Shown here piece by piece: positions 1 to 64,000 of a stretch of DNA of 64,000 bases. The notes under the pieces were generated by a model, which was given only the letters and a program-made list of their open reading frames with translations, was not told the origin of the DNA and searched no databases. Every line of letters begins with the position of its first letter. Position 1 is the first letter of the stretch. This DNA comes from Verrucomicrobiota bacterium (GTDB taxonomy: Bacteria > Verrucomicrobiota > Verrucomicrobiia > Limisphaerales > UBA11358). The position numbers and the translations under genes were made by a program. The stretch covers positions 128,666 to 192,665 of the forward strand of contig JBEKKZ010000006.1 in NCBI GenBank assembly GCA_050010435.1, in the 5' to 3' direction.

Positions 1-526
1 AACGGCTCACCTGCCCCTGGTTGTCAATCACCATTTCGCCGAACCTCGAAGGCGCACGCACGGCGGCCACAGTCGCCTGCCGACCATGCTTCCGGTGAAA
101 AGCCAGTTCCGCCTTCACATCAATGTCCGCCACGCCATCGCCATAGGTGAGCGCGAAATTTTCCGATTTGATATAAGGCAGCGCGCGCAAAAGGCGCATG
201 CCGGTCATGGCGGCGGCGCCGGTCTCCACGAAAGTAATCCTCCATCCGTCCTCGGTGTGGGCGTTGTGAAACTCGACCTTCTTGGTGGAACCCAGCGTGA
301 GGGTGAAATCGTTGTTCAAGGTTTCGTAGTTGAGAAAGTAATCCTTGATCATCGCGCCCTTGTAGCCCAGGCACAGCACAAACTCGTTGAACCCCTGTGC
401 GGCGTAGATTTTCATGATGTGCCAGAGAATCGGGCGCCCCCCGATTTCGACCATGGGCTTGGGACGATACTCCGTTTCCTCCCGCAATCGCGTTCCGAGT
501 CCGCCGCACAAGATCATCACCTGCAT
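1..526 (-). CDS. rfbF: glucose-1-phosphate cytidylyltransferase; N-terminal ~175 aa present, 3' end runs off the window
   Basis: Hand translation of the minus strand from ATG (complement of 524-526): MQVMILCGGLGTRLREETEYRPKPMVEIGGRPILWHIMKIYAAQGFNEFVLCLGYKG... It has the GGxGTRL nucleotidyltransferase motif and an RfbF-like sequence. It is absent from the ORF track because the stop lies outside the window. Confidence 0.8.
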   Translation of the reverse strand, partial: MQVMILCGGLGTRLREETEYRPKPMVEIGGRPILWHIMKIYAAQGFNEFVLCLGYKGAMIKDYFLNYETLNNDFTLTLGSTKKVEFHNAHTEDGWRITFVETGAAAMTGMRLLRALPYIKSENFALTYGDGVADIDVKAELAFHRKHGRQATVAAVRAPSRFGEMVIDNQGQVSR

Positions 527-614
527 GGGAAGAGTGTATCTTTCCCGGTGGCCGTTCATCAAGGCCATTCTCGACACTCAGGCAACCAAGCCCGGCACCT
601 TTCCCGCCGGACGC

Positions 615-2507
615 TCATGGTTTGAACTTCACGACATGCCAGGGTTGCAATCCATCGGCGACTTTCAACGTGGCATTGGTGGTGGCGACGAGCTCCGCGC
701 CGGATGTTCGGAGCCACGCTTCGAGCGTCGTGTTATTCTGCTTCAAATTAAGTCCGCCGACAACGACATATTGAACGCGTTGGCGGATTTGCTCCGGCGG
801 ATCGGTCAGGAGAAAAATTTCCACACGCCGTCCGCCATAGGGTCGCCAGAGTGAGATGTCAACGTCGTCTCCCATTCCGATGAAACCGACGGCTTTGATG
901 TCCGGCGGAAGGAGCGCGCGAATGCCGGCAAGCGAGTCGGAACGTCCGGCATAAACGGTGTAAACCTTCAGCGCGCGGGCCAGCAAATGCTGATTCGGAT
1001 GTTGTGCCACCGCTCTGGTCAAAATGGTTTGGGCCGGCCACAACGGACGATCCGGCGACAGGATCAAAACGACAAAAGCCAGAATTAAAACCGCGCCGGC
1101 CATCGCGCGCCACCAGCAACGGCGGATGATTTCCGATTGCGCCGGATGGATGAGCAACCCCGGCAGCAACAACGGATAGTAAGGCGCGATGAGGCGTGCG
1201 GCCGAGGTCATTCCCGTTTTCGCGCAGTAGGCCGCCAGCGACACCCAGGCGGAAATCAGCACGCAACGGCACAGCGCGGATGGAATCGCCCCGGCAGTCG
1301 GCGCGCACGGTTTGGTCCCCCGAATCCAAAAGGACCCGAGAATAGAAACCAGCAGCAGCACACAGATGCCAAAACCGACGCCGGCCCAATCCTCGGTCGG
1401 CAGTTCTCCAACCGTGAAAAATTGTTTGTCGAAATATTTGTCCGCCAGCGCGACCAGAAAATCGGGCATGAGCGACGGGGCATGCGTGTTCCACCAGCCC
1501 GCCAGTGGGAAGATCGGCGGCACAACATTGGCCATCAGTATCTGGAAGCCGTTGCCGCAGAGGCCCACCAGCGGATTTTTCATGACCATGCAGGACCCTT
1601 CGAGTTTCGCCCCCGACCAGTCACCGCAGTAATGCGTGTTCAAAATTGCCATCGGCAGAAATGAAACCAACGCCGCCAAAAGGATCACGAGCGCCGTGGC
1701 CGCCGGTTTGCGGAGAAGCCGCGGGAGGAGCGCGAAGATCAAAATCGCCCATGGCAGGAGCAAGGGCAGGTTGCTGGGCTTCGCCCCGATCAGGAGCGCG
1801 GCGGCCAAAATCGAGTGCCACAAGTCCGCCGAACGCCGCGAAACCCACGCGCGGGCGGCGAAGTCCAGCGCGGCCAGCGCATAGACGGCGGGAAACGTGT
1901 CGTTGGCGATGCTGCCGGCCTGAAGAAGGAAAGTGTAGCCGGTGGGCAGCAGCCACATCCATTGCCAGGCGACTCGCGCTCGGACGCCCAGCCGCGTGAA
2001 GACGCTGAAAATCAATCCGGGCAAAAGCAGGAACGAAATGAAGTTGATGAGAAACAGGGCGCGGTCGGATTTGGTGAACAGCAGTTGCGGCGCGGTCAGC
2101 CATTCGATGCCGCAGGCGCGGTCGTTCATCCGGACATTCGGCGTGTGAATCCACCACCATTGCCCGTGCGCGAGCCATTGCAACACGCGCGGCAACCGAT
2201 AATTCAACCCGGTGTAATTGGTCGGCGCATACATGGCTCCGCCGAGAAAAATTAGAACCGCCAGCACGGCAAAGCCGAGTGGCAACGGCCGGCGGAAGCG
2301 GCGCAGGATTTTTTTTAAGCGCGAAGTTTTGTTGCCGGAAACGGTTCCCAATTCCTTGCGGAAAAAGAAAAGGAAGACGGCGAAGACGGCGAAAAAAATC
2401 GTGTAGCCGGGGCGATTCAACTGCCCCAGCACGGACAGAGTCCAGCCCGCGGCAGTTGCGAGCGCGGAAACCCAAAGCCAGAGCCTGACGAGCGGAAGAA
2501 ATGACAT
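615..2507 (-). CDS. polytopic integral membrane protein with a soluble C-terminal domain; possible GT-C-type glycosyltransferase or polymerase
   Basis: ORF 615..2603. Many hydrophobic segments. The ATG at 2507 (MSFLPLVRLWLW...) is preferred over 2603, whose extension is Arg/Lys-rich. It sits in a sugar-modification cluster. Confidence 0.55.
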   Translation of the reverse strand: MSFLPLVRLWLWVSALATAAGWTLSVLGQLNRPGYTIFFAVFAVFLFFFRKELGTVSGNKTSRLKKILRRFRRPLPLGFAVLAVLIFLGGAMYAPTNYTGLNYRLPRVLQWLAHGQWWWIHTPNVRMNDRACGIEWLTAPQLLFTKSDRALFLINFISFLLLPGLIFSVFTRLGVRARVAWQWMWLLPTGYTFLLQAGSIANDTFPAVYALAALDFAARAWVSRRSADLWHSILAAALLIGAKPSNLPLLLPWAILIFALLPRLLRKPAATALVILLAALVSFLPMAILNTHYCGDWSGAKLEGSCMVMKNPLVGLCGNGFQILMANVVPPIFPLAGWWNTHAPSLMPDFLVALADKYFDKQFFTVGELPTEDWAGVGFGICVLLLVSILGSFWIRGTKPCAPTAGAIPSALCRCVLISAWVSLAAYCAKTGMTSAARLIAPYYPLLLPGLLIHPAQSEIIRRCWWRAMAGAVLILAFVVLILSPDRPLWPAQTILTRAVAQHPNQHLLARALKVYTVYAGRSDSLAGIRALLPPDIKAVGFIGMGDDVDISLWRPYGGRRVEIFLLTDPPEQIRQRVQYVVVGGLNLKQNNTTLEAWLRTSGAELVATTNATLKVADGLQPWHVVKFKP

Positions 2508-2726
2508 TTTTACGCGGCGGCGACCGTAGGCGGATTTGCCCTGCGCGTCAAATGTTTTCTTCCCGCGCGCGCCGGTTTTCGAAAAGGCGGCCGGCCGGGT
2601 CAAAGAATGTTCACCTTCGGGAATTATTTTATTACGCCGCCCAATCGGGGCCCCGGCTCAAATACGCTTGCAGTCCTGCGTCAGTCTGTTTCCATTGCGC
2701 CACTGCCTGTTGGGCAAAGAAAAATT

Positions 2727-4319
2727 ATGTACTGTGTCATCGGTTCCGGTCCCGCAGGCGTTGCCTGCGCCCGGGCGCTGCTCGTCCGCGGCGCGAACGT
2801 GTTGATGCTGGACGCCGGACTTGAATTGGAGCCGGAGCGCGCCCAAGTCGTCCGCGAACTCGCCTCCGCCAGGCCATCGGAATGGCGGCCCGGGCAGGTC
2901 GCCAAATTGAAAGAAGGCATGGCCGCCGGCGCCAAAGGCATTCCGCTCAAATTGATTTTCGGCTCGGACTATCCCTACCGCGAAACGGAACAGCACATTC
3001 CCTGGCAGGGACAAGGCGTGGGCCTTCGCCCCTCGCTGGCGCTGGGCGGCTTCAGCACCGTCTGGGGCGCGGCCATGCTGCCGTACCGGGACGCGGACCT
3101 GGACGACTGGCCCGTCAAAAACGCGGACCTGGAACAACATTACCGCGCCGTGACCGAATTCACCGGCCTGGCCGCGCAGCGCGACGATTTGGAGGAATTG
3201 TTTCCGCTGCATTGCGACCATCCGCATACCCTGCAACCCAGCGGGCAGGCCGGTTTGCTTTCCAGCAACCTCAACTGTCATCGCGCCAAACTCCGGGACC
3301 GTGGCTGGCGGTTTGGCCGCGCGCGGCTGGCGGTGCGCGCCGCCGACTCGCCGGAGGGCATCGGCTGCGTCTATTGCGGCCTGTGCATGTATGGCTGCCC
3401 CTACGGCTGCATTTACAACAGCGCCGACACGGTGAACGGATTGCACCGGGAGAAACAATTCACGTATCAACGCGATGTCATTGTCACGTCGCTGCGCGAA
3501 CAGGCCGGCAAAGTCATCGTCGAAGGTCATCACCGCCGGACGCGCGCGCCGCTTTCGTTTGACGCAACCCGCGTTTATCTGGCCGCCGGCGTGATTCCCA
3601 CCGCACAAATCCTGCTGCGCTCCCAGTCCGCCTACGACCGGCCATTGCGTCTGTGCGACAGCCAGTATTTTCTTTTTCCGCTGGTGCTGGGGCGGCGGAC
3701 ACGCGGCGTGCAGACCGAGCCGCTTTGCACGTTGAGCCAGTTGTTCATTGAAATTTGCCGGCCGGAAATCAGCCGCCGCACCGTGCATCTGCAGGTTTAC
3801 ACCTACAGCGATTTGATCGGGCAGGCCGTGCGGAAAACGTTTGGACCGCTCGCGCGGCCGCTGGAAATTCTGGCGCGGCAACTGGAGGAGCGCATGGTCA
3901 TCGTCCAGGGCTATCTGCATTCCGACGAATCGCAGACCATTTCCCTGACCCTCAAACGCGGCGGCGCCGGCGGCCCGGACTGCCTGCAGGTGGCCGCGCA
4001 ACCGAACCCGGCGACACGCCGCACGGTCAAACGGGTGCTGGGTGAAATGCTGCGAAACTCGCGGCGGCTCGGCGGAATGGTTCTGCCGCCGATGCTGCAA
4101 ATGGCCGAGCCGGGCCGCGGATTCCACAACGGCGGCTCGTTTCCCATGCGCGAAAAACCGGGCGCGTTTGAAAGCGACCGCCTCGGCCGGCCCCACGGCT
4201 GGTCGCGTGTTCACGCGGTGGACGCGACGGTGCTGCCCAGCGTGCCCGCGACGACCATTACTTTTTCCGTGATGGCCAACGCCCACCGCATCGGCTGGGA
4301 GGCCGCCAAACTGGATTGA
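2727..4319 (+). CDS. FAD-dependent oxidoreductase, GMC-like
   Basis: ORF 2607..4319. The internal ATG at 2727 gives MYCVIGSGPAGVACARAL (Rossmann GxGxxG). The C-terminus ...TITFSVMANAHRIGW resembles the GMC oxidoreductase C-terminal region. Confidence 0.7.
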   Translation: MYCVIGSGPAGVACARALLVRGANVLMLDAGLELEPERAQVVRELASARPSEWRPGQVAKLKEGMAAGAKGIPLKLIFGSDYPYRETEQHIPWQGQGVGLRPSLALGGFSTVWGAAMLPYRDADLDDWPVKNADLEQHYRAVTEFTGLAAQRDDLEELFPLHCDHPHTLQPSGQAGLLSSNLNCHRAKLRDRGWRFGRARLAVRAADSPEGIGCVYCGLCMYGCPYGCIYNSADTVNGLHREKQFTYQRDVIVTSLREQAGKVIVEGHHRRTRAPLSFDATRVYLAAGVIPTAQILLRSQSAYDRPLRLCDSQYFLFPLVLGRRTRGVQTEPLCTLSQLFIEICRPEISRRTVHLQVYTYSDLIGQAVRKTFGPLARPLEILARQLEERMVIVQGYLHSDESQTISLTLKRGGAGGPDCLQVAAQPNPATRRTVKRVLGEMLRNSRRLGGMVLPPMLQMAEPGRGFHNGGSFPMREKPGAFESDRLGRPHGWSRVHAVDATVLPSVPATTITFSVMANAHRIGWEAAKLD

Positions 4320-4418
4320 ATTGATTCACGGCAAATTGTATGTGGATTGGCAGGGCCGCGCGGCCGCGCGGCCACCCGGCGGCGCAGCAGCGCCGCCCTA
4401 CCCTGGTTGGGTAATGAC

Positions 4419-5309
4419 ATGAGCAACCCGATAAACGAAAAAACTTCGAGACCGGTTTGCGCGATCACCGGCGCCGGCGGTTACGTCGGCGGCTGCCTCA
4501 AAAATTTCTTCGCGGCGCGCGGCTGGGAAATTTTGGAACTGACCCGCCGGCCGAAGCCCGGCGCGCGGGCGGTGGCGTTTCAACTGGGCGCGGAAATTTC
4601 CCCGCCGGCGCTGGCCGGGGTGACCGCGCTGGTTCATTGCGCCTACGATTTCAAACCGCTGCGATGGGATGAAATCCGCGCGGTGAATGTGGAAGGGACG
4701 CGAAAAATTCTCCAGGCGGCGGGCGCGGCGGGCATCAAAAAAATCGCCTGCCTTTCCTCCATCAGCGCCTACGACGGCTGCCGGTCGCTTTACGGCCGGG
4801 CGAAACTGGAAATCGAAAAAATCGCGCTGGACAACGGCGCGCTGGCGATCCGGCCCGGTCTGGTTTACGGCAGCGGTCCGGGCGGAATGTTCGGCAAGCT
4901 GGCCGCCCAGGTCCGCAATTCGTCTGTAATTCCGATGATTGGCGACGGCTCGCAGATCCAATTCCTGGTTCACAACGAGGACCTGTCGGCGTTCATCGAA
5001 AAATTCGCCGCCGGGAAAATCCAGGTTGCGCCGCGCGTTTTGACCGCCGCGCACGGGCAGCCGTGGCCGTTCAAACAACTGCTGCTGGAAATCGCGCGTG
5101 GACTGGACAAAAAGGTAAAATTCATTCCGCTGCCCTGGCGGCTGGTCTGGGCCGGATTAAAATCGGCTGAAACGTGCGGGTTGCGATTGAATTTCCGCAG
5201 CGACAGCCTGGTGAGTTTGATGCATCAAAATCCCAGCCCGGATTTCGGGCCAAATGCGGAGGCCGGATTGATCTGCCGCCCGTTTCAGATTGCGACGCTG
5301 CAGCTCTAG
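4419..5309 (+). CDS. NAD-dependent epimerase/dehydratase (extended SDR)
   Basis: ORF 4347..5309. The ATG at 4419 gives MSNPINEKTSRPVCAITGAGGYVGG (TGxxGxxG). Confidence 0.75.
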   Translation: MSNPINEKTSRPVCAITGAGGYVGGCLKNFFAARGWEILELTRRPKPGARAVAFQLGAEISPPALAGVTALVHCAYDFKPLRWDEIRAVNVEGTRKILQAAGAAGIKKIACLSSISAYDGCRSLYGRAKLEIEKIALDNGALAIRPGLVYGSGPGGMFGKLAAQVRNSSVIPMIGDGSQIQFLVHNEDLSAFIEKFAAGKIQVAPRVLTAAHGQPWPFKQLLLEIARGLDKKVKFIPLPWRLVWAGLKSAETCGLRLNFRSDSLVSLMHQNPSPDFGPNAEAGLICRPFQIATLQL

Positions 5310-6499
5310 CCGCCCGGCGGCATCGGCGGCCGGCGCGACACGGTTTTCAATCCCAGGACGCTCATGAAGAAGCTCGAGAAAACGGACTGGATGCCGAGAA
5401 CAATGAGCGTCACCGCCGGAATCAGCCGCCGCAGATTGTCCTCGGGCGACAGGAGGCCATAATCCGCCTGTCGCCAAATCCACAAGGCACGGACCAGCAA
5501 AATGGTTCCCGCCAGCAGAATGGCCAGGCCGAGCAGGATGCCCTTTTCGAGCGTGAAAACCTTGAACACGCGCGTGAGCTTCGGGTCATCCGGCAACAAT
5601 CCCTCCGCAATGGCAAACACCTTGGTGTAGAACGCGAAGGCCACCAGCTGAAAGCCGATGATGACCGTCATGCACGCCACGGCCAGCGTGCCGACGTTGA
5701 ACATGACCGCGCCGAGATGGAACGTTTTGCACGAAAGCGCGGCGGACACGGCGATACCCAGGACGGAAAGCAGCAGTCCGGGCACGAGAAACAGCCAGCG
5801 CGGTGAAAACAGCAGCATGAACCGCAAGTGCCGCCAGCCATCGCGCCACGGCTTCAAATGCGGCGGGCGCGAACGTCCGTCCTTGTGCAGCGTAATGGGG
5901 ACTTCGGTGATCTTAAGCCGCTTGAGCGTGGCCTTGATGACCATTTCCGACGCGAACTCCATGCCGGTCGTCTGCAAATCCATTTTTTCAAACGCCGCCC
6001 GGGTAAAGCCGCGCAAGCCGCAATGAAAATCGCGGGCCGGGCATTTAAAAAAAAGCTGTCCGATGAACGACAGCACCGGGTTGCCAATCCAGCGGTTTTT
6101 CCATGGCATCGCGCCCGGCATGATGGTTCCGCCGCCACTCGGCAGCCGGCAACCCATGACCAGTTCAAAGCCTTCCTGAAATCTTTTCGCGAAACCCGTG
6201 ATTTCGGAAAAATCGTAGCTGTCGTCGGCGTCGCCCATGAGGATCCATTTCCCGGACGCGGCGCGGACGCCGCCGATGAGCGCACTGCCGTAGCCTTTTT
6301 CCTTCACCGGCACGAGGCGCACGCCGGCTTTTTCCGCGATGGCCTGCGAGCCGTCGGTGCTGCCGTTGTCGGCGATGACGATTTCGCCACGCACACCGGA
6401 GCGTTGGAGGCCAAGCTTCGCCTTCTCGATGCAGCGCGCGAGTGTTTCCGCCTCGTTCAGGCATGGCATGACGATGCTGAGTTCAATGGAGTCAGTCAT
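5306..6499 (-). CDS. family 2 glycosyltransferase with C-terminal transmembrane helices (polyprenyl-phosphate sugar synthase-like)
   Basis: SIVMPCLNEAETL...IVIADNGSTDGS...GDADDSYD are GT2 motifs. The C-terminal third is hydrophobic, an ArnC/GtrB-like architecture. Confidence 0.8.
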   Translation of the reverse strand: MTDSIELSIVMPCLNEAETLARCIEKAKLGLQRSGVRGEIVIADNGSTDGSQAIAEKAGVRLVPVKEKGYGSALIGGVRAASGKWILMGDADDSYDFSEITGFAKRFQEGFELVMGCRLPSGGGTIMPGAMPWKNRWIGNPVLSFIGQLFFKCPARDFHCGLRGFTRAAFEKMDLQTTGMEFASEMVIKATLKRLKITEVPITLHKDGRSRPPHLKPWRDGWRHLRFMLLFSPRWLFLVPGLLLSVLGIAVSAALSCKTFHLGAVMFNVGTLAVACMTVIIGFQLVAFAFYTKVFAIAEGLLPDDPKLTRVFKVFTLEKGILLGLAILLAGTILLVRALWIWRQADYGLLSPEDNLRRLIPAVTLIVLGIQSVFSSFFMSVLGLKTVSRRPPMPPGG

Positions 6500-6597
6500 G
6501 AGTCAAGCTTACTTGAACGCCCGGTTATCTGGCGAGCACAGTTCAGGTACGCAAAGAACCAAACCCAGAGGAGGACCGCCGTTGACATGATTACGCA

Positions 6598-7323
6598 TCA
6601 GTTCCGCAGAAAGTTGTATTTGAAAATGCACCAAAAGGCGTGCACTCCGTCTTGCCAGCCGATTTTTTTGCCTTCCGCGTAAGTGCGCCCGTAATAGGAA
6701 ATCGCCACTTCGTAGATGCGCACCTTCAACCGGGCCATTTTAGACACCACTTCCGGCTCAAAACCAAAACGGTTCTCTTCAATTTTGATCTGTTGAATCA
6801 CTTCCCGCCGGAAAACTTTGTAGCAGGCTTCCATGTCCGTCAGGTTGAGGTTGGTGACCATGTTGGAAAAAGTGGTCAAAAGGTTGTTTCCCACCGAGTG
6901 CCAGTAATACAACACGCGATGCGCGCCGGCGCCAAGAAACCGTGATCCAAACACTACATCCGCCTTGTCCGTCAAAATCGGAGCCAGCAACCGGTGATAT
7001 TCCGTCGGATCATACTCCAAATCGGCATCTTGAACCATCACGACAGGCGCGGTTGCCTGGGCAAACCCCGTGCGCAAGGCCGCGCCTTTGCCCTGATTTT
7101 GCTCATGCCGCGCCAAGGTCACCCGCGCATCGCCGTTCGTGGCCGACTTCAATTTTTCCCAAGTGCCGTCCGTGGAAGCGTCGTCCACAACGACCAGTTG
7201 TTGAACCGGACGCTGCAACAGCACAATTTTGATGACTTCGGCAACCGTCGCCGCTTCGTTGTAAACCGGCATCACGACCGAAAGGCACGGTTCAATGTCG
7301 GCGTTGGATTTGATTTCGCTCAT
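6598..7323 (-). CDS. family 2 glycosyltransferase (dolichyl/polyprenyl-phosphate sugar synthase-like)
   Basis: LSVVMPVYNEAATV...VVVDDASTDGT...VQDADLEYDP. The ORF extends to 7368, but ATG 7323 (MSEIKS...) is preferred. Confidence 0.8.
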   Translation of the reverse strand: MSEIKSNADIEPCLSVVMPVYNEAATVAEVIKIVLLQRPVQQLVVVDDASTDGTWEKLKSATNGDARVTLARHEQNQGKGAALRTGFAQATAPVVMVQDADLEYDPTEYHRLLAPILTDKADVVFGSRFLGAGAHRVLYYWHSVGNNLLTTFSNMVTNLNLTDMEACYKVFRREVIQQIKIEENRFGFEPEVVSKMARLKVRIYEVAISYYGRTYAEGKKIGWQDGVHAFWCIFKYNFLRN

Positions 7324-7426
7324 TTGACAATTCACCCAAAGCGGTTCGGTTTGAATGGAAACTGGCAAAAACCGCGGAGCGGTTCAATCCGCAAATTTCA
7401 CAACGTGATAATCCGATGCGGGTTCT

Positions 7427-7500
7427 GGGAGCGCTGGCGTCCCCGCCGGCGAGTGGATAATCTGTCGTCCGTAGCGAGCCGGCGGGACGCCGGCGCTCCC
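7427..7500. repeat. imperfect inverted repeat (about 23-nt arms) in the divergent intergenic region
   Basis: GGGAGCGCTGGCGTCCCCGCCGGC at 7427-7450 pairs with GCCGGCGGGACGCCGGCGCTCCC at 7478-7500. The core AGCGCNGGCGTCNCGCC resembles repeats at 42832 and 46456. Confidence 0.6.
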
Positions 7501-7574
7501 AGGAGGAAATGTCACGGCCATTGATCATTGGCAAATTCGCTTTTCTTTCCCGGCCGCCCTTTTACGCTGTGGCC

Positions 7575-8060
7575 GTGCCTTCATTCGACATTGTTTCCCA
7601 GGTCAACTCGATGGAAATTGAGAACGCCGTGAATCAGGCCAACAAGGAACTGGCCAACCGCTTCGATTTCAAGGGCAGCAACGCGGAAATCGTTCTCGAA
7701 AAAAACGAAATCAAGCTCTCCGCCGGGGACCAGTTCAAAATCAAGGCGCTCGCGGAAATCGTCATGGGCCGGCTCGCCAAACGCAACATCAGTCTCAAGA
7801 GCGTGGATACGGCCGGGCCGGACGTTTCCCCGCTCGGCCACGCGCGGCAGGTCATCAAAATCAAACAGGGCATTGAAACGACCGTTGCCAAACAAATCAC
7901 CGGCTTCATCCGCGACGGCAAATTCAAGGTGACGACGCAGATCCAGGGCGACGCCATCCGCGTGACCGGCAAGAGCCGGGACGAACTGCAAACCGTCATC
8001 GCCGTCGTGCGCGTGCAGGATTTTCCCGTGCCGGTGCAGTTTGTGAATTTTAGGGATTGA
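7575..8060 (+). CDS. yajQ: YajQ-family (UPF0234) nucleotide-binding protein
   Basis: A GTG start at 7575 gives (M)PSFDIVSQVNSMEIENAVNQANKELANRFDFKGS..., the typical YajQ N-terminus, about 161 aa. Confidence 0.85.
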   Translation: MPSFDIVSQVNSMEIENAVNQANKELANRFDFKGSNAEIVLEKNEIKLSAGDQFKIKALAEIVMGRLAKRNISLKSVDTAGPDVSPLGHARQVIKIKQGIETTVAKQITGFIRDGKFKVTTQIQGDAIRVTGKSRDELQTVIAVVRVQDFPVPVQFVNFRD

Positions 8061-8063
8061 ATT

Positions 8064-8572
8064 GTGATAAAACCGTTCATCACTTCAAATACGCCAAGCC
8101 AAAAAATTTTATTCGAAAATTTTGGAATTACATTCCACTATGCTCAAATACTTGAAGACAATTTGAAGCTCATTTTAGCAATGGCCGAATTGCAGGGACT
8201 TGTCGCTATTGATCGCAAAAAAGATTTACGCATAAAAAACAGGGATGAATTTCTTGTTGAGGCGTGCATGGGAAATTGAAAGAAGTTCTAAAAAAGAATT
8301 TTGGTGATGACGAGGATTTTCACAAAGTTTTTGACGAGGCTAACGTCGCACGTCGGCTTTTGGCTCATCGTTTTTCCCTCGAACATGCAATGGATTTTCA
8401 ATCCGAGGCTGGGTTGCTCAAAGTTAATGAACATTTGTCGGAACTTTACATCGCTATTCGTCAAGCCAACGAGGTTTCAATTGCGTTGCGAGATGAAATT
8501 TTCAAGCGCGTCGGCCTCACGCCAGAAATGGTAGACCGGAAACTCGAAGAGTTAAAGAAAGCCATTAGCTAA
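8064..8572 (+). CDS. AT-rich orphan gene in two overlapping frames (8064..8279 and 8264..8572); HEPN-like Rx4H motif; either frameshifted or expressed by -1 frameshifting
   Basis: One counted line (8101-8160) has 25% G+C, against a flanking value above 60%. The first frame ends ...EACMGN* and the second reads (M)HGKLKEVLKK... The junction GGGAAAT lies at 8270-8276. The motif ANVARRLLAH lies at about 8351-8368. Confidence 0.45.
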
Positions 8573-8583
8573 ATTACAGTTTA

Positions 8584-8634
8584 TCAAATCTCCACCACCT
8601 GTTTGTATTCCGGCACGATGACTTTAGCTTCATT
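8584..8634 (-). repeat. relic copy of the 3' end of the MBL/beta-CASP gene
   Basis: 8586-8625 is identical over 40/40 nt to 9279-9318. The relic still encodes ...KVIVPEYKQVVEI followed by a stop. Confidence 0.85.
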
Positions 8635-8655
8635 GCGCGTTGTGGTGGCGCAAAA

Positions 8656-8976
8656 TCATTCCAACATTTGCGGAACATCCTGCGCGCCATGGAGGACGCG
8701 GATAATTTGCAGGCGGCGCGGCTTGCCCGTCACGCGGTAGAAAATCAGATAATTCGTGAAGCGGCGCACAGGCCAGAAGCGCATCCCGGAAAGCTCGGCG
8801 CGGTTGGATTGGTAACGCGGGCTAACTTCCGGCCATTGCGCCAGCGTGCGAAAGCTCAAAAGCAATGCGTCCAGAAAACGCCCGGCCGCAGCGGGGTTCT
8901 TCATCGCGATGAACAGGTGAATGTCCGCCACGTCCCGGATCGTTTCTTCCGAGCGGATGATTTTAAGCGGCTTCAA
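8656..8976 (-). CDS. parE: RelE/ParE-family type II toxin
   Basis: ...IIRSEETIRDVADIHLFIAMKNPAAAGRFLDALLLSFRTLAQWPEVSP...FTNYLIFYRVTGKPRRLQIIRVLHGAQD. A TTG start at 8976 is inferred (in frame, overlapping the antitoxin stop). The annotated upstream part of ORF 8656..9162 looks non-coding. Confidence 0.7.
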   Translation of the reverse strand: MKPLKIIRSEETIRDVADIHLFIAMKNPAAAGRFLDALLLSFRTLAQWPEVSPRYQSNRAELSGMRFWPVRRFTNYLIFYRVTGKPRRLQIIRVLHGAQDVPQMLE

Positions 8977-9226
8977 GTTCCTTGAGCTTGCGGCGGGTGC
9001 GGGAGCGGATGCGGTCGAAATCGGCATCGGCCAGCGGCCTGGCCGGACTGCGAACTCCGGCCAGAAGCTTGCGATCCAAATCGGGAATGTCCAGGGCGGC
9101 CGCCTGCTCGGCTTTTTCCAAGGCGCGCAAGCCCGCCCGCACGACTTCGCTGGAGTTGCCATAACGCCCGCCCTCGATCAAGTCGGCAACGAAGTCTTCG
9201 TAGTATTTGCTCAACGCAACATTCAT
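8963..9226 (-). CDS. parD: ParD-family (ribbon-helix-helix) antitoxin
   Basis: MNVALSKYYEDFVADLIEGGRYGNSSEVVRAGLRALEKAEQ... matches the ParD-type GRYxSxSEVVRxxLRxLE pattern. It lies directly upstream of the toxin and overlaps it. Confidence 0.75.
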   Translation of the reverse strand: MNVALSKYYEDFVADLIEGGRYGNSSEVVRAGLRALEKAEQAAALDIPDLDRKLLAGVRSPARPLADADFDRIRSRTRRKLKELEAA

Positions 9227-9276
9227 GGTCTAACTTTAGACTGATAACATTAGTTGTCAATAGACGTTATCACCAC

Positions 9277-10671
9277 TTAAATCTCCACCACCTGTTTGTA
9301 TTCCGGCACGATGACTTTGGCTTTTGGCTTCATTTGACGCAAGGTTTCGGCGTGGGCGAGACATTGCGATTCTTCGCCGTGAATGCAGACGATTTTTTTG
9401 ATGTCGCCGGAGATTCTTTCCACGTATTGCTTCAATTCGCCTTTGTCCGCGTGGCCGGAGTAGGTGTCGAGTGAAACAATTTTCGCGCGCACTTCCTGCG
9501 GTTCGCCAAAAATGTTCACCGGGTTCTTGCCGGCCACGATTTGCGCGCCCAACGTATTTTCCGCACAGAAGCCGATGAATAAAATCAAGTTCTTCGGATC
9601 GCCGATGTGGTTTTTCAGGTGATGCCGGATTCGCCCGGCTTCGCACATGCCCGACGCGCTGATGATAACGGCGGGTTCCTTCAGGTCATTGAGTATCTTC
9701 GATTGGTCGGCTTCGCGGATATAGGTCAGGTTCGACATGCCGAAGGGATTCGCCTTTTCGTGCAGGAACCGGTTGATGCTGTCGTTGAAACATTCCGGGT
9801 GCAGGCGGTAAATCTCCGTGGCGTTCACGCTCAACGGGCTGTCCACAAAAATCGGCACGCGCGGTAATTTGCCCGCGAGCGTGAGCTGGTTCAGCACGTA
9901 AACAATCTGCTGCGTGCGCCCGACCGAAAACGCCGGGATGATGACCTTGCCTTTTTGATTCAAGGTTTCCAGCACGAGCCGGCCAACGGTCTGGTCGGCG
10001 TCGGTGCGCACGTCATGTTCGCGTCCGCCGTAGGTGGATTCAATCTGCAGATAATCCACGTTTTCGGCCGGTTGCGGGTCGCGGAGAATTTCATCGTTGC
10101 CGCGGCCCACGTCGCCACTAAACAGGTAACGGAATTTTCGATTGCCTTCGCGCACGTCCAAAATGACCTGCGCCGCGCCCAGAATGTGTCCGGCGTCGCG
10201 AAACGTGACGGTGACGCCGTCCACAACCAGAAACGGGCGTTCGTAGCTGACGGCGACGAATTGATGCAACGTTTTCTCCGCGTCGGCGATGGTGTAAAGC
10301 GGTTCGACCGGCGGGAGTTTTTTCTTCGCCCGCTGCTTGGAGACGAACACGGCGTCGTCCATCTGGATGTGCGCGGAATCCACGAGCATGATGCTGCAAA
10401 GGTCGCGCGTGGCGAAGGTGCAATGGATGTTGCCGGTGTAGCCCTGCTTGACGAGGTTCGGCAGGTTGCCCGCATGGTCCATGTGCGCGTGGCTCAAGAC
10501 GACGGCGTCAATCTGCTTCGGGTCGAACGGAAAGCAGCAGTTGCGCTGGATGGATTCCTCGCGGTGGCCCTGAAAGAGGCCGCATTCGAGCAACAGCCGC
10601 TTGCCGTTGATCTCGAACAGGTACATCGAGCCGGTGGTGGTGCGCGCCGCGCCGAGGAAGTGGATTTGCAT
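9277..10671 (-). CDS. MBL-fold metallo-hydrolase with beta-CASP/RNA-specificity domain (CPSF73/RNase J-like)
   Basis: MQIHFLGAARTTTGSMYL...VLSHAHMDHAGNLP (HxHxDH), 464 aa, with a C-terminal beta-CASP-type region. Confidence 0.85.
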   Translation of the reverse strand: MQIHFLGAARTTTGSMYLFEINGKRLLLECGLFQGHREESIQRNCCFPFDPKQIDAVVLSHAHMDHAGNLPNLVKQGYTGNIHCTFATRDLCSIMLVDSAHIQMDDAVFVSKQRAKKKLPPVEPLYTIADAEKTLHQFVAVSYERPFLVVDGVTVTFRDAGHILGAAQVILDVREGNRKFRYLFSGDVGRGNDEILRDPQPAENVDYLQIESTYGGREHDVRTDADQTVGRLVLETLNQKGKVIIPAFSVGRTQQIVYVLNQLTLAGKLPRVPIFVDSPLSVNATEIYRLHPECFNDSINRFLHEKANPFGMSNLTYIREADQSKILNDLKEPAVIISASGMCEAGRIRHHLKNHIGDPKNLILFIGFCAENTLGAQIVAGKNPVNIFGEPQEVRAKIVSLDTYSGHADKGELKQYVERISGDIKKIVCIHGEESQCLAHAETLRQMKPKAKVIVPEYKQVVEI

Positions 10672-10755
10672 GGGGCAATCGTGTTGCGTATTGTGTGTTG
10701 CGTCAAGCAGCCACCCTGAGCCGCTGTTGAATACTTGACGTAATACGCACCATGC

Positions 10756-10974
10756 TTAGCTGTGCCGGTACGTGATGCGCGCCTTGTTCAAATCGTAGGG
10801 TGACATCTCAACGTTGACCTTGTCGCCGACGCTGATGCGGATGAAATTTTTGCGCATCTTGCCGGAGATATGTGCGAGCACTTCGTGGCCGTTAGGCAGC
10901 GCCACCCGAAACATCGTGCCGGGCAGCACTTGTGTAACGTTTCCACTTAATTCAATTGGCTCTTCTTTAGCCAC
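10756..10974 (-). CDS. infA: translation initiation factor IF-1
   Basis: A GTG start at 10974 gives (M)[69 protein letters not shown]. Confidence 0.9.
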
Positions 10975-11090
10975 TATGTGTCGTTGAATTATAAAAAGTA
11001 ATACCATTCGCCCCGCGTAAAATCAATTCATTTTCGCCGCAAAAATTCAGTGGACATCCGCCGCCATTTCGATAAAGTCACCGTAATCTT

Positions 11091-11348
11091 ATGAAAAATG
11101 ACAACATTACGACCGCTTTAAATCTCGTGCTGGCTGTGCTGGCGATTTTGGGCGTGATTTTCGCGCTGCAGACGATTTTCCGCACGCGCGAGTTGCGCTC
11201 CCTTCAAATGCAGGCAACCCAGGCCAACGGCTACAGCATGGCCGTCGAATCGCTCGCCAATGACGCATTCGCTTACAGCCAGAAAAATCCAAATTCGGAC
11301 ATTCTCCGTATCCTGCAACTCACTCAAGCCAAACCCGCCAACCGCTAA
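11091..11348 (+). CDS. small single-pass membrane protein, function unknown
   Basis: 85-aa ORF with one clear TM helix (LNLVLAVLAILGVIFAL). It is co-oriented with the next small gene. Confidence 0.4.
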   Translation: MKNDNITTALNLVLAVLAILGVIFALQTIFRTRELRSLQMQATQANGYSMAVESLANDAFAYSQKNPNSDILRILQLTQAKPANR

Positions 11349-11353
11349 TTGCC

Positions 11354-11704
11354 ATGAACGAATCTGAAACGAATTCCCGCGCGCAAACTGAATTGATGGA
11401 TCAGATTGTCGCTTTGCGACATCAGGTTTTCACACTGCTGCTCGCGCTCGTCGTGGTCAGTGGCACGCTCACTGTCGTTTTGTATCGGCAGGCCAGACTT
11501 ACCGGCAAAGACATTGCCGCCATTAAACCGCAAGCCACAAAAATCATTCAGGCATTCGCCCAAAGACGCGCGGGCATGGAAAATTTCGTGAAACAACTCA
11601 CGGCCTACGGCAGCACGCACCCCGACTTCCAGCCGATTCTCCTAAAATACGGAATTGTGCCGCAGGCACAACCCGCCGCCACACCCGTCGCGCCTAAGAA
11701 GTAA
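11354..11704 (+). CDS. small single-pass membrane protein, function unknown
   Basis: 116-aa ORF with one TM helix (FTLLLALVVVSGTLTVVLY), 6 nt after the previous ORF. Confidence 0.4.
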   Translation: MNESETNSRAQTELMDQIVALRHQVFTLLLALVVVSGTLTVVLYRQARLTGKDIAAIKPQATKIIQAFAQRRAGMENFVKQLTAYGSTHPDFQPILLKYGIVPQAQPAATPVAPKK

Positions 11705-12104
11705 TCGCCGCCAGCCGCGCGCCGCAGTTCGGACAAAAATTCGACTGCGGCGGACAACTCTTGCCGCAACCGGAGCAATCCGTGTGCGCTTCCTTGTGCC
11801 GCCGATGGATGATGAGATTACGGGTATAAGGAATCCAGGCGACGGCGTAGGCGAAAATAAAAACGGAATCCCGCTTGTGCAGCGAATAAGCCAGCATCAG
11901 CAGTGACCCCGCCAGGCTTAACCACCAGAACGCCGTCGGCACCACCACGCGTTTTTTCTTTTCGGTGGCATACCATTGGATATAAAAGCGCGCGCAGAAC
12001 ACCAAGTTGCCCAGCCAGCCAATGACCTTCCAGAAACCCCAATCAATGCCGAGCAGTTTGCCATTGTACCAGATCAGATTGGTCAGCCAGTCCATAATGG
12101 CCAC
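11694..12104 (-). CDS. lipid-A-disaccharide synthase N-terminal (LAB_N) domain membrane protein with C-terminal zinc ribbon
   Basis: GWLGNLVFCARFYIQWYATEKKKRVVVPTAFWWLSLAGSLLMLAYSLHKRD...YTRNL matches the LAB_N pattern. The tail is CSGCGKSCPPQSNFCPNCG. Confidence 0.7.
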   Translation of the reverse strand: MAIMDWLTNLIWYNGKLLGIDWGFWKVIGWLGNLVFCARFYIQWYATEKKKRVVVPTAFWWLSLAGSLLMLAYSLHKRDSVFIFAYAVAWIPYTRNLIIHRRHKEAHTDCSGCGKSCPPQSNFCPNCGARLAAITS

Positions 12105-12148
12105 AGCTTAAACCTGTGACCGCCCAAACCGAAAGCGCAAAGCGCGAC

Positions 12149-12352
12149 TCAACCGCCCGCGACGATTTTTACAATTTCCAGCCGGTCGCCCGCATTGAGC
12201 TGGCGTTGGGAAAATTCCGACGGCGCGACCGCCTCGCCGTTGTGCTCCACGACGACGCTGCGCGGCAAAAGTTTTTGCGCGACCAGAAATTCCTCAATCG
12301 AGCACGGCAGCTTCGCCTCGATTGGCTTTCCGTTGGCGATGATCGTAGGCAT
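12149..12352 (-). CDS. thiS: sulfur carrier protein ThiS
   Basis: ATG 12352 gives MPTIIANGKPIEAKLPCSIEEFL...RLEIVKIVAGG, 67 aa with a C-terminal GG. Confidence 0.8.
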   Translation of the reverse strand: MPTIIANGKPIEAKLPCSIEEFLVAQKLLPRSVVVEHNGEAVAPSEFSQRQLNAGDRLEIVKIVAGG

Positions 12353-12388
12353 GTTCAAGTTTTTGTAATTCGGTTCAGACAAACACCC

Positions 12389-12474
12389 AACATTCAACAT
12401 CGAACTCTGAACATCGAAGTTCTCAAACTACCGCACGTTGGACGTTCAATGTTCGATGTTCCGTGTTCGATGTT
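12389..12474. repeat. imperfect palindrome built from AACATCGAAC/GTTCGATGTT units
   Basis: CAACATCGAACTCTGAACATCGAAG lies opposite GTTCAATGTTCGATGTTCCGTGTTCGATGTT, between thiH and thiS. The GTTCGATGTTCC unit recurs at about 44677. Confidence 0.5.
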
Positions 12475-12480
12475 TCTTTC

Positions 12481-13725
12481 TCAGGCCGTCAACGCCGCGT
12501 CCCAATCCTTCCACACCGGTTCGTATCCAAGCCGGCGGATCAACTCCGCCACTTCCTGCGACGAACGTTCGTCGGCAATTTGGAATTGTCCCGTCGCGGG
12601 CGTCGCGTTTTCCGGCATGCCCGCCCATTCACTCGCACCGAGTTCCACAATCCGACCGCGCACGGTTTGATGAATCTTCTCCTTGCCCGCGCCGGTGTAA
12701 CCGCCCGGTTCGGTATGGCTGCCCGCGCTCATCATCGTCACGCCCAGCGGAATCAACCCGTCGCGCAGCTTCGCCGGTTCGCGCGTCGAAAGCACAAGGC
12801 CGACATCGGGGAATGTCAGCCGTAACGCGCAGACGAGTTGCGCCAGGTTGCGGTCGGTCATGTGCGTGAGCGGCTGGAATTCGCCCGCGCACGGACGCAG
12901 CCGCGGCAGGGAAATTGTCAACTGCGCCTTCCAGCAATTCCGCAGCAAATAATCCGCATGCGCCGCCACGCTGATGGCCTCGTAACGCCAGTCGGCCAGA
13001 CCGTAAAGCGGGCTGATGCCGAGCCGCCGGAATCCCGCCGCATAGCCGCGCTCCGGCGTTTCGAGCCGCCAGTCAAAATTCCGTTTCGGGCCGGCGGTGT
13101 GCATGTCCGCATAGACTTTGCGGTCGTAGGTTTCCTGATAAACCACCAGCCCGTCCGCACCCGCTTCGACGAGCGGCCGATAATCCTCCGTCTCCATCGG
13201 CCCGACTTCGAGCGAAATGCCCGGCCAGTCGCGATGCAGCACGGCGATGCAATCCTTGAGGTAATCATTGGAAACAAACTTCGGATGTTCCCCCGCGACC
13301 AGCAGGATGTTGCGGAAGCCTTGCGCCTTGATTGCCCCCGCCTCGCGTTTCACCTCCTCCAGCGACAAGGTGACGCGCAGGATCGGGTTGTCACGCGAGA
13401 AGCCGCAGTATTTGCAATTGTTGACGCACTCGTTGGAAAGGTACAGCGGCGCGAACAGGCGGATGACCTTGCCGAAGCGTTGCTGCGTCGCCGCGTGCGA
13501 ACGCCGGCCCATGTGTTCCAGCAATTCCCCGCCCGCCGGCGAAATCAAATGCGCGAAATCGGCAAGCGACAATTTTGTCTTCGCCATGCTCTCGCGCACG
13601 GCCTGGGCGCCGGCTGACTGCGAACGCTTCACGAGCGATTCCAGCGGCAACGAATTGAATTCAACGACGAAACTCACGACACCAACGTAGCAAATCGACG
13701 GGCAAAGTCGAGGCGAGCTTGGCAT
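12481..13725 (-). CDS. thiH: 2-iminoacetate synthase ThiH (radical SAM)
   Basis: LYLSNECVNNCKYCGFSRDN is a CxxxCxxC motif in ThiH context. The length is ThiH-like. The true start may lie slightly downstream of 13725. Confidence 0.85.
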   Translation of the reverse strand: MPSSPRLCPSICYVGVVSFVVEFNSLPLESLVKRSQSAGAQAVRESMAKTKLSLADFAHLISPAGGELLEHMGRRSHAATQQRFGKVIRLFAPLYLSNECVNNCKYCGFSRDNPILRVTLSLEEVKREAGAIKAQGFRNILLVAGEHPKFVSNDYLKDCIAVLHRDWPGISLEVGPMETEDYRPLVEAGADGLVVYQETYDRKVYADMHTAGPKRNFDWRLETPERGYAAGFRRLGISPLYGLADWRYEAISVAAHADYLLRNCWKAQLTISLPRLRPCAGEFQPLTHMTDRNLAQLVCALRLTFPDVGLVLSTREPAKLRDGLIPLGVTMMSAGSHTEPGGYTGAGKEKIHQTVRGRIVELGASEWAGMPENATPATGQFQIADERSSQEVAELIRRLGYEPVWKDWDAALTA

Positions 13726-13772
13726 TGCGCAACGGGCGTAGTTTGTGAAACATTGGCACGGGCGAATTTCAC

Positions 13773-15062
13773 ATGGCAGCCAAAATTCCAGTTCGGCAGC
13801 GCACGCGCACGACGGCGTCGGTCATGATCCTCGGCGTCGGGTCGTTCGCGCACAGCATCGGGCGGGCGCTGGCGGACGCGGGCTCAAACGTTTCGACTTA
13901 TCTCACCCGCAATTACGGCCATTTCCCGCCGTCGCTGGTCGGGCCGACATTTTCGCGCGACGCGTTTCCCAGCCCGGTTCCGCTCATCAAGAAAAACGGC
14001 GTGGAGGTCGTCATCCCCCAATCCATTGATTGGGCGCTTGCACCCTGGGCGGAGGATTTGTTGCAGTCAGGCGCCGGCATTTTCAGCCCCACGCGCGAGG
14101 CGATGCGCATCGAGCGCGAGCGCAACTTCGCCCGCAAGCTGTGTGCGGATTTCAAAATTCCGTTTCCGCAGGCCTACGTTGCCTCAAACCTTCTGGCGGC
14201 CGAAAAAATCCTGGCGCGGCATCCGCAGCCGTTCGTCATCAAAAATCCGCTCTGCTCGCCGACGAGTCCGATCCACACGATCCTCTGCGAGACGGTTGAG
14301 GACACCCGCGCGTGGCTGCGGCACGTCAATTATGCCGAGGGGGTTTTTTTGCAGGAATATCTCGGCCGCGTCGAGGCCGGACACATCGTGCTGGTGAGCG
14401 GCGGCGAGATTTATTCGCTCGTCACGAACCAGGAATACAAATACGCCTTCAATGGCAACCAGGGCGTCGTCGCCGGCGCGCCGCTCGGCGGGTTGGTCGA
14501 GCGAGATCCGGACGACAAATACGGCCTGGCGCGAAAACTCATCCATCCGTTGCTGCCGTGGTTGCGGGCGGCGAATTTCAACGGGCCGCTGCAGGTCACC
14601 GCCATCAAGCGCGGCAGCCGATGGCACGTCATCGAATACAACATCCGCATCGGCGTCACTTCCGGCCCGATGATCTTGCGGATGCTCAAGCATCCGGCGG
14701 AAGTTGTTTTACGAACCGCGCAGAACCAGAAGCTGGACCTGCAGTTCAACGAAAAACTCGATTTCGGCTGTTCACTCACGCTGGCCGGTTACGGCTATCC
14801 CTTCATCCAGGTGCGCAGCCCGCATCTGCCGCTGGAAGTGGACGGGAAATTCGATTGCGATGTTTGGTGGAACGAAGTGGCCCGCGGCGCGGACCAAAAG
14901 CTCATGTCCACCGGCCATCGCATTGCGGACGTGATTGCACTGGCACCCAGGCTCGACGCGGCGATTGCCAGGGCTTACGCGAACATCCGCAAAATCCGGG
15001 TGGTCGGGAGCTATTTCCGGACGGACATCGGGAAAAGTTTATGGCCGCCGGGCACCATCTGA
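13773..15062 (+). CDS. ATP-grasp enzyme, PurD (phosphoribosylamine-glycine ligase)-like
   Basis: ILGVGSFAHSIGRAL... is a PurD-like N-domain. PFVIKNPLCSPTSP... and the ATP-grasp-like core follow. An alternative start is at 13824. Confidence 0.55.
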   Translation: MAAKIPVRQRTRTTASVMILGVGSFAHSIGRALADAGSNVSTYLTRNYGHFPPSLVGPTFSRDAFPSPVPLIKKNGVEVVIPQSIDWALAPWAEDLLQSGAGIFSPTREAMRIERERNFARKLCADFKIPFPQAYVASNLLAAEKILARHPQPFVIKNPLCSPTSPIHTILCETVEDTRAWLRHVNYAEGVFLQEYLGRVEAGHIVLVSGGEIYSLVTNQEYKYAFNGNQGVVAGAPLGGLVERDPDDKYGLARKLIHPLLPWLRAANFNGPLQVTAIKRGSRWHVIEYNIRIGVTSGPMILRMLKHPAEVVLRTAQNQKLDLQFNEKLDFGCSLTLAGYGYPFIQVRSPHLPLEVDGKFDCDVWWNEVARGADQKLMSTGHRIADVIALAPRLDAAIARAYANIRKIRVVGSYFRTDIGKSLWPPGTI

Positions 15063-16754
15063 ATTCCCTTGATGTTTTAACGCCTCCGCCTTGTGTTCGT
15101 GTATCGCTGCGCGCTTAAAGTTGTCCACGGACTTGAAATGCGCCGCCAGTTCGCGCTGCAGTGCATATTCAACCGATTCGCGTTGGAGCGAACGTTTCGA
15201 CCAAACAAGGCCAAGTGCCGCCAGGCCGGCCAGCAAGACAGCGATTCCCGCCGGATTTGCCCGCGCCAAACCAAGGGCCCCGCGCGCCAGCCCGCATCCG
15301 CAAAGACTGATAAACAAGACCAATCCGCATGACAGTATCGCCATGGAATGGCGCAGCAGCCACTGCGAAAGGACGGCCAACCGACCCGGGATTTGAGCGG
15401 ACGATGGCGGAAGACACACTGCGGGCATGATGGTCTGCAGTTTTGCATTGTTCAGCACTTGCAGGACCAGCTTTGGGTCCGGGCGCACGGTGGGTTTTTC
15501 AAGAAATCCGGCCGCGTCACCCGTGGCCATGAATGTTTCCACGCGTTCTTCCGCCACCAGGTTCATCATGCGACTGGGAATCAAAAGATCTTCCACCACG
15601 ATCTGTGAAATCCGGCCCAGGCCAAAAAAAATGACGCCGGCAAAAACCAGCGGCAACAACATCCCGGTCCGGTTCAGCCATTGGCTGCGCAACCCCGACT
15701 GTTGGAGCAGCACCGTTGCGAAAAGACCAGCAATGACAAAAATATTCAATACGTCCATGTAACGACTGGCTGGAACCGCCTCCCCATAATTCGCGCGTCC
15801 GTACGCCAGGGCGGCGGATTGCAACCCGCCCCACAGCCCGAAGACCAGCAGAAACTCAGCCGCCCGCGGCTCCGAAAAGTTGGGCCGGAAATACAAGGCA
15901 ACCAATACCGCCAGGGGCAGCGAAAGCAGGCACACCATTTCCGGAGCGTTGTAAAATGGCCAGGTCAGGTTGCGCGCCAGGGCGGAGGTAAATTCCATCA
16001 ATGAATGCGCCCGCAAGGGACGATCACCTTCCATCGTAACGCTCAGGGCCGCACCCAGCCCAATCACCACCAGGCACGCGCCCAGCGTGATCAAATTTTC
16101 CCTTTCCATCCGCCGGTTTTTTATGGCGCGCAAAACCATCAGCCCGCCAACCGCCATCGGCGCAAGCAAACCCGAAGCCATGGTAAACAAACCCATGATC
16201 GCCGCGGCCAATCCAAACCACCATCGCCGGCCCCCCGGTTTTCCAAACCCCAGTCCGGCCAGTGTCGCCAATGAAAAGATGCTCAGGAAATATTGTTGGG
16301 AATTGATTGCCCAAATGGTGTTTTCCGCGGCATAGGGCAGCGCGAAAAATGGCGCCAGCAGAAAACAAATGAGCCATCCGCTTTTCCGCCCCAGAAAATC
16401 CCACAGGCAAAACGCCAGTCCGCAAACGAAAATCGCGTGGATGAACGCGTTGACCGTCATCTGCAACAACGGCTCCCATCGCCCGTTCAGCCAAATGACG
16501 CCCAAATCGAGCAGGCGGGTGAAGAGAATTCGATGCTCATTATCGGGCGCAAAAAAGGCCTGCCACGTCAGATGCCCTTCCACCCAGGGCCGGAAAAACA
16601 ATTCCGCCTCATACCACTGATCCCACAATGGAAGGGGCGACCCATAAAGCTGCACCACCCACAATTTGGCCCCCAGCACGACCAAAAACAACGCGGCCAG
16701 CCATACGCTGAAATGTTTGAACGAGTCGCTCGTCGGGTTCGTTGGCCTGGTCAT
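15039..16754 (-). CDS. polytopic membrane protein, paralogue A (possible GT-C-type glycosyltransferase)
   Basis: Its N-terminal about 100 aa align closely with the next gene (VVLGAKLWVVQLYG...WDQWYEAELFFRPWVEGHLTW...DNEHRILFTR). It has more than 10 predicted TM segments. Confidence 0.6.
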   Translation of the reverse strand: MTRPTNPTSDSFKHFSVWLAALFLVVLGAKLWVVQLYGSPLPLWDQWYEAELFFRPWVEGHLTWQAFFAPDNEHRILFTRLLDLGVIWLNGRWEPLLQMTVNAFIHAIFVCGLAFCLWDFLGRKSGWLICFLLAPFFALPYAAENTIWAINSQQYFLSIFSLATLAGLGFGKPGGRRWWFGLAAAIMGLFTMASGLLAPMAVGGLMVLRAIKNRRMERENLITLGACLVVIGLGAALSVTMEGDRPLRAHSLMEFTSALARNLTWPFYNAPEMVCLLSLPLAVLVALYFRPNFSEPRAAEFLLVFGLWGGLQSAALAYGRANYGEAVPASRYMDVLNIFVIAGLFATVLLQQSGLRSQWLNRTGMLLPLVFAGVIFFGLGRISQIVVEDLLIPSRMMNLVAEERVETFMATGDAAGFLEKPTVRPDPKLVLQVLNNAKLQTIMPAVCLPPSSAQIPGRLAVLSQWLLRHSMAILSCGLVLFISLCGCGLARGALGLARANPAGIAVLLAGLAALGLVWSKRSLQRESVEYALQRELAAHFKSVDNFKRAAIHEHKAEALKHQGNSDGARRP

Positions 16755-16880
16755 TTCGAGAAGCCTTGCTTGGACGCGAACCTATGTCAATTTCACAACG
16801 ACGCAAGTCCGCAAACCGCTCAATGGGGAATGCCGGCGGGCGCAAAAGGGACGGCGCCAATTCGTGAAGCTTGCCGGCCG

Positions 16881-18887
16881 TTACCCGGCAGCAAAATTCC
16901 GTTCCAACCAGACCCACGCCAGCGCGACCAATCCGGCCAATAAAACAAGCAATTCAACCAAGCCGTGGTTCAAAAAAAGACTTTTCCCGATGATGCAGCG
17001 AACCACGCCCCATCCGGAAAGCAAAACCCCCAAACCCAACCCGGCCAATAAAATGACGACCGCGTGGTTGAGCAGCAAAAGCGCGTAATAGGAAAGACGT
17101 CCGCATTGGTTGATTTCGCCCACTGCCACCCACGTGTCATGATTTTGATTGGTGACTTCCAGCCGGAATGGGTTTTGGGGCGCCGACACCATGATCGCCT
17201 GCCACCGTCCGGTGCTTTCCGGATGCAGTTCAATTCTGCGACCGGTGGATTGTTCCACCAGCTGAAGGCTGACACCTTCCAGCCTGGGCCCGCAGCATAA
17301 TTTCAGGCTCAGTTTTGGCAAAGTGGCGCACAGTGGTTTGCTGACAAAATGCCCGGTCACGGCCACTCCGTTTGAGCAATTACCCCACACGGGTATGAAT
17401 TCCTGTTCTGGTGTTCCGGGCGGGCAACCATTCAGAACCAATGCGGCATCGGATTTTTCGTCCCTTTCCAGTTTTAATGGCGGACGGCAGGCGGCAGGCA
17501 TAATCCGCAACAGGTTGGGATCACGCAGCAATTCCACCAACACATTAGCGTCCGAATACGGAATATCCCAAAGCGGTTTGTTTAGCAAACAGGCAGGATC
17601 GTCCGTGGCAACAAATGCCCGCACATTTTGCTCCTCAATCCGGCCCATCCGCCGGCTGAACTGCATGTAATTTTCCGCCCGGCCACCGCCCATCGTTGCC
17701 CAGGAGATCTGCCACATTCCCAAAAACAAACAACCTGCCCAAGCCATCGCCAGCAGACCCACCAACGGCCGTGACAGCCGGCGATATTCTGTATTCTCTC
17801 CCAGGATGAACAAACTGGCCAGACTCGCGACGGAGAGGGTGCAGAGGGTGTCCATGTATCGGCTGCTGTTGCCCAAGTGCGCGCGTCCATAAGCCAGGGC
17901 CGCGGCCTGCAGGAAACCCCAAAAGCCAAGGGTTAGAACAAATTCAGCCGCCCGGGGGTCTTTGAAGTCCGACCGGAAGTATTTGATGACCGTGATCGCC
18001 AGCGGCAGACAAATGGCCAACAGCAAGGCCGGCTGATTCATGAACGGCCATGCCAGATTGCCCAGCAGCGCTTCCCCAAATGTCAAAAACCGTCCGGCCC
18101 GGTAATGCCCGTGTTTTTGAATGGCAACATCCAGGATCAGGCCGGAAATAAAAACCACCAGACTGCAACCAAGGGTAACCCATTGACCTTGAATGATGCC
18201 CCTCCGCTTTAACCGGCGAAGAACCAGCAGCCCGATGACGGCCAGGGAAGCCAATAAACCGGACCCCATCGTAAAGAGGGACATCCCCGCCGTTGCGAGC
18301 CCGCAAAACCACCAGCCGCCACCCGGCGAACCGAACCCCAGTCCGATGATGGTGACAACGGCAAAAATGCTCAAAAAATATTCCTGGGAATGAAAGCCGT
18401 GAATCGTATTTTCAGCCGCAAAGGGAAAGGCGAAAAACGGCACCAGTAAAAAACAGATCAACCCTTCATGTTTTCGACCGGTAAAAATCCACAGGCCATA
18501 CGCCAGTCCGCAGGCATAGCCGGTGTGAATGAACGCGTTGATGACCATCTGCAGGATGGGGTCCCACTGGCGGTTGAGCCACAACCCCAACAAGTCCAGC
18601 GCGCGGGTGAAAAAAATCCGGTGCTCGTTGTGCGGTGCAAACCATGCGCCCCACGTCAGATGGCCTTCCAGCCAGGGTTTGAACAAAAGCTTCGCTTCGT
18701 CCCATTGATCCCAGTAGGGAATGGCCGTTCCGTACACCTGGATCACCCAAAGTTTGGCCCCCAGCACCACCAGCAACAACGCCGACAACCACGCCGCGAG
18801 CCGCCGGTTGAAATTTTTGGACTGCACGCGACTGTGGTACTCATCAACCATCCGCAAATCAAGAACGTCCGCGTTGGGGCAAACCAC
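16881..18887 (-). CDS. polytopic membrane protein, paralogue B, with an extra C-terminal soluble region
   Basis: VVLGAKLWVIQVYG...WDQWDEAKLLFKPWLEGHLTW...HNEHRIFFTR. 668 aa. An alternative start is about 12 codons downstream. Confidence 0.6.
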   Translation of the reverse strand: MVCPNADVLDLRMVDEYHSRVQSKNFNRRLAAWLSALLLVVLGAKLWVIQVYGTAIPYWDQWDEAKLLFKPWLEGHLTWGAWFAPHNEHRIFFTRALDLLGLWLNRQWDPILQMVINAFIHTGYACGLAYGLWIFTGRKHEGLICFLLVPFFAFPFAAENTIHGFHSQEYFLSIFAVVTIIGLGFGSPGGGWWFCGLATAGMSLFTMGSGLLASLAVIGLLVLRRLKRRGIIQGQWVTLGCSLVVFISGLILDVAIQKHGHYRAGRFLTFGEALLGNLAWPFMNQPALLLAICLPLAITVIKYFRSDFKDPRAAEFVLTLGFWGFLQAAALAYGRAHLGNSSRYMDTLCTLSVASLASLFILGENTEYRRLSRPLVGLLAMAWAGCLFLGMWQISWATMGGGRAENYMQFSRRMGRIEEQNVRAFVATDDPACLLNKPLWDIPYSDANVLVELLRDPNLLRIMPAACRPPLKLERDEKSDAALVLNGCPPGTPEQEFIPVWGNCSNGVAVTGHFVSKPLCATLPKLSLKLCCGPRLEGVSLQLVEQSTGRRIELHPESTGRWQAIMVSAPQNPFRLEVTNQNHDTWVAVGEINQCGRLSYYALLLLNHAVVILLAGLGLGVLLSGWGVVRCIIGKSLFLNHGLVELLVLLAGLVALAWVWLERNFAAG

Positions 18888-18997
18888 TGAACCTTTTCCA
18901 GGCTAAGGTGGATGCGCCTGAAAAACCGGTTGCGCCAAACACCATATTTTTCGTGTCATTTGGCACGATTCGTGGTTAAACAGTTCCCGGCAATTTA

Positions 18998-20182
18998 ATG
19001 GACTTTGATTCAACAAGTTTTCCACTGCGCCCGGCGTGGGTTGAAATTGACCTCGCGCGGCTGCGCCGCAATCTTCAACTCATCCGCCGCGACCTGCCGC
19101 GCAATGTGCAGTTGCTGGCGGTCGTGAAGGACGAGGCCTACGGACATGGCGCGCTCGACGTGGCGCGCATCGCGCTCGAAGAAGGCGCCTGGGGGTTTGG
19201 CCTCAGTACGTTGGAAGAGGCGGTGGCGCTCCGCGACGCCGGCATCACCGCGCCGCTGCTGCTGCTGGGCGAACGGCAGGAAGCCGAATTGCCGTGGTGC
19301 GTGGAACACAATCTGACCGTCTGCGTCAATGAACCTCATACCGTTCGCAAACTCGCCCACGCGGCCGCACATGCCAGCAAGCGTGTGCCGGTGCATCTGA
19401 AAATTCACACCGGTATGAGCCGCTTCGGCGTGCGCTGGGACGAGGCATGGCCGCTCATCAAACAGATTGGCGCCGAGAAATCACTGTCGCTCGAAGGCGT
19501 GATGACGCACTTCGCGCAATCCGACGAGACAGACAAGACATTCGCCAATCTCCAATTCTCCCGTTTCAACGAGGTCCTGCAGGGCATGGCCGCGCGCGGC
19601 ATCTCTGTGAAGCTGCGCCATACCTGCAACAGCGGCGGGTTCCTCGATCTGCCGCACGCGCATCTCGACATGGTCCGCGTCGGCATTTTGATGTATGGCA
19701 TTTTCCCATCGTCGGTCTGCCGGCGGATTCCCGGAATCGAGCCGGTCATGTCCGTGAAAGCGCGCATTGCGGCAATCCAAAAATTGAAACCCGGCGAAGT
19801 GGTCGGTTACGGCATGCGTTACGCCGCGCCGTCGGAGCGGCGGATTGCGGTGCTGCCCATCGGTTACGGCGACGGTTTTCCGCGCGTGCGCAACCAGGGC
19901 GGCGCGCTCATCCACGGCCGGCGCGCCCCGCTCGTCGGCGGCATCGCGATGGACGCGCTCATGGTGGACATCACGGACATCCCCGAAGCGCAGATGTGGG
20001 ACGAAGCCGTCATCATGGGCCGCCAGGGCGGCGAGGAAATCACCGTGCATGACATGGCGAAGCTGAAAAACTCGGTGAGCTACGAGGTGCTCACCAACTG
20101 GCGGTTGCGCCTGCGGAGAAAATCAGTAAACGCCAAGGCTGCCCCGCCGAAAATCGAAGCCGAACCTGCCGCCGCAAAATGA
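18998..20182 (+). CDS. alr: alanine racemase
   Basis: AVVKDEAYGHGA is the PLP-lysine motif. The C-terminus ...YEVLTNW... and the length are Alr-like. Confidence 0.9.
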   Translation: MDFDSTSFPLRPAWVEIDLARLRRNLQLIRRDLPRNVQLLAVVKDEAYGHGALDVARIALEEGAWGFGLSTLEEAVALRDAGITAPLLLLGERQEAELPWCVEHNLTVCVNEPHTVRKLAHAAAHASKRVPVHLKIHTGMSRFGVRWDEAWPLIKQIGAEKSLSLEGVMTHFAQSDETDKTFANLQFSRFNEVLQGMAARGISVKLRHTCNSGGFLDLPHAHLDMVRVGILMYGIFPSSVCRRIPGIEPVMSVKARIAAIQKLKPGEVVGYGMRYAAPSERRIAVLPIGYGDGFPRVRNQGGALIHGRRAPLVGGIAMDALMVDITDIPEAQMWDEAVIMGRQGGEEITVHDMAKLKNSVSYEVLTNWRLRLRRKSVNAKAAPPKIEAEPAAAK

Positions 20183-20982
20183 AACTCCTTTTCTCCGAGC
20201 AAAACTCCGACTACGAGCATTACCAGTTTCCCTACGCCATCTGGGCCGTGCCGGAGGCGGGCGAAACGCCGTGGGACATTTTCAACGCCGGCTTCCTGCC
20301 GTCGTCGCGCAACCTCGACCGCTTTTACCTCTGCCGCCAGGTGCGCGTGAACCTCGCGAAGTTCAAGCCATCGTCCGAAAACCGCCGCATTCTGCGCAAG
20401 GGCACGGGCATCGAGGTGAAGCTCGTGCCGCGCGACAAATACAATTACACCCCGGCGAAGCGCGATTTTTTCAAGACCTACGCCGACATCAAATTTGGCA
20501 AGGACGTGATGACGTTCGAGCGGCTCGACGCGCTGTTCGGTTCGCCCATCATCTCGCATCTGCTGGTGTTCACCGATGTGGAACACGGCGGTGAAGTCGG
20601 CGTGGCGACGCTTTATATCGAGGGCCGGGAACTCGCCTATTATTACTACGCGTTCTACGACCTGAACTACTACGCGCGCAACCTCGGCATGTTCATGATG
20701 ACCTCGGCGGTGGAGTTGTTTGCCGGACGCGGCTTCAAGCAGCTTTACCTCGGCACGTGCTACTCGCAAACCGCGCTGTATAAAACACAGTTTGCCGGCG
20801 CGGAATTTTTCAACGGCTTCCGCTGGTCGGACGACCTCGACGAACTCAAGTTCATCATCAAGCGCGACAAAAAGGAACTGTGCCAGCACCTGCTCGAAAC
20901 CGACGAATACCGCAAAGAATTTTACGACGGAGACCTCGAAAAAATCCGCGCGGCGAGTGAATTCCGGGTCAAGGTGAAGTAA
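20179..20982 (+). CDS. arginyl/leucyl-tRNA-protein transferase-like (ATE/Bpt C-domain-like) protein
   Basis: FYLCRQVRVNLAKFKPSSENRRILRKG and QLYLGTCYSQTALYKTQFAGAEFFNGFRW resemble conserved Ate/Bpt blocks. The start overlaps the alr stop (ATGA). Confidence 0.45.
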   Translation: MKLLFSEQNSDYEHYQFPYAIWAVPEAGETPWDIFNAGFLPSSRNLDRFYLCRQVRVNLAKFKPSSENRRILRKGTGIEVKLVPRDKYNYTPAKRDFFKTYADIKFGKDVMTFERLDALFGSPIISHLLVFTDVEHGGEVGVATLYIEGRELAYYYYAFYDLNYYARNLGMFMMTSAVELFAGRGFKQLYLGTCYSQTALYKTQFAGAEFFNGFRWSDDLDELKFIIKRDKKELCQHLLETDEYRKEFYDGDLEKIRAASEFRVKVK

Positions 20983-21154
20983 GACCCTGTCGCCGTTGGA
21001 GGCGGCACCGACCCCCCGCGATGCCCCTGAAGGCCCGGTCTTGATCTGGCCAGGTACTACAGCGAATTATCCTTGATCCGGTTGTCCGAGCCCGATTTCC
21101 GAACGGTGCGTCGGACCATTTCGTTTGGTGCCCCAAGAATGCCGGGCAGGGCTT

Positions 21155-21586
21155 TTATTTAGACGAAGCAGCAACGGGCTTTGATCCGGGTTTGCCCGGC
21201 GTTTTTGAGGCCTCCGACGGCTGATACAGCAACTTTTCCACTTTTGAGACAAGTTGTTCTGAATCGAACGGTTTTATGACATAATCGGTGGCGCCAGACT
21301 CATACCCGACGAGCCGGCTGATATGGCTGCATAAACCTGTCAACATGAGAATCGGGATGGAGGCGGTGGCGGGATTCCCCCGCAAAGTTTCGCAAACGGC
21401 GAACCCGTCCAATTCGGGCATCATCACATCCAGAATAATCAAATCGGGTGACACCGTCTGGGCCTTTTTGAGCGCGTCAATGCCATTGGTGGCCGTGCCA
21501 ACGGCAAAACCTGCATTTTTTAAAGTGAAGCGTACCACTTCAAGCTGATCCGGGTCATCCTCTACCACCAGTATTTTTTTTCGCAT
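21155..21586 (-). CDS. single-domain response regulator (receiver)
   Basis: ATG 21586 gives MRKKILVVEDDPDQLEVVRFTLKNAGF...DLIILDVMMPELDGF...ILMLTG. Confidence 0.8.
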   Translation of the reverse strand: MRKKILVVEDDPDQLEVVRFTLKNAGFAVGTATNGIDALKKAQTVSPDLIILDVMMPELDGFAVCETLRGNPATASIPILMLTGLCSHISRLVGYESGATDYVIKPFDSEQLVSKVEKLLYQPSEASKTPGKPGSKPVAASSK

Positions 21587-21890
21587 AGGAACTTGGTTAA
21601 CATGTGCAAGCACGTTCAACGCCGAAAACCCCACGGCACGGTGCAAATAAACACCGGTCGCGAATTAGCATGAATGATGCCAGCAATGACCCAAAAGTTG
21701 ACACCGCGCGCGTTTCCCTGTTTCAGGGAATCCGGCAACTGCGACAAAATCACCGACGCGCGCGGGTTTCGGGTGAAAGTGGTGTGAAACGTTATGTCAA
21801 AGACCGCAGAGCAGGCGGGAAAATGTTTCGGACGGAGTCACAAGGGCATGTTTGGGGTAAAGGTGAAACAAGGAATCAGGTGGTTGGTTT

Positions 21891-22027
21891 CAGCGCCGTA
21901 GGCACGACATCTTTGTGGCTTTGTATCGAGATAATTCCAAAGCCTCGTAGAGGCGGCATATTCCGCCCCGACGGGGCTTGAGATTTTTTTAATCGGGATT
22001 CTACAAAGATTCCGCTCCTGGCGGAGC
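21891..22027 (+). repeat. composite palindromic element with a terminator-like hairpin and T-run
   Basis: The outer units are CAGCGCCGTAGGCACGACATCTTTGTGG (21891-21918) and CTACAAAGATTCCGCTCCTGGCGGAGC (22001-22027), in opposite orientation. The central stem is AAGCCTCGT...ACGGGGCTT, followed by TTTTTTT at 21984-21990. Confidence 0.4.
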
Positions 22028-22075
22028 TTTTGTTCAGTTGAATTTGCGCGGTACATCAGCTATCATGTTCAGCCT

Positions 22076-23452
22076 ATGACTTTGACGGAAAAAATCCTCG
22101 CCCGGGCCGCCGGCAAGTCGCGGGTGCAGGCCGGCGACAACCTCTGGGTGAACGCCGACGTGCTCATGACCCACGACGTTTGCGGGCCGGGCACCATCGG
22201 CGTCTTCAAACGCGAGTTCGGCAAGACCGCCAAAGTCTGGGACAAAAACAAAATCGTCATCATCCCCGACCATTACATTTTCACCGCCGACTCGCTCTCG
22301 AACCGCAACGTGGACATCCTCCGCGATTTTGTCCGCGAACAGGGCATCACGTATTTCTACGACGTGATTGACGACCCGAAGGGGCGCTGGGTTTTCGACC
22401 CGAAAAAGGGAATGTTGAACCGCCAATACGGTTCGCGTTACGCGGGCGTCTGCCACACGGCGCTGCCGGCCAAGGGCCACACGCGTCCGGGCGAAGTGCT
22501 GTTCGGCACGGACTCGCACACCTGTATGGCCGGCGCGTTCAACCTGTTTGCCACCGGCATCGGCAACACGGACGCCGGCTTCGTCATGGGCACCGGCAAG
22601 CTGCTCATCAAGGTTCCCGAGACGATGCACTTCCGGCTCGAAGGCAGGTTGCAGCCGGGCGTGATGGCCAAGGACGTGATCCTTCATTGCATCGGTGAAA
22701 TCGGTTTCGACGGCGCGACGTATCGCGCGCTGCAATTTGACGGCCCCGGCGCGGCGTCGCTTTCCATGGACGACCGCATGACCATCGCCAACATGGCCAT
22801 CGAAGCGGGCGGCAAGAACTGCATTTTTGAATTCGATTCGCGCACGGCGGAATACGTGGACGCGCGCGTGAAATTGAACGGCACGAAATCCGCCTACGAA
22901 CCCGTCGCGCCGGACAAAAAACAAAAGTTCGTCTATGAACTCGTCGTGAACCTCGACCAGCTCGAACCGACGGTGGCGTGCCATCCCAATCCCGGCGAAC
23001 GCAAGAAGGCGAAGGAACTCGGCCACATCAAGCTCGACCGCGCCTACGTCGGCTCCTGCACCGGCGGCAAGACGAGCGATTTCGTGGAGTTCGCGCGCGT
23101 GTTGCGCGGGAAGCACGTCAAAATTGACACGTTCGGCGTGCCCGCGACACCGGAAATCGTGGGCGATTTGCAGACGACCTACTGGGGCAACCAGACGATT
23201 TGGGAAATTCTTGTGAGCGCGGGCGTGCAGATGACGGAGAACGCCGGTTGCGCCGCGTGTCTCGGCGGGCCGGTGGACACGTTTGGCCGCATCAACCAGG
23301 CCGGCATCAAGTGCATCAGCGCGACGAACCGCAATTTCCCCGGCCGCATGGGCGACAAGGAATCACAGGTGTTCCTCGCCTCGCCGGCAACGGTGGCGGC
23401 GAGCGCCATTGCCGGAAAGATCGTGGACCCGCGCGAGTATTTGGGGAATTAA
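22076..23452 (+). CDS. leuC: 3-isopropylmalate dehydratase/homoaconitase large subunit (aconitase family)
   Basis: MTLTEKILARAAG...LMTHDV...GTDSHTCMAGAF...GSCTGG...SATNRNFPGRMG. Confidence 0.85.
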   Translation: MTLTEKILARAAGKSRVQAGDNLWVNADVLMTHDVCGPGTIGVFKREFGKTAKVWDKNKIVIIPDHYIFTADSLSNRNVDILRDFVREQGITYFYDVIDDPKGRWVFDPKKGMLNRQYGSRYAGVCHTALPAKGHTRPGEVLFGTDSHTCMAGAFNLFATGIGNTDAGFVMGTGKLLIKVPETMHFRLEGRLQPGVMAKDVILHCIGEIGFDGATYRALQFDGPGAASLSMDDRMTIANMAIEAGGKNCIFEFDSRTAEYVDARVKLNGTKSAYEPVAPDKKQKFVYELVVNLDQLEPTVACHPNPGERKKAKELGHIKLDRAYVGSCTGGKTSDFVEFARVLRGKHVKIDTFGVPATPEIVGDLQTTYWGNQTIWEILVSAGVQMTENAGCAACLGGPVDTFGRINQAGIKCISATNRNFPGRMGDKESQVFLASPATVAASAIAGKIVDPREYLGN

Positions 23453-23495
23453 ACATTCGGCTTGCAACTCCAATTGCCCATCGCATGATTTTATC

Positions 23496-24071
23496 GTGCA
23501 ACGACAGTCGTTGACCATTGCGCTGTTGCTGCCGCTGCTGACCAGCGGATGCGTGACCGATGCGCTTTGGAATAAAACCCAGTTGGATGACTGGAACGAA
23601 CCTGCAAACGACGCCAACGTGCACCTGTTTGAAGCCTTCCAGCAAAAAGATTTTCTGGTTGTTTATGACGAATACTCGGAACGCCATGACTCAATCCATA
23701 CTCGCGCGTATTTCCTGAATCAAAATCAAAAAGGTGTTGCCCAAGGGCAAAAACCCCATTTTGTCAACGCTCGTTTGTCACACAAATTGCCGCCGGTGCC
23801 GATATTCCAAACCTTGCCCGAATCCGACACGAATTTTTCGCAAATAATTTACGCCGTCATCTCGACAAACAGACAATCCTTCACAATTTATTCCGGCAAA
23901 GAAAAAACAGATTACAGCTTGGCTGTGTATAATGACGGTCGAGGTCAAATAGACCGGATTGCATTAACACCAGTTGCCGTGACGGCTGATCTCACCATAG
24001 TTGGCGGTTTTTTAGGCTGTTGGTTCATCTACGGACTGGCGGAATCGGGATATTCGGTAACCGTTCACTAA
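23496..24071 (+). CDS. lipoprotein, function unknown
   Basis: An in-frame GTG at 23496 gives (M)QRQSLTIALLLPLLTSGC, a lipobox. The upstream part of ORF 23283..24071 overlaps leuC and is unlikely to be coding. Confidence 0.55.
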   Translation: MQRQSLTIALLLPLLTSGCVTDALWNKTQLDDWNEPANDANVHLFEAFQQKDFLVVYDEYSERHDSIHTRAYFLNQNQKGVAQGQKPHFVNARLSHKLPPVPIFQTLPESDTNFSQIIYAVISTNRQSFTIYSGKEKTDYSLAVYNDGRGQIDRIALTPVAVTADLTIVGGFLGCWFIYGLAESGYSVTVH

Positions 24072-24159
24072 AGGAGGTTTTTCTTCGCCAGCTTTGCGCC
24101 GGGCAGATAAATCGTGAACGTCGTGCCTTCACCCATGCCCGCGCAGGCGCGTCAGCCAG

Positions 24160-24900
24160 TCAATGCCGACTGAACCCTTCCAGTTCCGCGATGAAAGCAT
24201 CCGGGCCGCCCTTCGCATAACCGACCTGCCGGCCAAGTTCCTTGCCCGCGAAATTCAACAGCACAAAGGTGGGAAAACCGTTCACGCCGAATCGTTTCTT
24301 AATCTCCTGATTGGCCTGTTTAAGCGCGGCGTCCTGCTTTATGTGGCTGGGAAAATCCAGCGTCACCAGCACGAGCTTGCTTTTGGCGTAGCCGGCGAAT
24401 TTGTCCGTGGACAGCACGTCCTTATCAAATTTCTTGCACCAGCCACACCAGTCGGAGCCGGTGAAGTCGAGCAGCACCATCTTGTTTTCCGACCGCGCCT
24501 GATTCAAGGCCGCTGACAAGGCGGTATCCCGTGACAATTCTGAAGCCTGTCCCGCAGATGACGGCTGCGTTGCACTTTCATCAGCCGGGGGTCGCGGCGC
24601 CGGCTGGTTGATGGCTTGAATGTGGTATTGGGCGTTGGCCGCGGCTTGCTTTTGTTCCGCCTCGCTCGCCTTCGTCGGATTGTAACCGAAATGCTTTTGC
24701 AGCGCGGGATCGAGCTTGCTCAGTTTCACATTGGCCATTCCCCTGGCGTAGGTGAAGTAGATGTCCGTGGCCGTGACCGTGGTAACCGTCACGTTGCTGT
24801 AAACCTCGCTGCCGGCGTTGAGTACCGGCAACTTTTCATTCGCCCGCGCGACCCAAACCGCAACGATCAGACTGAACGCGATGAAACCTTGGGCGCGCAT
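24160..24900 (-). CDS. secreted thioredoxin-fold protein
   Basis: Signal peptide MRAQGFIAFSLIVAVWVARA. The thioredoxin-like motif is DFTGSDWCGWCKKF (CxxC). Confidence 0.75.
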   Translation of the reverse strand: MRAQGFIAFSLIVAVWVARANEKLPVLNAGSEVYSNVTVTTVTATDIYFTYARGMANVKLSKLDPALQKHFGYNPTKASEAEQKQAAANAQYHIQAINQPAPRPPADESATQPSSAGQASELSRDTALSAALNQARSENKMVLLDFTGSDWCGWCKKFDKDVLSTDKFAGYAKSKLVLVTLDFPSHIKQDAALKQANQEIKKRFGVNGFPTFVLLNFAGKELGRQVGYAKGGPDAFIAELEGFSRH

Positions 24901-24910
24901 ATTTTATATT

Positions 24911-26200
24911 TTACTTCGCCAGATTCGCGCCGGGCAGATAAATCGTGAACGTCGTCCCTTCGCCCGGCCGCGTGTGAACGTGTAATGCGCCTTTCCCTTC
25001 CTTGATGAGCCGCTGCACGATGTTGAGACCGAGGCCGGTTCCCTGTCGCGGGCCTTTGGTGGTGAAGTAAGGCTGGAAAATTTTCGGCAGCACTTCCTCC
25101 GGGATGCCGGGCCCGGTGTCGCGCACCCACAACTTCACCAGCGGGGCGGTATTGTCCATGCCCTCGACGTTCAGCAGCCGGTCGTTTGGCCCGTCCTTGA
25201 ATTTGGTCAAATCGAGCGGCTCGCGCAAAATTTCACCGCCGACCTCGACGCGATGACTCATCGGCGCGCATTGAAAGGCGTTGACGGCGAGGTTCAGCAA
25301 AATCTGGATGACGTCGGTGCCGTTCATTTTGACGCCAAGGTCTTCGGCCATCGGCTGAACGCTGAATTCGTTGTCAACCCGGCCGGGATGAACGCGGATG
25401 AGTTGTTCGAGGTCTTTGAACAATTGATTCACGCTCACGCGCGGGGCTTCTTCCGATTGACGGCGGAGAAAACCGAGGTAGCGCCGGGAAATTTCCACGC
25501 AATTCCCCACCTGCCGCGCGATGATGCGCAGGCGGTCCTTGATGAATTCCAGGTCCTCCATTTCCAGCCGTGAATTGCGATTGAGGCGCTGGTTGAGCAC
25601 CTGCACGAAACCGGAAATGACCGTCAGCGGGCCGTTGATGTCGTGGATGATGCTGGCGTAAATGTCGCCGCGCGTTTTGGCAATTTGCTCCTCAACCTTC
25701 TGGTTTTGCAGTTCGGAAAGCAATTCCTGCACTTTTTCGGCGCTGCTGTGAATTTCACTTTCGAGCGTGCGCCGTTGCATCGCCTGGCTGACGGCGGCGC
25801 GGATGGTGGCCAGGTCGAACGGCTTGTTGATGTAATCGCACGCGCGCAGCCGCAACGCCTGACGAATCGTATCCGTCGTTTCAAACGCCGTCATCATGAT
25901 CACCTCGATGTTTGGGTTCACGTATTTGAGGCGTTCCAAAACTTCGATGCCCGACATGCCGGCCATGCGAATGTCCAGCACCGCCACGTCAATGGGATGC
26001 TTCTGCGCCAGCTCAATCGCCGTTGGCCCGTCCTCGGCCATCAGTATATCGTATTCGTCCTTGAAAATGACCCGCAGCGACTGCCGCGGCCCGTCCTCAT
26101 CGTCCACAACCAACAACGTGCCGCGGCGTTTGCGAAACGTCGTGCTGTCGCCCTCAACGGGATTGCTCTTGGCAATCAATGGTTCGGTGGTCAAAGCCAT
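24911..26200 (-). CDS. hybrid receiver-histidine kinase (REC-HisKA-HATPase)
   Basis: LLVVDDEDGPRQSL...VLDIRMAGMSG is the receiver. IHDINGPLTVISGF is the H-box. DTGPGIP...GTGLGLNIV are the G-boxes. Confidence 0.8.
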   Translation of the reverse strand: MALTTEPLIAKSNPVEGDSTTFRKRRGTLLVVDDEDGPRQSLRVIFKDEYDILMAEDGPTAIELAQKHPIDVAVLDIRMAGMSGIEVLERLKYVNPNIEVIMMTAFETTDTIRQALRLRACDYINKPFDLATIRAAVSQAMQRRTLESEIHSSAEKVQELLSELQNQKVEEQIAKTRGDIYASIIHDINGPLTVISGFVQVLNQRLNRNSRLEMEDLEFIKDRLRIIARQVGNCVEISRRYLGFLRRQSEEAPRVSVNQLFKDLEQLIRVHPGRVDNEFSVQPMAEDLGVKMNGTDVIQILLNLAVNAFQCAPMSHRVEVGGEILREPLDLTKFKDGPNDRLLNVEGMDNTAPLVKLWVRDTGPGIPEEVLPKIFQPYFTTKGPRQGTGLGLNIVQRLIKEGKGALHVHTRPGEGTTFTIYLPGANLAK

Positions 26201-26276
26201 GTCCGGAAATCAACCTTTCTGTTCAATTCAAGCAAAGACGTTGAACGGCGCTACTTTACTCCAAATTTGTTTGCCC

Positions 26277-27587
26277 TCAAGAACAAACCAACCGCACACG
26301 CAGCATTTCCAATGCCTGCCATGCCGTGACTTCCTTGAATGTCCCGCGCTCATAAGGATTAAATTTGCGCTCAACCACCGTTCCAAACTCTCCGGCCAGC
26401 CCGATGAAAACCGTCCCCACCGGTTTTTCTTTTGTTCCGCCGCCCGGCCCGGCGATGCCCGTGACGGCAATGGCAAAATCCGCGCCAGTTTGTTGGCGTG
26501 CGCCTTCGGCCATTTCGCGCGCCACCGCTTCGCTCACCGCGCCGTGAGCCGCCAGCGTCTCAGCGCGAACGCCGAGAAATTTCCGCTTCGATTCGTTGCT
26601 GTAAACCACCCACCCGCCGGAGAAAACCGCCGACGCGCCCGGCACATTCGTCACGCGATGCGCGATGCAACCCCCGGTGCAGGACTCGGCCATCGCCAAG
26701 GTTTTCTTTCGTCCGGTCAAAAGCCGGACGACGACCGTTTCCATTTCCTCATCGTCAAAACCGTAAATCTGCGCGCCAAGAATTTTTTGAACGATCGCTT
26801 CCGCCGCGCGGACAATTTTTTTACCGTTCCCGCCGCGCGCCGACAATCGCACGTCCACCTGCCCCGTCCGCGCGCAATAGCCGATTTCGAGTCCGGCGGC
26901 CGCGAGCGTGTTCAGCGGCGCCTCAATTTTTTCCTGCACCAGAGACTCGGCGATGTCGCTCGTCCGCAACGTGCGGCAGACAAACGGCGCTGCCAGCGGG
27001 AATTCGCGCCGGAGCAATGGCACGACAAAATTGTCGAACATCGGACGCAACTCGCGCGGCGGCCCGGGCAGCATCACCAGCCACTTTGGAGAGGCAGATG
27101 GCAGATGGCAGATGGCAGATGGAGAATTGTGTGCGCCATCTTCCATCTCCCATTTCCTATCTGCAATTTTCATGGCCAGCCCCGGTGCGGTGCCGTTCGG
27201 ATTGGCCAGCACCATCGCGTCTTCGGGCACGAGCGCCTGGATTTCGTTGTTTTTCGGCATCGGCCGGTTGCGCGCCGCAAAACGCCTCTTGATGTGGTCG
27301 AGCACCGCGTCGTCGAGCCGCAATTTTTTGCCGAGCAGCCGCGCAATCAAATCACGCGTCAAATCATCGGAAGTTGGGCCGAGACCGCCGGTGGTGATGA
27401 TCAAATCCGCGCGGCTCAACGCCTCACGAACGGCGGATTGGATGTCGTGCGCCGTGTCCGGCACGGCCACCTGGCGTGTCACGACATAACCGAGATCCGC
27501 GAGGCGGCGGCAGAGCCATTGCTGGTGCGTGTTCAGCACGCGGCCCAGCATCAATTCGCTGCCGGTGTTGAGAAGTTCGATGTTCAC
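26277..27587 (-). CDS. cinA: CinA-family competence/damage-inducible protein (MoCF-binding plus PncC-like deamidase domains)
   Basis: MNIELLNTGSELMLGRVLNTHQQWL...IITTGGLGPTSDDLTR...LPGPPREL... The C-terminal domain has ESCTGG. Confidence 0.85.
   Translation of the reverse strand: MNIELLNTGSELMLGRVLNTHQQWLCRRLADLGYVVTRQVAVPDTAHDIQSAVREALSRADLIITTGGLGPTSDDLTRDLIARLLGKKLRLDDAVLDHIKRRFAARNRPMPKNNEIQALVPEDAMVLANPNGTAPGLAMKIADRKWEMEDGAHNSPSAICHLPSASPKWLVMLPGPPRELRPMFDNFVVPLLRREFPLAAPFVCRTLRTSDIAESLVQEKIEAPLNTLAAAGLEIGYCARTGQVDVRLSARGGNGKKIVRAAEAIVQKILGAQIYGFDDEEMETVVVRLLTGRKKTLAMAESCTGGCIAHRVTNVPGASAVFSGGWVVYSNESKRKFLGVRAETLAAHGAVSEAVAREMAEGARQQTGADFAIAVTGIAGPGGGTKEKPVGTVFIGLAGEFGTVVERKFNPYERGTFKEVTAWQALEMLRVRLVCS
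27094..27164. repeat. heptamer-based imperfect palindrome lying in frame inside cinA
   Basis: GCAGATG x4 (27094-27123) lies opposite CCATCTTCCATCTCCCATTTCCTATCTGC (27136-27164). It encodes ...KIADRKWEMEDGAHNSPSAICHLPSA... between the GTAPG and LPGPP blocks. Confidence 0.7.
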
Positions 27588-27661
27588 CCGCCCCAGTTTC
27601 GGGTGAGTTCAGGCCGCTGGCAAGTCCGCGCCGCGCTTCACTATTGTTTGGGCGGTTTGGG

Positions 27662-28498
27662 TTAGTGGACTTCGGCGGTGAAAGTCCCGACGACATAACT
27701 CTTTTGATCGTCCGGCGTGCAGAGATAAATTTTCCCCGGCAACTGGCCCCCGGCAGGTTGTCCGAACTCGATTCGCAGCGCGTATCCCCCCTTTACCGAT
27801 TCCGTCATGGGCTGGCCTTGTGCGTCCTTCCATCGCAGATTGACCATCGGCGCGTTTGTAGCATTGATCTTGATAACCACTGACTTCCCGAAGAGGTTCT
27901 CATTCCGCTTCTCCCGAAGATAAATGGTGATGCCGGCTTCCGGCGGATTATCCGCCGTGCGTATCGTTAACCCGTCTGCATTCAAAACCATCCGCTGTGG
28001 AATCAAAACTTTTCCGTGAATATACCCCACCGCCGGCGAATCCGGAATCGTCATCGTGTCCAGGTTCAACGTCCAATTCGTATCGTTGGCAGGCCGTTCA
28101 GCGACGACCGGCCCGGGCGGCACTGGCGTAGCTGTTCGTTTCTCGTCCGACGCGGTTGCGGTCTGGTTGGTTTGCCCGCTGGTGGATTTGAAGATTTTTC
28201 CACGGAACACGAACGCTGCCGCAACCGCTGCGCAGAGCAAAACCGCAAAGACGAACACCGCTACCGGAAAAGGCTTCTCGGGCGCGGTTGCCGCTCCCGA
28301 ATCCGCCTCCGCAGTCGGAATGGGACGCTCACCGACTTGTGTTCCTGCAATGATAAATTTCGGGTCGTCCGTTTCGGGCGCTTGCGGTGCGGTGATTTTC
28401 TGGAAGCACGTCGGGCATTCCATCGTTGTGCCGCTCTGCGATGAGTCGCATAGGATGTGCTGGCCGCAAACCGGACACGCATATTTAAATTCGCTCAT
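27662..28498 (-). CDS. zinc-ribbon / single-TM / periplasmic-domain protein, tandem paralogue 1
   Basis: MSEFKYACPVCGQHILCDSSQSGTTMECPTCFQKITAPQAP... (CPxC...CPxC), a TM helix FPVAVFVFAVLLCAAVAAAFVF, a Pro-rich linker, and a C-terminal domain shared with paralogue 2. Confidence 0.6.
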   Translation of the reverse strand: MSEFKYACPVCGQHILCDSSQSGTTMECPTCFQKITAPQAPETDDPKFIIAGTQVGERPIPTAEADSGAATAPEKPFPVAVFVFAVLLCAAVAAAFVFRGKIFKSTSGQTNQTATASDEKRTATPVPPGPVVAERPANDTNWTLNLDTMTIPDSPAVGYIHGKVLIPQRMVLNADGLTIRTADNPPEAGITIYLREKRNENLFGKSVVIKINATNAPMVNLRWKDAQGQPMTESVKGGYALRIEFGQPAGGQLPGKIYLCTPDDQKSYVVGTFTAEVH

Positions 28499-28613
28499 GG
28501 CGGGGGGTGATCTGTGTTTTGCCTGACTTTAATATCCCATTTTCAAAACCGGACTGCAATCCGGTATTTTCATTTATAGTGCCAGGCGGGACGGGACTCC
28601 AAACAACCACACT
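28499..28613 (-). repeat. conserved leader/intergenic unit upstream of paralogue 1
   Basis: Near-identical to 29466-29580 and 30583-30690. It contains the hairpin ACCGGACTGCAATCCGGT (28548-28565). Confidence 0.7.
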
Positions 28614-29465
28614 TTACTTTTGTTTGGCCGTTTTGGGTTTGCGGATTTCGGCATCGAAGTTCCCGGCGATGTAACTTTTCTCGGCGTCCGGTGTGCATAG
28701 ATAAACTTTCCCCGGCATACGATTGCCGGCAAGTTGGCCAAATTCGATCCGCAGCGCGTAGCCGTTCGTGAAATTTTCCCGCAGGGACAGGTTGCCCTCC
28801 TTCCAACGCAATATGACATGCGCTGCCTTTTCTGCGTTGGTGGCGACATTGATGGACTGTCCGGCAAGCGCTTCGGTCAACACGCCACCGAAATTGATTA
28901 TCGCGCCCAAATCCGTTGCGCCGCGCAACGTCAGTGTGCCCCCCTGCAAAATCGCGCGGTCGCAAATAAAGTCCCGTCCGTGGATGCGCCCCGCCACCGT
29001 CGAATCAGGAATCGTCACTGCCGCGAGTTCCAACATCCAACTCGCATCATTTGCCGGCGGCGCGACGACGACGGGTTTGGGCGGTGGCGGCGGCCTGACG
29101 GGCTTTTGCGATGGGGAGGGCCCTGGCGCGCCTTGCCCGCCGCTGGACTTGAAGATCCTTCCATGGAACGCAAACAGCGCTACCGCCGCAGCGCAGAGCA
29201 AGACGATGAAGACAATGGCCGGCAGGGAAGAATTTTCCTGCGGCGCGGGTGTGGGCGCCGCTTCCGAATCCGCCACCGCGGTCGGAATGGGACGTTCGCC
29301 CACTTTCGTGCCTTTTATGATGAATTTCGGGTCGTCCGTCGCGGGGGCTTGCGGGGCGGTGATTTTCTGGAAGCAGGTCGGGCATTCCATCACCGTGCCA
29401 GCCTGCGACGAGTCGCACTTCATGTGCTGGCCGCACACCGGACATGCATATTTGAATTCGCTCAT
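28614..29465 (-). CDS. zinc-ribbon / single-TM / periplasmic-domain protein, tandem paralogue 2
   Basis: MSEFKYACPVCGQHMKCDSSQAGTVMECPTCFQKITAPQAP..., with the same architecture and C-terminal domain type as paralogue 1. Confidence 0.6.
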   Translation of the reverse strand: MSEFKYACPVCGQHMKCDSSQAGTVMECPTCFQKITAPQAPATDDPKFIIKGTKVGERPIPTAVADSEAAPTPAPQENSSLPAIVFIVLLCAAAVALFAFHGRIFKSSGGQGAPGPSPSQKPVRPPPPPKPVVVAPPANDASWMLELAAVTIPDSTVAGRIHGRDFICDRAILQGGTLTLRGATDLGAIINFGGVLTEALAGQSINVATNAEKAAHVILRWKEGNLSLRENFTNGYALRIEFGQLAGNRMPGKVYLCTPDAEKSYIAGNFDAEIRKPKTAKQK

Positions 29466-29652
29466 GGCGCGGGGTGATCTGTATTTTGCCTGACTTTAAC
29501 ATCCCATTTTCAAAGCCGGACTGCAATTCGGCATTTTTATTTGTAGTGCCGGGCGGGACGGGGACCCAAACAACCACACTTTAATTTTATTTGGGCGTTT
29601 GGGGTTTGCGGATTTCGGTGTGTTCTTCCCCTTTTCCGCCTGACCCGGGAAT
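29466..29652 (-). repeat. conserved leader unit upstream of paralogue 2, plus a relic of a paralogue 3' end
   Basis: The leader copy has the hairpin GCCGGACTGCAATTCGGC (29515-29532). 29581-29618 still reads ...TEIRKPQTPK* on the minus strand. That matches the ...AEIRKPKTAKQK* end of paralogue 2. Confidence 0.65.
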
Positions 29653-30582
29653 TCACTCGACCGTGAATTGGAAGAGGCTGTGGGAGAGGATAATCTTCCA
29701 GTCAGCGGTGTCCTTCACAAAAAAATAGACATCATACGGACCCGGCGGCAACCGGATGCCAAAAGTGCCCTGATAGCGGCCGTTCTCATCGGTCATAGCC
29801 GGGCTAAAATCGAAATACTTCTGTGGATTGTTGCGTGTCAATTGTTCCGGCAAATTGTTGTTTCCCGCGTGCTGGATGGCGCCGTTGATGGTGAGGATAT
29901 ATTTGTGATTGGGGACGAGACCTGCAAGTGTTACCCCGATTACCAATCCACCGGGGAATGAGTCATGATACCGGATTTCGCCGGTGGCACCCGGAACTTC
30001 GCGACCGAATCCGGGCAGAGTCGTTGTCAACGGCAGAGGCTCTTCAAATGGCAAAGGACGCGCGAGATCAGCCTTGAAAGCAGCAAGGAATGAAGCCTGT
30101 GCCGGGTCTTTCACTTCAGCCTCATTTGTTCCGGCTCCAAGCACGATGCTGTCACCTTTGGCGAAGATGGCACACGCCAGCCCGACAATCGGTTTGGGCG
30201 GCGCTGGTGGAGGCATTTGCTTCCCATTCGACGCAGATGCGATTTGATTGGTTTGCCCGCTGGTGGACTTGAAATTTTTTCCACGGAACACGAACGCTGC
30301 CGCAACCGCTGCGAAGAGCAAAACCACAAAGACGAACGCCAGTGCCGGAAAATGCTTCTCGGGGGGAGTTGCCGCTCCCGAATCCGCCACCACGGTCGGA
30401 ATGGGACGTTCGCCCACTTTCGTGCCCGTGATGATAAATTTCGGGTCGTCCGACGATTTAGGCGCTTGCGGGGCGGTGATTTTCTGGAAGCAGGTCGGGC
30501 ATTCCATCACCGTGCCGCTCTGTGACGAGTCGCACTTCATGTGCTGGCCGCACACCGGACACGCATATTTAAATTCGCTCAT
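29653..30582 (-). CDS. zinc-ribbon / single-TM protein, tandem paralogue 3, with a different C-terminal beta-rich domain
   Basis: An in-frame ATG at 30582 inside the artefactual 980-aa ORF gives 309 aa. The N-terminus is MSEFKYACPVCGQHMKCDSSQSGTVMECPTCFQKITAPQAP... The C-terminus ...GRYQGTFGIRLPPGPYDVYFFVKD... is unrelated to paralogues 1 and 2. Confidence 0.6.
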   Translation of the reverse strand: MSEFKYACPVCGQHMKCDSSQSGTVMECPTCFQKITAPQAPKSSDDPKFIITGTKVGERPIPTVVADSGAATPPEKHFPALAFVFVVLLFAAVAAAFVFRGKNFKSTSGQTNQIASASNGKQMPPPAPPKPIVGLACAIFAKGDSIVLGAGTNEAEVKDPAQASFLAAFKADLARPLPFEEPLPLTTTLPGFGREVPGATGEIRYHDSFPGGLVIGVTLAGLVPNHKYILTINGAIQHAGNNNLPEQLTRNNPQKYFDFSPAMTDENGRYQGTFGIRLPPGPYDVYFFVKDTADWKIILSHSLFQFTVE

Positions 30583-30690
30583 GGCGCGGGTGATCTGTGT
30601 TTTGCCTAGCTTTAACATCCCATTTTCAAAACCGGACTGCAATCCGGCATTTTCATTTGTGGCGGCGCTCGGTGATCGCCGTTCTAGTTT
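30583..30690 (-). repeat. conserved leader unit upstream of paralogue 3
   Basis: Third copy of the leader, with the hairpin ACCGGACTGCAATCCGGC at 30631-30648. Confidence 0.65.
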
Positions 30691-30792
30691 CATCGGCCAA
30701 ATGATTCTGCGATGGTCATGAACCGCCACGGCAAACTCATTTGAGAGTGACTTTTGGCACCGTCGGGCGCACATTCGAGACCGTTGAAGCGC

Positions 30793-32193
30793 ATGAAAAA
30801 AATCTCTCCCGTTTCCCGTAGCGGACGCTTCGCGCGCGGCCCCGGCGCGGACGTGACACAATTCACCGAATCCGTTTCTTTTGACTGGCGGCTGTGGCAG
30901 CATGACATCCTCGGCTCGCTCGCCCACGCCGCCATGCTCCGCAAAATCGGCGTGCTCTCCAAAATAGAGGAAGTCGCCATCATCCGCGGACTCGACAAGA
31001 TCGGACGCGAAATCGCCACGGGCAAATTCAAGTGGAAACCCGAACTCGAAGACGTGCACATGAACATCGAGGCCTCCTTGACGAGGCGTGTTCCGGCGGG
31101 CGCCAAACTGCACACCGCCCGCTCGCGCAATGACCAAGTCGCGCTCGACATGCGCCTCTGGCTGCGCGACGAAATTGTTTTGCTGCTCGGCGAAATTGCC
31201 GGTTTGCAACGCGCGCTGGTCAGCCTCGGCGAAAAGAATTCCGCCGTGTTGATTCCGGGCTACACCCATTTGCAACGCGCGCAGCCCGTTTATCTCGCGC
31301 ATTATCTGCTCGCCTACGTCGAGATGCTCGAACGCGACTGCGAACGGCTTTGGGACTGCCACTCGCGCGTGAACGTCTGCCCGCTCGGCAGCGGCGCGAT
31401 TGCCGGCTCCACGCTGCCGCTTGACCGTGTGTTTGTCGCCAAACTCCTCGGCTTCGTGGATGCGAACGGCAAACCGCAGCTCACGCAAAATTCCATGGAC
31501 GCCGTCGGCGACCGCGATTTTGCCGTCGAATTTTGCGCCGCCGCCGCGCTGCTCGCCGTTCACATTTCGCGGCTGGCTGAGGATTTGATTCTTTGGACGA
31601 GCGCGGAATTCAATTTCATCAAAATCGCCGACGCCTACACCACCGGCTCGTCGCTCATGCCGCAAAAGAAAAACCCCGACATCGCCGAGCTTGCGCGCGG
31701 CAAATCCGGCCGCGTCATCGGCAACCTCGTCGCGCTGCTCACGCTGCTCAAGGGCCTGCCCATGACCTACAACCGCGATTTGCAGGAGGACAAGGAACGG
31801 GTGTTTGACACCGCCGACACCGTGCGTGCCACCACACGCCTCATGGCCGCGATGCTGAAGAACACAAAAGTAAATCGCGCCACCTGTACTGCCGCCGCAA
31901 GCGACCCGGCGCTGCTGGCGACGGATTTGGCCGATTATTTGGTGAAAAAGGGAATGCCATTCCGGCAGGCGCATCACGCGGTTGGCGCCGTCGTGGCACT
32001 GGCGGAAATATTGGACAAGCCGCTGAACCAGCTTTCGCTTGTGGAACTGCAATCCGTGGACAAAAAGTTCGGTCGCGATGCACTGGGCGTATTCGATTTG
32101 CAGCGCGCGATGGCTAAACGAAATCTGACCGGCGCGCCGGGAACGAAGGAAGTCGCGAAGCAACTGGCGCGCTGGCGGGAACAGCTTTCGTAA
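30793..32193 (+). CDS. argH: argininosuccinate lyase
   Basis: SGRFARGPG...GYTHLQRAQPV...GSSLMPQKKNPD is the fumarate-lyase signature. ATG 30793 is preferred over 30754. Confidence 0.9.
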   Translation: MKKISPVSRSGRFARGPGADVTQFTESVSFDWRLWQHDILGSLAHAAMLRKIGVLSKIEEVAIIRGLDKIGREIATGKFKWKPELEDVHMNIEASLTRRVPAGAKLHTARSRNDQVALDMRLWLRDEIVLLLGEIAGLQRALVSLGEKNSAVLIPGYTHLQRAQPVYLAHYLLAYVEMLERDCERLWDCHSRVNVCPLGSGAIAGSTLPLDRVFVAKLLGFVDANGKPQLTQNSMDAVGDRDFAVEFCAAAALLAVHISRLAEDLILWTSAEFNFIKIADAYTTGSSLMPQKKNPDIAELARGKSGRVIGNLVALLTLLKGLPMTYNRDLQEDKERVFDTADTVRATTRLMAAMLKNTKVNRATCTAAASDPALLATDLADYLVKKGMPFRQAHHAVGAVVALAEILDKPLNQLSLVELQSVDKKFGRDALGVFDLQRAMAKRNLTGAPGTKEVAKQLARWREQLS

Positions 32194-32202
32194 GCACCAG
32201 CA

Positions 32203-32679
32203 ATGGAAATCGTCTATCTCGAAACGACGTTTTTCAGTTTTTACCACGACGAACGGCCCGCACCAGCCATCGTGGCGATGCGAGATTGGACTCGGCAGTT
32301 TTGGACCGAGCGGCGCGAAGATTACGCCTTGGTCACAAGCGCGGCGGTTTTGGACGAATTGCGCAAAGGCGGCGCGCACCACAAAAAACCAGCGTTGGAT
32401 TTGGCTCTCACGTTGCCGTTGATTCCGGGCGGCCATGAAGTCGCAGAAATCGTTCAGGCCTACGTGAAGCACAAGCTGATGCCGGAAGACCCGGCAGGCG
32501 ACGCGCTGCATCTGGCATTGGCTTCGTTCCACGAATGCGACTATCTTGTGACGTGGAATTGCCGGCATTTGGCGAACGCCAACAAGTTCGGCCACATCCG
32601 GCGGATCAACGCCATGCTGGGATTGAAGACGCCGGAAGTGGTGACGCCGCCGGAATTGCTGGGAGAAATTGAAACATGA
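32203..32679 (+). CDS. PIN-domain protein (VapC-like toxin)
   Basis: MEIVYLETTFF...GDALHLALASFHECDYLVTWNCRHLAN...TPPELL follows the PIN acidic-residue pattern. It also carries the WNxxHxxN C-terminal block seen in one VapC-like subfamily. Confidence 0.7.
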   Translation: MEIVYLETTFFSFYHDERPAPAIVAMRDWTRQFWTERREDYALVTSAAVLDELRKGGAHHKKPALDLALTLPLIPGGHEVAEIVQAYVKHKLMPEDPAGDALHLALASFHECDYLVTWNCRHLANANKFGHIRRINAMLGLKTPEVVTPPELLGEIET

Positions 32680-32909
32680 ACGCAGCGGACAAAGCCATTG
32701 AGGAAATCCGGGCGGTGCGGCACCGCATCTCCACGGAGCATGGGCATGACATCACGAAATATCTCGTCAGCCTGCGCGCGGAGGAAAAACAGCATCCGGC
32801 GCAACTCAAGCGCGGCAAGGAATTACTGGCCCGGCGGCTCGCGGAACGCAAAAAGTATCCGGCGCTGGCCGGCAATGCGCTGGTGCTGCGCGAACGTCCC
32901 AAAAAGTGA
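32676..32909 (+). CDS. small partner protein of the PIN gene (putative antitoxin)
   Basis: 77 aa. Its start overlaps the PIN stop (ATGA). It is charged and helical: MNAADKAIEEIRAVRHRISTEHGHD... Confidence 0.5.
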   Translation: MNAADKAIEEIRAVRHRISTEHGHDITKYLVSLRAEEKQHPAQLKRGKELLARRLAERKKYPALAGNALVLRERPKK

Positions 32910-32937
32910 AATCTGGATGAACTTTCGAAATGCTTTT

Positions 32938-33036
32938 GGATTGCAACGCACAATGGCGAAGCGAAACCTGACCAGCGCTCCGGGAACCAAGGAAGTCGCG
33001 AAACAACTGGCGCGGCGGCGGGAACAGCTTTCGTGA
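32938..33036 (+). pseudogene. relic second copy of the argH 3' end
   Basis: 80 of 93 aligned nt are identical to 32101-32193 in my hand alignment. It encodes ...LQRTMAKRNLTSAPGTKEVAKQLARRREQLS*, against argH ...LQRAMAKRNLTGAPGTKEVAKQLARWREQLS*. Confidence 0.85.
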
Positions 33037-33054
33037 AGCGCAAAAACGCTTTGC

Positions 33055-34485
33055 ATGATTACCGAAGAACAAATCAGGCAAACCGTTTCAAAGGCTGAAG
33101 AATTACTTCAGGATTGCTGGGCAAAACTTTCCGACATGAAGAATGCGGAAAATTTCTTTTCGTTCCAACCCACATTACTAACTGCCCTCTATCAAATCGA
33201 GTCGGCCTACCGAACAATCTGCAAAGAAGAACGTGAACTGATTTCACAAAAATTATCATCCAATAAAAACCAGTTCGCGGAGCGGATGAAAACATTGGCT
33301 CGCTACAAAAGTGTATTGACCCAAGTTTTGGACATTGGCAAAGCGTTAGGTGATTCGTTCGCGTGGATTTTTTACGGAAATGAAAAAGAACTCTTAAAAA
33401 AACACTATGACCACGAGTTTATTCCTCACCTTGCACTTGGAATCGGAGGGCGCGGTGAATATGAATTTGCCAAGAACGCTCCCCGGTTTGGAAAATACAT
33501 TGTGTTAGCGCACTCAATCACAACATTTCTTCGTCTCGGAGATGTCAGCTTAATAGATCCGATTGACTTAAAAGTTGTGGCTATTGGCGAACTTAAATCA
33601 CAGAAAAAATCCGACACCAAAATTTCTGTCAACATTACCTTCATCGGAGCAAAGTTGCCGAAGGAAATGCTTCCCAAGGTTTCGGAAGTGCAAGGCGAGC
33701 CTATCAAGAAAATTTCAGAACAACTTCCGCCGGCGCTTTTGACCCGCCTCAAGAAACAAGTCAAAGGCATGCAAGAAGCATTTAAACCACCACTTCAAAA
33801 CCATCCGCCCAATAAAATTGAAATGCATTTGGTTGAAATGAAGCTCAAAGAACTTTTTGACCGTTCGTCACTGGGCAAATGGGGAAGCATCAAAGTTGAC
33901 CGTGGATTATTGTTGGTCGGCATGAGGTTTGAAGAAATGCCTCTTTATTTACACTTAAAAGGAGTGCCGTTAGAAACAGGAGGAAACTTCCAACAAAACA
34001 TGGAGAAGTTGAAAGTTGCAACAGCAGAAATTCTTGATAAGAGCTTGTCCCAAAATTTTATTTTAACGTCTTGGATTCTCTATCCAGCAAATGGCAGATA
34101 CTTTCATCCATTCGGCATGATGCCTCTGTTCTTTTGGCCTTTGGATACCGCAGTGCGCAAAGCAATAATTTTTCGACAAATGCGAGTTATGACTTTATAC
34201 AATCCCGGTTTTTTAATCGATGAACTGAATCGAAATGGGTTTGAGGTTCAATTTGGGAAAGACAGGGATTTAAAAATTGTGAAGCATATTGGCGAGAAGC
34301 GCATGGAATTTTCAGGAATGGGCTATTTTATTGGAGCAGTTAGAACTCAATTTTTATCTGATGCTGGTATCGTAAATTTGGCTCGGATGGCAGTTGAAAA
34401 AATTGAAGCGGAAAATTTCAAGCAACCAACTAATATCAGTTTGGATTTTGATTTCCTTTATAATCAGATTGTTGATTCTGTCTAA
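33055..34485 (+). CDS. AT-rich orphan protein, 476 aa, with a PD-(D/E)xK-like motif; function unknown
   Basis: A long uninterrupted ORF in a region where two counted lines give 43% and 45% G+C. The motif LRLGDVSLIDPIDLKVVAIGELKSQKK lies at 33532-33609 (D at 33541, E-x-K at 33589-33597). I recognise no family. Confidence 0.6.
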   Translation: MITEEQIRQTVSKAEELLQDCWAKLSDMKNAENFFSFQPTLLTALYQIESAYRTICKEERELISQKLSSNKNQFAERMKTLARYKSVLTQVLDIGKALGDSFAWIFYGNEKELLKKHYDHEFIPHLALGIGGRGEYEFAKNAPRFGKYIVLAHSITTFLRLGDVSLIDPIDLKVVAIGELKSQKKSDTKISVNITFIGAKLPKEMLPKVSEVQGEPIKKISEQLPPALLTRLKKQVKGMQEAFKPPLQNHPPNKIEMHLVEMKLKELFDRSSLGKWGSIKVDRGLLLVGMRFEEMPLYLHLKGVPLETGGNFQQNMEKLKVATAEILDKSLSQNFILTSWILYPANGRYFHPFGMMPLFFWPLDTAVRKAIIFRQMRVMTLYNPGFLIDELNRNGFEVQFGKDRDLKIVKHIGEKRMEFSGMGYFIGAVRTQFLSDAGIVNLARMAVEKIEAENFKQPTNISLDFDFLYNQIVDSV

Positions 34486-34487
34486 AA

Positions 34488-35513
34488 ATGCCGATCGTGT
34501 TAAATGATTTACTCAAAGTGACGTCGCGCTCGTTTTATCTGACGTTGCGTGTGCTGCCGGGCGCCATCCGCCTGCAGATCGGCCTGGCGTACCTGCTCGC
34601 GCGCACCACCGACACCATCACCGATACTGAACTTGTCCCGGTGGAGCAACGGCTGGATGCGCTCAAAAGGTTGCGCGAGCGCATCCAGGGTTCGTCCACC
34701 GCGCCGCTGAATTTCGGTGAACTGGCGAAACATCAAGGCTCGTCCGCCGAAGCTGCCTTGCTGGAAAAGGTCGAGGACAGCCTCACGCTGCTGCAAACCC
34801 TTTCGCCCGCTGACCAGCAACTGGCCCGCACCGTCCTCAACACCATCACGGGCGGACAGGAACTGGACCTGCGCCGGTTCGCCGGCGCGTCCGCCGAAAA
34901 AATTGTCGCGCTTGAAACCACCGCCGAACTGGACAACTACACCTACCACGTCGCCGGCTGCGTCGGCGAATTCTGGACGAAAATGTGCCGGGCGCATCTG
35001 TTTCCAAAGCCGCAGTTGGACGACGCGCAACTGCTGGCGGACGGCGTCCGGTTTGGCAAGGGACTGCAACTGGTGAACATCCTGCGTGATTTGCCCGCCG
35101 ATTTGAAAAAGGGCCGCTGCTATCTGCCCTCGGACAAACTGGAAAAGGCGGGATTAATACCCGAGGTTTTGTTGTCACCGGCAAACGAGGTGAAATTCCG
35201 TCCGCTGTTTCACGAATATCTCGACCGCGCCGAATCGCACCTGGCCGCGGGCTGGGCTTACACGAACACGTTGCCGTTTGGCCAGGTCCGCGTGCGGCTG
35301 GCCTGCGCGTGGCCGATTTTGATTGGCGTGAAAACGATTGAGAGACTGCGCGCCGGCAACGTGCTTGACCTGCAGCAGGGTGTCAAAATTTCCCGGGCCG
35401 AAGTGCGCGGGATTTTGCTGCGTTCGACACTGGCTTACCCGCTGCCGGAGGTGTGGCGACAATTGTTTTTTACGACTGGGAAAGCTGTTGCATCCGAAGG
35501 TAAATTGGCGTAG
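34488..35513 (+). CDS. squalene/phytoene synthase family enzyme
   Basis: VTSRSFYLTLRVLP...LLARTTDTITD...VNILRDLPADLKKGRCYLP are the two Asp-rich regions of the family. Confidence 0.8.
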   Translation: MPIVLNDLLKVTSRSFYLTLRVLPGAIRLQIGLAYLLARTTDTITDTELVPVEQRLDALKRLRERIQGSSTAPLNFGELAKHQGSSAEAALLEKVEDSLTLLQTLSPADQQLARTVLNTITGGQELDLRRFAGASAEKIVALETTAELDNYTYHVAGCVGEFWTKMCRAHLFPKPQLDDAQLLADGVRFGKGLQLVNILRDLPADLKKGRCYLPSDKLEKAGLIPEVLLSPANEVKFRPLFHEYLDRAESHLAAGWAYTNTLPFGQVRVRLACAWPILIGVKTIERLRAGNVLDLQQGVKISRAEVRGILLRSTLAYPLPEVWRQLFFTTGKAVASEGKLA

Positions 35514-35522
35514 AAAAACAAT

Positions 35523-36944
35523 ATGCAAATCATGAAGTTGTTGCCCACGGTTTGTGCGGTTGCCTTTTGTGCGAGTTTCATTTCCGTCCGAGCGGATGAC
35601 ACCCCGGTTCAAGCCGCCGCGCGCGGGGCTTTGGAACAAAAGATGAACCAATTGGATGCGCAACAAACCCAGGCACCACCTGTTGTGGTTACTTCTCCCG
35701 GCGCCGTGAAGGTGCAACCAAGCAAGCTCACAACTAAAACTGTCCCCGCCAAGGCAACAACGCCGGCAACCAAGACAAAAATTCCAGCGACCACGGCAAC
35801 GACGCCAGCGACCAACTCAACGACTCCGGCGACCAAGTCAACGACTCCGGCAGCCAAGTCAACGACTCCGGCAGCCAAGACAACAACTCCGGCAACCAAG
35901 ACAACAACTCCGGCAACCACGGCAACGACGCCAGCGACCAAGGCAACAATTCCGCCGGCCACGGCAACAACGCCGGCACCCAAGACAACAATTCCGCCGA
36001 CCACGGCAACAACGCCCGGGCCAACCCCGATGCCCGTTGCGCCTGAATCACAAAGTCCGCCAACCGCAACGATGACACCAGCGCCTGCCACTCCGCCACC
36101 AACGAAAATTCTGTCTGCGATGCCGACGCCAACCGAAGCCCAACCCCAACCGGCGACTACGATAACAGTGCCCGAACCAACCCCGATGCCCGCTGCGCCC
36201 GTTGCGACTAAACCAGAAAGTCCGCCGGTGGCAACGATGCCAACAGAGACTATACCTGCCACACCGCCGCCAGCCGAAACCAAGCCGGCACCGATGATGG
36301 CTCCGGTCGAACCGGCAGCAGCAGCGACAATCACTTCGGAAACCAACGCTGTCCCGGCGGCTTCCGGAACGACGCCCGCTGCGCCCGTTGCGCCCGAAAC
36401 AGAAAGTCCGCCGGCAGAGACAACGCCGGCAGAGGTTACACCCGCCACACCGCCGCCAGCCGAAACCAAGCCGGCGCCGATGATGACTCCGGTCGAACCG
36501 GCAGCAGCAGCGACAATCACTTCGGAAACCAACGCTGCCCCGGCGGCTTCTGGAACAACGCCCGCGGCGCCCGTTGCGACGACGCCGACAGAGATTACAC
36601 CCGCCACTCCTCCACCAGCCGAAACCAAGCCGGCAGCCCCGACTCCTGAGATGAAGCCTGCGCCGACCGTGGAAACGGTTCAGCCCGCGGCGGGCACAGT
36701 TCCTCAAAGTCCCGCGATGGCCGCCGCGATAAAAGTCAAACCCGGCGTGAAGAGCGCGACGAACCAGATCAGCGCAATTTATACAGGAAAAGAACTGGGC
36801 TTGAAGCCGATTGAATCGCCGCTCCTGCCGATTTCCGCGACCCAACAAGCGCAACTTCAAGCCTTGCTCGAAAAATACAAGGCCAACCAGATCACACCGG
36901 AGGAATATTACAACCAGCGCGCGGAAATACTGGCCCAGCCATAA
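35523..36944 (+). CDS. secreted Pro/Thr/Ala-rich repeat protein with a SHOCT-like C-terminal motif
   Basis: Signal peptide MQIMKLLPTVCAVAFCASFISVRA. Extensive TTPATK repeats. The C-terminus is QLQALLEKYKANQITPEEYYNQRAEILAQP. Confidence 0.65.
   Translation: MQIMKLLPTVCAVAFCASFISVRADDTPVQAAARGALEQKMNQLDAQQTQAPPVVVTSPGAVKVQPSKLTTKTVPAKATTPATKTKIPATTATTPATNSTTPATKSTTPAAKSTTPAAKTTTPATKTTTPATTATTPATKATIPPATATTPAPKTTIPPTTATTPGPTPMPVAPESQSPPTATMTPAPATPPPTKILSAMPTPTEAQPQPATTITVPEPTPMPAAPVATKPESPPVATMPTETIPATPPPAETKPAPMMAPVEPAAAATITSETNAVPAASGTTPAAPVAPETESPPAETTPAEVTPATPPPAETKPAPMMTPVEPAAAATITSETNAAPAASGTTPAAPVATTPTEITPATPPPAETKPAAPTPEMKPAPTVETVQPAAGTVPQSPAMAAAIKVKPGVKSATNQISAIYTGKELGLKPIESPLLPISATQQAQLQALLEKYKANQITPEEYYNQRAEILAQP
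35752..36015 (+). repeat. 21-bp (7-aa, S/T-TTPA-x-K) tandem repeat, about 12 copies, in frame
   Basis: TCAACGACTCCGGCGACCAAG, TCAACGACTCCGGCAGCCAAG, ACAACAACTCCGGCAACCAAG and similar units abut each other directly. Confidence 0.8.
36246..36635 (+). repeat. long in-frame tandem duplication (about 186-bp unit, about 2.3 copies)
   Basis: E(T/V)(I/T)PATPPPAETKPAPMM(A/T)PVEPAAAATITSETNA(V/A)PAASGTTPAAPVA occurs twice (starts 36246 and 36432). A third partial copy starts at 36591. Confidence 0.8.
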
Positions 36945-36960
36945 AACTGCGATTCCATCC

Positions 36961-36993
36961 GCCCGCTGGATGCGCGCGTCCGGCGGGTTTTTT
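36961..36993 (+). terminator. rho-independent terminator candidate
   Basis: The stem is CCCGCTGGA...TCCGGCGGG with one mismatch. It is followed by TTTTTT at 36988-36993, 17 nt after the stop. Confidence 0.55.
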
Positions 36994-37062
36994 ATTGCAA
37001 ACCTTGGCCCCGAAGACCTTCGGGGTTGAACTTTGAACTCTGAACCCTAAACTTCAGGCGTT

Positions 37063-38361
37063 ATGCATGATTTTCGTTATGTCGGCAACCGGCTGTTTTG
37101 CGAAGGCGTCGCCGTCGAGTCGCTCGCGCGCAAGTTTGGCACGCCACTTTACGTTTATTCGCAGCGCACGTTGACTGAAAATTTCCAAAAACTCGACGCG
37201 GCCATGTCGCCGGTGAATCATCTCGTCTGTTTCTCCGTCAAATCCAATTCCAATCGGTCCGTATTGCGCGCGCTGGCGAATCTCGGCAGCGGCTTCGACA
37301 TCGTCAGCGGCGGTGAATTACAGCGGGTCATCGCGGCGGGTGGCGACCCGCGCCAATGCGTCTTCGCCGGCGTCGGCAAAACGGAAGACGAAATCGAATT
37401 TGCCTTGCGGCAGGGTGTTTATTCCTTCAATGCCGAGAGCGAACCGGAATTGCAGCGCATCAACCGCGTTGCTGCGCGGCTGAAGAAAATCGCGCCCATT
37501 GCCGTGCGCGTGAACCCGGGCGTGGACGCCTACACGCACGCGAAAATCACAACCGGCACTTATGAAAACAAATTTGGCATTCAATTCGAGCAGGTCGAAG
37601 GCGTTTATGCCCGCGCGAGCAAACTGAAAAATCTGCGGCTGCGCGGCCTGCAAATGCACATCGGCTCGCAGATCACTGAAACGACACCGTTTGAACGGGC
37701 CGTGCGCAAAGTCCTGCCGCTTTTGCAACGGCTGCAGGGAAAATACCCGTTGGAATTTTTCAGCGTCGGCGGCGGGCTCGGCATTGTCTATAAACCCGCG
37801 CTCGCCAGCGGCGCGGCCGCCTGGTGGAAAACCTCCGCGGCGAAAAATATTTTAACACCGCAAAAATACGCCGGGCGGCTGGTCCCGCTGCTCCAACCAC
37901 TCCGCTTGAAAATTCTCATTGAGCCGGGACGCTTTATCGCCGGCAACGCGGGCATTCTCGTCACGCGCGTCGAGTTTGTGAAAAAAACCGGCCGGAAAAA
38001 TTTCGTCATCGTGGATGCCGCGATGAACGACTTGATTCGCCCGGCGTTTTACGACGCCTACCACGAAATCGTGCCGCTCACCCGCAAAAACGGCGTGCAA
38101 ATTGCTTCCGATATGGTCGGGCCGATTTGCGAATCCAGCGACTTTTTTTGCAAGGACCGCCCGTTGCCAAAAGCCGGCGAGGGCGATTATCTCGCGCTTT
38201 TGAGCGCGGGGGCGTACGGTTTTGCCCAGGCGTCGAATTACAACACACGGCCCCGGGCCGCTGAAATTTTGGTGAACGGCCGGCGCGCCGCCGTGGCGCG
38301 CGAACGCCAGCCGGTGAAAGAAATTTGGTCGGGCGAAAAAGTTGTGGCATGGTTGAAGTAG
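37063..38361 (+). CDS. lysA: diaminopimelate decarboxylase
   Basis: FGTPLYVYS...CFSVKSNSN is the PLP lysine region. GGGLGI and CESSD follow. 432 aa. Confidence 0.9.
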   Translation: MHDFRYVGNRLFCEGVAVESLARKFGTPLYVYSQRTLTENFQKLDAAMSPVNHLVCFSVKSNSNRSVLRALANLGSGFDIVSGGELQRVIAAGGDPRQCVFAGVGKTEDEIEFALRQGVYSFNAESEPELQRINRVAARLKKIAPIAVRVNPGVDAYTHAKITTGTYENKFGIQFEQVEGVYARASKLKNLRLRGLQMHIGSQITETTPFERAVRKVLPLLQRLQGKYPLEFFSVGGGLGIVYKPALASGAAAWWKTSAAKNILTPQKYAGRLVPLLQPLRLKILIEPGRFIAGNAGILVTRVEFVKKTGRKNFVIVDAAMNDLIRPAFYDAYHEIVPLTRKNGVQIASDMVGPICESSDFFCKDRPLPKAGEGDYLALLSAGAYGFAQASNYNTRPRAAEILVNGRRAAVARERQPVKEIWSGEKVVAWLK

Positions 38362-38365
38362 AATT

Positions 38366-39559
38366 GTGAACAACGAATTTTCCATCGCGGCGCACTGGCC
38401 GGGCGGTTTCGATGAAGCCGGCCTGCGGCAGTGGGCGGAGGATTTGCGCGCCCAACTCCTCGCCCCGCAGGTTTCACTCGGCCTCGTTTTCATGTCGCCG
38501 AAATTTTTCCCATTCGCCAGGCAGGCGCTGGAAATTTTGCGCGTTCACGCCCGGATTCCGTTGCTCGCGGGCTGTTCGAGCACCGGACTGATTGCCGGCA
38601 CGCAGGAAATTGAAGACGCGACCGGCCTGGTGCTCGCGCTCTACTCGCTGCCCGGCGCAGAGTTGACGGGTTTTCGTTTCACGCAGGAACAGGTCGAGGA
38701 GGCCAACGGCCCCGGCTACTGGCACCTGGAGACCGGCGTCGAACCGGCGCGCACCAATGGCTGGCTCGTTTTCATTGACCCGTTCCATCTCGACGCGGAA
38801 AGCTGGATTCGTTCGTGGAACGAGGCCTATGCGCCGCTGCCCGCGCTCGGCGGTCTGGCCAGCGGCATTTTCAACCAGCAAACAACACAGGTTTATTTGA
38901 ATGGCGACGTGTTCGAGGACGGCGGCGTGGCGATTTCCGTCGGCGGCGACGTGCAACTGACCGGCGTCATTTCACAGGGTTGCACCCCCATCGGCGAAAC
39001 GTGGACGCTCACACGCGTGGAAAAAAATTTGATTCATCACATCGGCAACCGGCCCGCCTACGCGGTGCTCGCCGAAACCTTTCAAAAACTTCCGCCCGAG
39101 GAACAGCGCAAGGCGCAGGGCAACCTGTTCATCGGCCTGGTCGTCAACGAATACCTCGAAGATTTCCATCGCGGCGATTTTCTGGTGCGCAACCTCATCG
39201 GTGGTGATCCGCAGTCCGGCGTACTGGCCGTCGGCACGTTGCCGCGCGCGGGGCAAACCATGCAGTTCCAGCGGCGCGACGCCGGCGCAGCGACCGAGGA
39301 CATGAACGAACTGCTCGCGCGCGCGAAAAAACAAATTGGGGGCGCGATGATTTACGGCGGCTGCCTCTGCTGTTGCAACGGCCGCGGGAAGCACTTGTTT
39401 GGCTGCGCGAACCACGATGCCGGACTCGTGCAGGAACGGCTCGGCCCGCTCGGACTTTCGGGATTTTTCTGCAACGGCGAAATTGGGCCCGTCGGCGAAA
39501 AGAATTTTCTGCACGGCTACACCGCGTCGCTCGCGCTGTTTGTGAAAAAACAGCCGTAG
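38366..39559 (+). CDS. FIST-domain signal transduction protein (FIST_N plus FIST_C)
   Basis: ...VFMSPKFF...GCSSTGLIAG...FFCNGEIGPVGEKNFLHGYTASLALF is the typical FIST_C ending. Confidence 0.75.
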   Translation: MNNEFSIAAHWPGGFDEAGLRQWAEDLRAQLLAPQVSLGLVFMSPKFFPFARQALEILRVHARIPLLAGCSSTGLIAGTQEIEDATGLVLALYSLPGAELTGFRFTQEQVEEANGPGYWHLETGVEPARTNGWLVFIDPFHLDAESWIRSWNEAYAPLPALGGLASGIFNQQTTQVYLNGDVFEDGGVAISVGGDVQLTGVISQGCTPIGETWTLTRVEKNLIHHIGNRPAYAVLAETFQKLPPEEQRKAQGNLFIGLVVNEYLEDFHRGDFLVRNLIGGDPQSGVLAVGTLPRAGQTMQFQRRDAGAATEDMNELLARAKKQIGGAMIYGGCLCCCNGRGKHLFGCANHDAGLVQERLGPLGLSGFFCNGEIGPVGEKNFLHGYTASLALFVKKQP

Positions 39560-39632
39560 CCCGCCCGGAACATTGCGGTGGGGAATAATTCGCCATTGCT
39601 TTTGCCCGACGGCACGTCATGCTCCAAACGGA

Positions 39633-40115
39633 ATGTCCCAAGCGGAACAATCATCCGAGTCGAATCGCCCCGCGCAACCCCGGGAAGCGGGCAGCGGACG
39701 CCGTCGCGGACATCGCGGCGGACGCGGACGGCGTCGCCCCGCGCCATCCGTTCCAGTTGCGGAGCAACCGGCGCAAGCTGAGTCACTGACGCCGCAAGTC
39801 GCACCATCCGTCAGCACGCCGGAACTCCCGTCACGACCCGCACCGCTGAGGCAAAAATTTCAACCTGCTGTTCCCGCGCCGCGCGCCGCCAAACCGGACG
39901 GTTCAGCCATCAGCCAGGCCGTGAACGAAGTGATGCAAATTGTCGAATCCTTGAGACAGGCGCTCAATCAAATGGAGGATGTTTTGGAACTGGTCGAACA
40001 CGCCGAGCGGCAAAAGCTCGGCGACGAACACGAGATTGATTCGCTCCGCCGGTTGCTGCGCCAGTTGCAGCATCCGAGAAGCGGCCGGGGCGAGCGACGC
40101 GAACACGACACGTGA
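39633..40115 (+). CDS. hypothetical Arg-rich protein with a C-terminal coiled-coil-like segment
   Basis: ATG 39633 gives MSQAEQSSESNRPAQPREAGSGRRRGHRGGRGRRR... Coding status is uncertain. Confidence 0.3.
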   Translation: MSQAEQSSESNRPAQPREAGSGRRRGHRGGRGRRRPAPSVPVAEQPAQAESLTPQVAPSVSTPELPSRPAPLRQKFQPAVPAPRAAKPDGSAISQAVNEVMQIVESLRQALNQMEDVLELVEHAERQKLGDEHEIDSLRRLLRQLQHPRSGRGERREHDT

Positions 40116-40197
40116 TTCTTCAGCACGGGAATGGAAACTGCGCTCCGCATCAGACCGGGTCCCGGCCGGGGGCAGCCCCGAGCAGCTCGTTGAAAAA

Positions 40198-40275
40198 GTA
40201 GCCGCCGACGTGAGTCGGCGCTGATCCGCCTTCAATTTTCGTAGAGAATTTGCGCCGACTAACGTCGGCGGCTAC
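40198..40275. repeat. inverted pair of a 24-nt unit that is itself a hairpin
   Basis: GTAGCCGCCGACGTGAGTCGGCGC (40198-40221) pairs with GCGCCGACTAACGTCGGCGGCTAC (40252-40275), matching at 23/24. Each arm contains GCCGAC-NNNN-GTCGGC. Confidence 0.65.
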
Positions 40276-40374
40276 AAGAGGAAGGTTTATTACGGACTGC
40301 TTGCTGCCGCCCAAACGTGAACGGTTATGCTTGATTCCATTGCGGGGGCAAGGATAATCTTGCCCCCGATCACC

Positions 40375-42158
<1,784 letters not shown>

Positions 42159-42173
42159 TCTGACCGGGCCAAT

Positions 42174-44435
<2,262 letters not shown>

Positions 44436-44572
44436 GCAACTCATCAAGATAATAAGCGGGTATAACCCGGGCAAAAGGATAAACATTGAACCGCCAACGT
44501 CGAACTTCCAATGCTGATGCCATTGGGTGCATCCGGGCATCACCACCAAGACACGAGGCCGCCCCGACTGTG

Positions 44573-44636
44573 GAACGCCGGATTCATCCGGCAGGCGGGC
44601 GAATTGCGTGTGGGCTGCCGGATGAATCCGGCGTTC
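44573..44636. repeat. perfect 22-nt-arm inverted repeat
   Basis: GAACGCCGGATTCATCCGGCAG (44573-44594) and CTGCCGGATGAATCCGGCGTTC (44615-44636) are exact reverse complements. They lie between divergent genes. Confidence 0.8.
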
Positions 44637-44742
44637 CGGTGACAGTGTCCGGTTGCGCCCGATGCCATTGATTCGGTGTTCGATGTTCCCTGCTCTTCAA
44701 ATTTGCATCGTCTCTGCCACATCGCCGCGATAAACTTTCCGC

Positions 44743-45486
44743 ATGTTATCCGCCAAACCATGGCGAGGCGAAGCCGTGCTCCAGTTTTGCGGGGCGCAGC
44801 TTCTCTGCTTTTGTCTCGGCCTGACGATTGCCGGCTTGTTGCAAAAGGCCGGGCTCGCCGCGTTCCAGCCACCGGACGGTTTTGGCGCGGTGCTGCTGGG
44901 CACGCTGGGTTTTCAGGGGGTGGCGTGGCTGCTCATTTTATTTTTTTTGCGGCAACATCAAGTTGGCTGGCGCGAGGCCTTTGGCGTTTGCGGGCCGCAG
45001 TTGCCCCGCGCGCTGCTCCTGGCCCTGTTGCTTGCCATCGCCATTCTGCCGGTGGCGTGGGGCTTGCAAATCATTTCGATGGATGCGCTGACGCGGGCCG
45101 GCTGGCCGCCCGAAGAGCAGCTCGCCGTAACGCTGCTGGCAAACACGAAATCGTGGTGGCTGCGGGTTTATCTCGGCGCGTTCGCCGTCGTGCTCGCGCC
45201 GGTGGCCGAGGAATTTATTTTTCGGGGCATGTTGTATCCGTTCGTCAAACAACTCGGCTGGCCGCGGCTGGCGTGGGTCGGCGTCAGTTTTGCGTTTGCG
45301 CTGATCCATGACGATACCGCGACGTTCGTGCCGCTGTTTGTGCTGGCACTCGCGCTGACGTGGCTTTACGAAAAGACGGACAACCTGCTCGCGCCCATCA
45401 CCGCCCACGCTCTGTTCAACGCAACAAATCTCATCGTGCTTTGCCTTGCGGAAGGGTTCAGCCGGCAACTTCCAGCACCGCCATGA
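44743..45486 (+). CDS. CPBP-family intramembrane glutamic endopeptidase (CAAX protease-like)
   Basis: APVAEEFIFRGMLY is the EExxxR motif. FALIHD and ITAHALFNATN are the His motifs. Multiple TM helices. Confidence 0.75.
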   Translation: MLSAKPWRGEAVLQFCGAQLLCFCLGLTIAGLLQKAGLAAFQPPDGFGAVLLGTLGFQGVAWLLILFFLRQHQVGWREAFGVCGPQLPRALLLALLLAIAILPVAWGLQIISMDALTRAGWPPEEQLAVTLLANTKSWWLRVYLGAFAVVLAPVAEEFIFRGMLYPFVKQLGWPRLAWVGVSFAFALIHDDTATFVPLFVLALALTWLYEKTDNLLAPITAHALFNATNLIVLCLAEGFSRQLPAPP

Positions 45487-46454
45487 ATGAATTCGAACTC
45501 ATCGCGCGCCTGACAAAATCGCTGCCGACGAACCAAAACGTCGTGATCGCCGCGGGCGATGATTGCGCCGTGCTCGATTTTGGGCTGCCGGACAAATGGC
45601 TGCTGTTCAAAACCGACGCCATCGTCGAGGGAGTTCATTTCACCCGGGACACGCCGCCGGAAAAAATCGGCCATAAAGCTTTGGCCCGCGCCCTCAGTGA
45701 CATCGCCGCGATGGCCGGCACGCCCACCGCCGCGCTCGTGACCATCGCGCTGCCGCAAAAGTTCGATGTGAAATTCGTCGAAGCCATTTACAACGGCATG
45801 AGGGCGCTGGCACAAAAACTGGGCGTGGCCATCGTGGGCGGCGAAACGACAGCGAACCCGGAGCGCATTTTGATTTCCATTGCGCTGCTCGGCTTTGTGC
45901 CGCGCGGAAAAGCCGTGCTGCGTTCCGGCGCAAAAACCGGCGATGCGATTTTTGTGACGGCCGAACTCGGCGGTTCGCTGGCGGGCAAACATCTGGAATT
46001 TGAGCCGCGCCTGGCCGAGGCGCGCTGGCTCGCGGAAAACTTTTCCATTCACGCCATGATTGATTTGAGCGACGGACTGGCGGGCGATTTGCGGCACATT
46101 TTGAAAGCCGGCCACGTCGGCGCGGAATTATTGAAAGACGCAATTCCGGTTTCCCGCGCGGCGAAGGAAAGGGCGCGTAGCCGCGCTTGTCAAAGCGCGG
46201 ATAATCCGCCGATTGACATCGGCGGCTACAAACCGGCAATTGCTGCCGCGCTGACCGATGGCGAGGATTTTGAACTGTTGTTCACGGTGGCGGGCGCCGA
46301 CGCAGTGAAATTGCTCGACGCGTGGAAAAAACAATTCCCGAAACTCCGCCTGAGTTGCATCGGCAAAATCACGGCGGACGAAGGCATCACGATTCGCGAC
46401 CAAACCGGCGCCCAACCGCTTACAGCCCATGGCTATGTTCATTTTGCGTCTTAA
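45483..46454 (+). CDS. thiL: thiamine-monophosphate kinase
   Basis: ATG 45483 overlaps the upstream stop. It gives MNEFELIARLTKSLP...AAGDDCAVLD...DAIVEGVHF... Confidence 0.85.
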   Translation: MNEFELIARLTKSLPTNQNVVIAAGDDCAVLDFGLPDKWLLFKTDAIVEGVHFTRDTPPEKIGHKALARALSDIAAMAGTPTAALVTIALPQKFDVKFVEAIYNGMRALAQKLGVAIVGGETTANPERILISIALLGFVPRGKAVLRSGAKTGDAIFVTAELGGSLAGKHLEFEPRLAEARWLAENFSIHAMIDLSDGLAGDLRHILKAGHVGAELLKDAIPVSRAAKERARSRACQSADNPPIDIGGYKPAIAAALTDGEDFELLFTVAGADAVKLLDAWKKQFPKLRLSCIGKITADEGITIRDQTGAQPLTAHGYVHFAS

Positions 46455-46455
46455 A

Positions 46456-46524
46456 GCAGCGCGGGCGTCTCGCCTGCATGGCACAGTGAAGGCATCAACC
46501 GGGCAGGCGAGACGCCTGCGCTAC
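46456..46524. repeat. 22-nt-arm inverted repeat of the GTAGCGCAGGCGTC family
   Basis: GCAGCGCGGGCGTCTCGCCTGC (46456-46477) pairs with GCAGGCGAGACGCCTGCGCTAC (46503-46524). It lies between thiL and tsaE. Confidence 0.75.
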
Positions 46525-46531
46525 ATTATTC

Positions 46532-46972
46532 ATGGCTGCATTCATTTCGCATAGTCCGGCGGAGACCGGGTCGCTCGGCGAGCGCTGGGGGCGCGCGGCG
46601 CAACGCGGACTGGTCATCGGCCTGTCCGGCGATTTGGGCGCGGGCAAAACGCAGCTCGTGAAGGGCATCGCGCGCGGACTCGGCATCACGGCGCGAGTGT
46701 ATTCGCCGACGTTCACGCTGGTGAACGAATATGGCGGCGGGCGGCTGCGGCTGTTTCATCTGGATTTGTACCGGCTCGAAACGCGCGGGCAAATTGTGTC
46801 CGCCGGGCTGGAGGAATTCCTGCAACCGGATGGCGTGACGGTGATTGAATGGGCGGAGCGGTGGATAAATTGTGGATTGCGGATTGCAGATTGCGGATTG
46901 TTCAAGCAGGCGATAATTGACATTGTCGGCGAGTCGGAACGAAAAATTATTTATGACGATTCTGGCGCTTGA
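46532..46972 (+). CDS. tsaE: tRNA t6A biosynthesis ATPase TsaE
   Basis: LSGDLGAGKTQLVKGIARGLGI...SPTFTLVNEY...HLDLYRL. Confidence 0.85.
   Translation: MAAFISHSPAETGSLGERWGRAAQRGLVIGLSGDLGAGKTQLVKGIARGLGITARVYSPTFTLVNEYGGGRLRLFHLDLYRLETRGQIVSAGLEEFLQPDGVTVIEWAERWINCGLRIADCGLFKQAIIDIVGESERKIIYDDSGA
46874..46901. repeat. heptamer tandem repeat (GGATTGC-like x4) in frame inside tsaE
   Basis: GGATTGCGGATTGCAGATTGCGGATTGT encodes ...NCGLRIADCGL... It lies between the conserved IEWAER block and the C-terminal tail. Confidence 0.65.
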
Positions 46973-47627
46973 ATTTTCATCCGGGCAAAGAAGTGTCGCG
47001 GTCGTGCGCCGTCGCGCGGGCGATGCTTCGTTCGTCGCCAGCGAGGTGGTTGAAACCGGCGCCGGCGGAACGCGGGCGTTGGGGATGATTGAAGACGCGC
47101 TGCGCGAAACCGGTCTGGAACGCGAGCAGATTGAGGTGCTGGCCATTGGTCTTGGCCCCGGTTCCTACACCGGCATCCGCGTCGCGCTTTCACTGGCACA
47201 AGGCTGGCAACTGGCATCCCGCCATGGCGGGATGAAATTGCTCGGCATCAGCAGCGTGGAATGTGTGGCGGCGCAGGCGCAGGCGGAAAAAATTTCCGGC
47301 CGCGTGAACGTGGTGATTGACGCGCAACGGAATGAATTTTATCTGGCAGCGTACGAAATTTCGGCGGATGGCTGGCGGGAAATCGAGCCGCTGCGGATTT
47401 TGACGCGGGCGGAGGTTGAATCGCGGGCCGGCGCGAAAGAAATCTTGATCGGGCCGGAGGTGACGCGATGGTTTCCGAATGCCCGGATGGTCTTCCCACG
47501 CGCGGCGGTTTTGGGGCAACTCGCCTTGAGCCGAAGCGATTTTGCAGCGGGCGACAAGCTGGAGCCGATTTATTTGCGGGAAACGAATTTTGTGAAAGCG
47601 CCGCCGAGCCGGCGAACTGCGCTTTGA
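46953..47627 (+). CDS. tsaB: tRNA t6A biosynthesis protein TsaB
   Basis: ATG 46953 gives MTILALEFSSGQRSVAVV...GLGPGSYTGIRVALSLAQGW. Confidence 0.8.
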   Translation: MTILALEFSSGQRSVAVVRRRAGDASFVASEVVETGAGGTRALGMIEDALRETGLEREQIEVLAIGLGPGSYTGIRVALSLAQGWQLASRHGGMKLLGISSVECVAAQAQAEKISGRVNVVIDAQRNEFYLAAYEISADGWREIEPLRILTRAEVESRAGAKEILIGPEVTRWFPNARMVFPRAAVLGQLALSRSDFAAGDKLEPIYLRETNFVKAPPSRRTAL

Positions 47628-47918
47628 CCCTGAGAGTTTTTGGTTCTGCTTGAAGCACTTGGCGCACTGCCACTATTGTCCGATTTCAGGACAGGGAAGG
47701 TTGGAGTGACAAAGGGCAATCGTCCGGCAGACGGTGCTTCAAAAGTTAATTTGGCGTGGCGTTTGCCGTCTTCAGCGCACCGGCGCACAGGGACACACGA
47801 TACAACGGGCAAGGGCTGTAAAATAAGGACATTCTCCCTCATGATGGCACGTGCCATGCTAAAAATCATTGTCTGGTGCGCAAGAAACGCCATTACCGAA
47901 AACTCAAATTCACCCATT

Positions 47919-48422
47919 ATGGTGGTTCATTTTAAACAAGCCGACAAAAGTATTGCGGCCAACGCGTTCACCTTGGCGGAAACGTTGATAGCGATTGTCG
48001 TCCTGGTGACGGTGCTGTCGGGGTTGATATATGGATACGTGCAGATGAATCAGACGGCGCTATGGAGTTCCATGTCACTGGCCGCGCAATCAATTGCTTC
48101 GCAGGGGGCCGAGCAGGCGCGCTGCGGGAAGTGGGACACGCAAGTGTGGCCACCGACAAATACCGGCCCGGGAACGGGTGATGAACTTCCTCCGGGGGTC
48201 TATATCAATGGGTTGGGTAGTTATACAAATCAAGGATCGAATTATAGCCTGGACATTCCGGTGTCCGGCGCGCCGATTTATGTTACGAACACCGTCACCA
48301 TCACACAAATTTCAAGCACTCCGCCATTGCGACAAATCAGTTCGCAATGTGTGTGGCAGTTTCCGCTGACCGGCAATTATTTCATCAACTCCGTGTTTAC
48401 CCTGCGCGCGCCTGACGAATGA
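47919..48422 (+). CDS. prepilin-type N-terminal cleavage/methylation domain protein (pseudopilin)
   Basis: ATG 47919 gives MVVHFKQADKSIAANAFTLAETLIAIVVLVTVLSG, a class III signal with E at +5. Confidence 0.65.
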   Translation: MVVHFKQADKSIAANAFTLAETLIAIVVLVTVLSGLIYGYVQMNQTALWSSMSLAAQSIASQGAEQARCGKWDTQVWPPTNTGPGTGDELPPGVYINGLGSYTNQGSNYSLDIPVSGAPIYVTNTVTITQISSTPPLRQISSQCVWQFPLTGNYFINSVFTLRAPDE

Positions 48423-49129
48423 AACTCTTATTGCCCAACCAGATTGGTCCGCGCCGGACCGGCGCTTGTGGTTTCACGTTCGCGGAAATGTGCATTGCCT
48501 TGGGGGTTTTTTCGATGGTCGTTGGCGCAATGGTCGCCGTCCAGATTTTTGGGCTGCGCATGTACACGCTCGCGGCGACCAAGCAGTCCGCCACCGAGGG
48601 CTGCCGCAAAACGTTGAATGCAATCCGGGATCAAATCCGGGAGGCCACCAAGGTGGATGTTGGAATCTGCACCTCGACGCCCTCCTTCTTCAACTCCCTT
48701 GCAACAAATCTCTCGCAAATAGGCAACGCGGTGATGGTTTATCCCCCCATAATAAACACGAACAATTACACCACGACTTACAATTCGAACATTTACAGCC
48801 TTTTCTATTTGGACATGCTGACCAAAACCAACGATTATCAAATGACGCAGTTCACCGTGGCCTCCAATGCCGCAAACACCGCTCTTGTCACCAATATCAC
48901 CGTGCTGGCCGGTTACATTACGAACCAGGACATTTTTACCGCCGCAGATTATCAAGGCAACCCCCTGACGAATGAAATAAGCTGGACCAAGCGCAGGGTC
49001 ATTTTCATAAAGTTGCAATTTTATCAATGGGAATATCCAGTCGCCTTGGTCGGGACCAACGGTGGCGCCAATATGTATGACTTTTATCAACTCCGGACGC
49101 GGGTCACCCAGCGCGCGGTTATAGATTGA
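48419..49129 (+). CDS. prepilin-type N-terminal domain protein (pseudopilin)
   Basis: ...RRTGACGFTFAEMCIALGVFSMVVGAMVAV. The start overlaps the previous stop. Confidence 0.6.
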   Translation: MKLLLPNQIGPRRTGACGFTFAEMCIALGVFSMVVGAMVAVQIFGLRMYTLAATKQSATEGCRKTLNAIRDQIREATKVDVGICTSTPSFFNSLATNLSQIGNAVMVYPPIINTNNYTTTYNSNIYSLFYLDMLTKTNDYQMTQFTVASNAANTALVTNITVLAGYITNQDIFTAADYQGNPLTNEISWTKRRVIFIKLQFYQWEYPVALVGTNGGANMYDFYQLRTRVTQRAVID

Positions 49130-49147
49130 AACACCAATAGGAGCGTT

Positions 49148-51142
49148 ATGCAAATTCCATTCAAACCAGTTCGGCAGACCAAATCAGGCTTTGCCTTGAT
49201 GACCACGCTGGCGTTTTTGGTCGCCAGCCTGCTCGTTTTCGCCAGCATAATGTATTTGATTTGCGGCGACTCCAAGATAACGTCGCAAAACCAACAATAC
49301 AACATCAGCCAGGCCGCCGCTGAGGGCGCCACCGAAATGGTCGTCGCCCAAATGGATCGCGATTTTCTCTATCAAAACCTGCAAGCCGCCAGTGTTTACC
49401 AGGGGATGATCCCCACCAGCATCATGCTGACCAACAACTGGCCGGTGCAATTCCAGTTCAGCGCCACCAACGGCGCGGCGAACCAAATCAGCGTGAACAT
49501 ATATCCGTTAAATTACAGCACCAACTGGGTCATATTGAACGACTCACAATTCAACGGCTTGAATGCCACCGTGGCAAATTGCGTGGTGGCTGCCGTGGCA
49601 ACGCCAATCGGCCAAAGTTACCAGACGCCAGCCACAGTCATCCAGTCGTTGCAAATGGCCTCCATCCCTGTTTTCCAATACGGCGTCTTCTTCAACATGG
49701 ACATGGATCTCAGCAACGGCAAGCCGATGATCATGAACGGCAAGACCTTCGTTAATGGAAACATCTGGATGTATCCGCAGGCTTCAATGACCTTCAATGG
49801 CAGCGTCATGGCCACCTTGTTGGTCACCAACGCTGATGATCCCAATGACCAGCAGAATTTAACCAGCTATACGGCGCCGACTTACAACTTCACTGACAAC
49901 GGCGGCAAGCCGCTCTCCAAGGCGAACGCGGTGTCCCTGCCAATCGGCGGCCCCAATAGCAATCCGACCAATATCGAAGCCATTCTTAATCTGCCGCCCG
50001 CAGGCGTGGCTGTGCCGAACGATGCCGGCTACGCGCCCTCCAACCAGGTCTATAAATATAATCAGGCCGATCTTATCATTTCCAATTCCGCCACCGGCAT
50101 TGGTACCAACAGTGTCTGGAGCACCAACCTCAGCGTCTATTACGATGACCAATATAGTTCTCCCCGTCTGACTCTGCTCACGAACGATTTGCAATGGCCC
50201 GTCATTAAGACGAACGGGAGCGGAGCGGGAGCAACCTACACGACAAATATAATGAAGTTTTATTCCTTTGTGACGAACGTCACTTTCTACGATTTCCGCG
50301 AACAAGACACGGTGCAGGCCGTTCAAATTGACATTGCTAAATTCAATATCTGGCTGACAAACACCGCCACGCGCGCCAGCGGTGGCATCACCAACCAAAT
50401 CGCCGGTTACCCCTGGAACGCTCAAAACTTTACCGACAAGGGCCATGGCATAAACTCCATTTACGTTTACAACAGTGTAAGTGGCGCCTCAACGCTCCAG
50501 GCCGTCCGGGTTGTCAACGGACAGCAAATGCCGTCGTCAACCAGTGGCAGTTACTTTACCGCAGGTCTCACCGTCGCCACACCCATGCCGCTTTATGTGC
50601 TGGGCAATTACAATATCCAGACCAACAGCGGCGGCAGCCAATCCGTCACCACGACCAATACCTCCTGGACCTACCCCGCCGGGCTTATGGGCGACGCCAT
50701 CACCATCCTTTCCACCAACTGGAATGATGGTAACAGCCTTGCCAAAAGTGGTAGCAGTTACAACCCTCCTGAATCCAGTTCTGGTAATCGGGTTGCCACC
50801 ACCACCACTGTCAACGCCGGGTGTCTCGAAGGCATCGTCCCCTCTACCTACGCTGGGAAAAAACAATATAGCGGCGGCTTGGAGAATTTCCTCCGCTTGC
50901 AGGAAGACTGGAGCACGTCTAGTGCAACGCTGTGTTATAACGGTTCAATCATCGTCATGTTCCCAAGCCTCTACGCGACGAATTACTGGATTGGCCCCTC
51001 AGACCGATCCGGATACCCCAATCACAACTACACCGTTCCCACGCGCCAATGGGGTTTCGACGTGAACTTTCAGAATCAAAGCAAACTGCCGCCAATGACG
51101 CCCCAGGTCAAAGCCATGATTCGCGGCCAGTGGTCGCGGTAA
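49148..51142 (+). CDS. large pseudopilin-like/PilX-like secreted protein
   Basis: KSGFALMTTLAFLVASLLVFASIMYL is an N-terminal hydrophobic helix. The body is long and Asn/Thr-rich. It is the third gene of the pilin-like operon. Confidence 0.5.
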   Translation: MQIPFKPVRQTKSGFALMTTLAFLVASLLVFASIMYLICGDSKITSQNQQYNISQAAAEGATEMVVAQMDRDFLYQNLQAASVYQGMIPTSIMLTNNWPVQFQFSATNGAANQISVNIYPLNYSTNWVILNDSQFNGLNATVANCVVAAVATPIGQSYQTPATVIQSLQMASIPVFQYGVFFNMDMDLSNGKPMIMNGKTFVNGNIWMYPQASMTFNGSVMATLLVTNADDPNDQQNLTSYTAPTYNFTDNGGKPLSKANAVSLPIGGPNSNPTNIEAILNLPPAGVAVPNDAGYAPSNQVYKYNQADLIISNSATGIGTNSVWSTNLSVYYDDQYSSPRLTLLTNDLQWPVIKTNGSGAGATYTTNIMKFYSFVTNVTFYDFREQDTVQAVQIDIAKFNIWLTNTATRASGGITNQIAGYPWNAQNFTDKGHGINSIYVYNSVSGASTLQAVRVVNGQQMPSSTSGSYFTAGLTVATPMPLYVLGNYNIQTNSGGSQSVTTTNTSWTYPAGLMGDAITILSTNWNDGNSLAKSGSSYNPPESSSGNRVATTTTVNAGCLEGIVPSTYAGKKQYSGGLENFLRLQEDWSTSSATLCYNGSIIVMFPSLYATNYWIGPSDRSGYPNHNYTVPTRQWGFDVNFQNQSKLPPMTPQVKAMIRGQWSR

Positions 51143-51354
51143 GTTTGCCGTGCTGCTTCACAAGCGCATCCATCAGTTGTAGCGTCGAGCCGGCCGGCCG
51201 CGCCAACCTGTCTCGCGCCGAAGCGAAATGCAGGCGGAAGCGCGCCGGCGGGTGGCCCGATTAAACCGGCTCATCCCGCATCGCGGGACCGACGCACCCC
51301 TTTCTGATTGGGATATTTCTTCCGCTCGCCCGTTCGCACTCATAAACTGCCGGC

Positions 51355-52392
51355 GTGAAAGCCGCCATCCTGCACGGCAGGGAAAAAATTCAAATTGAGG
51401 ACGTCACGCCGCCCGCGCTCAAACCGGGCGAAGTCCGCATCCGCATCGAAGCCGCGCTTACCTGCGGCACGGATTTGAAGGTTTTCAAACGCGGTTATCA
51501 CGCCAAAATGATCGTGCCCCCCGCCGTCTTCGGCCATGAACTCGCCGGCGTGGTTTCGGAGTTGGGAGATGGCAGTTCGGAGTTGGGATGGAAAATCGGC
51601 GACCGTGTAGTCGTGGCCAATTCCGCGCCGTGCGGCGGCTGTTTTCATTGCCGCGCCGGTCAGGAAAATCTTTGCGAAGACTTGTTGTTTCTCAACGGCG
51701 CTTACGCTGAATCCATCGCCGTTCCCGCGCGGCTCGTCCAGAAAAATCTCCTGCGCCTCAAGCCGGAAACCCGTTTCCGCGACGCCGCGCTCGTCGAACC
51801 GCTCGCCTGCGTCGTGCAAGGCGTCGAGGACACGCAACTGCGCGCCGGACAAAACGTGCTGGTCATCGGCGCCGGGCCGATTGGTTTGATGTTCGTCGTG
51901 CTGGCCAAAAAGCTCGGCTGCCACGTCACCGTCGCCGGCCGGCGCGCACCACGACTGGAAGCCGCGCAACGGCTCGGCGCGGACGAAGTGGTTGACATCG
52001 GCGACGGCAGCGGACTGGTCACCAAAGTTCGCGAAGCAACGAAGACGCATTTTGACGTCGTGATTGAGGCCGTCGGCCAGCCGGTGGTTTGGGAAGCAGC
52101 CGCGCACCTTGTGCGCAAAGGCGGCGCGGTGAATTTTTTTGGCGGCTGCCCGTCCGGCACCACCATCACGCTCGACACGACGCTCATCCATTATTCCAAC
52201 CTCACCCTGCTCGCGAGTTTCCATCACACGCCGCGCACGATCCGGCGGGCGTTGGAATTCATCGAAACGGGCGTGATTCGCGCGGCGGATTTTGTGGATG
52301 GCGAATGTCCGCTGACGCAGTTGCCGGAGTTGTTCAAATCCATGGCCGCGGGCAATCGTGTCATCAAAACATTGATCCGCCTGCATGAGTGA
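51355..52392 (+). CDS. zinc-dependent medium-chain alcohol/polyol dehydrogenase
   Basis: CGTDLKVFKRGYH...GHELAGVV...CGGCFHCRAGQENLC...VIGAGPIG. Confidence 0.85.
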   Translation: MKAAILHGREKIQIEDVTPPALKPGEVRIRIEAALTCGTDLKVFKRGYHAKMIVPPAVFGHELAGVVSELGDGSSELGWKIGDRVVVANSAPCGGCFHCRAGQENLCEDLLFLNGAYAESIAVPARLVQKNLLRLKPETRFRDAALVEPLACVVQGVEDTQLRAGQNVLVIGAGPIGLMFVVLAKKLGCHVTVAGRRAPRLEAAQRLGADEVVDIGDGSGLVTKVREATKTHFDVVIEAVGQPVVWEAAAHLVRKGGAVNFFGGCPSGTTITLDTTLIHYSNLTLLASFHHTPRTIRRALEFIETGVIRAADFVDGECPLTQLPELFKSMAAGNRVIKTLIRLHE

Positions 52393-52446
52393 AAATTGCG
52401 GGGCGATGCTTGCCGCGTTGGAGCAAAGACATGTGGGCCTTGACGG

Positions 52447-52597
52447 GAATTCCGAATGCCGAATGTCGAAATCCGAAATCCCGCAAAGCGGGACGAACTC
52501 CGAGGTCCGAAACAACCAAATTGCCAGCCCAATTTTCGGTCTTCGGGTTTCGAAATTCGGGCTTCTTTCGGAATTCGGATTTCGAGCTTCGGATTTT
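52447..52597. repeat. long imperfect palindrome built from CCGAAT/CGAAAT heptamer-like units between convergent genes
   Basis: GAATTCCGAATGCCGAATGTCGAAATCCGAAATCC lies opposite ...TTTCGAAATTCGGGCTTCTTTCGGAATTCGGATTTCGAGCTTCGGATTTT. There is an inner hairpin CCCGCAAAGCGGG. Confidence 0.65.
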
Positions 52598-52600
52598 AAA

Positions 52601-54130
52601 TCACGGCTTCAAAAAATCCTCCAGGTCCCTCTGCAATTTCTGCAGGTCGGGCAGGTTGACATACATCATGTGGCCGGCGTCGAACTCGGCGTAGGTGATG
52701 TTTGTGCGGTAGGCGGCGTCGAGCTGCATGTGTTCGAGCGCGTAGCGCATCGTGTCAATTGGGCAGACCAGGTCGCGCCGTCCACCCAGCACGAGTATTC
52801 GCATATATGGATTTTGATTCATCGTGGACGCTAGCCGGTTCCCCGCGGTGGCATAGCTGTTGCGCACGCCGTAATTCCACGGCTGCACGCCGGCCAGAAT
52901 TTCATAAGGCAAATCGTCCTCGAATTTTAATTCCCCGCGCGCATAACTGTTCATCGCCGCGGAAAACGGCCCGAGCGTCGCCGCGCTGGACGGGTCAAAG
53001 TCGGGTCGCGGCGACGCGGGGTCGTCGTCGCGTCCGGTGATGCGCGCGTCGTAAGCGCCTAGGATCAAGCCCTGATCGTGCAGCAATTGCTTGCGGAACA
53101 CGCTGCTGTCCACCCGCAGATGGTTGTCTTCGATGACTTGCGGCGAAAGGCCGGTGAGCCGCGCGAGTTCGGCAACGACTTTTTTGCGTTCGGCGGCGGG
53201 CAGCGATTTGCCTTGTTGCAGGGCGGAAGCGTATTCGCCTTGGGCAAATTCGCGCGCCTCGGCGAGCGCTTTGGGCAAATCGGATTGCAACTCGGGCGGC
53301 AATTTTTTGTGGAACTGCGCCGCCGCCGTGTAGGCGGGCAAAAAGAGCGGGAACGGCAAATCGTTGCCCGGCTGGTCAATGATGGTGCCAAAATCCAAAA
53401 CGCCGGAGACCAAAATCAGGCCGCTTAAATACATTCCGTAACGGGAGCGCAAGTGGTCGGCGAGCCCCGCCGCGCGAAAGACGCCGTAGCTTTCGCCGCA
53501 GAGATATTTCGGCGAGAGCCAGCGTTCGTGCCGCGTCGTCCAGAGCCGGATGAATTCGCCGACGGAATCGAGATCGGCGGAATCGCCGAAAAATTGATCG
53601 GGCTTTTCGTCTTTCCCCGGGCGGCTGAAACCGGTGGCGATCGGATCAATGAACACCAGATCGCTGCCGTCCAAAATGGAATACTCGTTGTCCACCAGGC
53701 CGAATGGCAGCGGCGGCAAGGTGCCGTCCGCGTTCATTTTCACGCGGCGCGGGCCGAGCGCGCCGAGATGCAGCCACACGGACGACGAGCCGGGCCCGCC
53801 ATTGAAACAAAACGTGACGGGCCGCGCGGCCAGGTTGGTCTGGCCGGTGCGCGTGTAAGCGACGTAAAAAACCGACGCGCGGGAAGTGCCGTCGGTTTTG
53901 AGAATGGGCAACATTCCGGTTTCCGCAACGTAAGTCACGCGCCGGCCGGCGATGGCCACGGCGTTCGTCGTGAAGACCGGCTTGTGGGTGGCATCGGGAA
54001 TCGTCCCGGCTTCAACTTTCGCGGCCGGCGGCTCGTTGGTGCCGCCGGCGGGCGAATTGGTTTTGGGCGCATCGGCGGCCCGCAGGCCGGCGGCGAAGGC
54101 CAGGAGCAAAATCCAGTTGTGTTTTTTCAT
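52601..54130 (-). CDS. secreted S10-family serine carboxypeptidase-like protein
   Basis: A signal peptide, then FCFNGGPGSSSVW and LCGESYGVF (the catalytic Ser motif). Confidence 0.8.
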   Translation of the reverse strand: MKKHNWILLLAFAAGLRAADAPKTNSPAGGTNEPPAAKVEAGTIPDATHKPVFTTNAVAIAGRRVTYVAETGMLPILKTDGTSRASVFYVAYTRTGQTNLAARPVTFCFNGGPGSSSVWLHLGALGPRRVKMNADGTLPPLPFGLVDNEYSILDGSDLVFIDPIATGFSRPGKDEKPDQFFGDSADLDSVGEFIRLWTTRHERWLSPKYLCGESYGVFRAAGLADHLRSRYGMYLSGLILVSGVLDFGTIIDQPGNDLPFPLFLPAYTAAAQFHKKLPPELQSDLPKALAEAREFAQGEYASALQQGKSLPAAERKKVVAELARLTGLSPQVIEDNHLRVDSSVFRKQLLHDQGLILGAYDARITGRDDDPASPRPDFDPSSAATLGPFSAAMNSYARGELKFEDDLPYEILAGVQPWNYGVRNSYATAGNRLASTMNQNPYMRILVLGGRRDLVCPIDTMRYALEHMQLDAAYRTNITYAEFDAGHMMYVNLPDLQKLQRDLEDFLKP

Positions 54131-54576
54131 TGGCAGTTCTTCGTTTTTGCGTCAGGGAAAATGCGCTTTCGTCCTCGGAAACGCAAGTGGTGTGTCGAAC
54201 GGGTTACCGTTGGGTTGCCGTTTTGTGAATTGTGTGAAAATGTTAACAACTTTTCCGGGAAGTTCTTGCCAGCGACCGCAATTCGTGAGAAAACGCTTTC
54301 GTCGTCAACCCTGACCGGTTCGCGCGCGAGAAAAATGATCGTTTCGATTTTGCCGGCAGCATGAGCAAGGCTATGTTTGAAAGCAGCAAAACGGTTTGCA
54401 AAAAAATCTTCGCGGATTTTTTATTTCCGGCAAGGGCGGCAAAACATGGCTCAATAGTTTCCAAAATGTCACGCAGGCCCGGCGTGTTTAGTGTAAAATT
54501 CAACCGCAAACGTAATTATGCCTGAAACTCAAATAATATCAGCCAGCCAGAGAAAACATTCAAACAAGAACGACCT

Positions 54577-56790
54577 ATGAAAAAGATAACAACCTTAATA
54601 ACAACCTTTGTCATCCTTGCATTTTTTGCAGCCCTGTCCGCGCGTGCAAATGTGCTTTTCCACGATACATTGAATTACCCAAACGGATGTATTGAAACCG
54701 ACGGTTTATGGTATGCCTACTCGCCGGCCGTGCCGAAACTGGACGCCATGGTGACGAATGATCTTTTGATTCTCAATCAAAACAATTATGACAGCGTCGC
54801 GGCGCCATCCAACAATTTCACCAACACTCCGGGAAACACGATTGTGTATGCGAGTTTTATCATCAATGTCAGCTCGCTGCCGACGTCCAGTGGCGGTTAC
54901 GTCGCCAATTTCAAAGACAACACCAATGACTACGTTGGTCACGTTTTTATTGTCACCAAAGGTACGGTAGTGCCCGGAACCTATCGGTTGGCCATTGATA
55001 ATGGCGCCAGTTATTCGACTGCGGGTGGTGTTGCATTTTTCCCGTTGGATTTGGCCACCGGCATCACCTATCAGGTTGTTTTCAGCTACGATCCGAACAA
55101 TAATGCTCCCTTGGCTGGTTCAACTCTCTGGGTCAATCCAGCTTCGGATTCGGATGCCAATGTTTATGGGACCGACACTCTGTCCAATCCCGCTCAAGAA
55201 AACATAGTGATTTCGCAGATTTCTTTCAGCCAAGACGCCTATATAGGAGTGGCAGCGATCAGCAATGTCATTGTTGGCACAACCTTCAGCGATGTGTTCA
55301 ACAGTACCCCTCAAATTCCTGTGATTGGCATCGGACCGCAAAGCACCAATAATTATACAGGTTACAATGTGACGCTTTATGTGGCGGCGTCCGGCCTCGG
55401 CCAGTTGAGCTATCACTGGCTTTCCAATAGCGTTCCGCTTTCCGACGGCACCTACGTTTCAGGCTCGGTGTCCAATGTGCTCACTTTGACCGATGTGCAA
55501 AACACCGCCAATTACAGTGCTGTCGTTGCCAACTCGGCGGGCAGCATCACCAGCGCGCCGGCGGTGGTTTCGGTTATCGCCACGCCCGCGCCGCCGTTTT
55601 TCATCACCCAGCCGTATGGTGCGACCAATTCTTACGGTTCCACCATCACCTTGACTGCGGTTGCCAATGGCTCCGGGCCGTTGACTTATCAATGGTATGC
55701 TAATACCAATAGCACCATTTTTTCTGCTGTGCCGGGACAAACCAACTCGACCTTGACCTTGGCCGACGTCACTTTCACGGAATCGGGATACTATTACCTT
55801 CAAGTCACCGGGGCATATCCCCCTGCAACAAACAGTGTCACCAACATTGTGCTGGTAGTGCCGCCGGCCTTGGTACCGATTGGCTTCCTGCACTCTCTGA
55901 TGGTTTCAAATAATTACGAATTTAATGATATCGCGGGCACGACAATATTTACGGTTCAGGGTGTGGTAACGTCTTTTGGTTGCGTACAATCAAAAACATA
56001 CTCTGACTACTTTATTCAAGATGGGACGGGTGGTGCGCTGGTATACGTTGGAAGCCCAAACACCAACATAGTGCCCGTTGGCGCCTTGGTGAGTGTGACG
56101 GGTGAAATAGAGCAGTTTTATGGAGAATTGGAAGTGGAACCGGGCAGCCCCACCAACGTAACTGTAATCAGTTACAACAACCCGTTGCCGGCACCCGCGT
56201 TGCTCAACCTTCCGTTGATGTCAACCAATCCGATGGGCCCTTACGGGCTTGGCATCCAATGTTCACTGGTCACAATTACCAATGTGTATCTTTACTCCTC
56301 ATCAGCGGGCGCTGCGGTCGGCAATTTCCCAGCTTTCCCAGCTACCAGCTACTTTGACCTCTATGCGTTCGCCAAACCATACTCAACCACCAACCCGCAG
56401 CCGTATCTGGAGATTTTTCTTTGCCTTAGTACTAACGCTGTGAACCAGTTAAACACCAATTTCTTTGGCAAACCGGTACCCAGCTTTGTTTATCAATTGA
56501 CCGGGGCAATGGGGATGGACTCGCCCAACGCCGAGCTTGTTCCGTCGCGTTATGCGGATTTTGTCACCAATGCGCCCGCGCCCTTTGCGGCTGGCTTGAC
56601 GGTAAGCAATGGCGTTTCCCAACTGACCTGGCCGGCAGGGGTGGCCGGCTCGACTTACAGCGTCTATAGCGCCACGAACCTCCTCGGCCCGTGGACGCAG
56701 ACCTTTGGGTTGGGTTATTATCCGAGCATCGGCCTTTATAAGGCAACCAATTCTGCCGCCACCCAGTTCTATAGAGTCAGCACGCCATGA
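54577..56790 (+). CDS. large secreted protein with Ig-like repeats and an OB-like domain
   Basis: Signal peptide MKKITTLITTFVILAFFAALSARA. The Ig I-set-like repeats are ...VTLYVAASGLGQLSYHWLSN...ANYSAVVANSAGSITS. The C-terminal tail ends ...TQFYRVSTP. Confidence 0.6.
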   Translation: MKKITTLITTFVILAFFAALSARANVLFHDTLNYPNGCIETDGLWYAYSPAVPKLDAMVTNDLLILNQNNYDSVAAPSNNFTNTPGNTIVYASFIINVSSLPTSSGGYVANFKDNTNDYVGHVFIVTKGTVVPGTYRLAIDNGASYSTAGGVAFFPLDLATGITYQVVFSYDPNNNAPLAGSTLWVNPASDSDANVYGTDTLSNPAQENIVISQISFSQDAYIGVAAISNVIVGTTFSDVFNSTPQIPVIGIGPQSTNNYTGYNVTLYVAASGLGQLSYHWLSNSVPLSDGTYVSGSVSNVLTLTDVQNTANYSAVVANSAGSITSAPAVVSVIATPAPPFFITQPYGATNSYGSTITLTAVANGSGPLTYQWYANTNSTIFSAVPGQTNSTLTLADVTFTESGYYYLQVTGAYPPATNSVTNIVLVVPPALVPIGFLHSLMVSNNYEFNDIAGTTIFTVQGVVTSFGCVQSKTYSDYFIQDGTGGALVYVGSPNTNIVPVGALVSVTGEIEQFYGELEVEPGSPTNVTVISYNNPLPAPALLNLPLMSTNPMGPYGLGIQCSLVTITNVYLYSSSAGAAVGNFPAFPATSYFDLYAFAKPYSTTNPQPYLEIFLCLSTNAVNQLNTNFFGKPVPSFVYQLTGAMGMDSPNAELVPSRYADFVTNAPAPFAAGLTVSNGVSQLTWPAGVAGSTYSVYSATNLLGPWTQTFGLGYYPSIGLYKATNSAATQFYRVSTP

Positions 56791-56811
56791 TTGCCGGGTC
56801 GGAATTGCGTT

Positions 56812-57783
56812 ATGCGTAAAACAATCAACGCCTCGGGCGTGAATGCCGTCGTCAAAAGGCGCGCATTCACGCTCATTGAGTTGCTCGTGGTCATCGCCGT
56901 CATCGCCATCCTGGCGGCGTTGTTGTTGCCGGTGCTGGCCGGGGCCAAGGCCAAGGCCAAACAGATTGCCTGCGTTTCCAATCTGCGGCAGTGGGGACTG
57001 GCCATCCAAATGTATTCCCCGGACAACAACGACGGCATACCGCGCGATGGTTATGGAGCCGGGAGTGCGTGGTTTGATACTGCAACTTACCCACCGCCAC
57101 CCAATCCTAATCCCCAGCCGACGGGCACTCCGGCTGACCCCAACGCATGGTTCAATCTGCTGCCGCAGTTGTTAGCAGAACGAAATCTGTCTGATTATTA
57201 CATTGACTACACTACTGCACGAGGCTCAAGTCCAACTAAGGCAACCCTCTATATGCCCTTTCCCGGCGGCAAGGGGCCTGTTTGGGAGTGTCCGGCTGCC
57301 AGCATGTCTTTGGCTACGATTAATAATTACTTTAGTAGAACATCCCCCTATTTAAGTCCAGCTGATCCTCCTTGTCTGCAGGTACCTGGTTCTGGCGGTT
57401 TCTTTAGTTATGCCATGAATATTGACTTAAAAAGGTCGCCTGATGACGCCCCGGGTTTCACCAAGGCTTTGCCATACCCGACCATGCCCAAGATGACTAC
57501 TTTTAGAAATCCGTCCGCCGTGGTCTTCATGTTTGACATGGTCTTTGATCCGGTCACTGAAGTTGTCAATGCTCACCCGGAATTTAATTCCGTCAACCCG
57601 GCTGGCCGTCAAAACAGTTTCGCCTCACGTCATAACAAAGGCGGGGTGATCAATTTCTTTGACGGCCATGCCTACTATTTCAAAACCACCTATATCCAAA
57701 GTAATCCTTCCAGCGGCGGCGAAGGCGAACCTTTGCTGGGGGAGGTCATTTGGGACGTGCCGTATCGCGCGTCAAACCCTTGA
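56812..57783 (+). CDS. DUF1559 / H-X9-DG protein with a prepilin-type N-terminal methylation domain
   Basis: [25 protein letters not shown]...[19 protein letters not shown] is the H-X9-DG motif. Confidence 0.8.
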
Positions 57784-57983
57784 TTTAACTGCCGCCGCCA
57801 GCGCGTTGCCCATCTGGGCGGCAGGTAAATTTCAAGCGCATGAACTGCATACTCAAGCGGGGGAGAAAAAATACGTTGCCATGCATGTAATCGCAAAAAT
57901 TGTGTCTTCGTGATCGGAATCTGGTTGACTACCCCTTCGCCCAAAATCGTAACGATATCGTAACGCAAGTAAGTAAAAAAACC

Positions 57984-58013
57984 TTGACTTCGTCCCGGGT
58001 TTTAATCATAAAT
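57984..58013 (+). promoter_or_regulatory. sigma70-like promoter candidate for the PEP-CTERM gene
   Basis: TTGACT (57984-57989), an 18-nt spacer, then ATAAAT (58008-58013). It lies about 55 nt upstream of ATG 58068. This is pattern match only. Confidence 0.3.
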
Positions 58014-58067
58014 GGACAGGCAGAAGAAAGATCAGAAAGACAAAGTCCGTTGCAAACACCAGTTCTT

Positions 58068-58913
58068 ATGAAAAAACCAAACCTTATGAAAAAATATTAT
58101 TATTGGTTAACCGGTCTCATCGCATCCACAGTCGTTTTGTTCGCCTCAAACGCTTTGGCCGACAGCGCAGTCAATATCGAAGGTTATCTCAGCGGCACTG
58201 CAGCGACGTATGATAATGCTTCAGGCGCATATCCCGTCATTACTGCTGTTTTGTCTCAGCCGGGAACTCTTGATGGATATACTTATAGAACCTGGGCAAT
58301 CTTAGCCGCAGATTCGACCGGTTCGCTTGATGTGTATGGCGTCATGCCCAGCCTTGGTTTCACGCCGGCTGTAGGCGACGCAATAAGTTTTACAGGAACC
58401 TATTCTCCTTATCATCAAATTCCTGAGCTTGCTACAAATGCAAATGGTTCAAGTTCAATGATTTTATATTCTACTGGAAACGCGGTTTCTTCACCTGGTG
58501 TCTATACAATTCCGACACTGATCGCTTCAGGTACAGGACCCATTCCTCAAAGTATAGCGGGCCATCTTGTGACATTGGACAACGTTTCGCTTTACACAGA
58601 TGCAGCCGCAACCATTCCGGTGTCGGGCAACTTCGCCATCGGCAACAACGTGACTTTGTATGCCAAAGATGGCAGCGGCAATATCATGGAAATATATGAC
58701 TGGGCATCATCTTACTCCACTTGTGGAGCGCTGGGAGGCACCCCGGAGCCAACCGGCCTTGTTGATATTACTGGCTTTGTGTCGCAAGCTTCAACTTTTC
58801 CACCCGAAATGACTCCCTTTTCAATCATCTCCGTTCCCGAGCCAACAACATTGAGCCTGTGCGGTGCGGGCACCTTGCTGGCGTTGATCTTTCGTTTACG
58901 CAGAAAAGCCTGA
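58068..58913 (+). CDS. PEP-CTERM-anchored secreted protein
   Basis: ATG 58068 gives MKKPNLMKKYYYWLTGLIASTVVLFASNALA, a signal peptide. The C-terminus is VPEPTTLSLCGAGTLLALIFRLRRKA (PEP motif, TM helix, basic tail). Confidence 0.75.
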   Translation: MKKPNLMKKYYYWLTGLIASTVVLFASNALADSAVNIEGYLSGTAATYDNASGAYPVITAVLSQPGTLDGYTYRTWAILAADSTGSLDVYGVMPSLGFTPAVGDAISFTGTYSPYHQIPELATNANGSSSMILYSTGNAVSSPGVYTIPTLIASGTGPIPQSIAGHLVTLDNVSLYTDAAATIPVSGNFAIGNNVTLYAKDGSGNIMEIYDWASSYSTCGALGGTPEPTGLVDITGFVSQASTFPPEMTPFSIISVPEPTTLSLCGAGTLLALIFRLRRKA

Positions 58914-58935
58914 GGTTTTTTCTAAAAAATTCAAC

Positions 58936-58961
58936 AGGCGCATCTTCGGGTGCGCCTTTTT
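58936..58961 (+). terminator. rho-independent terminator candidate
   Basis: AGGCGCA-TCTTCGGG-TGCGCCT followed by TTTTT, 23 nt after the stop. Confidence 0.65.
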
Positions 58962-59032
58962 AATTGTGGCGACTAGGGTTGCCGCTCCGCAGTGCTATCT
59001 CATGACATCGTTCCTTTCTGAGAAGATTTTTT

Positions 59033-59341
59033 ACCACGGATGGACACGGCGTAAAGCCGCGTGGCGGCCACGCCGCTATACGCGGATTCACACGGATTGG
59101 AAAGAGGGGAGCACAATGCTTGACACGAATTGCGCGAATTATCGCTAACTGAATTCGGTTAATTTGCGAAATTCGCATCTCGCCCTTATCCGTAATACAA
59201 TAACAAGAGTTCGCGCATTTTGAACAAGGATATTGACCGCAGATGGAACCAATCAAATCTGCGTCCATCAGCGTTTATCTGCGGTTAAGACCTGTGGTCG
59301 CGGCGTAAGCCGCGCTGGGTTTATCTGTGTCCATCCGTGGT
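59033..59341. repeat. repeat-laden non-coding segment bounded by an inverted 15-nt pair
   Basis: ACCACGGATGGACAC (59033-59047) pairs with GTGTCCATCCGTGGT (59327-59341). Internal short repeats include ATCTGCGTCCATCAGCG, TATCTGCGGTTAA and TATCTGTGTCCATCCGTGGTTAA. Confidence 0.4.
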
Positions 59342-59540
59342 TAAAGAAAAAGCTTTGCGGCTCTCTGCGTCCTCGGCGTCTCTGCGTTGAAGGCGTTTCC
59401 GTTTGGTTGCGGCTCCGCCGCGCTGCGCCTTTGTTTTGTAGGGGATGATGAAATTTGCGTGGATCAAGCCATCGAGGCAATCGCGTCGCCCATTTTGAAG
59501 GGCCAACCCCCCGCCAGCCGAAAAACAGCCGGATGAAAAA

Positions 59541-59960
59541 TTACTCCCCGATGATTTTCACCAGCACGCGCTTGCGGCGGCGACCGTCGAATTCACCGTA
59601 GAAAATCTGCTCCCACGGGCCGAAGTCGAGCTTGCCTTTCGTGATGGCCACGACCACTTCGCGACCCATGATTTGCCGCTTCATGTGAGCGTCCGCGTTG
59701 TCCTCGCCGGTGCGGTTATGCTGGTATTGCGACGTCGGCTCGTGCGGCGCGAGTTTCTCGAGCCACACATCGTAATCATGCAGCAAACCGTCTTCAGCGT
59801 CGTTTATGAACACCGACGCCGTTATATGCATGGCATTCACCAAACAGAGGCCCTCTTTGACCCCACTTTTTTTGACCAATTCCTCAACCGTACCGGTGAT
59901 GTTAACGAATCCCCGGCGATTCGGGACTTCAAACCAAAGATGCTCAGTCAAATATTTCAT
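59541..59960 (-). CDS. yjbQ: YjbQ-family (UPF0047) secondary thiamine-phosphate synthase-like protein
   Basis: [63 protein letters not shown]...[16 protein letters not shown]... Confidence 0.85.
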
Positions 59961-60012
59961 CCTGTTTTGTATGTCAGGATCACGCTAATTCGGCAAGCTG
60001 AACCCTGTTTGA

Positions 60013-60144
60013 TTTTTTCAGTGGCCTAAATTGGGAACGAGGCCGGACCAAACCTACAAAGCAATTTTGGCCAACGGAACCTTCAGCTTCACCGACACGA
60101 CCGCAACCAATAAAAACGGCTTTTATCGGACGGTGAAACAATAA
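60013..60144 (+). pseudogene. start-less C-terminal fragment of a secreted-protein tail domain
   Basis: The open frame after the in-frame TGA (60010-60012) reads ...QTYKAILANGTFSFTDTTATNKNGFYRTVKQ*. That is the same ...FYR(V/L) tail type as the proteins ending at 56790 and 60196. It has no start codon. Confidence 0.4.
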
Positions 60145-60195
60145 GCCTTTGACCCGACACCTGCAACCAAACGTGTTCCGACAGACGCATACGAT

Positions 60196-62571
60196 TTATT
60201 GCAGCCGGAAGAAGGCGGCGGGCGGGTTGTTGGTGAACGTGAAGGCAACCGCCGGCACGCCGTTGGTGGCCGGCACCCAAGGCCCGGTAGTCAGATTGGT
60301 CGTCATCTGCAACATGAAATTCGTCCCCGCCGAGGCCGGCCACAGGATAATCACCTGCCCGCCTCCAAGGCCAACTGTCAGTGGCGGATAAGTATTGGTG
60401 CTGATGATGGTGAGCGAAAGCGACTGTTCGTTTGTGGCGGGCAGAAGGTCCGTTGCCTGCACAGTGAAATTGAACAAGCCGCTGGTCGTCAGCGTGCCGG
60501 AAAGCACGCCGTTGGTGGCCAGTGTCAGATTGGCCGGCAGGCTGGTGGAACCGGATGCGAGCGACCAACTGTAAGGCGATGCGCCGCCAAAGGGCACGCC
60601 GGCGGTGGCCTGCAACTGCTGGCTGTAAGCGGAACCGTTTGTGCCATTGGGCAAGGAGGTTGTAATGATCTGCACGGCGTTGCTGACGCCGATGGAAAAC
60701 TGGCGGTTGGTGGTCAAACTGCCGCTGTCTGTTACCTGCACAGTAAAAGTGTAGGTGCCGCTCGCGCCGTTGGTACCGTAAATCTCGCCGTTGCTGCCGA
60801 GGGTCAAACCGGACGGCAAGGAACCGCCGATCTGGATCCAGTTGTAGGCACCGATATTGCAACTGGACGCCTGCAGGGACTGGTCATAATCCACGCCGAC
60901 TTCGCCGGGGGGCAAGGACGTGGTGGTGATGGAAATGCCGCCGCAGGGGTAGACGATGAAATTGTTGGTGGCATTATTGTTGTTAATGATTGCCGTCTGG
61001 TTGTTCGGACAGGCGTAATTGCCGCTGCCAAGAATGTCGTCCAAACTGTCGTTGCCGCCAGTGCAATTGACGCTGTTGGTCCAAGCGCCGTTGGCCACGT
61101 TCAACGAGTAATTGCCATTAGTATCGGTGTCCGTATAGGTCTGATAATATGTACCGTTGATGTTGGCATAGGCGTACACGCCGACGCCGACGATGTTCGT
61201 GCCGTTAGCCTTTACGTTGCCGGTGATATAATTCGTCGCGAGGATGGCGGTGAAATTCGCCAGCACGGCCTGGCCGGCATTGATATTGGTGCCTCCATTT
61301 TGATCAAGTGCCGATTGTGAAAAAACATAATTGGTGAGCTGATTGTTGTCGTTGGCCTGCACATACCAGGAATCACTGGCGCCCACGCCCAGCACGCCCA
61401 GGACATAATTTCCGTTCGCATCCGTATAACCGTCCGTTTCATACAGGCCGCTACCGGCGTGGTCGTCGGCATAAACGTCCAATCCCACGAAGGGATTCCC
61501 CAGGTTGTCTTTGACGCTGCCATAAATCAACGCCGTGGCCTTGGGGACGGTTAGTATCACCCCTGTCGTGCCAGCGGTGACATTGGTTTTGTTTTGCAAC
61601 CCCAGGTAGCCATGAACAATCAACACCGTGTCGTTCGCCTTGATTTTCCACGTGCCGGCGGTGACCCGCACGTTGAAATTGCCATTGGTGTCGGTGAAAG
61701 CGATTGCAAGCAGGTTGTTGGTGGACGTCGCCGAAAAGAACACTCCGGGCAATCCGATGGCCTGGTTGTTGGTGTCCAACAGTTTCCCCGAAATGCTCTG
61801 CGTGGCGTTGGTGAGCGTCAGATTGGTGGTGATGGTCTGGCTGGCGGCCAACGTGAGCACCGGCCACGTGTAATTGGCAACATAATTACTTCTAAAAGCC
61901 ACCGGCACATACGTTCCCGCCGGCACCTGAACAGTGTAGCTGCCCGCATTGTTCGCCACCACGCCGGCCAGTGGACTGCCTCCCGGCCCGCTGTGTCCCG
62001 GACTCGGGGGAGGAAACAACAGGACAAGGGCATTGGACAACGTGGTGCTGGTGCTGTTGCTGACTACGTTGCCGGTGAACTTTTGTGCGTAGGGAAAATT
62101 GGTGACGCTGAAACTGTTGGTGATCGGCGTAAAATGCCCAACGGGGCTGGACAGCTTAAACAAATATTTCCCGATGATGTTCTGCACGAAATCCCCGTTT
62201 TGAAAATTCAACGTCGCAGTGATGGCACCCGTCGTGGCATTCAAATCGCCGGGCACATTGAAATTGGTCACCCCGCCAATCACAAAGTTTGTCCCATCCT
62301 GCAAAGTGAACTGCTGCACCAGCCAGTCGTTGCCATCAATGACGCCGTTGGTGTTGAGGTCGAGGAATTTCTGGATGACCACCATCTCCGTGTTCGTCAA
62401 CCCGCCGATTTGCAGGGTGATGGTTCCGGCGTAGGTGTTGCTGACGGCAGTGGGCGTGACGGTAAACGTGACGGCGGCGAAAGCACCCTGGCCAAAGGCA
62501 GCCAGCCATGCGAATGCCACGAAGAGGCGGATGAGGAAAGTTTTCATGGATTTGATTGTGTCAGGTTTCAA
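60196..62571 (-). CDS. large secreted adhesin-like protein (carboxypeptidase-regulatory-like and putative Ig repeats)
   Basis: Signal peptide MKTFLIRLFVAFAWLAAFGQGAFA. Repeats include ITTTSLPPGEVGVDYDQSLQAS...LPSGLTLGSNGEIYGT and ITTSLPNGTNGSAYSQQLQAT...LPANLTLATNGVLSGT. The tail is ...PPAAFFRLQ. Confidence 0.7.
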   Translation of the reverse strand: MKPDTIKSMKTFLIRLFVAFAWLAAFGQGAFAAVTFTVTPTAVSNTYAGTITLQIGGLTNTEMVVIQKFLDLNTNGVIDGNDWLVQQFTLQDGTNFVIGGVTNFNVPGDLNATTGAITATLNFQNGDFVQNIIGKYLFKLSSPVGHFTPITNSFSVTNFPYAQKFTGNVVSNSTSTTLSNALVLLFPPPSPGHSGPGGSPLAGVVANNAGSYTVQVPAGTYVPVAFRSNYVANYTWPVLTLAASQTITTNLTLTNATQSISGKLLDTNNQAIGLPGVFFSATSTNNLLAIAFTDTNGNFNVRVTAGTWKIKANDTVLIVHGYLGLQNKTNVTAGTTGVILTVPKATALIYGSVKDNLGNPFVGLDVYADDHAGSGLYETDGYTDANGNYVLGVLGVGASDSWYVQANDNNQLTNYVFSQSALDQNGGTNINAGQAVLANFTAILATNYITGNVKANGTNIVGVGVYAYANINGTYYQTYTDTDTNGNYSLNVANGAWTNSVNCTGGNDSLDDILGSGNYACPNNQTAIINNNNATNNFIVYPCGGISITTTSLPPGEVGVDYDQSLQASSCNIGAYNWIQIGGSLPSGLTLGSNGEIYGTNGASGTYTFTVQVTDSGSLTTNRQFSIGVSNAVQIITTSLPNGTNGSAYSQQLQATAGVPFGGASPYSWSLASGSTSLPANLTLATNGVLSGTLTTSGLFNFTVQATDLLPATNEQSLSLTIISTNTYPPLTVGLGGGQVIILWPASAGTNFMLQMTTNLTTGPWVPATNGVPAVAFTFTNNPPAAFFRLQ

Positions 62572-62984
62572 TGATGCTATTGCTTCAACCAGAAAAACAG
62601 ATTCTCCACTGGCGGCATGATTGTGCTGCTATTCGTGCCGTGCCGACTTGTTGGCTTTAAACCTTTTACAGTTTTTTCGATTTGCTCACGATTTCAAAAT
62701 CCCGTCAATCCACCCTTTTTGTCCACCGGTAAGCCAATTAGGGTGATTTTAAACCAGACTCATTTCTAGCGGATTTTGAGGGGGTTTCACTCGCTGGGCG
62801 GTGGGGCAGCCCTTGCCCTTATCTGCGGCGACAAGCTGGGAACGGGGATCGGTGTATGCCGATTCCCGTTGAACGACGTGTGCAAAGCGGTTCATTTTCA
62901 CACCAAGTACAAGCTCAGACGGATACGAAAAACCGGGGACCCTTTCCCAACCTACCTCTCTTCAGGTTGCTCACCTTGCCAGGG

Positions 62985-63194
62985 GCAACTTTTCAAGCCA
63001 TATATCGTAGTCGTGCAGCAAGCCGTCTTCGGCATCATTTATGAACACCGACGCGTGATGTGCATGGCGTTGACGAGGCAAAGCCCTTCCTGCACGCCGC
63101 TCTTGCGGACGAGCTGTTCGACCGTGCCGGTGATGTTGACGTAATCGCGCCGATGCGGCGTTTCAAACCAGAGATGTTCGGTCAAACTTTTCAT
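62985..63194 (-). pseudogene. 5' fragment of a second yjbQ copy, frameshifted and truncated
   Basis: The minus strand from ATG (63192-63194) reads [48 protein letters not shown] 1-nt deletion near 63050 follows. Out of frame it still encodes ...[22 protein letters not shown], and similarity ends near 62985. Confidence 0.8.
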
Positions 63195-63209
63195 CCGCCG
63201 TCCTCATCG

Positions 63210-64000
63210 TCAAACCGCCGCCGCCACCAAATCGCCGACTTCACGCGTGCCGTGGCCCATCTTGCCGGCGGCGAGCGACTTGATTTTGGTGTTGATGATC
63301 TTCACGACGGCCGCTTCGATGGCCGCGCCCGCTTTTGTTTCGCCCAGGAAGTCGAGCATCATCCCGGCGGCGTTGATGGCGGCGAGCGGATTGATGACGT
63401 TCTGGCCGGTGTATTTCGGCGCGCTGCCGCCCATCGGCTCGAACATGCTCGTGCCTTCAGGGTTGATGTTGCCGCCGGCGGCGATGCCCAGCCCGCCCTG
63501 AATCATCGCGGCGAGGTCGGTGATGATGTCGCCGAACAAGTTGTCGGTGACGATCACGTCGAACCATTCCGGGTTCTTCACGAACCACATGACCGTGGCG
63601 TCCACGTGGGCGTAATCGCGTTTCACCGCCGGATACTTCGCGCCGAGTTCGTGGAACGCGCGTTCCCACAAATCGAACGCGAACGTGAGCACGTTCGTCT
63701 TGCCGCAAAGCGTGAGTTGCGCCGTCTTGCCCGCTTTGACGTCCTCCGGCTTGAGGCCCTTCCACGGCTTGCCGCAGCGCCGCTTTTTCGCCAGGTCAAA
63801 AGCGAATTTCAGGCAGCGTTCCACGCCACGGCGCGTGTTCACCGACTCCTGGATCGCAACTTCATGCGGTGTGCCTTTGAACACAAAACCGCCCGCCCCG
63901 GTGTAAAGGCCCTCGTTGTTTTCGCGCACCACAACGAAGTCAATGTGCTCCGGCCCTTTGTCCTTCAACGGGCAGTCGGCGGCGCGGTAAAGTTTCACGG
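63210..64000 (-). CDS. isopropylmalate/isocitrate dehydrogenase-family enzyme (probably 3-isopropylmalate dehydrogenase); N-terminus outside the window
   Basis: ...[57 protein letters not shown]... is the family signature region. The frame stays open to the window edge. Confidence 0.75.

Follow-up and report, generated by a model that had tools for sequence, protein, structure and literature searches.

The stretch of DNA analysed here, referred to as the window, covers 64,000 nt of a 3.8-Mb Verrucomicrobiota genome from peat/soil (WIN), a metagenome-assembled draft of 35 contigs, and was compared with relatives (G0xx) that are different species at about 74–92% nucleotide identity. Self-BLAST of the window reveals four partial gene duplicates, which we refer to as relics, belonging to a metallo-β-lactamase (MBL) gene, argH, yjbQ and a histidine-kinase gene, the last of which is missing from an earlier note on this DNA. 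For the MBL, argH and yjbQ relics the neighbouring gene is the sole match in the whole 3.8-Mb genome. These are the three loci where a host gene, an insert and a truncated copy of the same gene had already been described, and self-BLAST finds all three, although the yjbQ layout proves to be mirrored.

The first parent gene encodes a β-CASP/MBL ribonuclease-like protein (9277..10671, minus strand; Pfam Beta-Casp, RMMBL and Lactamase_B), and its last 45 nt (9279–9323) are repeated with 97.8% identity at 8586..8630 on the same strand, forming a displaced 3′ end with its own stop codon. Between the copies lie minus-strand genes for a ParD antitoxin (8963..9226; Pfam ParD_antitoxin, 2e-9) and a ParE toxin (8656..8982; Pfam ParE_toxin, 2.5e-11). 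The 3′ 45 nt of the relic are homogenised to the working end and its 5′ extension, to about 8660, is decayed, with small deletions. G017 carries an orthologous but longer relic that begins immediately behind the ParE stop codon; G017 and G022 both have the ParD gene with identical junctions, it is missing at this site in G011, and the order in G022 is MBL gene, new insert, old MBL end and ParDE. Between the relic and a DUF520 (yajQ-like) gene are plus-strand AT-rich orphan ORFs (8064..8572; GC 0.34–0.44 at 8000–8600) with no match in Pfam or NCBIfam, and G017 has other DNA in this gap.

The second parent, argH (30754..32193, plus strand; recognised from its translation and self-BLAST), has orthologues in 40 of the 41 genomes searched, its own included. 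Its last 96 nt (32098–32195) match a plus-strand relic with its own stop codon at 32941..33039 over 99 nt with 86.9% identity, and an in-frame ATG at 32917 would give this relic a 39-aa ORF. The cargo, again on the plus strand, consists of a gene for a 158-aa PIN-like protein (32203..32679), named from a motif only, and a 77-aa partner ORF (32676..32909) that overlaps it by 4 nt. A toxin–antitoxin pair had been proposed as cargo at both the MBL and argH loci; Pfam bears this out for ParD/ParE, but neither member of the argH pair has a match in Pfam, NCBIfam or PDB, a single-sequence model of the PIN-like protein yields no usable fold (pLDDT 37), and the pair may be called toxin–antitoxin-like by size, gene overlap and motifs only. 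G017 lacks the PIN-like gene and retains the partner gene, seen as an 88% identical stretch immediately behind argH, together with a relic whose junction is identical; G023 has an independent argH relic with a different junction. The relic is followed by a plus-strand AT-rich orphan of 476 aa (33055..34485; GC 0.43 at 33–34 kb), with no Pfam or NCBIfam family and found among the relatives only as a partial match in G011, and then by the native downstream neighbour, a squalene/phytoene-synthase gene (34488..35513, plus strand; Pfam SQS_PSY), which stands immediately behind argH in four genomes of the same genus (G004, G013, G016 and G001). The AT-rich orphans abutting the MBL and argH relics are thus real by GC content, but relatives that share the relics carry other DNA at these positions, so the orphans are separate insertions.

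At the third locus yjbQ (59541..59960; Pfam UPF0047), a gene for a 791-aa secreted Ig-domain protein (60196..62571; Pfam He_PIG), a displaced yjbQ 5′ fragment (62990..63196) and the native upstream neighbour, an isocitrate/isopropylmalate dehydrogenase-family gene that runs off the window (63210..64000; Pfam Iso_dh), all lie on the minus strand. The relic matches yjbQ 59755–59962 over 208 nt with 75% identity, corresponds to codons 1–70 with one frameshift and sits 15 nt from the stop codon of the dehydrogenase gene, upstream of the insert, in mirror image to the MBL and argH layouts. In G004 the dehydrogenase gene and an intact yjbQ are adjacent without the Ig-domain gene, and the relic here joins the dehydrogenase gene without a break, just as that intact yjbQ does. 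Sliding identity and site patterns across five relatives assign the first ~170 nt of the working gene to a foreign allele type that matches G022 and G013 and the remainder to a native-like type. The relic is of native type over nt 1–140, its first 150 nt being 84–87% identical to G017 and G011, the nearest relatives at argH and argG, and of donor type over nt 140–210. Both copies are therefore chimeric, and on these allele types the relic would be native and the start of the working gene imported.

The fourth parent encodes a hybrid response-regulator/histidine kinase (24911..26200, minus strand; Pfam Response_reg, HisKA and HATPase_c), the last 57 nt of which are repeated with 91% identity at 24078..24134 on the same strand. 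The thioredoxin-like gene between the two copies (24160..24900, minus strand; Pfam Thioredoxin_7/2) adjoins the kinase gene in G017, G011, G022 and G013 and lies beside an aconitase gene, ~5 kb from the kinase, in G004, and is thus native and not cargo. The relic marks one edge of a ~690-nt insertion that separates the thioredoxin-like and aconitase-family genes, which in G022 follow the kinase gene only 17 nt apart. A lipoprotein-like ORF (23484..24071, plus strand), with the lipobox-like signal LLLPLLTSGC and no Pfam match, is absent from the same gap in five relatives and probably entered jointly with the relic from the other flank, so a single scheme does not fit every case.

Genome-wide, the pattern is larger than the earlier note had it. 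One to three copies of the 3′ end are found 0.4–7 kb downstream of 24 genes, and in 32 of the 89 direct-repeat pairs of gene versus non-gene DNA the repeat stops no more than 15 nt from the parent stop codon, where 6.2 such pairs are expected, a count reached in none of 200,000 simulations and far beyond chance. The relic is downstream of the parent in 29 of the 32 pairs and upstream in three; the 29 downstream pairs, from the 24 parents, end between −13 and +11 nt relative to the stop codon, with lengths of 34–272 nt, identities of 74–100% and spacers of 0.4–6.9 kb. In two of the repeats identity reaches 100% and 97.8%. Relics of 5′ ends occur at about ten genes, displaced ends affect about 0.8% of genes in all, and these counts are approximate because the gene caller was home-made. 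Relics also occur in series, three behind an MBL-HTH gene on contig 1 and two each behind clpB and mnmE, and other species have different inserts and relics at the ends of argH, argG, clpB, mnmE, MBL and yjbQ. Of the earlier reading, the recurrence of the signature, at 24 genes and at the same genes in sister species, is supported, as is homology to the adjoining core gene as the organising principle.

The differences between working ends and relics are mostly synonymous (Sd=155, Nd=78, pN/pS=0.16, pS=0.35) in 22 gapless pairs with no in-frame stop, and about 16 of the 24 gapless relics analysed retain an open frame to a stop at the parent's position, so the copies diverged under purifying selection, as working genes in separate lineages, and are not local duplications. 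Their identities (40/40, 80/93 and 45/60 at the three loci first described), which had been read as the ages of the events, do not date them, because synonymous differences mainly reflect prior divergence of donor and recipient. At three loci the native flank runs unbroken into the relic; clpB and its flank in G017, and a contig-5 gene and its flank in G013 and G022, align without interruption to the WIN relic and flank. The junction between cargo end and relic is conserved at argG in WIN, G022 and G017 and at argH and MBL in WIN and G017; at argG the DNA past the relic is unrelated between species sharing the junction, and the relics of WIN and G022 at a shared junction differ almost only synonymously (Sd=8, Nd=1). 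Comparison with these relatives, which are different species, yields same-genus empty sites and different inserts at the same gene ends, but neither dates for the events nor filled and empty alleles at the level of strains. Cargo similarity between species is not above that of flanking core genes, which fits old vertical inheritance better than recent spread; were inheritance old and vertical, the synonymous-only divergence of shared relics would require that working alleles overwrote them again and again or that selection acted on them. A fadL-like relic has been almost wholly deleted in G011.

We propose, with a probability of roughly 0.7, that these partial duplicates are displaced gene termini, left behind when DNA from related genomes entered variable gaps between core genes through homology anchors and without a recombinase. 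The best reading is the 'C-terminal displacement' of Rhs/CDI/T6SS toxin loci, acting here at ordinary genes. A different source of the same architecture, a working end, an insert and a displaced native end, would be integrase elements that target gene ends and supply a replacement end, the integrase having since been lost or acting in trans. The genome has seven tyrosine recombinases, a 59-nt repeat pair on contig 3 encloses an integrase, and the conserved cargo–relic junctions are also compatible with a fixed crossover site. We nevertheless consider this origin unlikely, since none of the seven lies within the 24 inserts or on the window's contig, and no recombinase or transposase family was matched among the 54 called cargo genes from 20 of the 24 inserts (two short inserts without a called gene being left out) or the window cargo genes scanned. 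The window also contains no tRNA, in agreement with the earlier report of neither integrase, transposase nor tRNA, and nothing points to the dedicated gene-end-targeting mechanism offered there as an alternative. The cargo instead comprises toxin–antitoxin pairs, ORF6N proteins, GH31 glycosidases, sensor kinases and oxidoreductases, with none in common between loci; at least 24 different targets would demand many specificities, several inserts are just 0.4–1.2 kb, many repeats are 74–85% identical, and repeat length and start vary even at one gene, as in the argH relics of WIN and G023.

It is quite unlikely, in our judgement, that single-step homology-facilitated illegitimate recombination (HFIR) after natural transformation, as independent events followed by vertical inheritance, is the whole story. 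An illegitimate join within the gene upstream of its stop codon would leave a native relic continuous with its native flank, as observed, and needs no recombinase. ComEC and DprA are present; however, the same searches score in non-competent controls, E. coli among them, so the matches are uninformative and the transformation route suggested earlier is not a possible inference, and Ku was not found in the genome. Under single-step HFIR, moreover, every relic should be entirely native and every event should make a junction of its own, whereas the yjbQ relic is chimeric, junctions are common to species with unrelated downstream DNA, and shared relics diverge almost only synonymously, unlike a neutral, vertically inherited scar. 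Single-step HFIR, the main route proposed in the earlier note, explains only part of the pattern, and HFIR would be needed at most for the creation of cassettes.

Host gene ends that were partly duplicated or rearranged locally and then decayed, with no import, could account for the two near-identical repeats and for the decay seen in the yjbQ frameshift, the MBL relic deletions and the fadL-like relic, but this origin is very improbable and is already contradicted for most loci, as a pN/pS of 0.16 with a pS of 0.35 cannot arise by decay of a local copy, relatives lack the inserts, and the working yjbQ end and its relic differ in allele type. That strain variants were mis-joined in tandem in the metagenome-assembled, 35-contig draft can hardly be credited, given orthologous junctions in independently assembled genomes, two of them with only 9–10 contigs, and divergence of the copies (74–92% identity) well above strain variation.

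Under C-terminal displacement, an incoming segment would carry its own copy of the core gene's end together with neighbouring donor DNA, the cargo, and host homologous recombination inside the core gene, presumably RecA-dependent, would install both, pushing the resident end past the cargo, where it would remain joined to its native flank as the relic; repeated rounds would stack relics in series. The relic would then provide a second homology to the same gene, such that a cassette might move into a naive relative through an ordinary double crossover, or as a circle that is excised between the repeats and integrates by one crossover, and be lost by recombination between the repeats; an illegitimate, HFIR-like join would be required only when a cassette first arises. 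The chimeric yjbQ copies, the homogenised 3′ 45 nt of the MBL relic, the conserved cargo–relic junctions and the near-synonymous divergence of relics call for crossovers within the duplicated segment, and repeats of 34–45 nt offer scant room for RecA-type crossovers, which counts against the mechanism. Which enzymes act, how the DNA enters, whether intermediates are linear or circular and which way transfers run are all matters of inference.

Several known systems share features with these loci. Neisseria minimal mobile elements and integrase-free hot spots hold different cassettes in one core-gene gap, exchanged via flanking homology; these exchanges draw on both flanking genes and are not known to duplicate a gene end. 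The same gap likewise holds different cassettes in the relatives compared here, but the far flank is often unshared and the relic itself can provide the second homology. Phage 21/e14 in E. coli icd, and ICE/CIME at gene 3′ ends such as fda, supply a diverged working gene end and leave the native end as a pseudo-end on the far side. Their scars resemble ours in the imported working end and stranded native end; in contrast, our inserts have no integrase in or near them, their tiny cargo is unrelated between loci, repeat boundaries vary and targets are many.

HFIR, for which PMC3240628 and PMC5361080 cite de Vries & Wackernagel (2002), Prudhomme et al. (2002) and Meier & Wackernagel (2003), shares the one-sided homologous anchor in a core gene and the gain of foreign DNA without mobile-element functions. 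In its laboratory products an insertion is usually accompanied by a similarly sized deletion and joined at microhomology, whereas the chimeric relics and conserved junctions here would require crossovers within the repeat. Duplications of the homologous end, 109–950 bp long, were traced in E. coli to circles integrating by a single crossover, true HFIR instead giving deletions (PMC3240628). Jackson et al. (2009, PMC2935791) proposed C-terminal displacement for rhs, brought about by homologous recombination through circular intermediates, and Kirchberger et al. (2017, PMC5361080) proposed HFIR for Vibrio T6SS arrays. As in the orphan-tip arrays of Rhs/CDI/T6SS loci, cargo stands behind the complete gene, displaced 3′ fragments retaining a stretch of homology to that gene come next, and successive displacement builds the series with no dedicated recombinase. 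Unlike those arrays, the parents are housekeeping or regulatory genes (argH, argG, clpB, mnmE, the ribonuclease-like MBL gene and yjbQ), the new and displaced ends share homology instead of being different toxin tips, the cargo is arbitrary and 5′ ends are displaced too. In this genome accessory genes are thus often flanked by a core gene on one side and a stranded second copy of its end on the other, which fits ordinary homologous import from related species with no integrase or transposase involved, and what is new here would be C-terminal displacement, known from toxin loci, at ordinary genes.

A comparison of the window with itself recovered all three of the partial gene duplicates described in an earlier note, at the MBL, argH and yjbQ genes. 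We refer to the copy that is still part of the intact gene as the working end, to the stranded second copy as the relic and to the genes between them as the cargo. The end of the MBL/beta-CASP gene is repeated between 9279-9323 and 8586-8630 (45 nt, 97.8% identity), that of argH between 32098-32195 and 32941-33039 (99 nt, 86.9%) and a part of yjbQ between 59755-59962 and 62990-63196 (208 nt, 75%). A fourth duplicate, missing from the original list, is the end of a response-regulator/histidine-kinase gene on the minus strand (24911-26200), the last 57 nt of which are found again at 24078-24134 with 91% identity. When the whole genome (3.82 Mb in 35 contigs) was searched, the sole match of each relic in the window was the neighbouring gene. 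The proposed order of host gene, insert and truncated copy holds at MBL and argH, but yjbQ is a mirror image with a 5' relic: here a dehydrogenase gene is followed by the relic, cargo encoding a 791-aa Ig-domain protein and then the intact yjbQ, and the relic, which lies 15 nt from the stop of the dehydrogenase gene, consists of the first ~70 codons with one frameshift. TA cargo had been claimed at two loci, and at MBL it is a ParD/ParE pair by Pfam, but the argH pair is TA-like in appearance and has no family match, being made up of genes of 158 aa and 77 aa that overlap by 4 nt and gave zero matches in Pfam, NCBIfam and the PDB. A PIN identity for this pair is unsupported, with no BLASTP similarity to the PIN_3 proteins of the genome, and a single-sequence AlphaFold model (pLDDT 37) was uninformative. 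The window, at 1.7% of the genome, contains 4 of its 24 relic-bearing genes, which may reflect local clustering or may be the reason that it was flagged.

The window also contains repeats of other kinds. Three tandem paralogous genes at 27600-30700 are 71-85% identical over 0.4-1 kb and have a highly conserved segment of ~85-130 nt at their 5' ends. Within the ORF at 35523-36944, 13 tandem copies of a 21-nt unit and then 186-nt repeats (35700-36640) encode a Pro/Thr/Ala-rich low-complexity stretch. Palindromic repeats occur in or near a 791-aa ORF at 42174-44549, one at 43111-43183 having arms of 26 nt with 96% complementarity, and another being formed by a 27-nt element (42826-42852) and its reverse complement at 46504-46530.

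The check suggested in the earlier note, a comparison of the genome with itself, was carried out using genes from a simple home-made codon-usage caller, and it bore out a recurrence of partial gene-end duplicates beyond chance. At spacings of 0.3-4 kb the whole genome has 317 close direct repeats vs 17 inverted ones. The test set consisted of repeat pairs in which only one of the two copies fell within a gene of 300 nt or more, and in 32 of these 89 pairs the repeat ends no more than 15 nt from the parent stop codon, against 6.2 expected with random placement; this number was reached in 0 of 200,000 simulations. The relic is downstream of its parent in 29 of the 32 pairs, and these pairs come from 24 genes, one of them in a repeat-rich cassette region of contig 7, in each of which an intact gene is followed by one or more fragments homologous to its own 3' part. 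The repeats of the 29 pairs are 34-272 nt long and 74-100% identical, with spacers of 0.4-6.9 kb, and in every case the similarity ends between -13 and +11 nt from the stop codon. The repeat at C1:820 kb (34 nt, 100%) belongs to a cassette regarded as young, as do those of MBL-ParDE and mnmE. Serial relics are found at three genes, with three at C1:866 kb (the MBL-HTH gene of contig 1), two at clpB and two at mnmE. The affected share is ~24 of ~3,150 called genes (~0.8%), as counted with the home-made caller in this one genome, and upstream copies of the 5' end are present for ~10 other genes, a less certain count as start codons are approximate. The region of contig 7 at ~39-58 kb has many direct repeats of 40-270 nt, spaced 0.5-10 kb apart between small genes, and was treated separately from the relic count. 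In a same-genus relative, G011, two copies of the mnmE 3' end lie 330 nt apart on contig 6 (42882-43289), ~290 kb from mnmE itself; they are 89-91% identical to the query, and suggest that relic-bearing cassettes may also end up far from the parent gene.

The content of the inserts was assessed by a Pfam scan of 54 called cargo genes from 20 of the 24 inserts, with the cargo genes of the window scanned separately; two short inserts had no called gene and so lay outside it. The matches include TA pairs (ParDE, ParE-like, two PIN_3 with partners, and DUF2442 plus HTH), two ORF6N proteins, two GH31 glycosidases, sensor kinases, response regulators, oxidoreductases, and TPR and PEP-CTERM proteins. 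Recombinase and transposase families gave zero matches in this scanned cargo, and an inspection of the window for terminal inverted repeats revealed none. The genome encodes seven tyrosine recombinases (PF00589), 0 of them inside the 24 inserts, and the claim that recombinases and att-like tRNAs are lacking stands, as the window has no tRNA and its contig no tyrosine recombinase. As to integron cassettes (CALIN) with attC sites, inverted repeats were not seen at the cassettes of the window. One 59-nt repeat pair on contig 3 does enclose an integrase and is a separate, classical island. Immediately downstream of the stop codon of each of two unrelated core genes, the cargo begins with an ORF6N (KilA-N-like) gene (488600-489148 on contig 1, 59607-60203 on contig 13), and the module of argG, ORF6N and relic is common to at least 5 species of the genus.

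Same-genus genomes at species level, with 74-92% nucleotide identity, made up the comparison set, and at 7 of the 8 loci examined one or more of these relatives lack the insert. In four species the squalene/phytoene-synthase gene lies directly 3' of argH, and most others have different inserts of 0.4-2.9 kb at this site; G017 has the same argH relic with the same junction as the window, and G023 an independent one with a different start. The squalene-synthase gene has in turn left 5'-end relics of its first 22-35 codons in G017, G011 and G012. The yjbQ gene adjoins the dehydrogenase gene in G004, and the relic of the window aligns to the start of that yjbQ, continuous with the dehydrogenase gene; a separate, shorter yjbQ relic is present in G011, with a 6-kb insert. 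At clpB, the second relic and the DNA downstream of it align unbroken to the gene end and downstream DNA of the insert-free G017, and the relic and flank of a contig-5 gene do the same in insert-free G013 and G022, so that at yjbQ, clpB and the contig-5 gene the displaced fragment is still joined to its native flank. ParDE is absent from the MBL locus of G011, present with the relic in G017, and preceded in G022 by MBL, a new 0.7-kb insert and the old MBL end, an order that reads as a clear case of sequential displacement. The ends of argG, the MBL-HTH gene, clpB and mnmE carry relics in several species. The kinase locus is an exception, as the thioredoxin-like gene between the copies is native. 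In four relatives it adjoins the kinase gene; G004 has it next to an aconitase gene, ~5 kb from the kinase. A ~690-nt insertion, which includes a lipoprotein-like gene, has the kinase relic at its edge; this relic was probably carried in at the distal end of donor DNA that was anchored on the opposite flank. G017 has a relic of an aconitase-family gene on contig 5 (locus L063, 3362-3418), where 57 nt of the 3' end recur ~600 nt from that gene.

When differences were read in the frame of the parent gene across 22 gapless pairs of working end and relic, 155 were synonymous vs 78 non-synonymous (pS 0.35, pN 0.055, pN/pS 0.16), and the relics of these pairs contained zero in-frame stops. This ratio and the open frames indicate that most of the divergence built up in different lineages, while both copies were parts of working genes. 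Pair identity then mainly reflects the distance between donor and recipient and is no measure of the age of an event, which is how the differing identities had been interpreted. In about 16 of 24 gapless relics the frame remains open as far as a stop at the parent position, and the relics of argH (window 32917-33036) and argG (contig 13 at 60200-60320) can be read as ORFs of ~39 aa in the parent frame with their own ATG, which in argG overlaps the ORF6N stop (ATGA) and in argH is conserved in G017. Relics in general do not appear to be functional or expressed as mini-ORFs: start codons in the 24 gapless relics show no excess in the parent frame over the other frames, and several relics are frameshifted, truncated or deleted in relatives, that of a fadL-like gene having been almost erased in G011 by two microhomology deletions.

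The question of which copy is native can be addressed at yjbQ. The first 150 nt of the relic are 84-87% identical to G017 and G011, the genomes closest at argH and argG, but only 72% to the working copy, which over its first ~170 nt has the allele type of G022 and G013. These allele types, and the relics that run into native flanks, show the relic to be the resident end, and the working end to have arrived with the cargo. Each of the two copies is a chimera. The relic is of native type up to ~nt 140 and of donor type thereafter; the working copy is of donor type as far as ~nt 170-190, still within the 208-nt repeat, and native-like beyond. The earlier note had favoured homology-facilitated illegitimate recombination (HFIR) after natural transformation, and a homology anchor and no recombinase agree with this, but HFIR would be expected to give a relic derived wholly from the recipient and an imported tract extending beyond the repeat, which is not the pattern at yjbQ. 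The junction between cargo end and relic start is moreover conserved at argG (in the genome holding the window, G022 and G017) and, between the genome holding the window and G017, at argH and MBL, and past the argG relic the species have unrelated DNA. In the argG relics from three species nearly all differences are synonymous, with 8 synonymous differences and 1 non-synonymous between the genome holding the window and G022, where the cargo between is only ~80% identical. Had the relic been a neutral scar inherited since these species separated, much greater divergence would be expected, without regard to codon position; the pattern thus implies that relics repeatedly take up sequence from working gene ends. 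Chimeric copies, conserved junctions and synonymous divergence together go beyond one-step HFIR. A search for competence genes found ComEC and DprA, but both match most control genomes, including non-competent ones, and are uninformative; a search for end-joining genes found Ku to be absent from the genome.

A two-step process could accommodate these features. A cassette would first be created by a one-sided homologous event and an illegitimate join, and its relic would then constitute a second homology to the same gene. A naive relative could then be entered by a pair of ordinary crossovers, one within the body of the gene, the other joining the relic of the donor to the gene end of the recipient. 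A circle formed by excision between the repeats would need only a single crossover. Either route would keep both internal junctions, reset the 3' part of the relic to recipient sequence and be indifferent to the DNA downstream. Loss by repeat-to-repeat recombination would also be expected, and the argG cassette is absent from G011, the closest relative at argG. Cargo similarity between species is, on the other hand, no higher than for core genes, which weighs against recent spread of the cassettes and makes it possible that relics were overwritten by incoming working alleles, or that some are under selection. We tentatively put at roughly 0.3 the probability that the arrangement of gene end, cargo and second copy is a self-sufficient, integrase-free mobile unit in which relics are more than passive scars: one that uses its two copies of the gene end as homology arms to enter any relative with the gene, irrespective of the DNA downstream, can exit as a circle, has its relic reset at each entry and favours TA pairs as cargo because they penalise loss by deletion between the repeats.

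Among other explanations, decayed or trans-mobilised integrase islands fit the architecture: such an element supplies a working replacement end, and the working ends here keep frame and stop, with the yjbQ 5' end being of a foreign allele type. The remaining evidence does not fit, as the scanned inserts lack any recombinase family while PF00589 matches occur elsewhere in the genome, and the targets are many and unrelated, the cargo tiny and the repeat boundaries variable. Local duplication of host gene ends conflicts with both the substitution pattern and the empty sites in relatives, and an assembly artefact with orthologous structures in independently assembled genomes, some of 9-10 contigs. 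Transposon target-site duplication was rejected on the varying lengths and identities of the repeats, all of which end at stop codons, and a diversity-generating retroelement on Pfam scans with no reverse transcriptase and mismatches that are synonymous third-position changes of all types.

Many bacterial insertion hot spots have no recognisable mobile element, and the route of gene entry is still largely inferred. Displaced gene ends are direct sequence footprints of that route, as relics reveal the anchor flank, the native copy and related species as donors, and, being frequent and genus-wide, they could allow such events to be counted and polarised with nothing but genome sequences. Should the duplicated end be a portable second homology arm, small TA or defence cassettes could spread without an enzyme of their own, and ordinary homologous recombination would be a general vehicle for small selfish or defence genes in lineages poor in classical mobile elements.

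Related processes have been proposed in other systems. Homologous recombination with a circular intermediate has been suggested for rhs (PMC2935791) and HFIR for Vibrio T6SS arrays (PMC5361080), while in E. coli true HFIR led to deletions and single crossover of circles to duplications of homologous ends of 109-950 bp (PMC3240628); in our assessment this literature lends support to the two-step formation and transfer of cassettes. A limited full-text search of the literature found no description of such displacement at ordinary genes. The loci described here resemble C-terminal displacement in Rhs, CDI and T6SS systems in having an intact gene with end fragments downstream, relics joined to native flanks and serial arrays. 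They differ in that the new end is homologous to the old (74-100%) rather than a toxin tip with a cognate immunity gene, and in that ordinary core genes are affected, at both termini and with arbitrary cargo (TA pairs, enzymes, sensors). As in icd-type or CIME islands, the element supplies a working replacement end, but unlike those islands the scanned inserts have no tyrosine or serine recombinase. The architecture is that of C-terminal displacement, here at ordinary core genes and found again at the same genes across an uncultured genus of Verrucomicrobiota.

Follow-up and report, generated by a model that had tools for sequence, protein, structure and literature searches.

Three tandem paralogues of a Limisphaerales membrane protein family probably join a zinc-ribbon docking head to interchangeable ectodomains

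Results

A three-gene array between argH and cinA

The window, a 64,000-nucleotide stretch from an uncultured Verrucomicrobia (Limisphaerales) bacterium, contains three consecutive genes on the minus strand: gene 1 (27662..28498, 278 a.a.), gene 2 (28614..29465, 283 a.a.) and gene 3 (29653..30582, 309 a.a.). Limisphaerales abound in peat, soil and lakes; they are associated with polysaccharides, and most are uncultured. Each gene encodes a zinc ribbon, a transmembrane (TM) helix, a Pro-rich stalk and a C-terminal ectodomain, termed A in genes 1 and 2 and B in gene 3, as delineated from the open reading frames together with the translation and homologues (gene 1), homologues and an AlphaFold model (gene 2) or an AlphaFold model (gene 3). 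Gene 3 starts with the ATG at 30582, and the stretch up to 30690 is its upstream region. The original prediction of three tandem minus-strand genes with a near-identical N-terminal part was confirmed by the reading frames and by direct repeats (130-300 nt, 83-95% identity, spacing 967 and 1116-1117 nt) that link all three units; copies 1 and 2 also have the entire 115-nt intergenic region in common. A search of the host genome found three copies, all of them in the array.

The neighbours in the window, and at most of 99 loci, are argH, cinA and a gene for a REC-histidine kinase. The arrangement with the family gene(s) between argH and cinA is conserved, with argH present at 84 and cinA at 76 of the 99 loci. 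The relatives are all metagenome-assembled genomes. No candidate partner gene is encoded beside the three genes, and no sigma-factor gene adjoins the locus in the window or at most of the 99 loci.

The zinc-ribbon head is the most constrained part of an uncharacterised family

The C4 zinc-ribbon head occupies residues 1-41 of the gene 3 protein (30460..30582, minus strand), and its equivalents lie at 29343-29465 in gene 2 and 28376-28498 in gene 1. In the AlphaFold models of genes 2 and 3, the head consists of four short strands with two CPxC knuckles formed as beta-hairpins (pLDDT 77-85). The motif is CPVC-X16-CPTC, and its cysteines (C8, C11, C28 and C31) never vary across 37 diverse heads. 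The ribbon of ~40 a.a. is followed by a conserved KFIITGTK stretch and then by a poorly conserved linker. Mean pairwise identities over 83 A-type proteins are 79% (ribbon), 19% (linker), 31% (TM helix) and 50% (ectodomain), and by this sequence measure no part of the protein is under stronger constraint than the zinc ribbon. The head is carried by more than 1068 clusters at 90% identity, and ~1060 representatives from 50% clustering match it at E <= 0.001. Elsewhere it is fused to discoidin (F5/8 type C), Malectin, Laminin_G_3, DUF1349 and DUF1080 (3keto-disac_hyd) domains.

The hydrophobic run of the TM helix spans residues 78-99 in gene 3 (30286..30351, minus strand; modelled helix, 80-103) and 22-23 residues in gene 2 (29166-29231) and gene 1 (28205-28273). 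The module of zinc ribbon, single TM helix and Pro-rich linker described earlier was thus borne out by the reading frames, the AlphaFold models and the invariant cysteines.

The head did not lead to a known family. A PDB profile search with it returned generic ribbons only (LysW, Rpo12 and TFIIH p44). A Pfam hmmscan of the three proteins with E up to 1 likewise gave only ribbons far below the cut-offs (RPB9, LysW, Anti-TRAP and others), and neither PF13717 nor PF13719 (zinc_ribbon_4/5) was among the results up to that E value. The NCBIfam scan of the three proteins produced sub-threshold matches only, including a weak one to GltJ in the Pro-rich region (E 0.12), and the PADLOC defence-system models had no match at E <= 0.01. 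The family, which had not been recognised from the sequence at the outset, is uncharacterised, with no assignment in Pfam, NCBIfam, PADLOC or the PDB.

We predict from the sequences a single-pass inner-membrane protein whose ribbon is cytoplasmic and whose C-terminal domain lies in the periplasm or at the surface. The net charges flanking the TM helix, -1 to -3 on the N-terminal side and +2 to +3 in the conserved C-terminal flank (R/H-G-K/R-I/N-F-K-S), run counter to the positive-inside rule. The predicted N-in/C-out topology is based not on the charges but on the lectin-type domains in relatives and on the B homologues, whose cleavable signal peptide and alignment from the mature N-terminus would place the C-terminal domain outside the cytoplasm.

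Two unrelated ectodomains

Ectodomain A of gene 2 (28617..29051, minus strand) is a small all-beta meander barrel in the AlphaFold model, and its equivalent in gene 1 lies at 27665-28099. The two are homologous (47% identity), in agreement with the common C-terminal domain that had been proposed for paralogues 1 and 2. The best structural matches of A, to LpqH, OmpW and YceI-type barrels, reach a Z of only 6.6 and are fold-level. Ectodomain A occurs in 130 of the 163 genomes of the genus, mostly in single copy, which makes the family nearly core in the genus, yet it is without useful annotation.

Ectodomain B of gene 3 (residues 137-309; 29656..30174, minus strand) is modelled with pLDDT >90 as one helix and a Greek-key beta-sandwich. 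The top VIA-align rows are Cu,Zn-SOD-like at Z 8-9.2, led by 6flh_A (Z 9.2, rmsd 3.0, 103 residues aligned), with 1s4i_B, an SOD-like protein of B. subtilis, at Z 9.1. The highest Z stands barely above the usual background of 7-8, the identity is only 9-19%, and the resemblance is fold-level, as for A. The ligands speak against a Cu,Zn SOD: a single His (in PNHKY) is invariant in 20 aligned B domains in place of the SOD metal-ligand set, and neither Sod_Cu nor any other Pfam family matched. One further structural row was the RsgI4 sensor domain (Z 6.2), and Foldseek returned only weak generic sandwiches for B (E 1e-3 or worse).

B also exists on its own, in secreted proteins of ~190 a.a. with a cleavable signal peptide, whose alignment with gene 3 (61% identity) begins at the mature N-terminus. 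Ectodomain B was found in 14 of the 163 genomes of the genus, and a search of 200 further genomes from the order was negative. By profile comparison, A and B are unrelated (hhalign probability 0.7%), as had been suggested for the C-terminal domain of paralogue 3. The profile and structure searches proposed earlier for the ectodomains have now been run, and they yielded no named relatives for A or B: PDB sequence profile searches with either domain found nothing, Foldseek of the full-length gene 2 and gene 3 models against the PDB gave no match at E <= 1e-3, and the ESM Atlas gave unnamed clusters only.

Gene 3 arose by replacement of an A domain

Downstream of the gene 3 stop, we found the 3' end of an A-type gene (29587..29652, minus strand), consisting of 21 codons and a TAA in frame after the TGA and ending in TEIRKPQTPK. 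It is 87% identical to the tail region of gene 2 and has the A-type tail pattern EIRKPxTPK-stop; the relic noted in the original prediction is therefore real. Each of the six B-type genes examined has the relic on its 3' side, five times in frame and once frameshifted (locus L083). Read-through of the gene 3 TGA into the relic is unlikely, since the free B proteins terminate at the same residue and at L083 the relic carries the frameshift.

The three genes form a mosaic: genes 1 and 3 are 83-93% identical in the TM helix and linker, genes 1 and 2 have the ectodomain in common, and genes 2 and 3 the 3' flank. At locus L051, the heads of the B and A genes differ at 1 of 135 nt and lie 25-33 nt from all other heads, and paralogue heads in general are homogenised within genomes by recombination.

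The sequence CCGTCCCGCC at 29552..29561 (minus strand), with a second copy at 28585-28594, is the 5' half of a hairpin that lies 3' of the single-copy A genes of relatives. In those genomes ...CGGCGGGACGG follows; in the window the upstream region of the next gene takes its place. This half-hairpin marks the duplication junction.

Together, these comparisons show that the near-core resident between argH and cinA is the ectodomain-A gene, that tandem duplication of a unit comprising promoter, coding sequence and 3' tail enlarged the array, and that one copy had its A domain exchanged for the mature part and stop codon of a secreted B-domain gene. We read the locus as an exchange because B exists free, the head is fused to other domains elsewhere and the paralogue heads are homogenised. 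The proposed ectodomain exchange inside a conserved module has accordingly held up, on the unrelatedness of A and B, the relic, the mosaic, the free B proteins and the other fusions found when copy number and ectodomain repertoire were surveyed in relatives. It is a clear natural case of domain exchange: donor form, acceptor relic and junction can all still be recognised, and the head is kept uniform by concerted evolution.

The common leader is best read as a promoter

The ~85 nt upstream of each gene are 87-91% identical in all three copies, so that the common leader is real. In gene 3, the promoter-like block (30614..30657, minus strand) comprises an A-tract, a -35 TTGCAG (30637-30642), a TG (30621-30622) and a -10 GATGTT (30614-30619); the corresponding blocks lie at 29498-29541 in gene 2 and 28531-28574 in gene 1, where the -10 is GATATT. 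The window copies thus read TTGCAG-N17-GAT(G/A)TT, with the same spacing as in the consensus of 84 distinct orthologous upstream regions, AAAAA..TTGCCG-N17 (TG at -15/-14)-AATGTT, located ~12 nt before the ATG. In this unbiased alignment, the information peaks at TTGCC, TG, A(-11) and T(-7). The leader is best read as each gene's own putative sigma-70-type promoter with a TG-extended -10. A strict consensus promoter scan missed the window copies; tRNA genes of the same genome have similar promoters. Genome-wide, the exact pattern was found at these genes only, and a looser pattern gave 35 scattered, uninformative matches. Two other readings were discarded: a sigma-54 promoter at TGGCAC...TTGCA in the intergenic region was dismissed on visual inspection, its spacing being ~19 nt instead of 4-5, and a -10 of TGAAAT with a 14-nt spacer was rejected for the TG-extended AATGTT at 17 nt, where the information peaks fall.

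The original prediction had placed in this leader a conserved RNA hairpin with a pairing-preserving change. A 6-bp palindrome around the -35 hexamer is indeed present in all three copies (30631..30648, 29515-29532 and 28548-28565, minus strand; genes 3, 2 and 1), with hairpin energies of -9.6, -5.3 and -9.9 kcal/mol for genes 1, 2 and 3. The stem closes with A-U in copy 1, with G-C in copy 2 and with G-U in copy 3, and the A-T to G-C change is not a compensatory pair but two independent one-sided changes from the G.U state; the stem of copy 2 moreover contains an internal A.C mismatch, and the minimum-energy fold of that copy lacks the hairpin. A 5' UTR hairpin that regulates each paralogue's translation or transcript stability is in our view very improbable. 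In 16 related leaders, 92.6% of the cells are pairable, with several changes compatible with G.U on the sense strand only, which would suit an RNA element. The covariation check, however, turned up no two-sided changes in these leaders, and the pairing was not above that of shuffled controls. The folding z-scores of the whole leaders (-0.05, +0.71 and -0.18) are no better than those of shuffled sequence, and Rfam gave one chance match only on 27400-31000 (18 bits, E 4.4). Moreover, the hairpin is broken in four relatives (the G017 B gene, L047, L061 and L068) and absent from most orthologues (~84 other orthologous upstream regions); the blocks that are conserved are the A-tract, the -35 and the TG-extended -10. 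Since the arms flank the -35 hexamer, which forms the loop, the hairpin probably sits upstream of the transcription start.

Alternatively, the hairpin and its T-run may be an intrinsic terminator or insulator of the upstream tandem gene that overlaps the next promoter and was copied with the duplication unit, which is conceivable but doubtful. A consensus scan places terminator-like plus-strand sites at the hairpin, the sense-strand stem is followed by UUUUG, and in internal array positions the element lies 60-70 nt past the preceding stop codon. Against this, the stem is just 6 bp long, with a T-run of no more than 4 bases, copy 2 is weakened to -5.3 kcal/mol, and the element also precedes first-in-array genes that face a divergent argH, where there is nothing to terminate. 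In our favoured reading, the hairpin is a short palindrome around the -35 that at most doubles as a weak terminator or insulator between tandem genes. The negative result on the RNA element is a caution that a "leader hairpin" repeated in tandem paralogues can be merely a duplicated promoter.

A docking head with exchangeable ectodomains is the favoured reading

On balance, we consider it probable, with considerable reservation, that the three paralogues belong to a family specific to Limisphaerales (Verrucomicrobia subdivision 3) that combines a docking head with interchangeable ectodomains, has a history of exchange and is expressed from its own promoters. The zinc ribbon would most likely dock one common cytoplasmic partner, since it is the most constrained part and nearly unchanged across paralogues with different ectodomains, and the ectodomains would be interchangeable periplasmic ligand-binding modules. 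All recognisable ectodomains in relatives are lectin-type (discoidin, malectin and ConA-like), and by extrapolation from these family members, A and B are probably binders of glycans or envelope ligands.

By analogy, the family resembles ZitP and GltJ in architecture. ZitP, a zinc_ribbon_5 (PF13719) protein with a periplasmic DUF3426, has in common with it an N-terminal ribbon within residues 1-40 and one TM helix, and the predicted periplasmic position of the C-terminal domain would also agree. In Caulobacter crescentus, ZitP is a bitopic protein of ~310 a.a. with a cytoplasmic CxxC-Xn-CxxC ribbon (residues 1-37) and one TM helix, and its ribbon docks the cytoplasmic PopZ, whereas the periplasmic domain has a separate action (PMC5182063, PMC5182065). 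The present family differs in having no PF13719/PF13717 match, a Cys spacing of 16 instead of 19, other ectodomains with one head common to them, and no known link to PopZ. The N-terminal zinc ribbon of the Myxococcus xanthus membrane protein GltJ (AgmX) is a protein-protein switch that binds its own linker and MglB, and bacterial ZnR(-GYF) heads are joined to diverse extracellular and TM modules, including in the PVC group (PMC11135422). Unlike GltJ, the present proteins have neither a GYF domain nor an Mgl/Agl context.

Two other accounts of the head deserve consideration. The proteins could be anti-sigma-type transducers, in which a ligand of the ectodomain triggers juxtamembrane and intramembrane proteolysis and the head is freed to act on a transcription factor. 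The layout is like that of RsgI, which acts on SigI in clostridia: the anti-sigma-I factors of this type in cellulolytic species cross the membrane once and combine a small N-terminal domain in the cytoplasm with extracellular carbohydrate-binding sensors that differ between paralogues (PMC6852018, PMC10328401); the carbohydrate-binding-type domains in relatives, the conserved juxtamembrane motif on the outer side and the RsgI4 row would also fit. We nevertheless regard this as distinctly unlikely: the Pfam hmmscan found neither RsgI_N nor zf-HC2, no sigI or other sigma-factor gene adjoins the locus, and the near-identical heads have not diverged for partner specificity, contrary to one-to-one sigma/anti-sigma pairing. 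A ZAS assignment (zf-HC2, H-x3-C-x2-C in a helical domain) was rejected as well, the head being a CPxC...CPxC beta-ribbon.

Rather less unlikely, but still doubtful, is a passive tether, in which the ribbon is a folding plug or anchor that retains the N-terminus inside and the protein carries a binding domain on the tip of a TonB-like Pro-rich stalk, with no information flow across the membrane. A Pro-rich stalk with a small globular end domain is tether-like, and B functions elsewhere as a free secreted protein. Llmg_0524 and Llmg_0526 of Lactococcus lactis, which are linked to cell-wall integrity, have an N-terminal cytoplasmic zinc site (CX2C-X10-CX2C) proposed for stability (PMC4628341). 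Like TcaA-type proteins, they are membrane proteins with such a site, but they belong to an unrelated lineage, with other ectodomains and no sequence match to the present family. A mere anchor, however, should not top conservation as the ribbon does over the TM helix and linker, and the large number of representatives that match the head also argues against it.

The docking reading can be taken further, to a new one-pass receptor system of Verrucomicrobia in which the head is the common output module and a repertoire of periplasmic sensors, both lectin-type domains and the novel A and B, reports to one cytoplasmic partner; this extension is tentative and, on present evidence, rather improbable. 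The partner might be the conserved downstream REC-histidine kinase, or the head might be released by a protease, and cassette replacement together with gene conversion would renew the repertoire at the fixed argH-cinA locus. If the head is a signalling or docking device, the family would define a coupling of envelope or glycan recognition to the cytoplasm and offer two new ligand-binding folds to characterise. As a separate observation, the only existing annotation of the family is the label "RNA polymerase subunit RpoP", which is misleading.

Layout of the three-gene array

In the source genome (3.8 Mb, 93% complete), the three genes lie on the minus strand as open reading frames of 278 aa (gene 1, 27662-28498), 283 aa (gene 2, 28614-29465) and 309 aa (gene 3, 29653-30582), flanked by the divergent argH (30793-32193, plus strand) on one side and by cinA (26277-27587, minus strand) on the other. 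The three units are joined by direct repeats of 130-300 nt with 83-95% identity, spaced at 967 and 1116-1117 nt, and the upstream element has three sites in the whole genome, all at these genes. The alignment of the units is a mosaic. Over the upstream region and the first ~330 nt, identity is 80-97% in every pair of units. In the TM and linker, genes 1 and 3 agree at 83-93%, and gene 2 matches either of them at only 52-73%. Genes 2 and 3 have an 87% identical 3′ flank. The gene 1 and gene 2 ectodomains are ~36-77% identical, whereas that of gene 3 is unalignable. Taken together, the open reading frames, the repeats and the unit alignment establish, far beyond chance, the triplication of a gene with a common start and leader, as had been proposed from the sequence. 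No terminator-like site was seen from gene 1 to cinA; in the stretch at 24911-27662 (minus strand), the gaps separating gene 1, cinA and the downstream REC-histidine kinase gene (24911-26200) are ~75 nt each, with the same order in relatives, and the three genes may be co-transcribed.

Ectodomain exchange at a conserved locus

The order argH, family gene(s), cinA and REC-histidine kinase is kept across the order Limisphaerales, with argH present in the 3-kb flank at 84 of 99 loci, cinA at 76 of 99 and the kinase at 52 of 99. The ectodomain of genes 1 and 2 (A) occurs in 130 of the 163 genomes of the genus, mostly as a single copy; this count includes one genome flagged as unpublished (G299), on which no other result depends. 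The ectodomain of gene 3 (B) was detected in only 14 of these 163 genomes (13 fused, 1 free-standing), and a search of 200 further genomes from the order gave no instance of it. In the arrays, a B or discoidin gene lies beside a resident A gene. A profile-profile comparison between A and B gave a probability of 0.7%, bearing out the claim that the third ectodomain is unrelated to the other two.

The original prediction also included a relic of the gene 1/2 tail past the gene 3 stop, and this relic is present: in all six B genes examined, an A-type C-terminus (...EIRKP(K/Q)TPK and a stop) follows 3′ of the stop codon. In gene 3, it forms an open 21-codon same-frame extension past the TGA (IPGSGGKGEEH...EIRKPQTPK and a stop; 29587-29652, minus strand). 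The TGA and the relic share a reading frame in five of the six genes, the exception being at locus L083; the shared frame is probably a sign of recent decay, or of co-conversion with the adjacent junction, and not of read-through. The free B proteins and gene 3 end at exactly the same point, and therefore the inserted cassette carried its own stop codon. In addition, the intergenic junctions hold only the 5′ half (CCGTCCCGCC) of a hairpin found 3′ of single-copy A genes in relatives, and this half-hairpin marks the duplication junction. At the locus L051, the heads of the B and A genes differ at 1 of 135 nt, while each is 25-33 nt from every other head, and the B head in another genome (G017) is nearest to that of gene 2 in the source genome, with 4 differences; judged by such comparisons, the heads evolve in concert. 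The A-type relic, the B stop, the half-hairpin junctions and the concerted heads thus give good support to the exchange of the ectodomain inside a conserved module, by cassette replacement. In one relative (L047, 2900-3000), a duplicate of sequence normally located before cinA (…CTTGCCAGCAGCCTGAACCC…) lies between a discoidin-type gene and the A gene, showing a different rearrangement at the same locus.

The leader has promoter-like conservation

We aligned the upstream regions of orthologues, 84 distinct sequences, without using a motif as a guide. The resulting consensus, AAAAA..TTGCCG-N17-AATGTT with TG at -15/-14 and the ATG ~12 nt on, has information peaks at TTGCC, TG, A(-11) and T(-7), the signature of a putative sigma-70-type extended -10 promoter with a UP-like A-tract. 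The copies in the window read TTGCAG-N17-GAT(G/A)TT, with the same spacing and 34-35 nt before the ATG. The tRNA genes of the source genome have similar promoters, as in tRNA-Pro on contig C19 (TTGCGG-N17-GATATT). Elsewhere in this genome, on contig C1, the 90 nt 5′ of one tRNA-His call are a tandem array of the 15-nt unit GCGGTTATGGCCGG(C/T).

The leader had instead been noted for a hairpin with a closing-pair change that preserved pairing. This hairpin encloses the -35 hexamer directly between its arms and would thus be located upstream of the transcription start. The covariation check gave no support for a conserved RNA element: among 16 window-type leaders, no pair was changed on both sides, neither pairing nor covariation exceeded the shuffled controls, and the stem was broken in four relatives. 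The closing pairs A-U and G-C each arose separately from the common G-U state; in copy 2, an A.C mismatch interrupts the stem, which the minimum-energy fold lacks. Whole-leader folding z-scores were ~0, the presumed 5′ UTR was less structured than its shuffles, and Rfam gave no match in the leader. The hairpin may still work as a weak terminator or insulator within the tandem array. It is also found ahead of the first gene of an array, a position with nothing to terminate. The promoter-like conservation of the aligned leaders remains the reading that we adopt.

Architecture and topology of the encoded proteins

Scans with Pfam, NCBIfam and PADLOC gave nothing above threshold for the three proteins. 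AlphaFold models, built with input alignments of 69 sequences, contained a four-stranded zinc ribbon at residues 3-36 (pLDDT 77-85), a TM helix at approximately residues 80-103, disordered segments on both sides of the helix (the linker before it and the Pro-rich stalk after it) and a confidently modelled, beta-rich C-terminal domain. B was modelled as a Greek-key sandwich with one helix, for which Foldseek returned weak generic sandwiches only; its best structural matches were Cu,Zn-SOD-like chains, at Z 9.2 and rmsd 3.0 over 103 aligned residues. B has a single invariant His and is therefore not an SOD. A forms a small meander barrel, and its matches to LpqH, OmpW and YceI-type barrels were only weak (Z ≤6.6). 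Both ectodomains may bind a ligand, probably glycan or envelope, and the stalk would serve as a TonB-like spacer.

Homologues of B occur as ~190-aa proteins with a classical signal peptide, and these align with gene 3 from their mature N-terminus (gene 3 residue 137 versus homologue residue 21, 61% identity). Other members of the family have discoidin, malectin and ConA-like domains, and such domains are as a rule extracytoplasmic. From the signal peptides and these domains, we infer an N-in/C-out topology, with the Cys4 ribbon inside and the C-terminal domain outside. The charge flanking the TM helices (28205-28273, 29166-29231 and 30286-30351, minus strand) is opposite to expectation, with a net -1 to -3 N-terminal of the helix and +2 to +3 C-terminal of it. 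The C-terminal flank has a conserved basic juxtamembrane motif, F-R/H-G-K/R-I/N-F-K-S, encoded just 3′ of each helix; this motif is on the presumed periplasmic side, against the positive-inside rule, and could be a lipid-contact or cleavage site.

Conservation and possible role of the zinc-ribbon head

Within the length range searched, more than 1068 clusters at 90% identity contain a match to the first 62 residues, many of them 90-98% identical across the segment; at 50% clustering, 1060 representatives match. Where a source was named, it was a Verrucomicrobiota or Limisphaerales MAG, apart from some records that had evidently been mis-binned. This head occurs in fusion with A, B, F5/8 type C, 3keto-disac_hyd (DUF1080), Laminin_G_3, DUF1349 and Malectin domains. 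The general architecture is already known; in the libraries searched, there is no description of the family, of the head subtype or of either ectodomain.

Mean pairwise identity across 83 A-type proteins is highest in the ribbon, at 79%; the ectodomain follows at 50%, the TM helix reaches 31%, the stalk 28% and the linker 19%. Since the ribbon is conserved above all other segments, the head probably makes a specific interaction, rather than serving as a mere anchor, and since it is not basic, its partner is more likely a protein than a nucleic acid. The architecture and the unrelatedness of the ectodomains are established. The head would dock a common cytoplasmic protein partner. The nearest precedents are ZitP (PMC5182063) and GltJ (PMC11135422), both of them membrane proteins that bind cytoplasmic partners through an N-terminal zinc ribbon and have a separate role for the periplasmic part. 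The lack of a neighbouring sigma gene and the near-identity of the paralogue heads speak against an RsgI-like anti-sigma function (PMC10328401, PMC6852018). Docking of a common partner is the reading that we favour.

In the same genus, one locus (L139, G010:C110:945-6499) carries four ZnR-TM-Laminin_G_3 genes within 6 kb. This cluster surrounds an MFS nucleoside-symporter-like gene and is adjoined by PMT_2 (GT-C) and GT2 glycosyltransferase genes, and on another contig (L140) similar genes are close to a NeuB gene; these neighbourhoods hint at a link with envelope glycan synthesis. Related ribbons also occur in other contexts. Outside the window, contig C1 of the source genome encodes two soluble paralogues of 82-87 aa (926622-926750 and 930493-930621) with a related ribbon (MSEFKFSCPHC...) and without a TM helix, and more ribbon-bearing open reading frames are found on contigs C21, C9 (a 492-aa one-pass protein) and C8. 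The database proteins P0349, P0343, P0379 and P0441 contain 4-15 tandem copies of a related zinc ribbon, and in the 1813-aa P0349 the ribbon matched 15 stretches.
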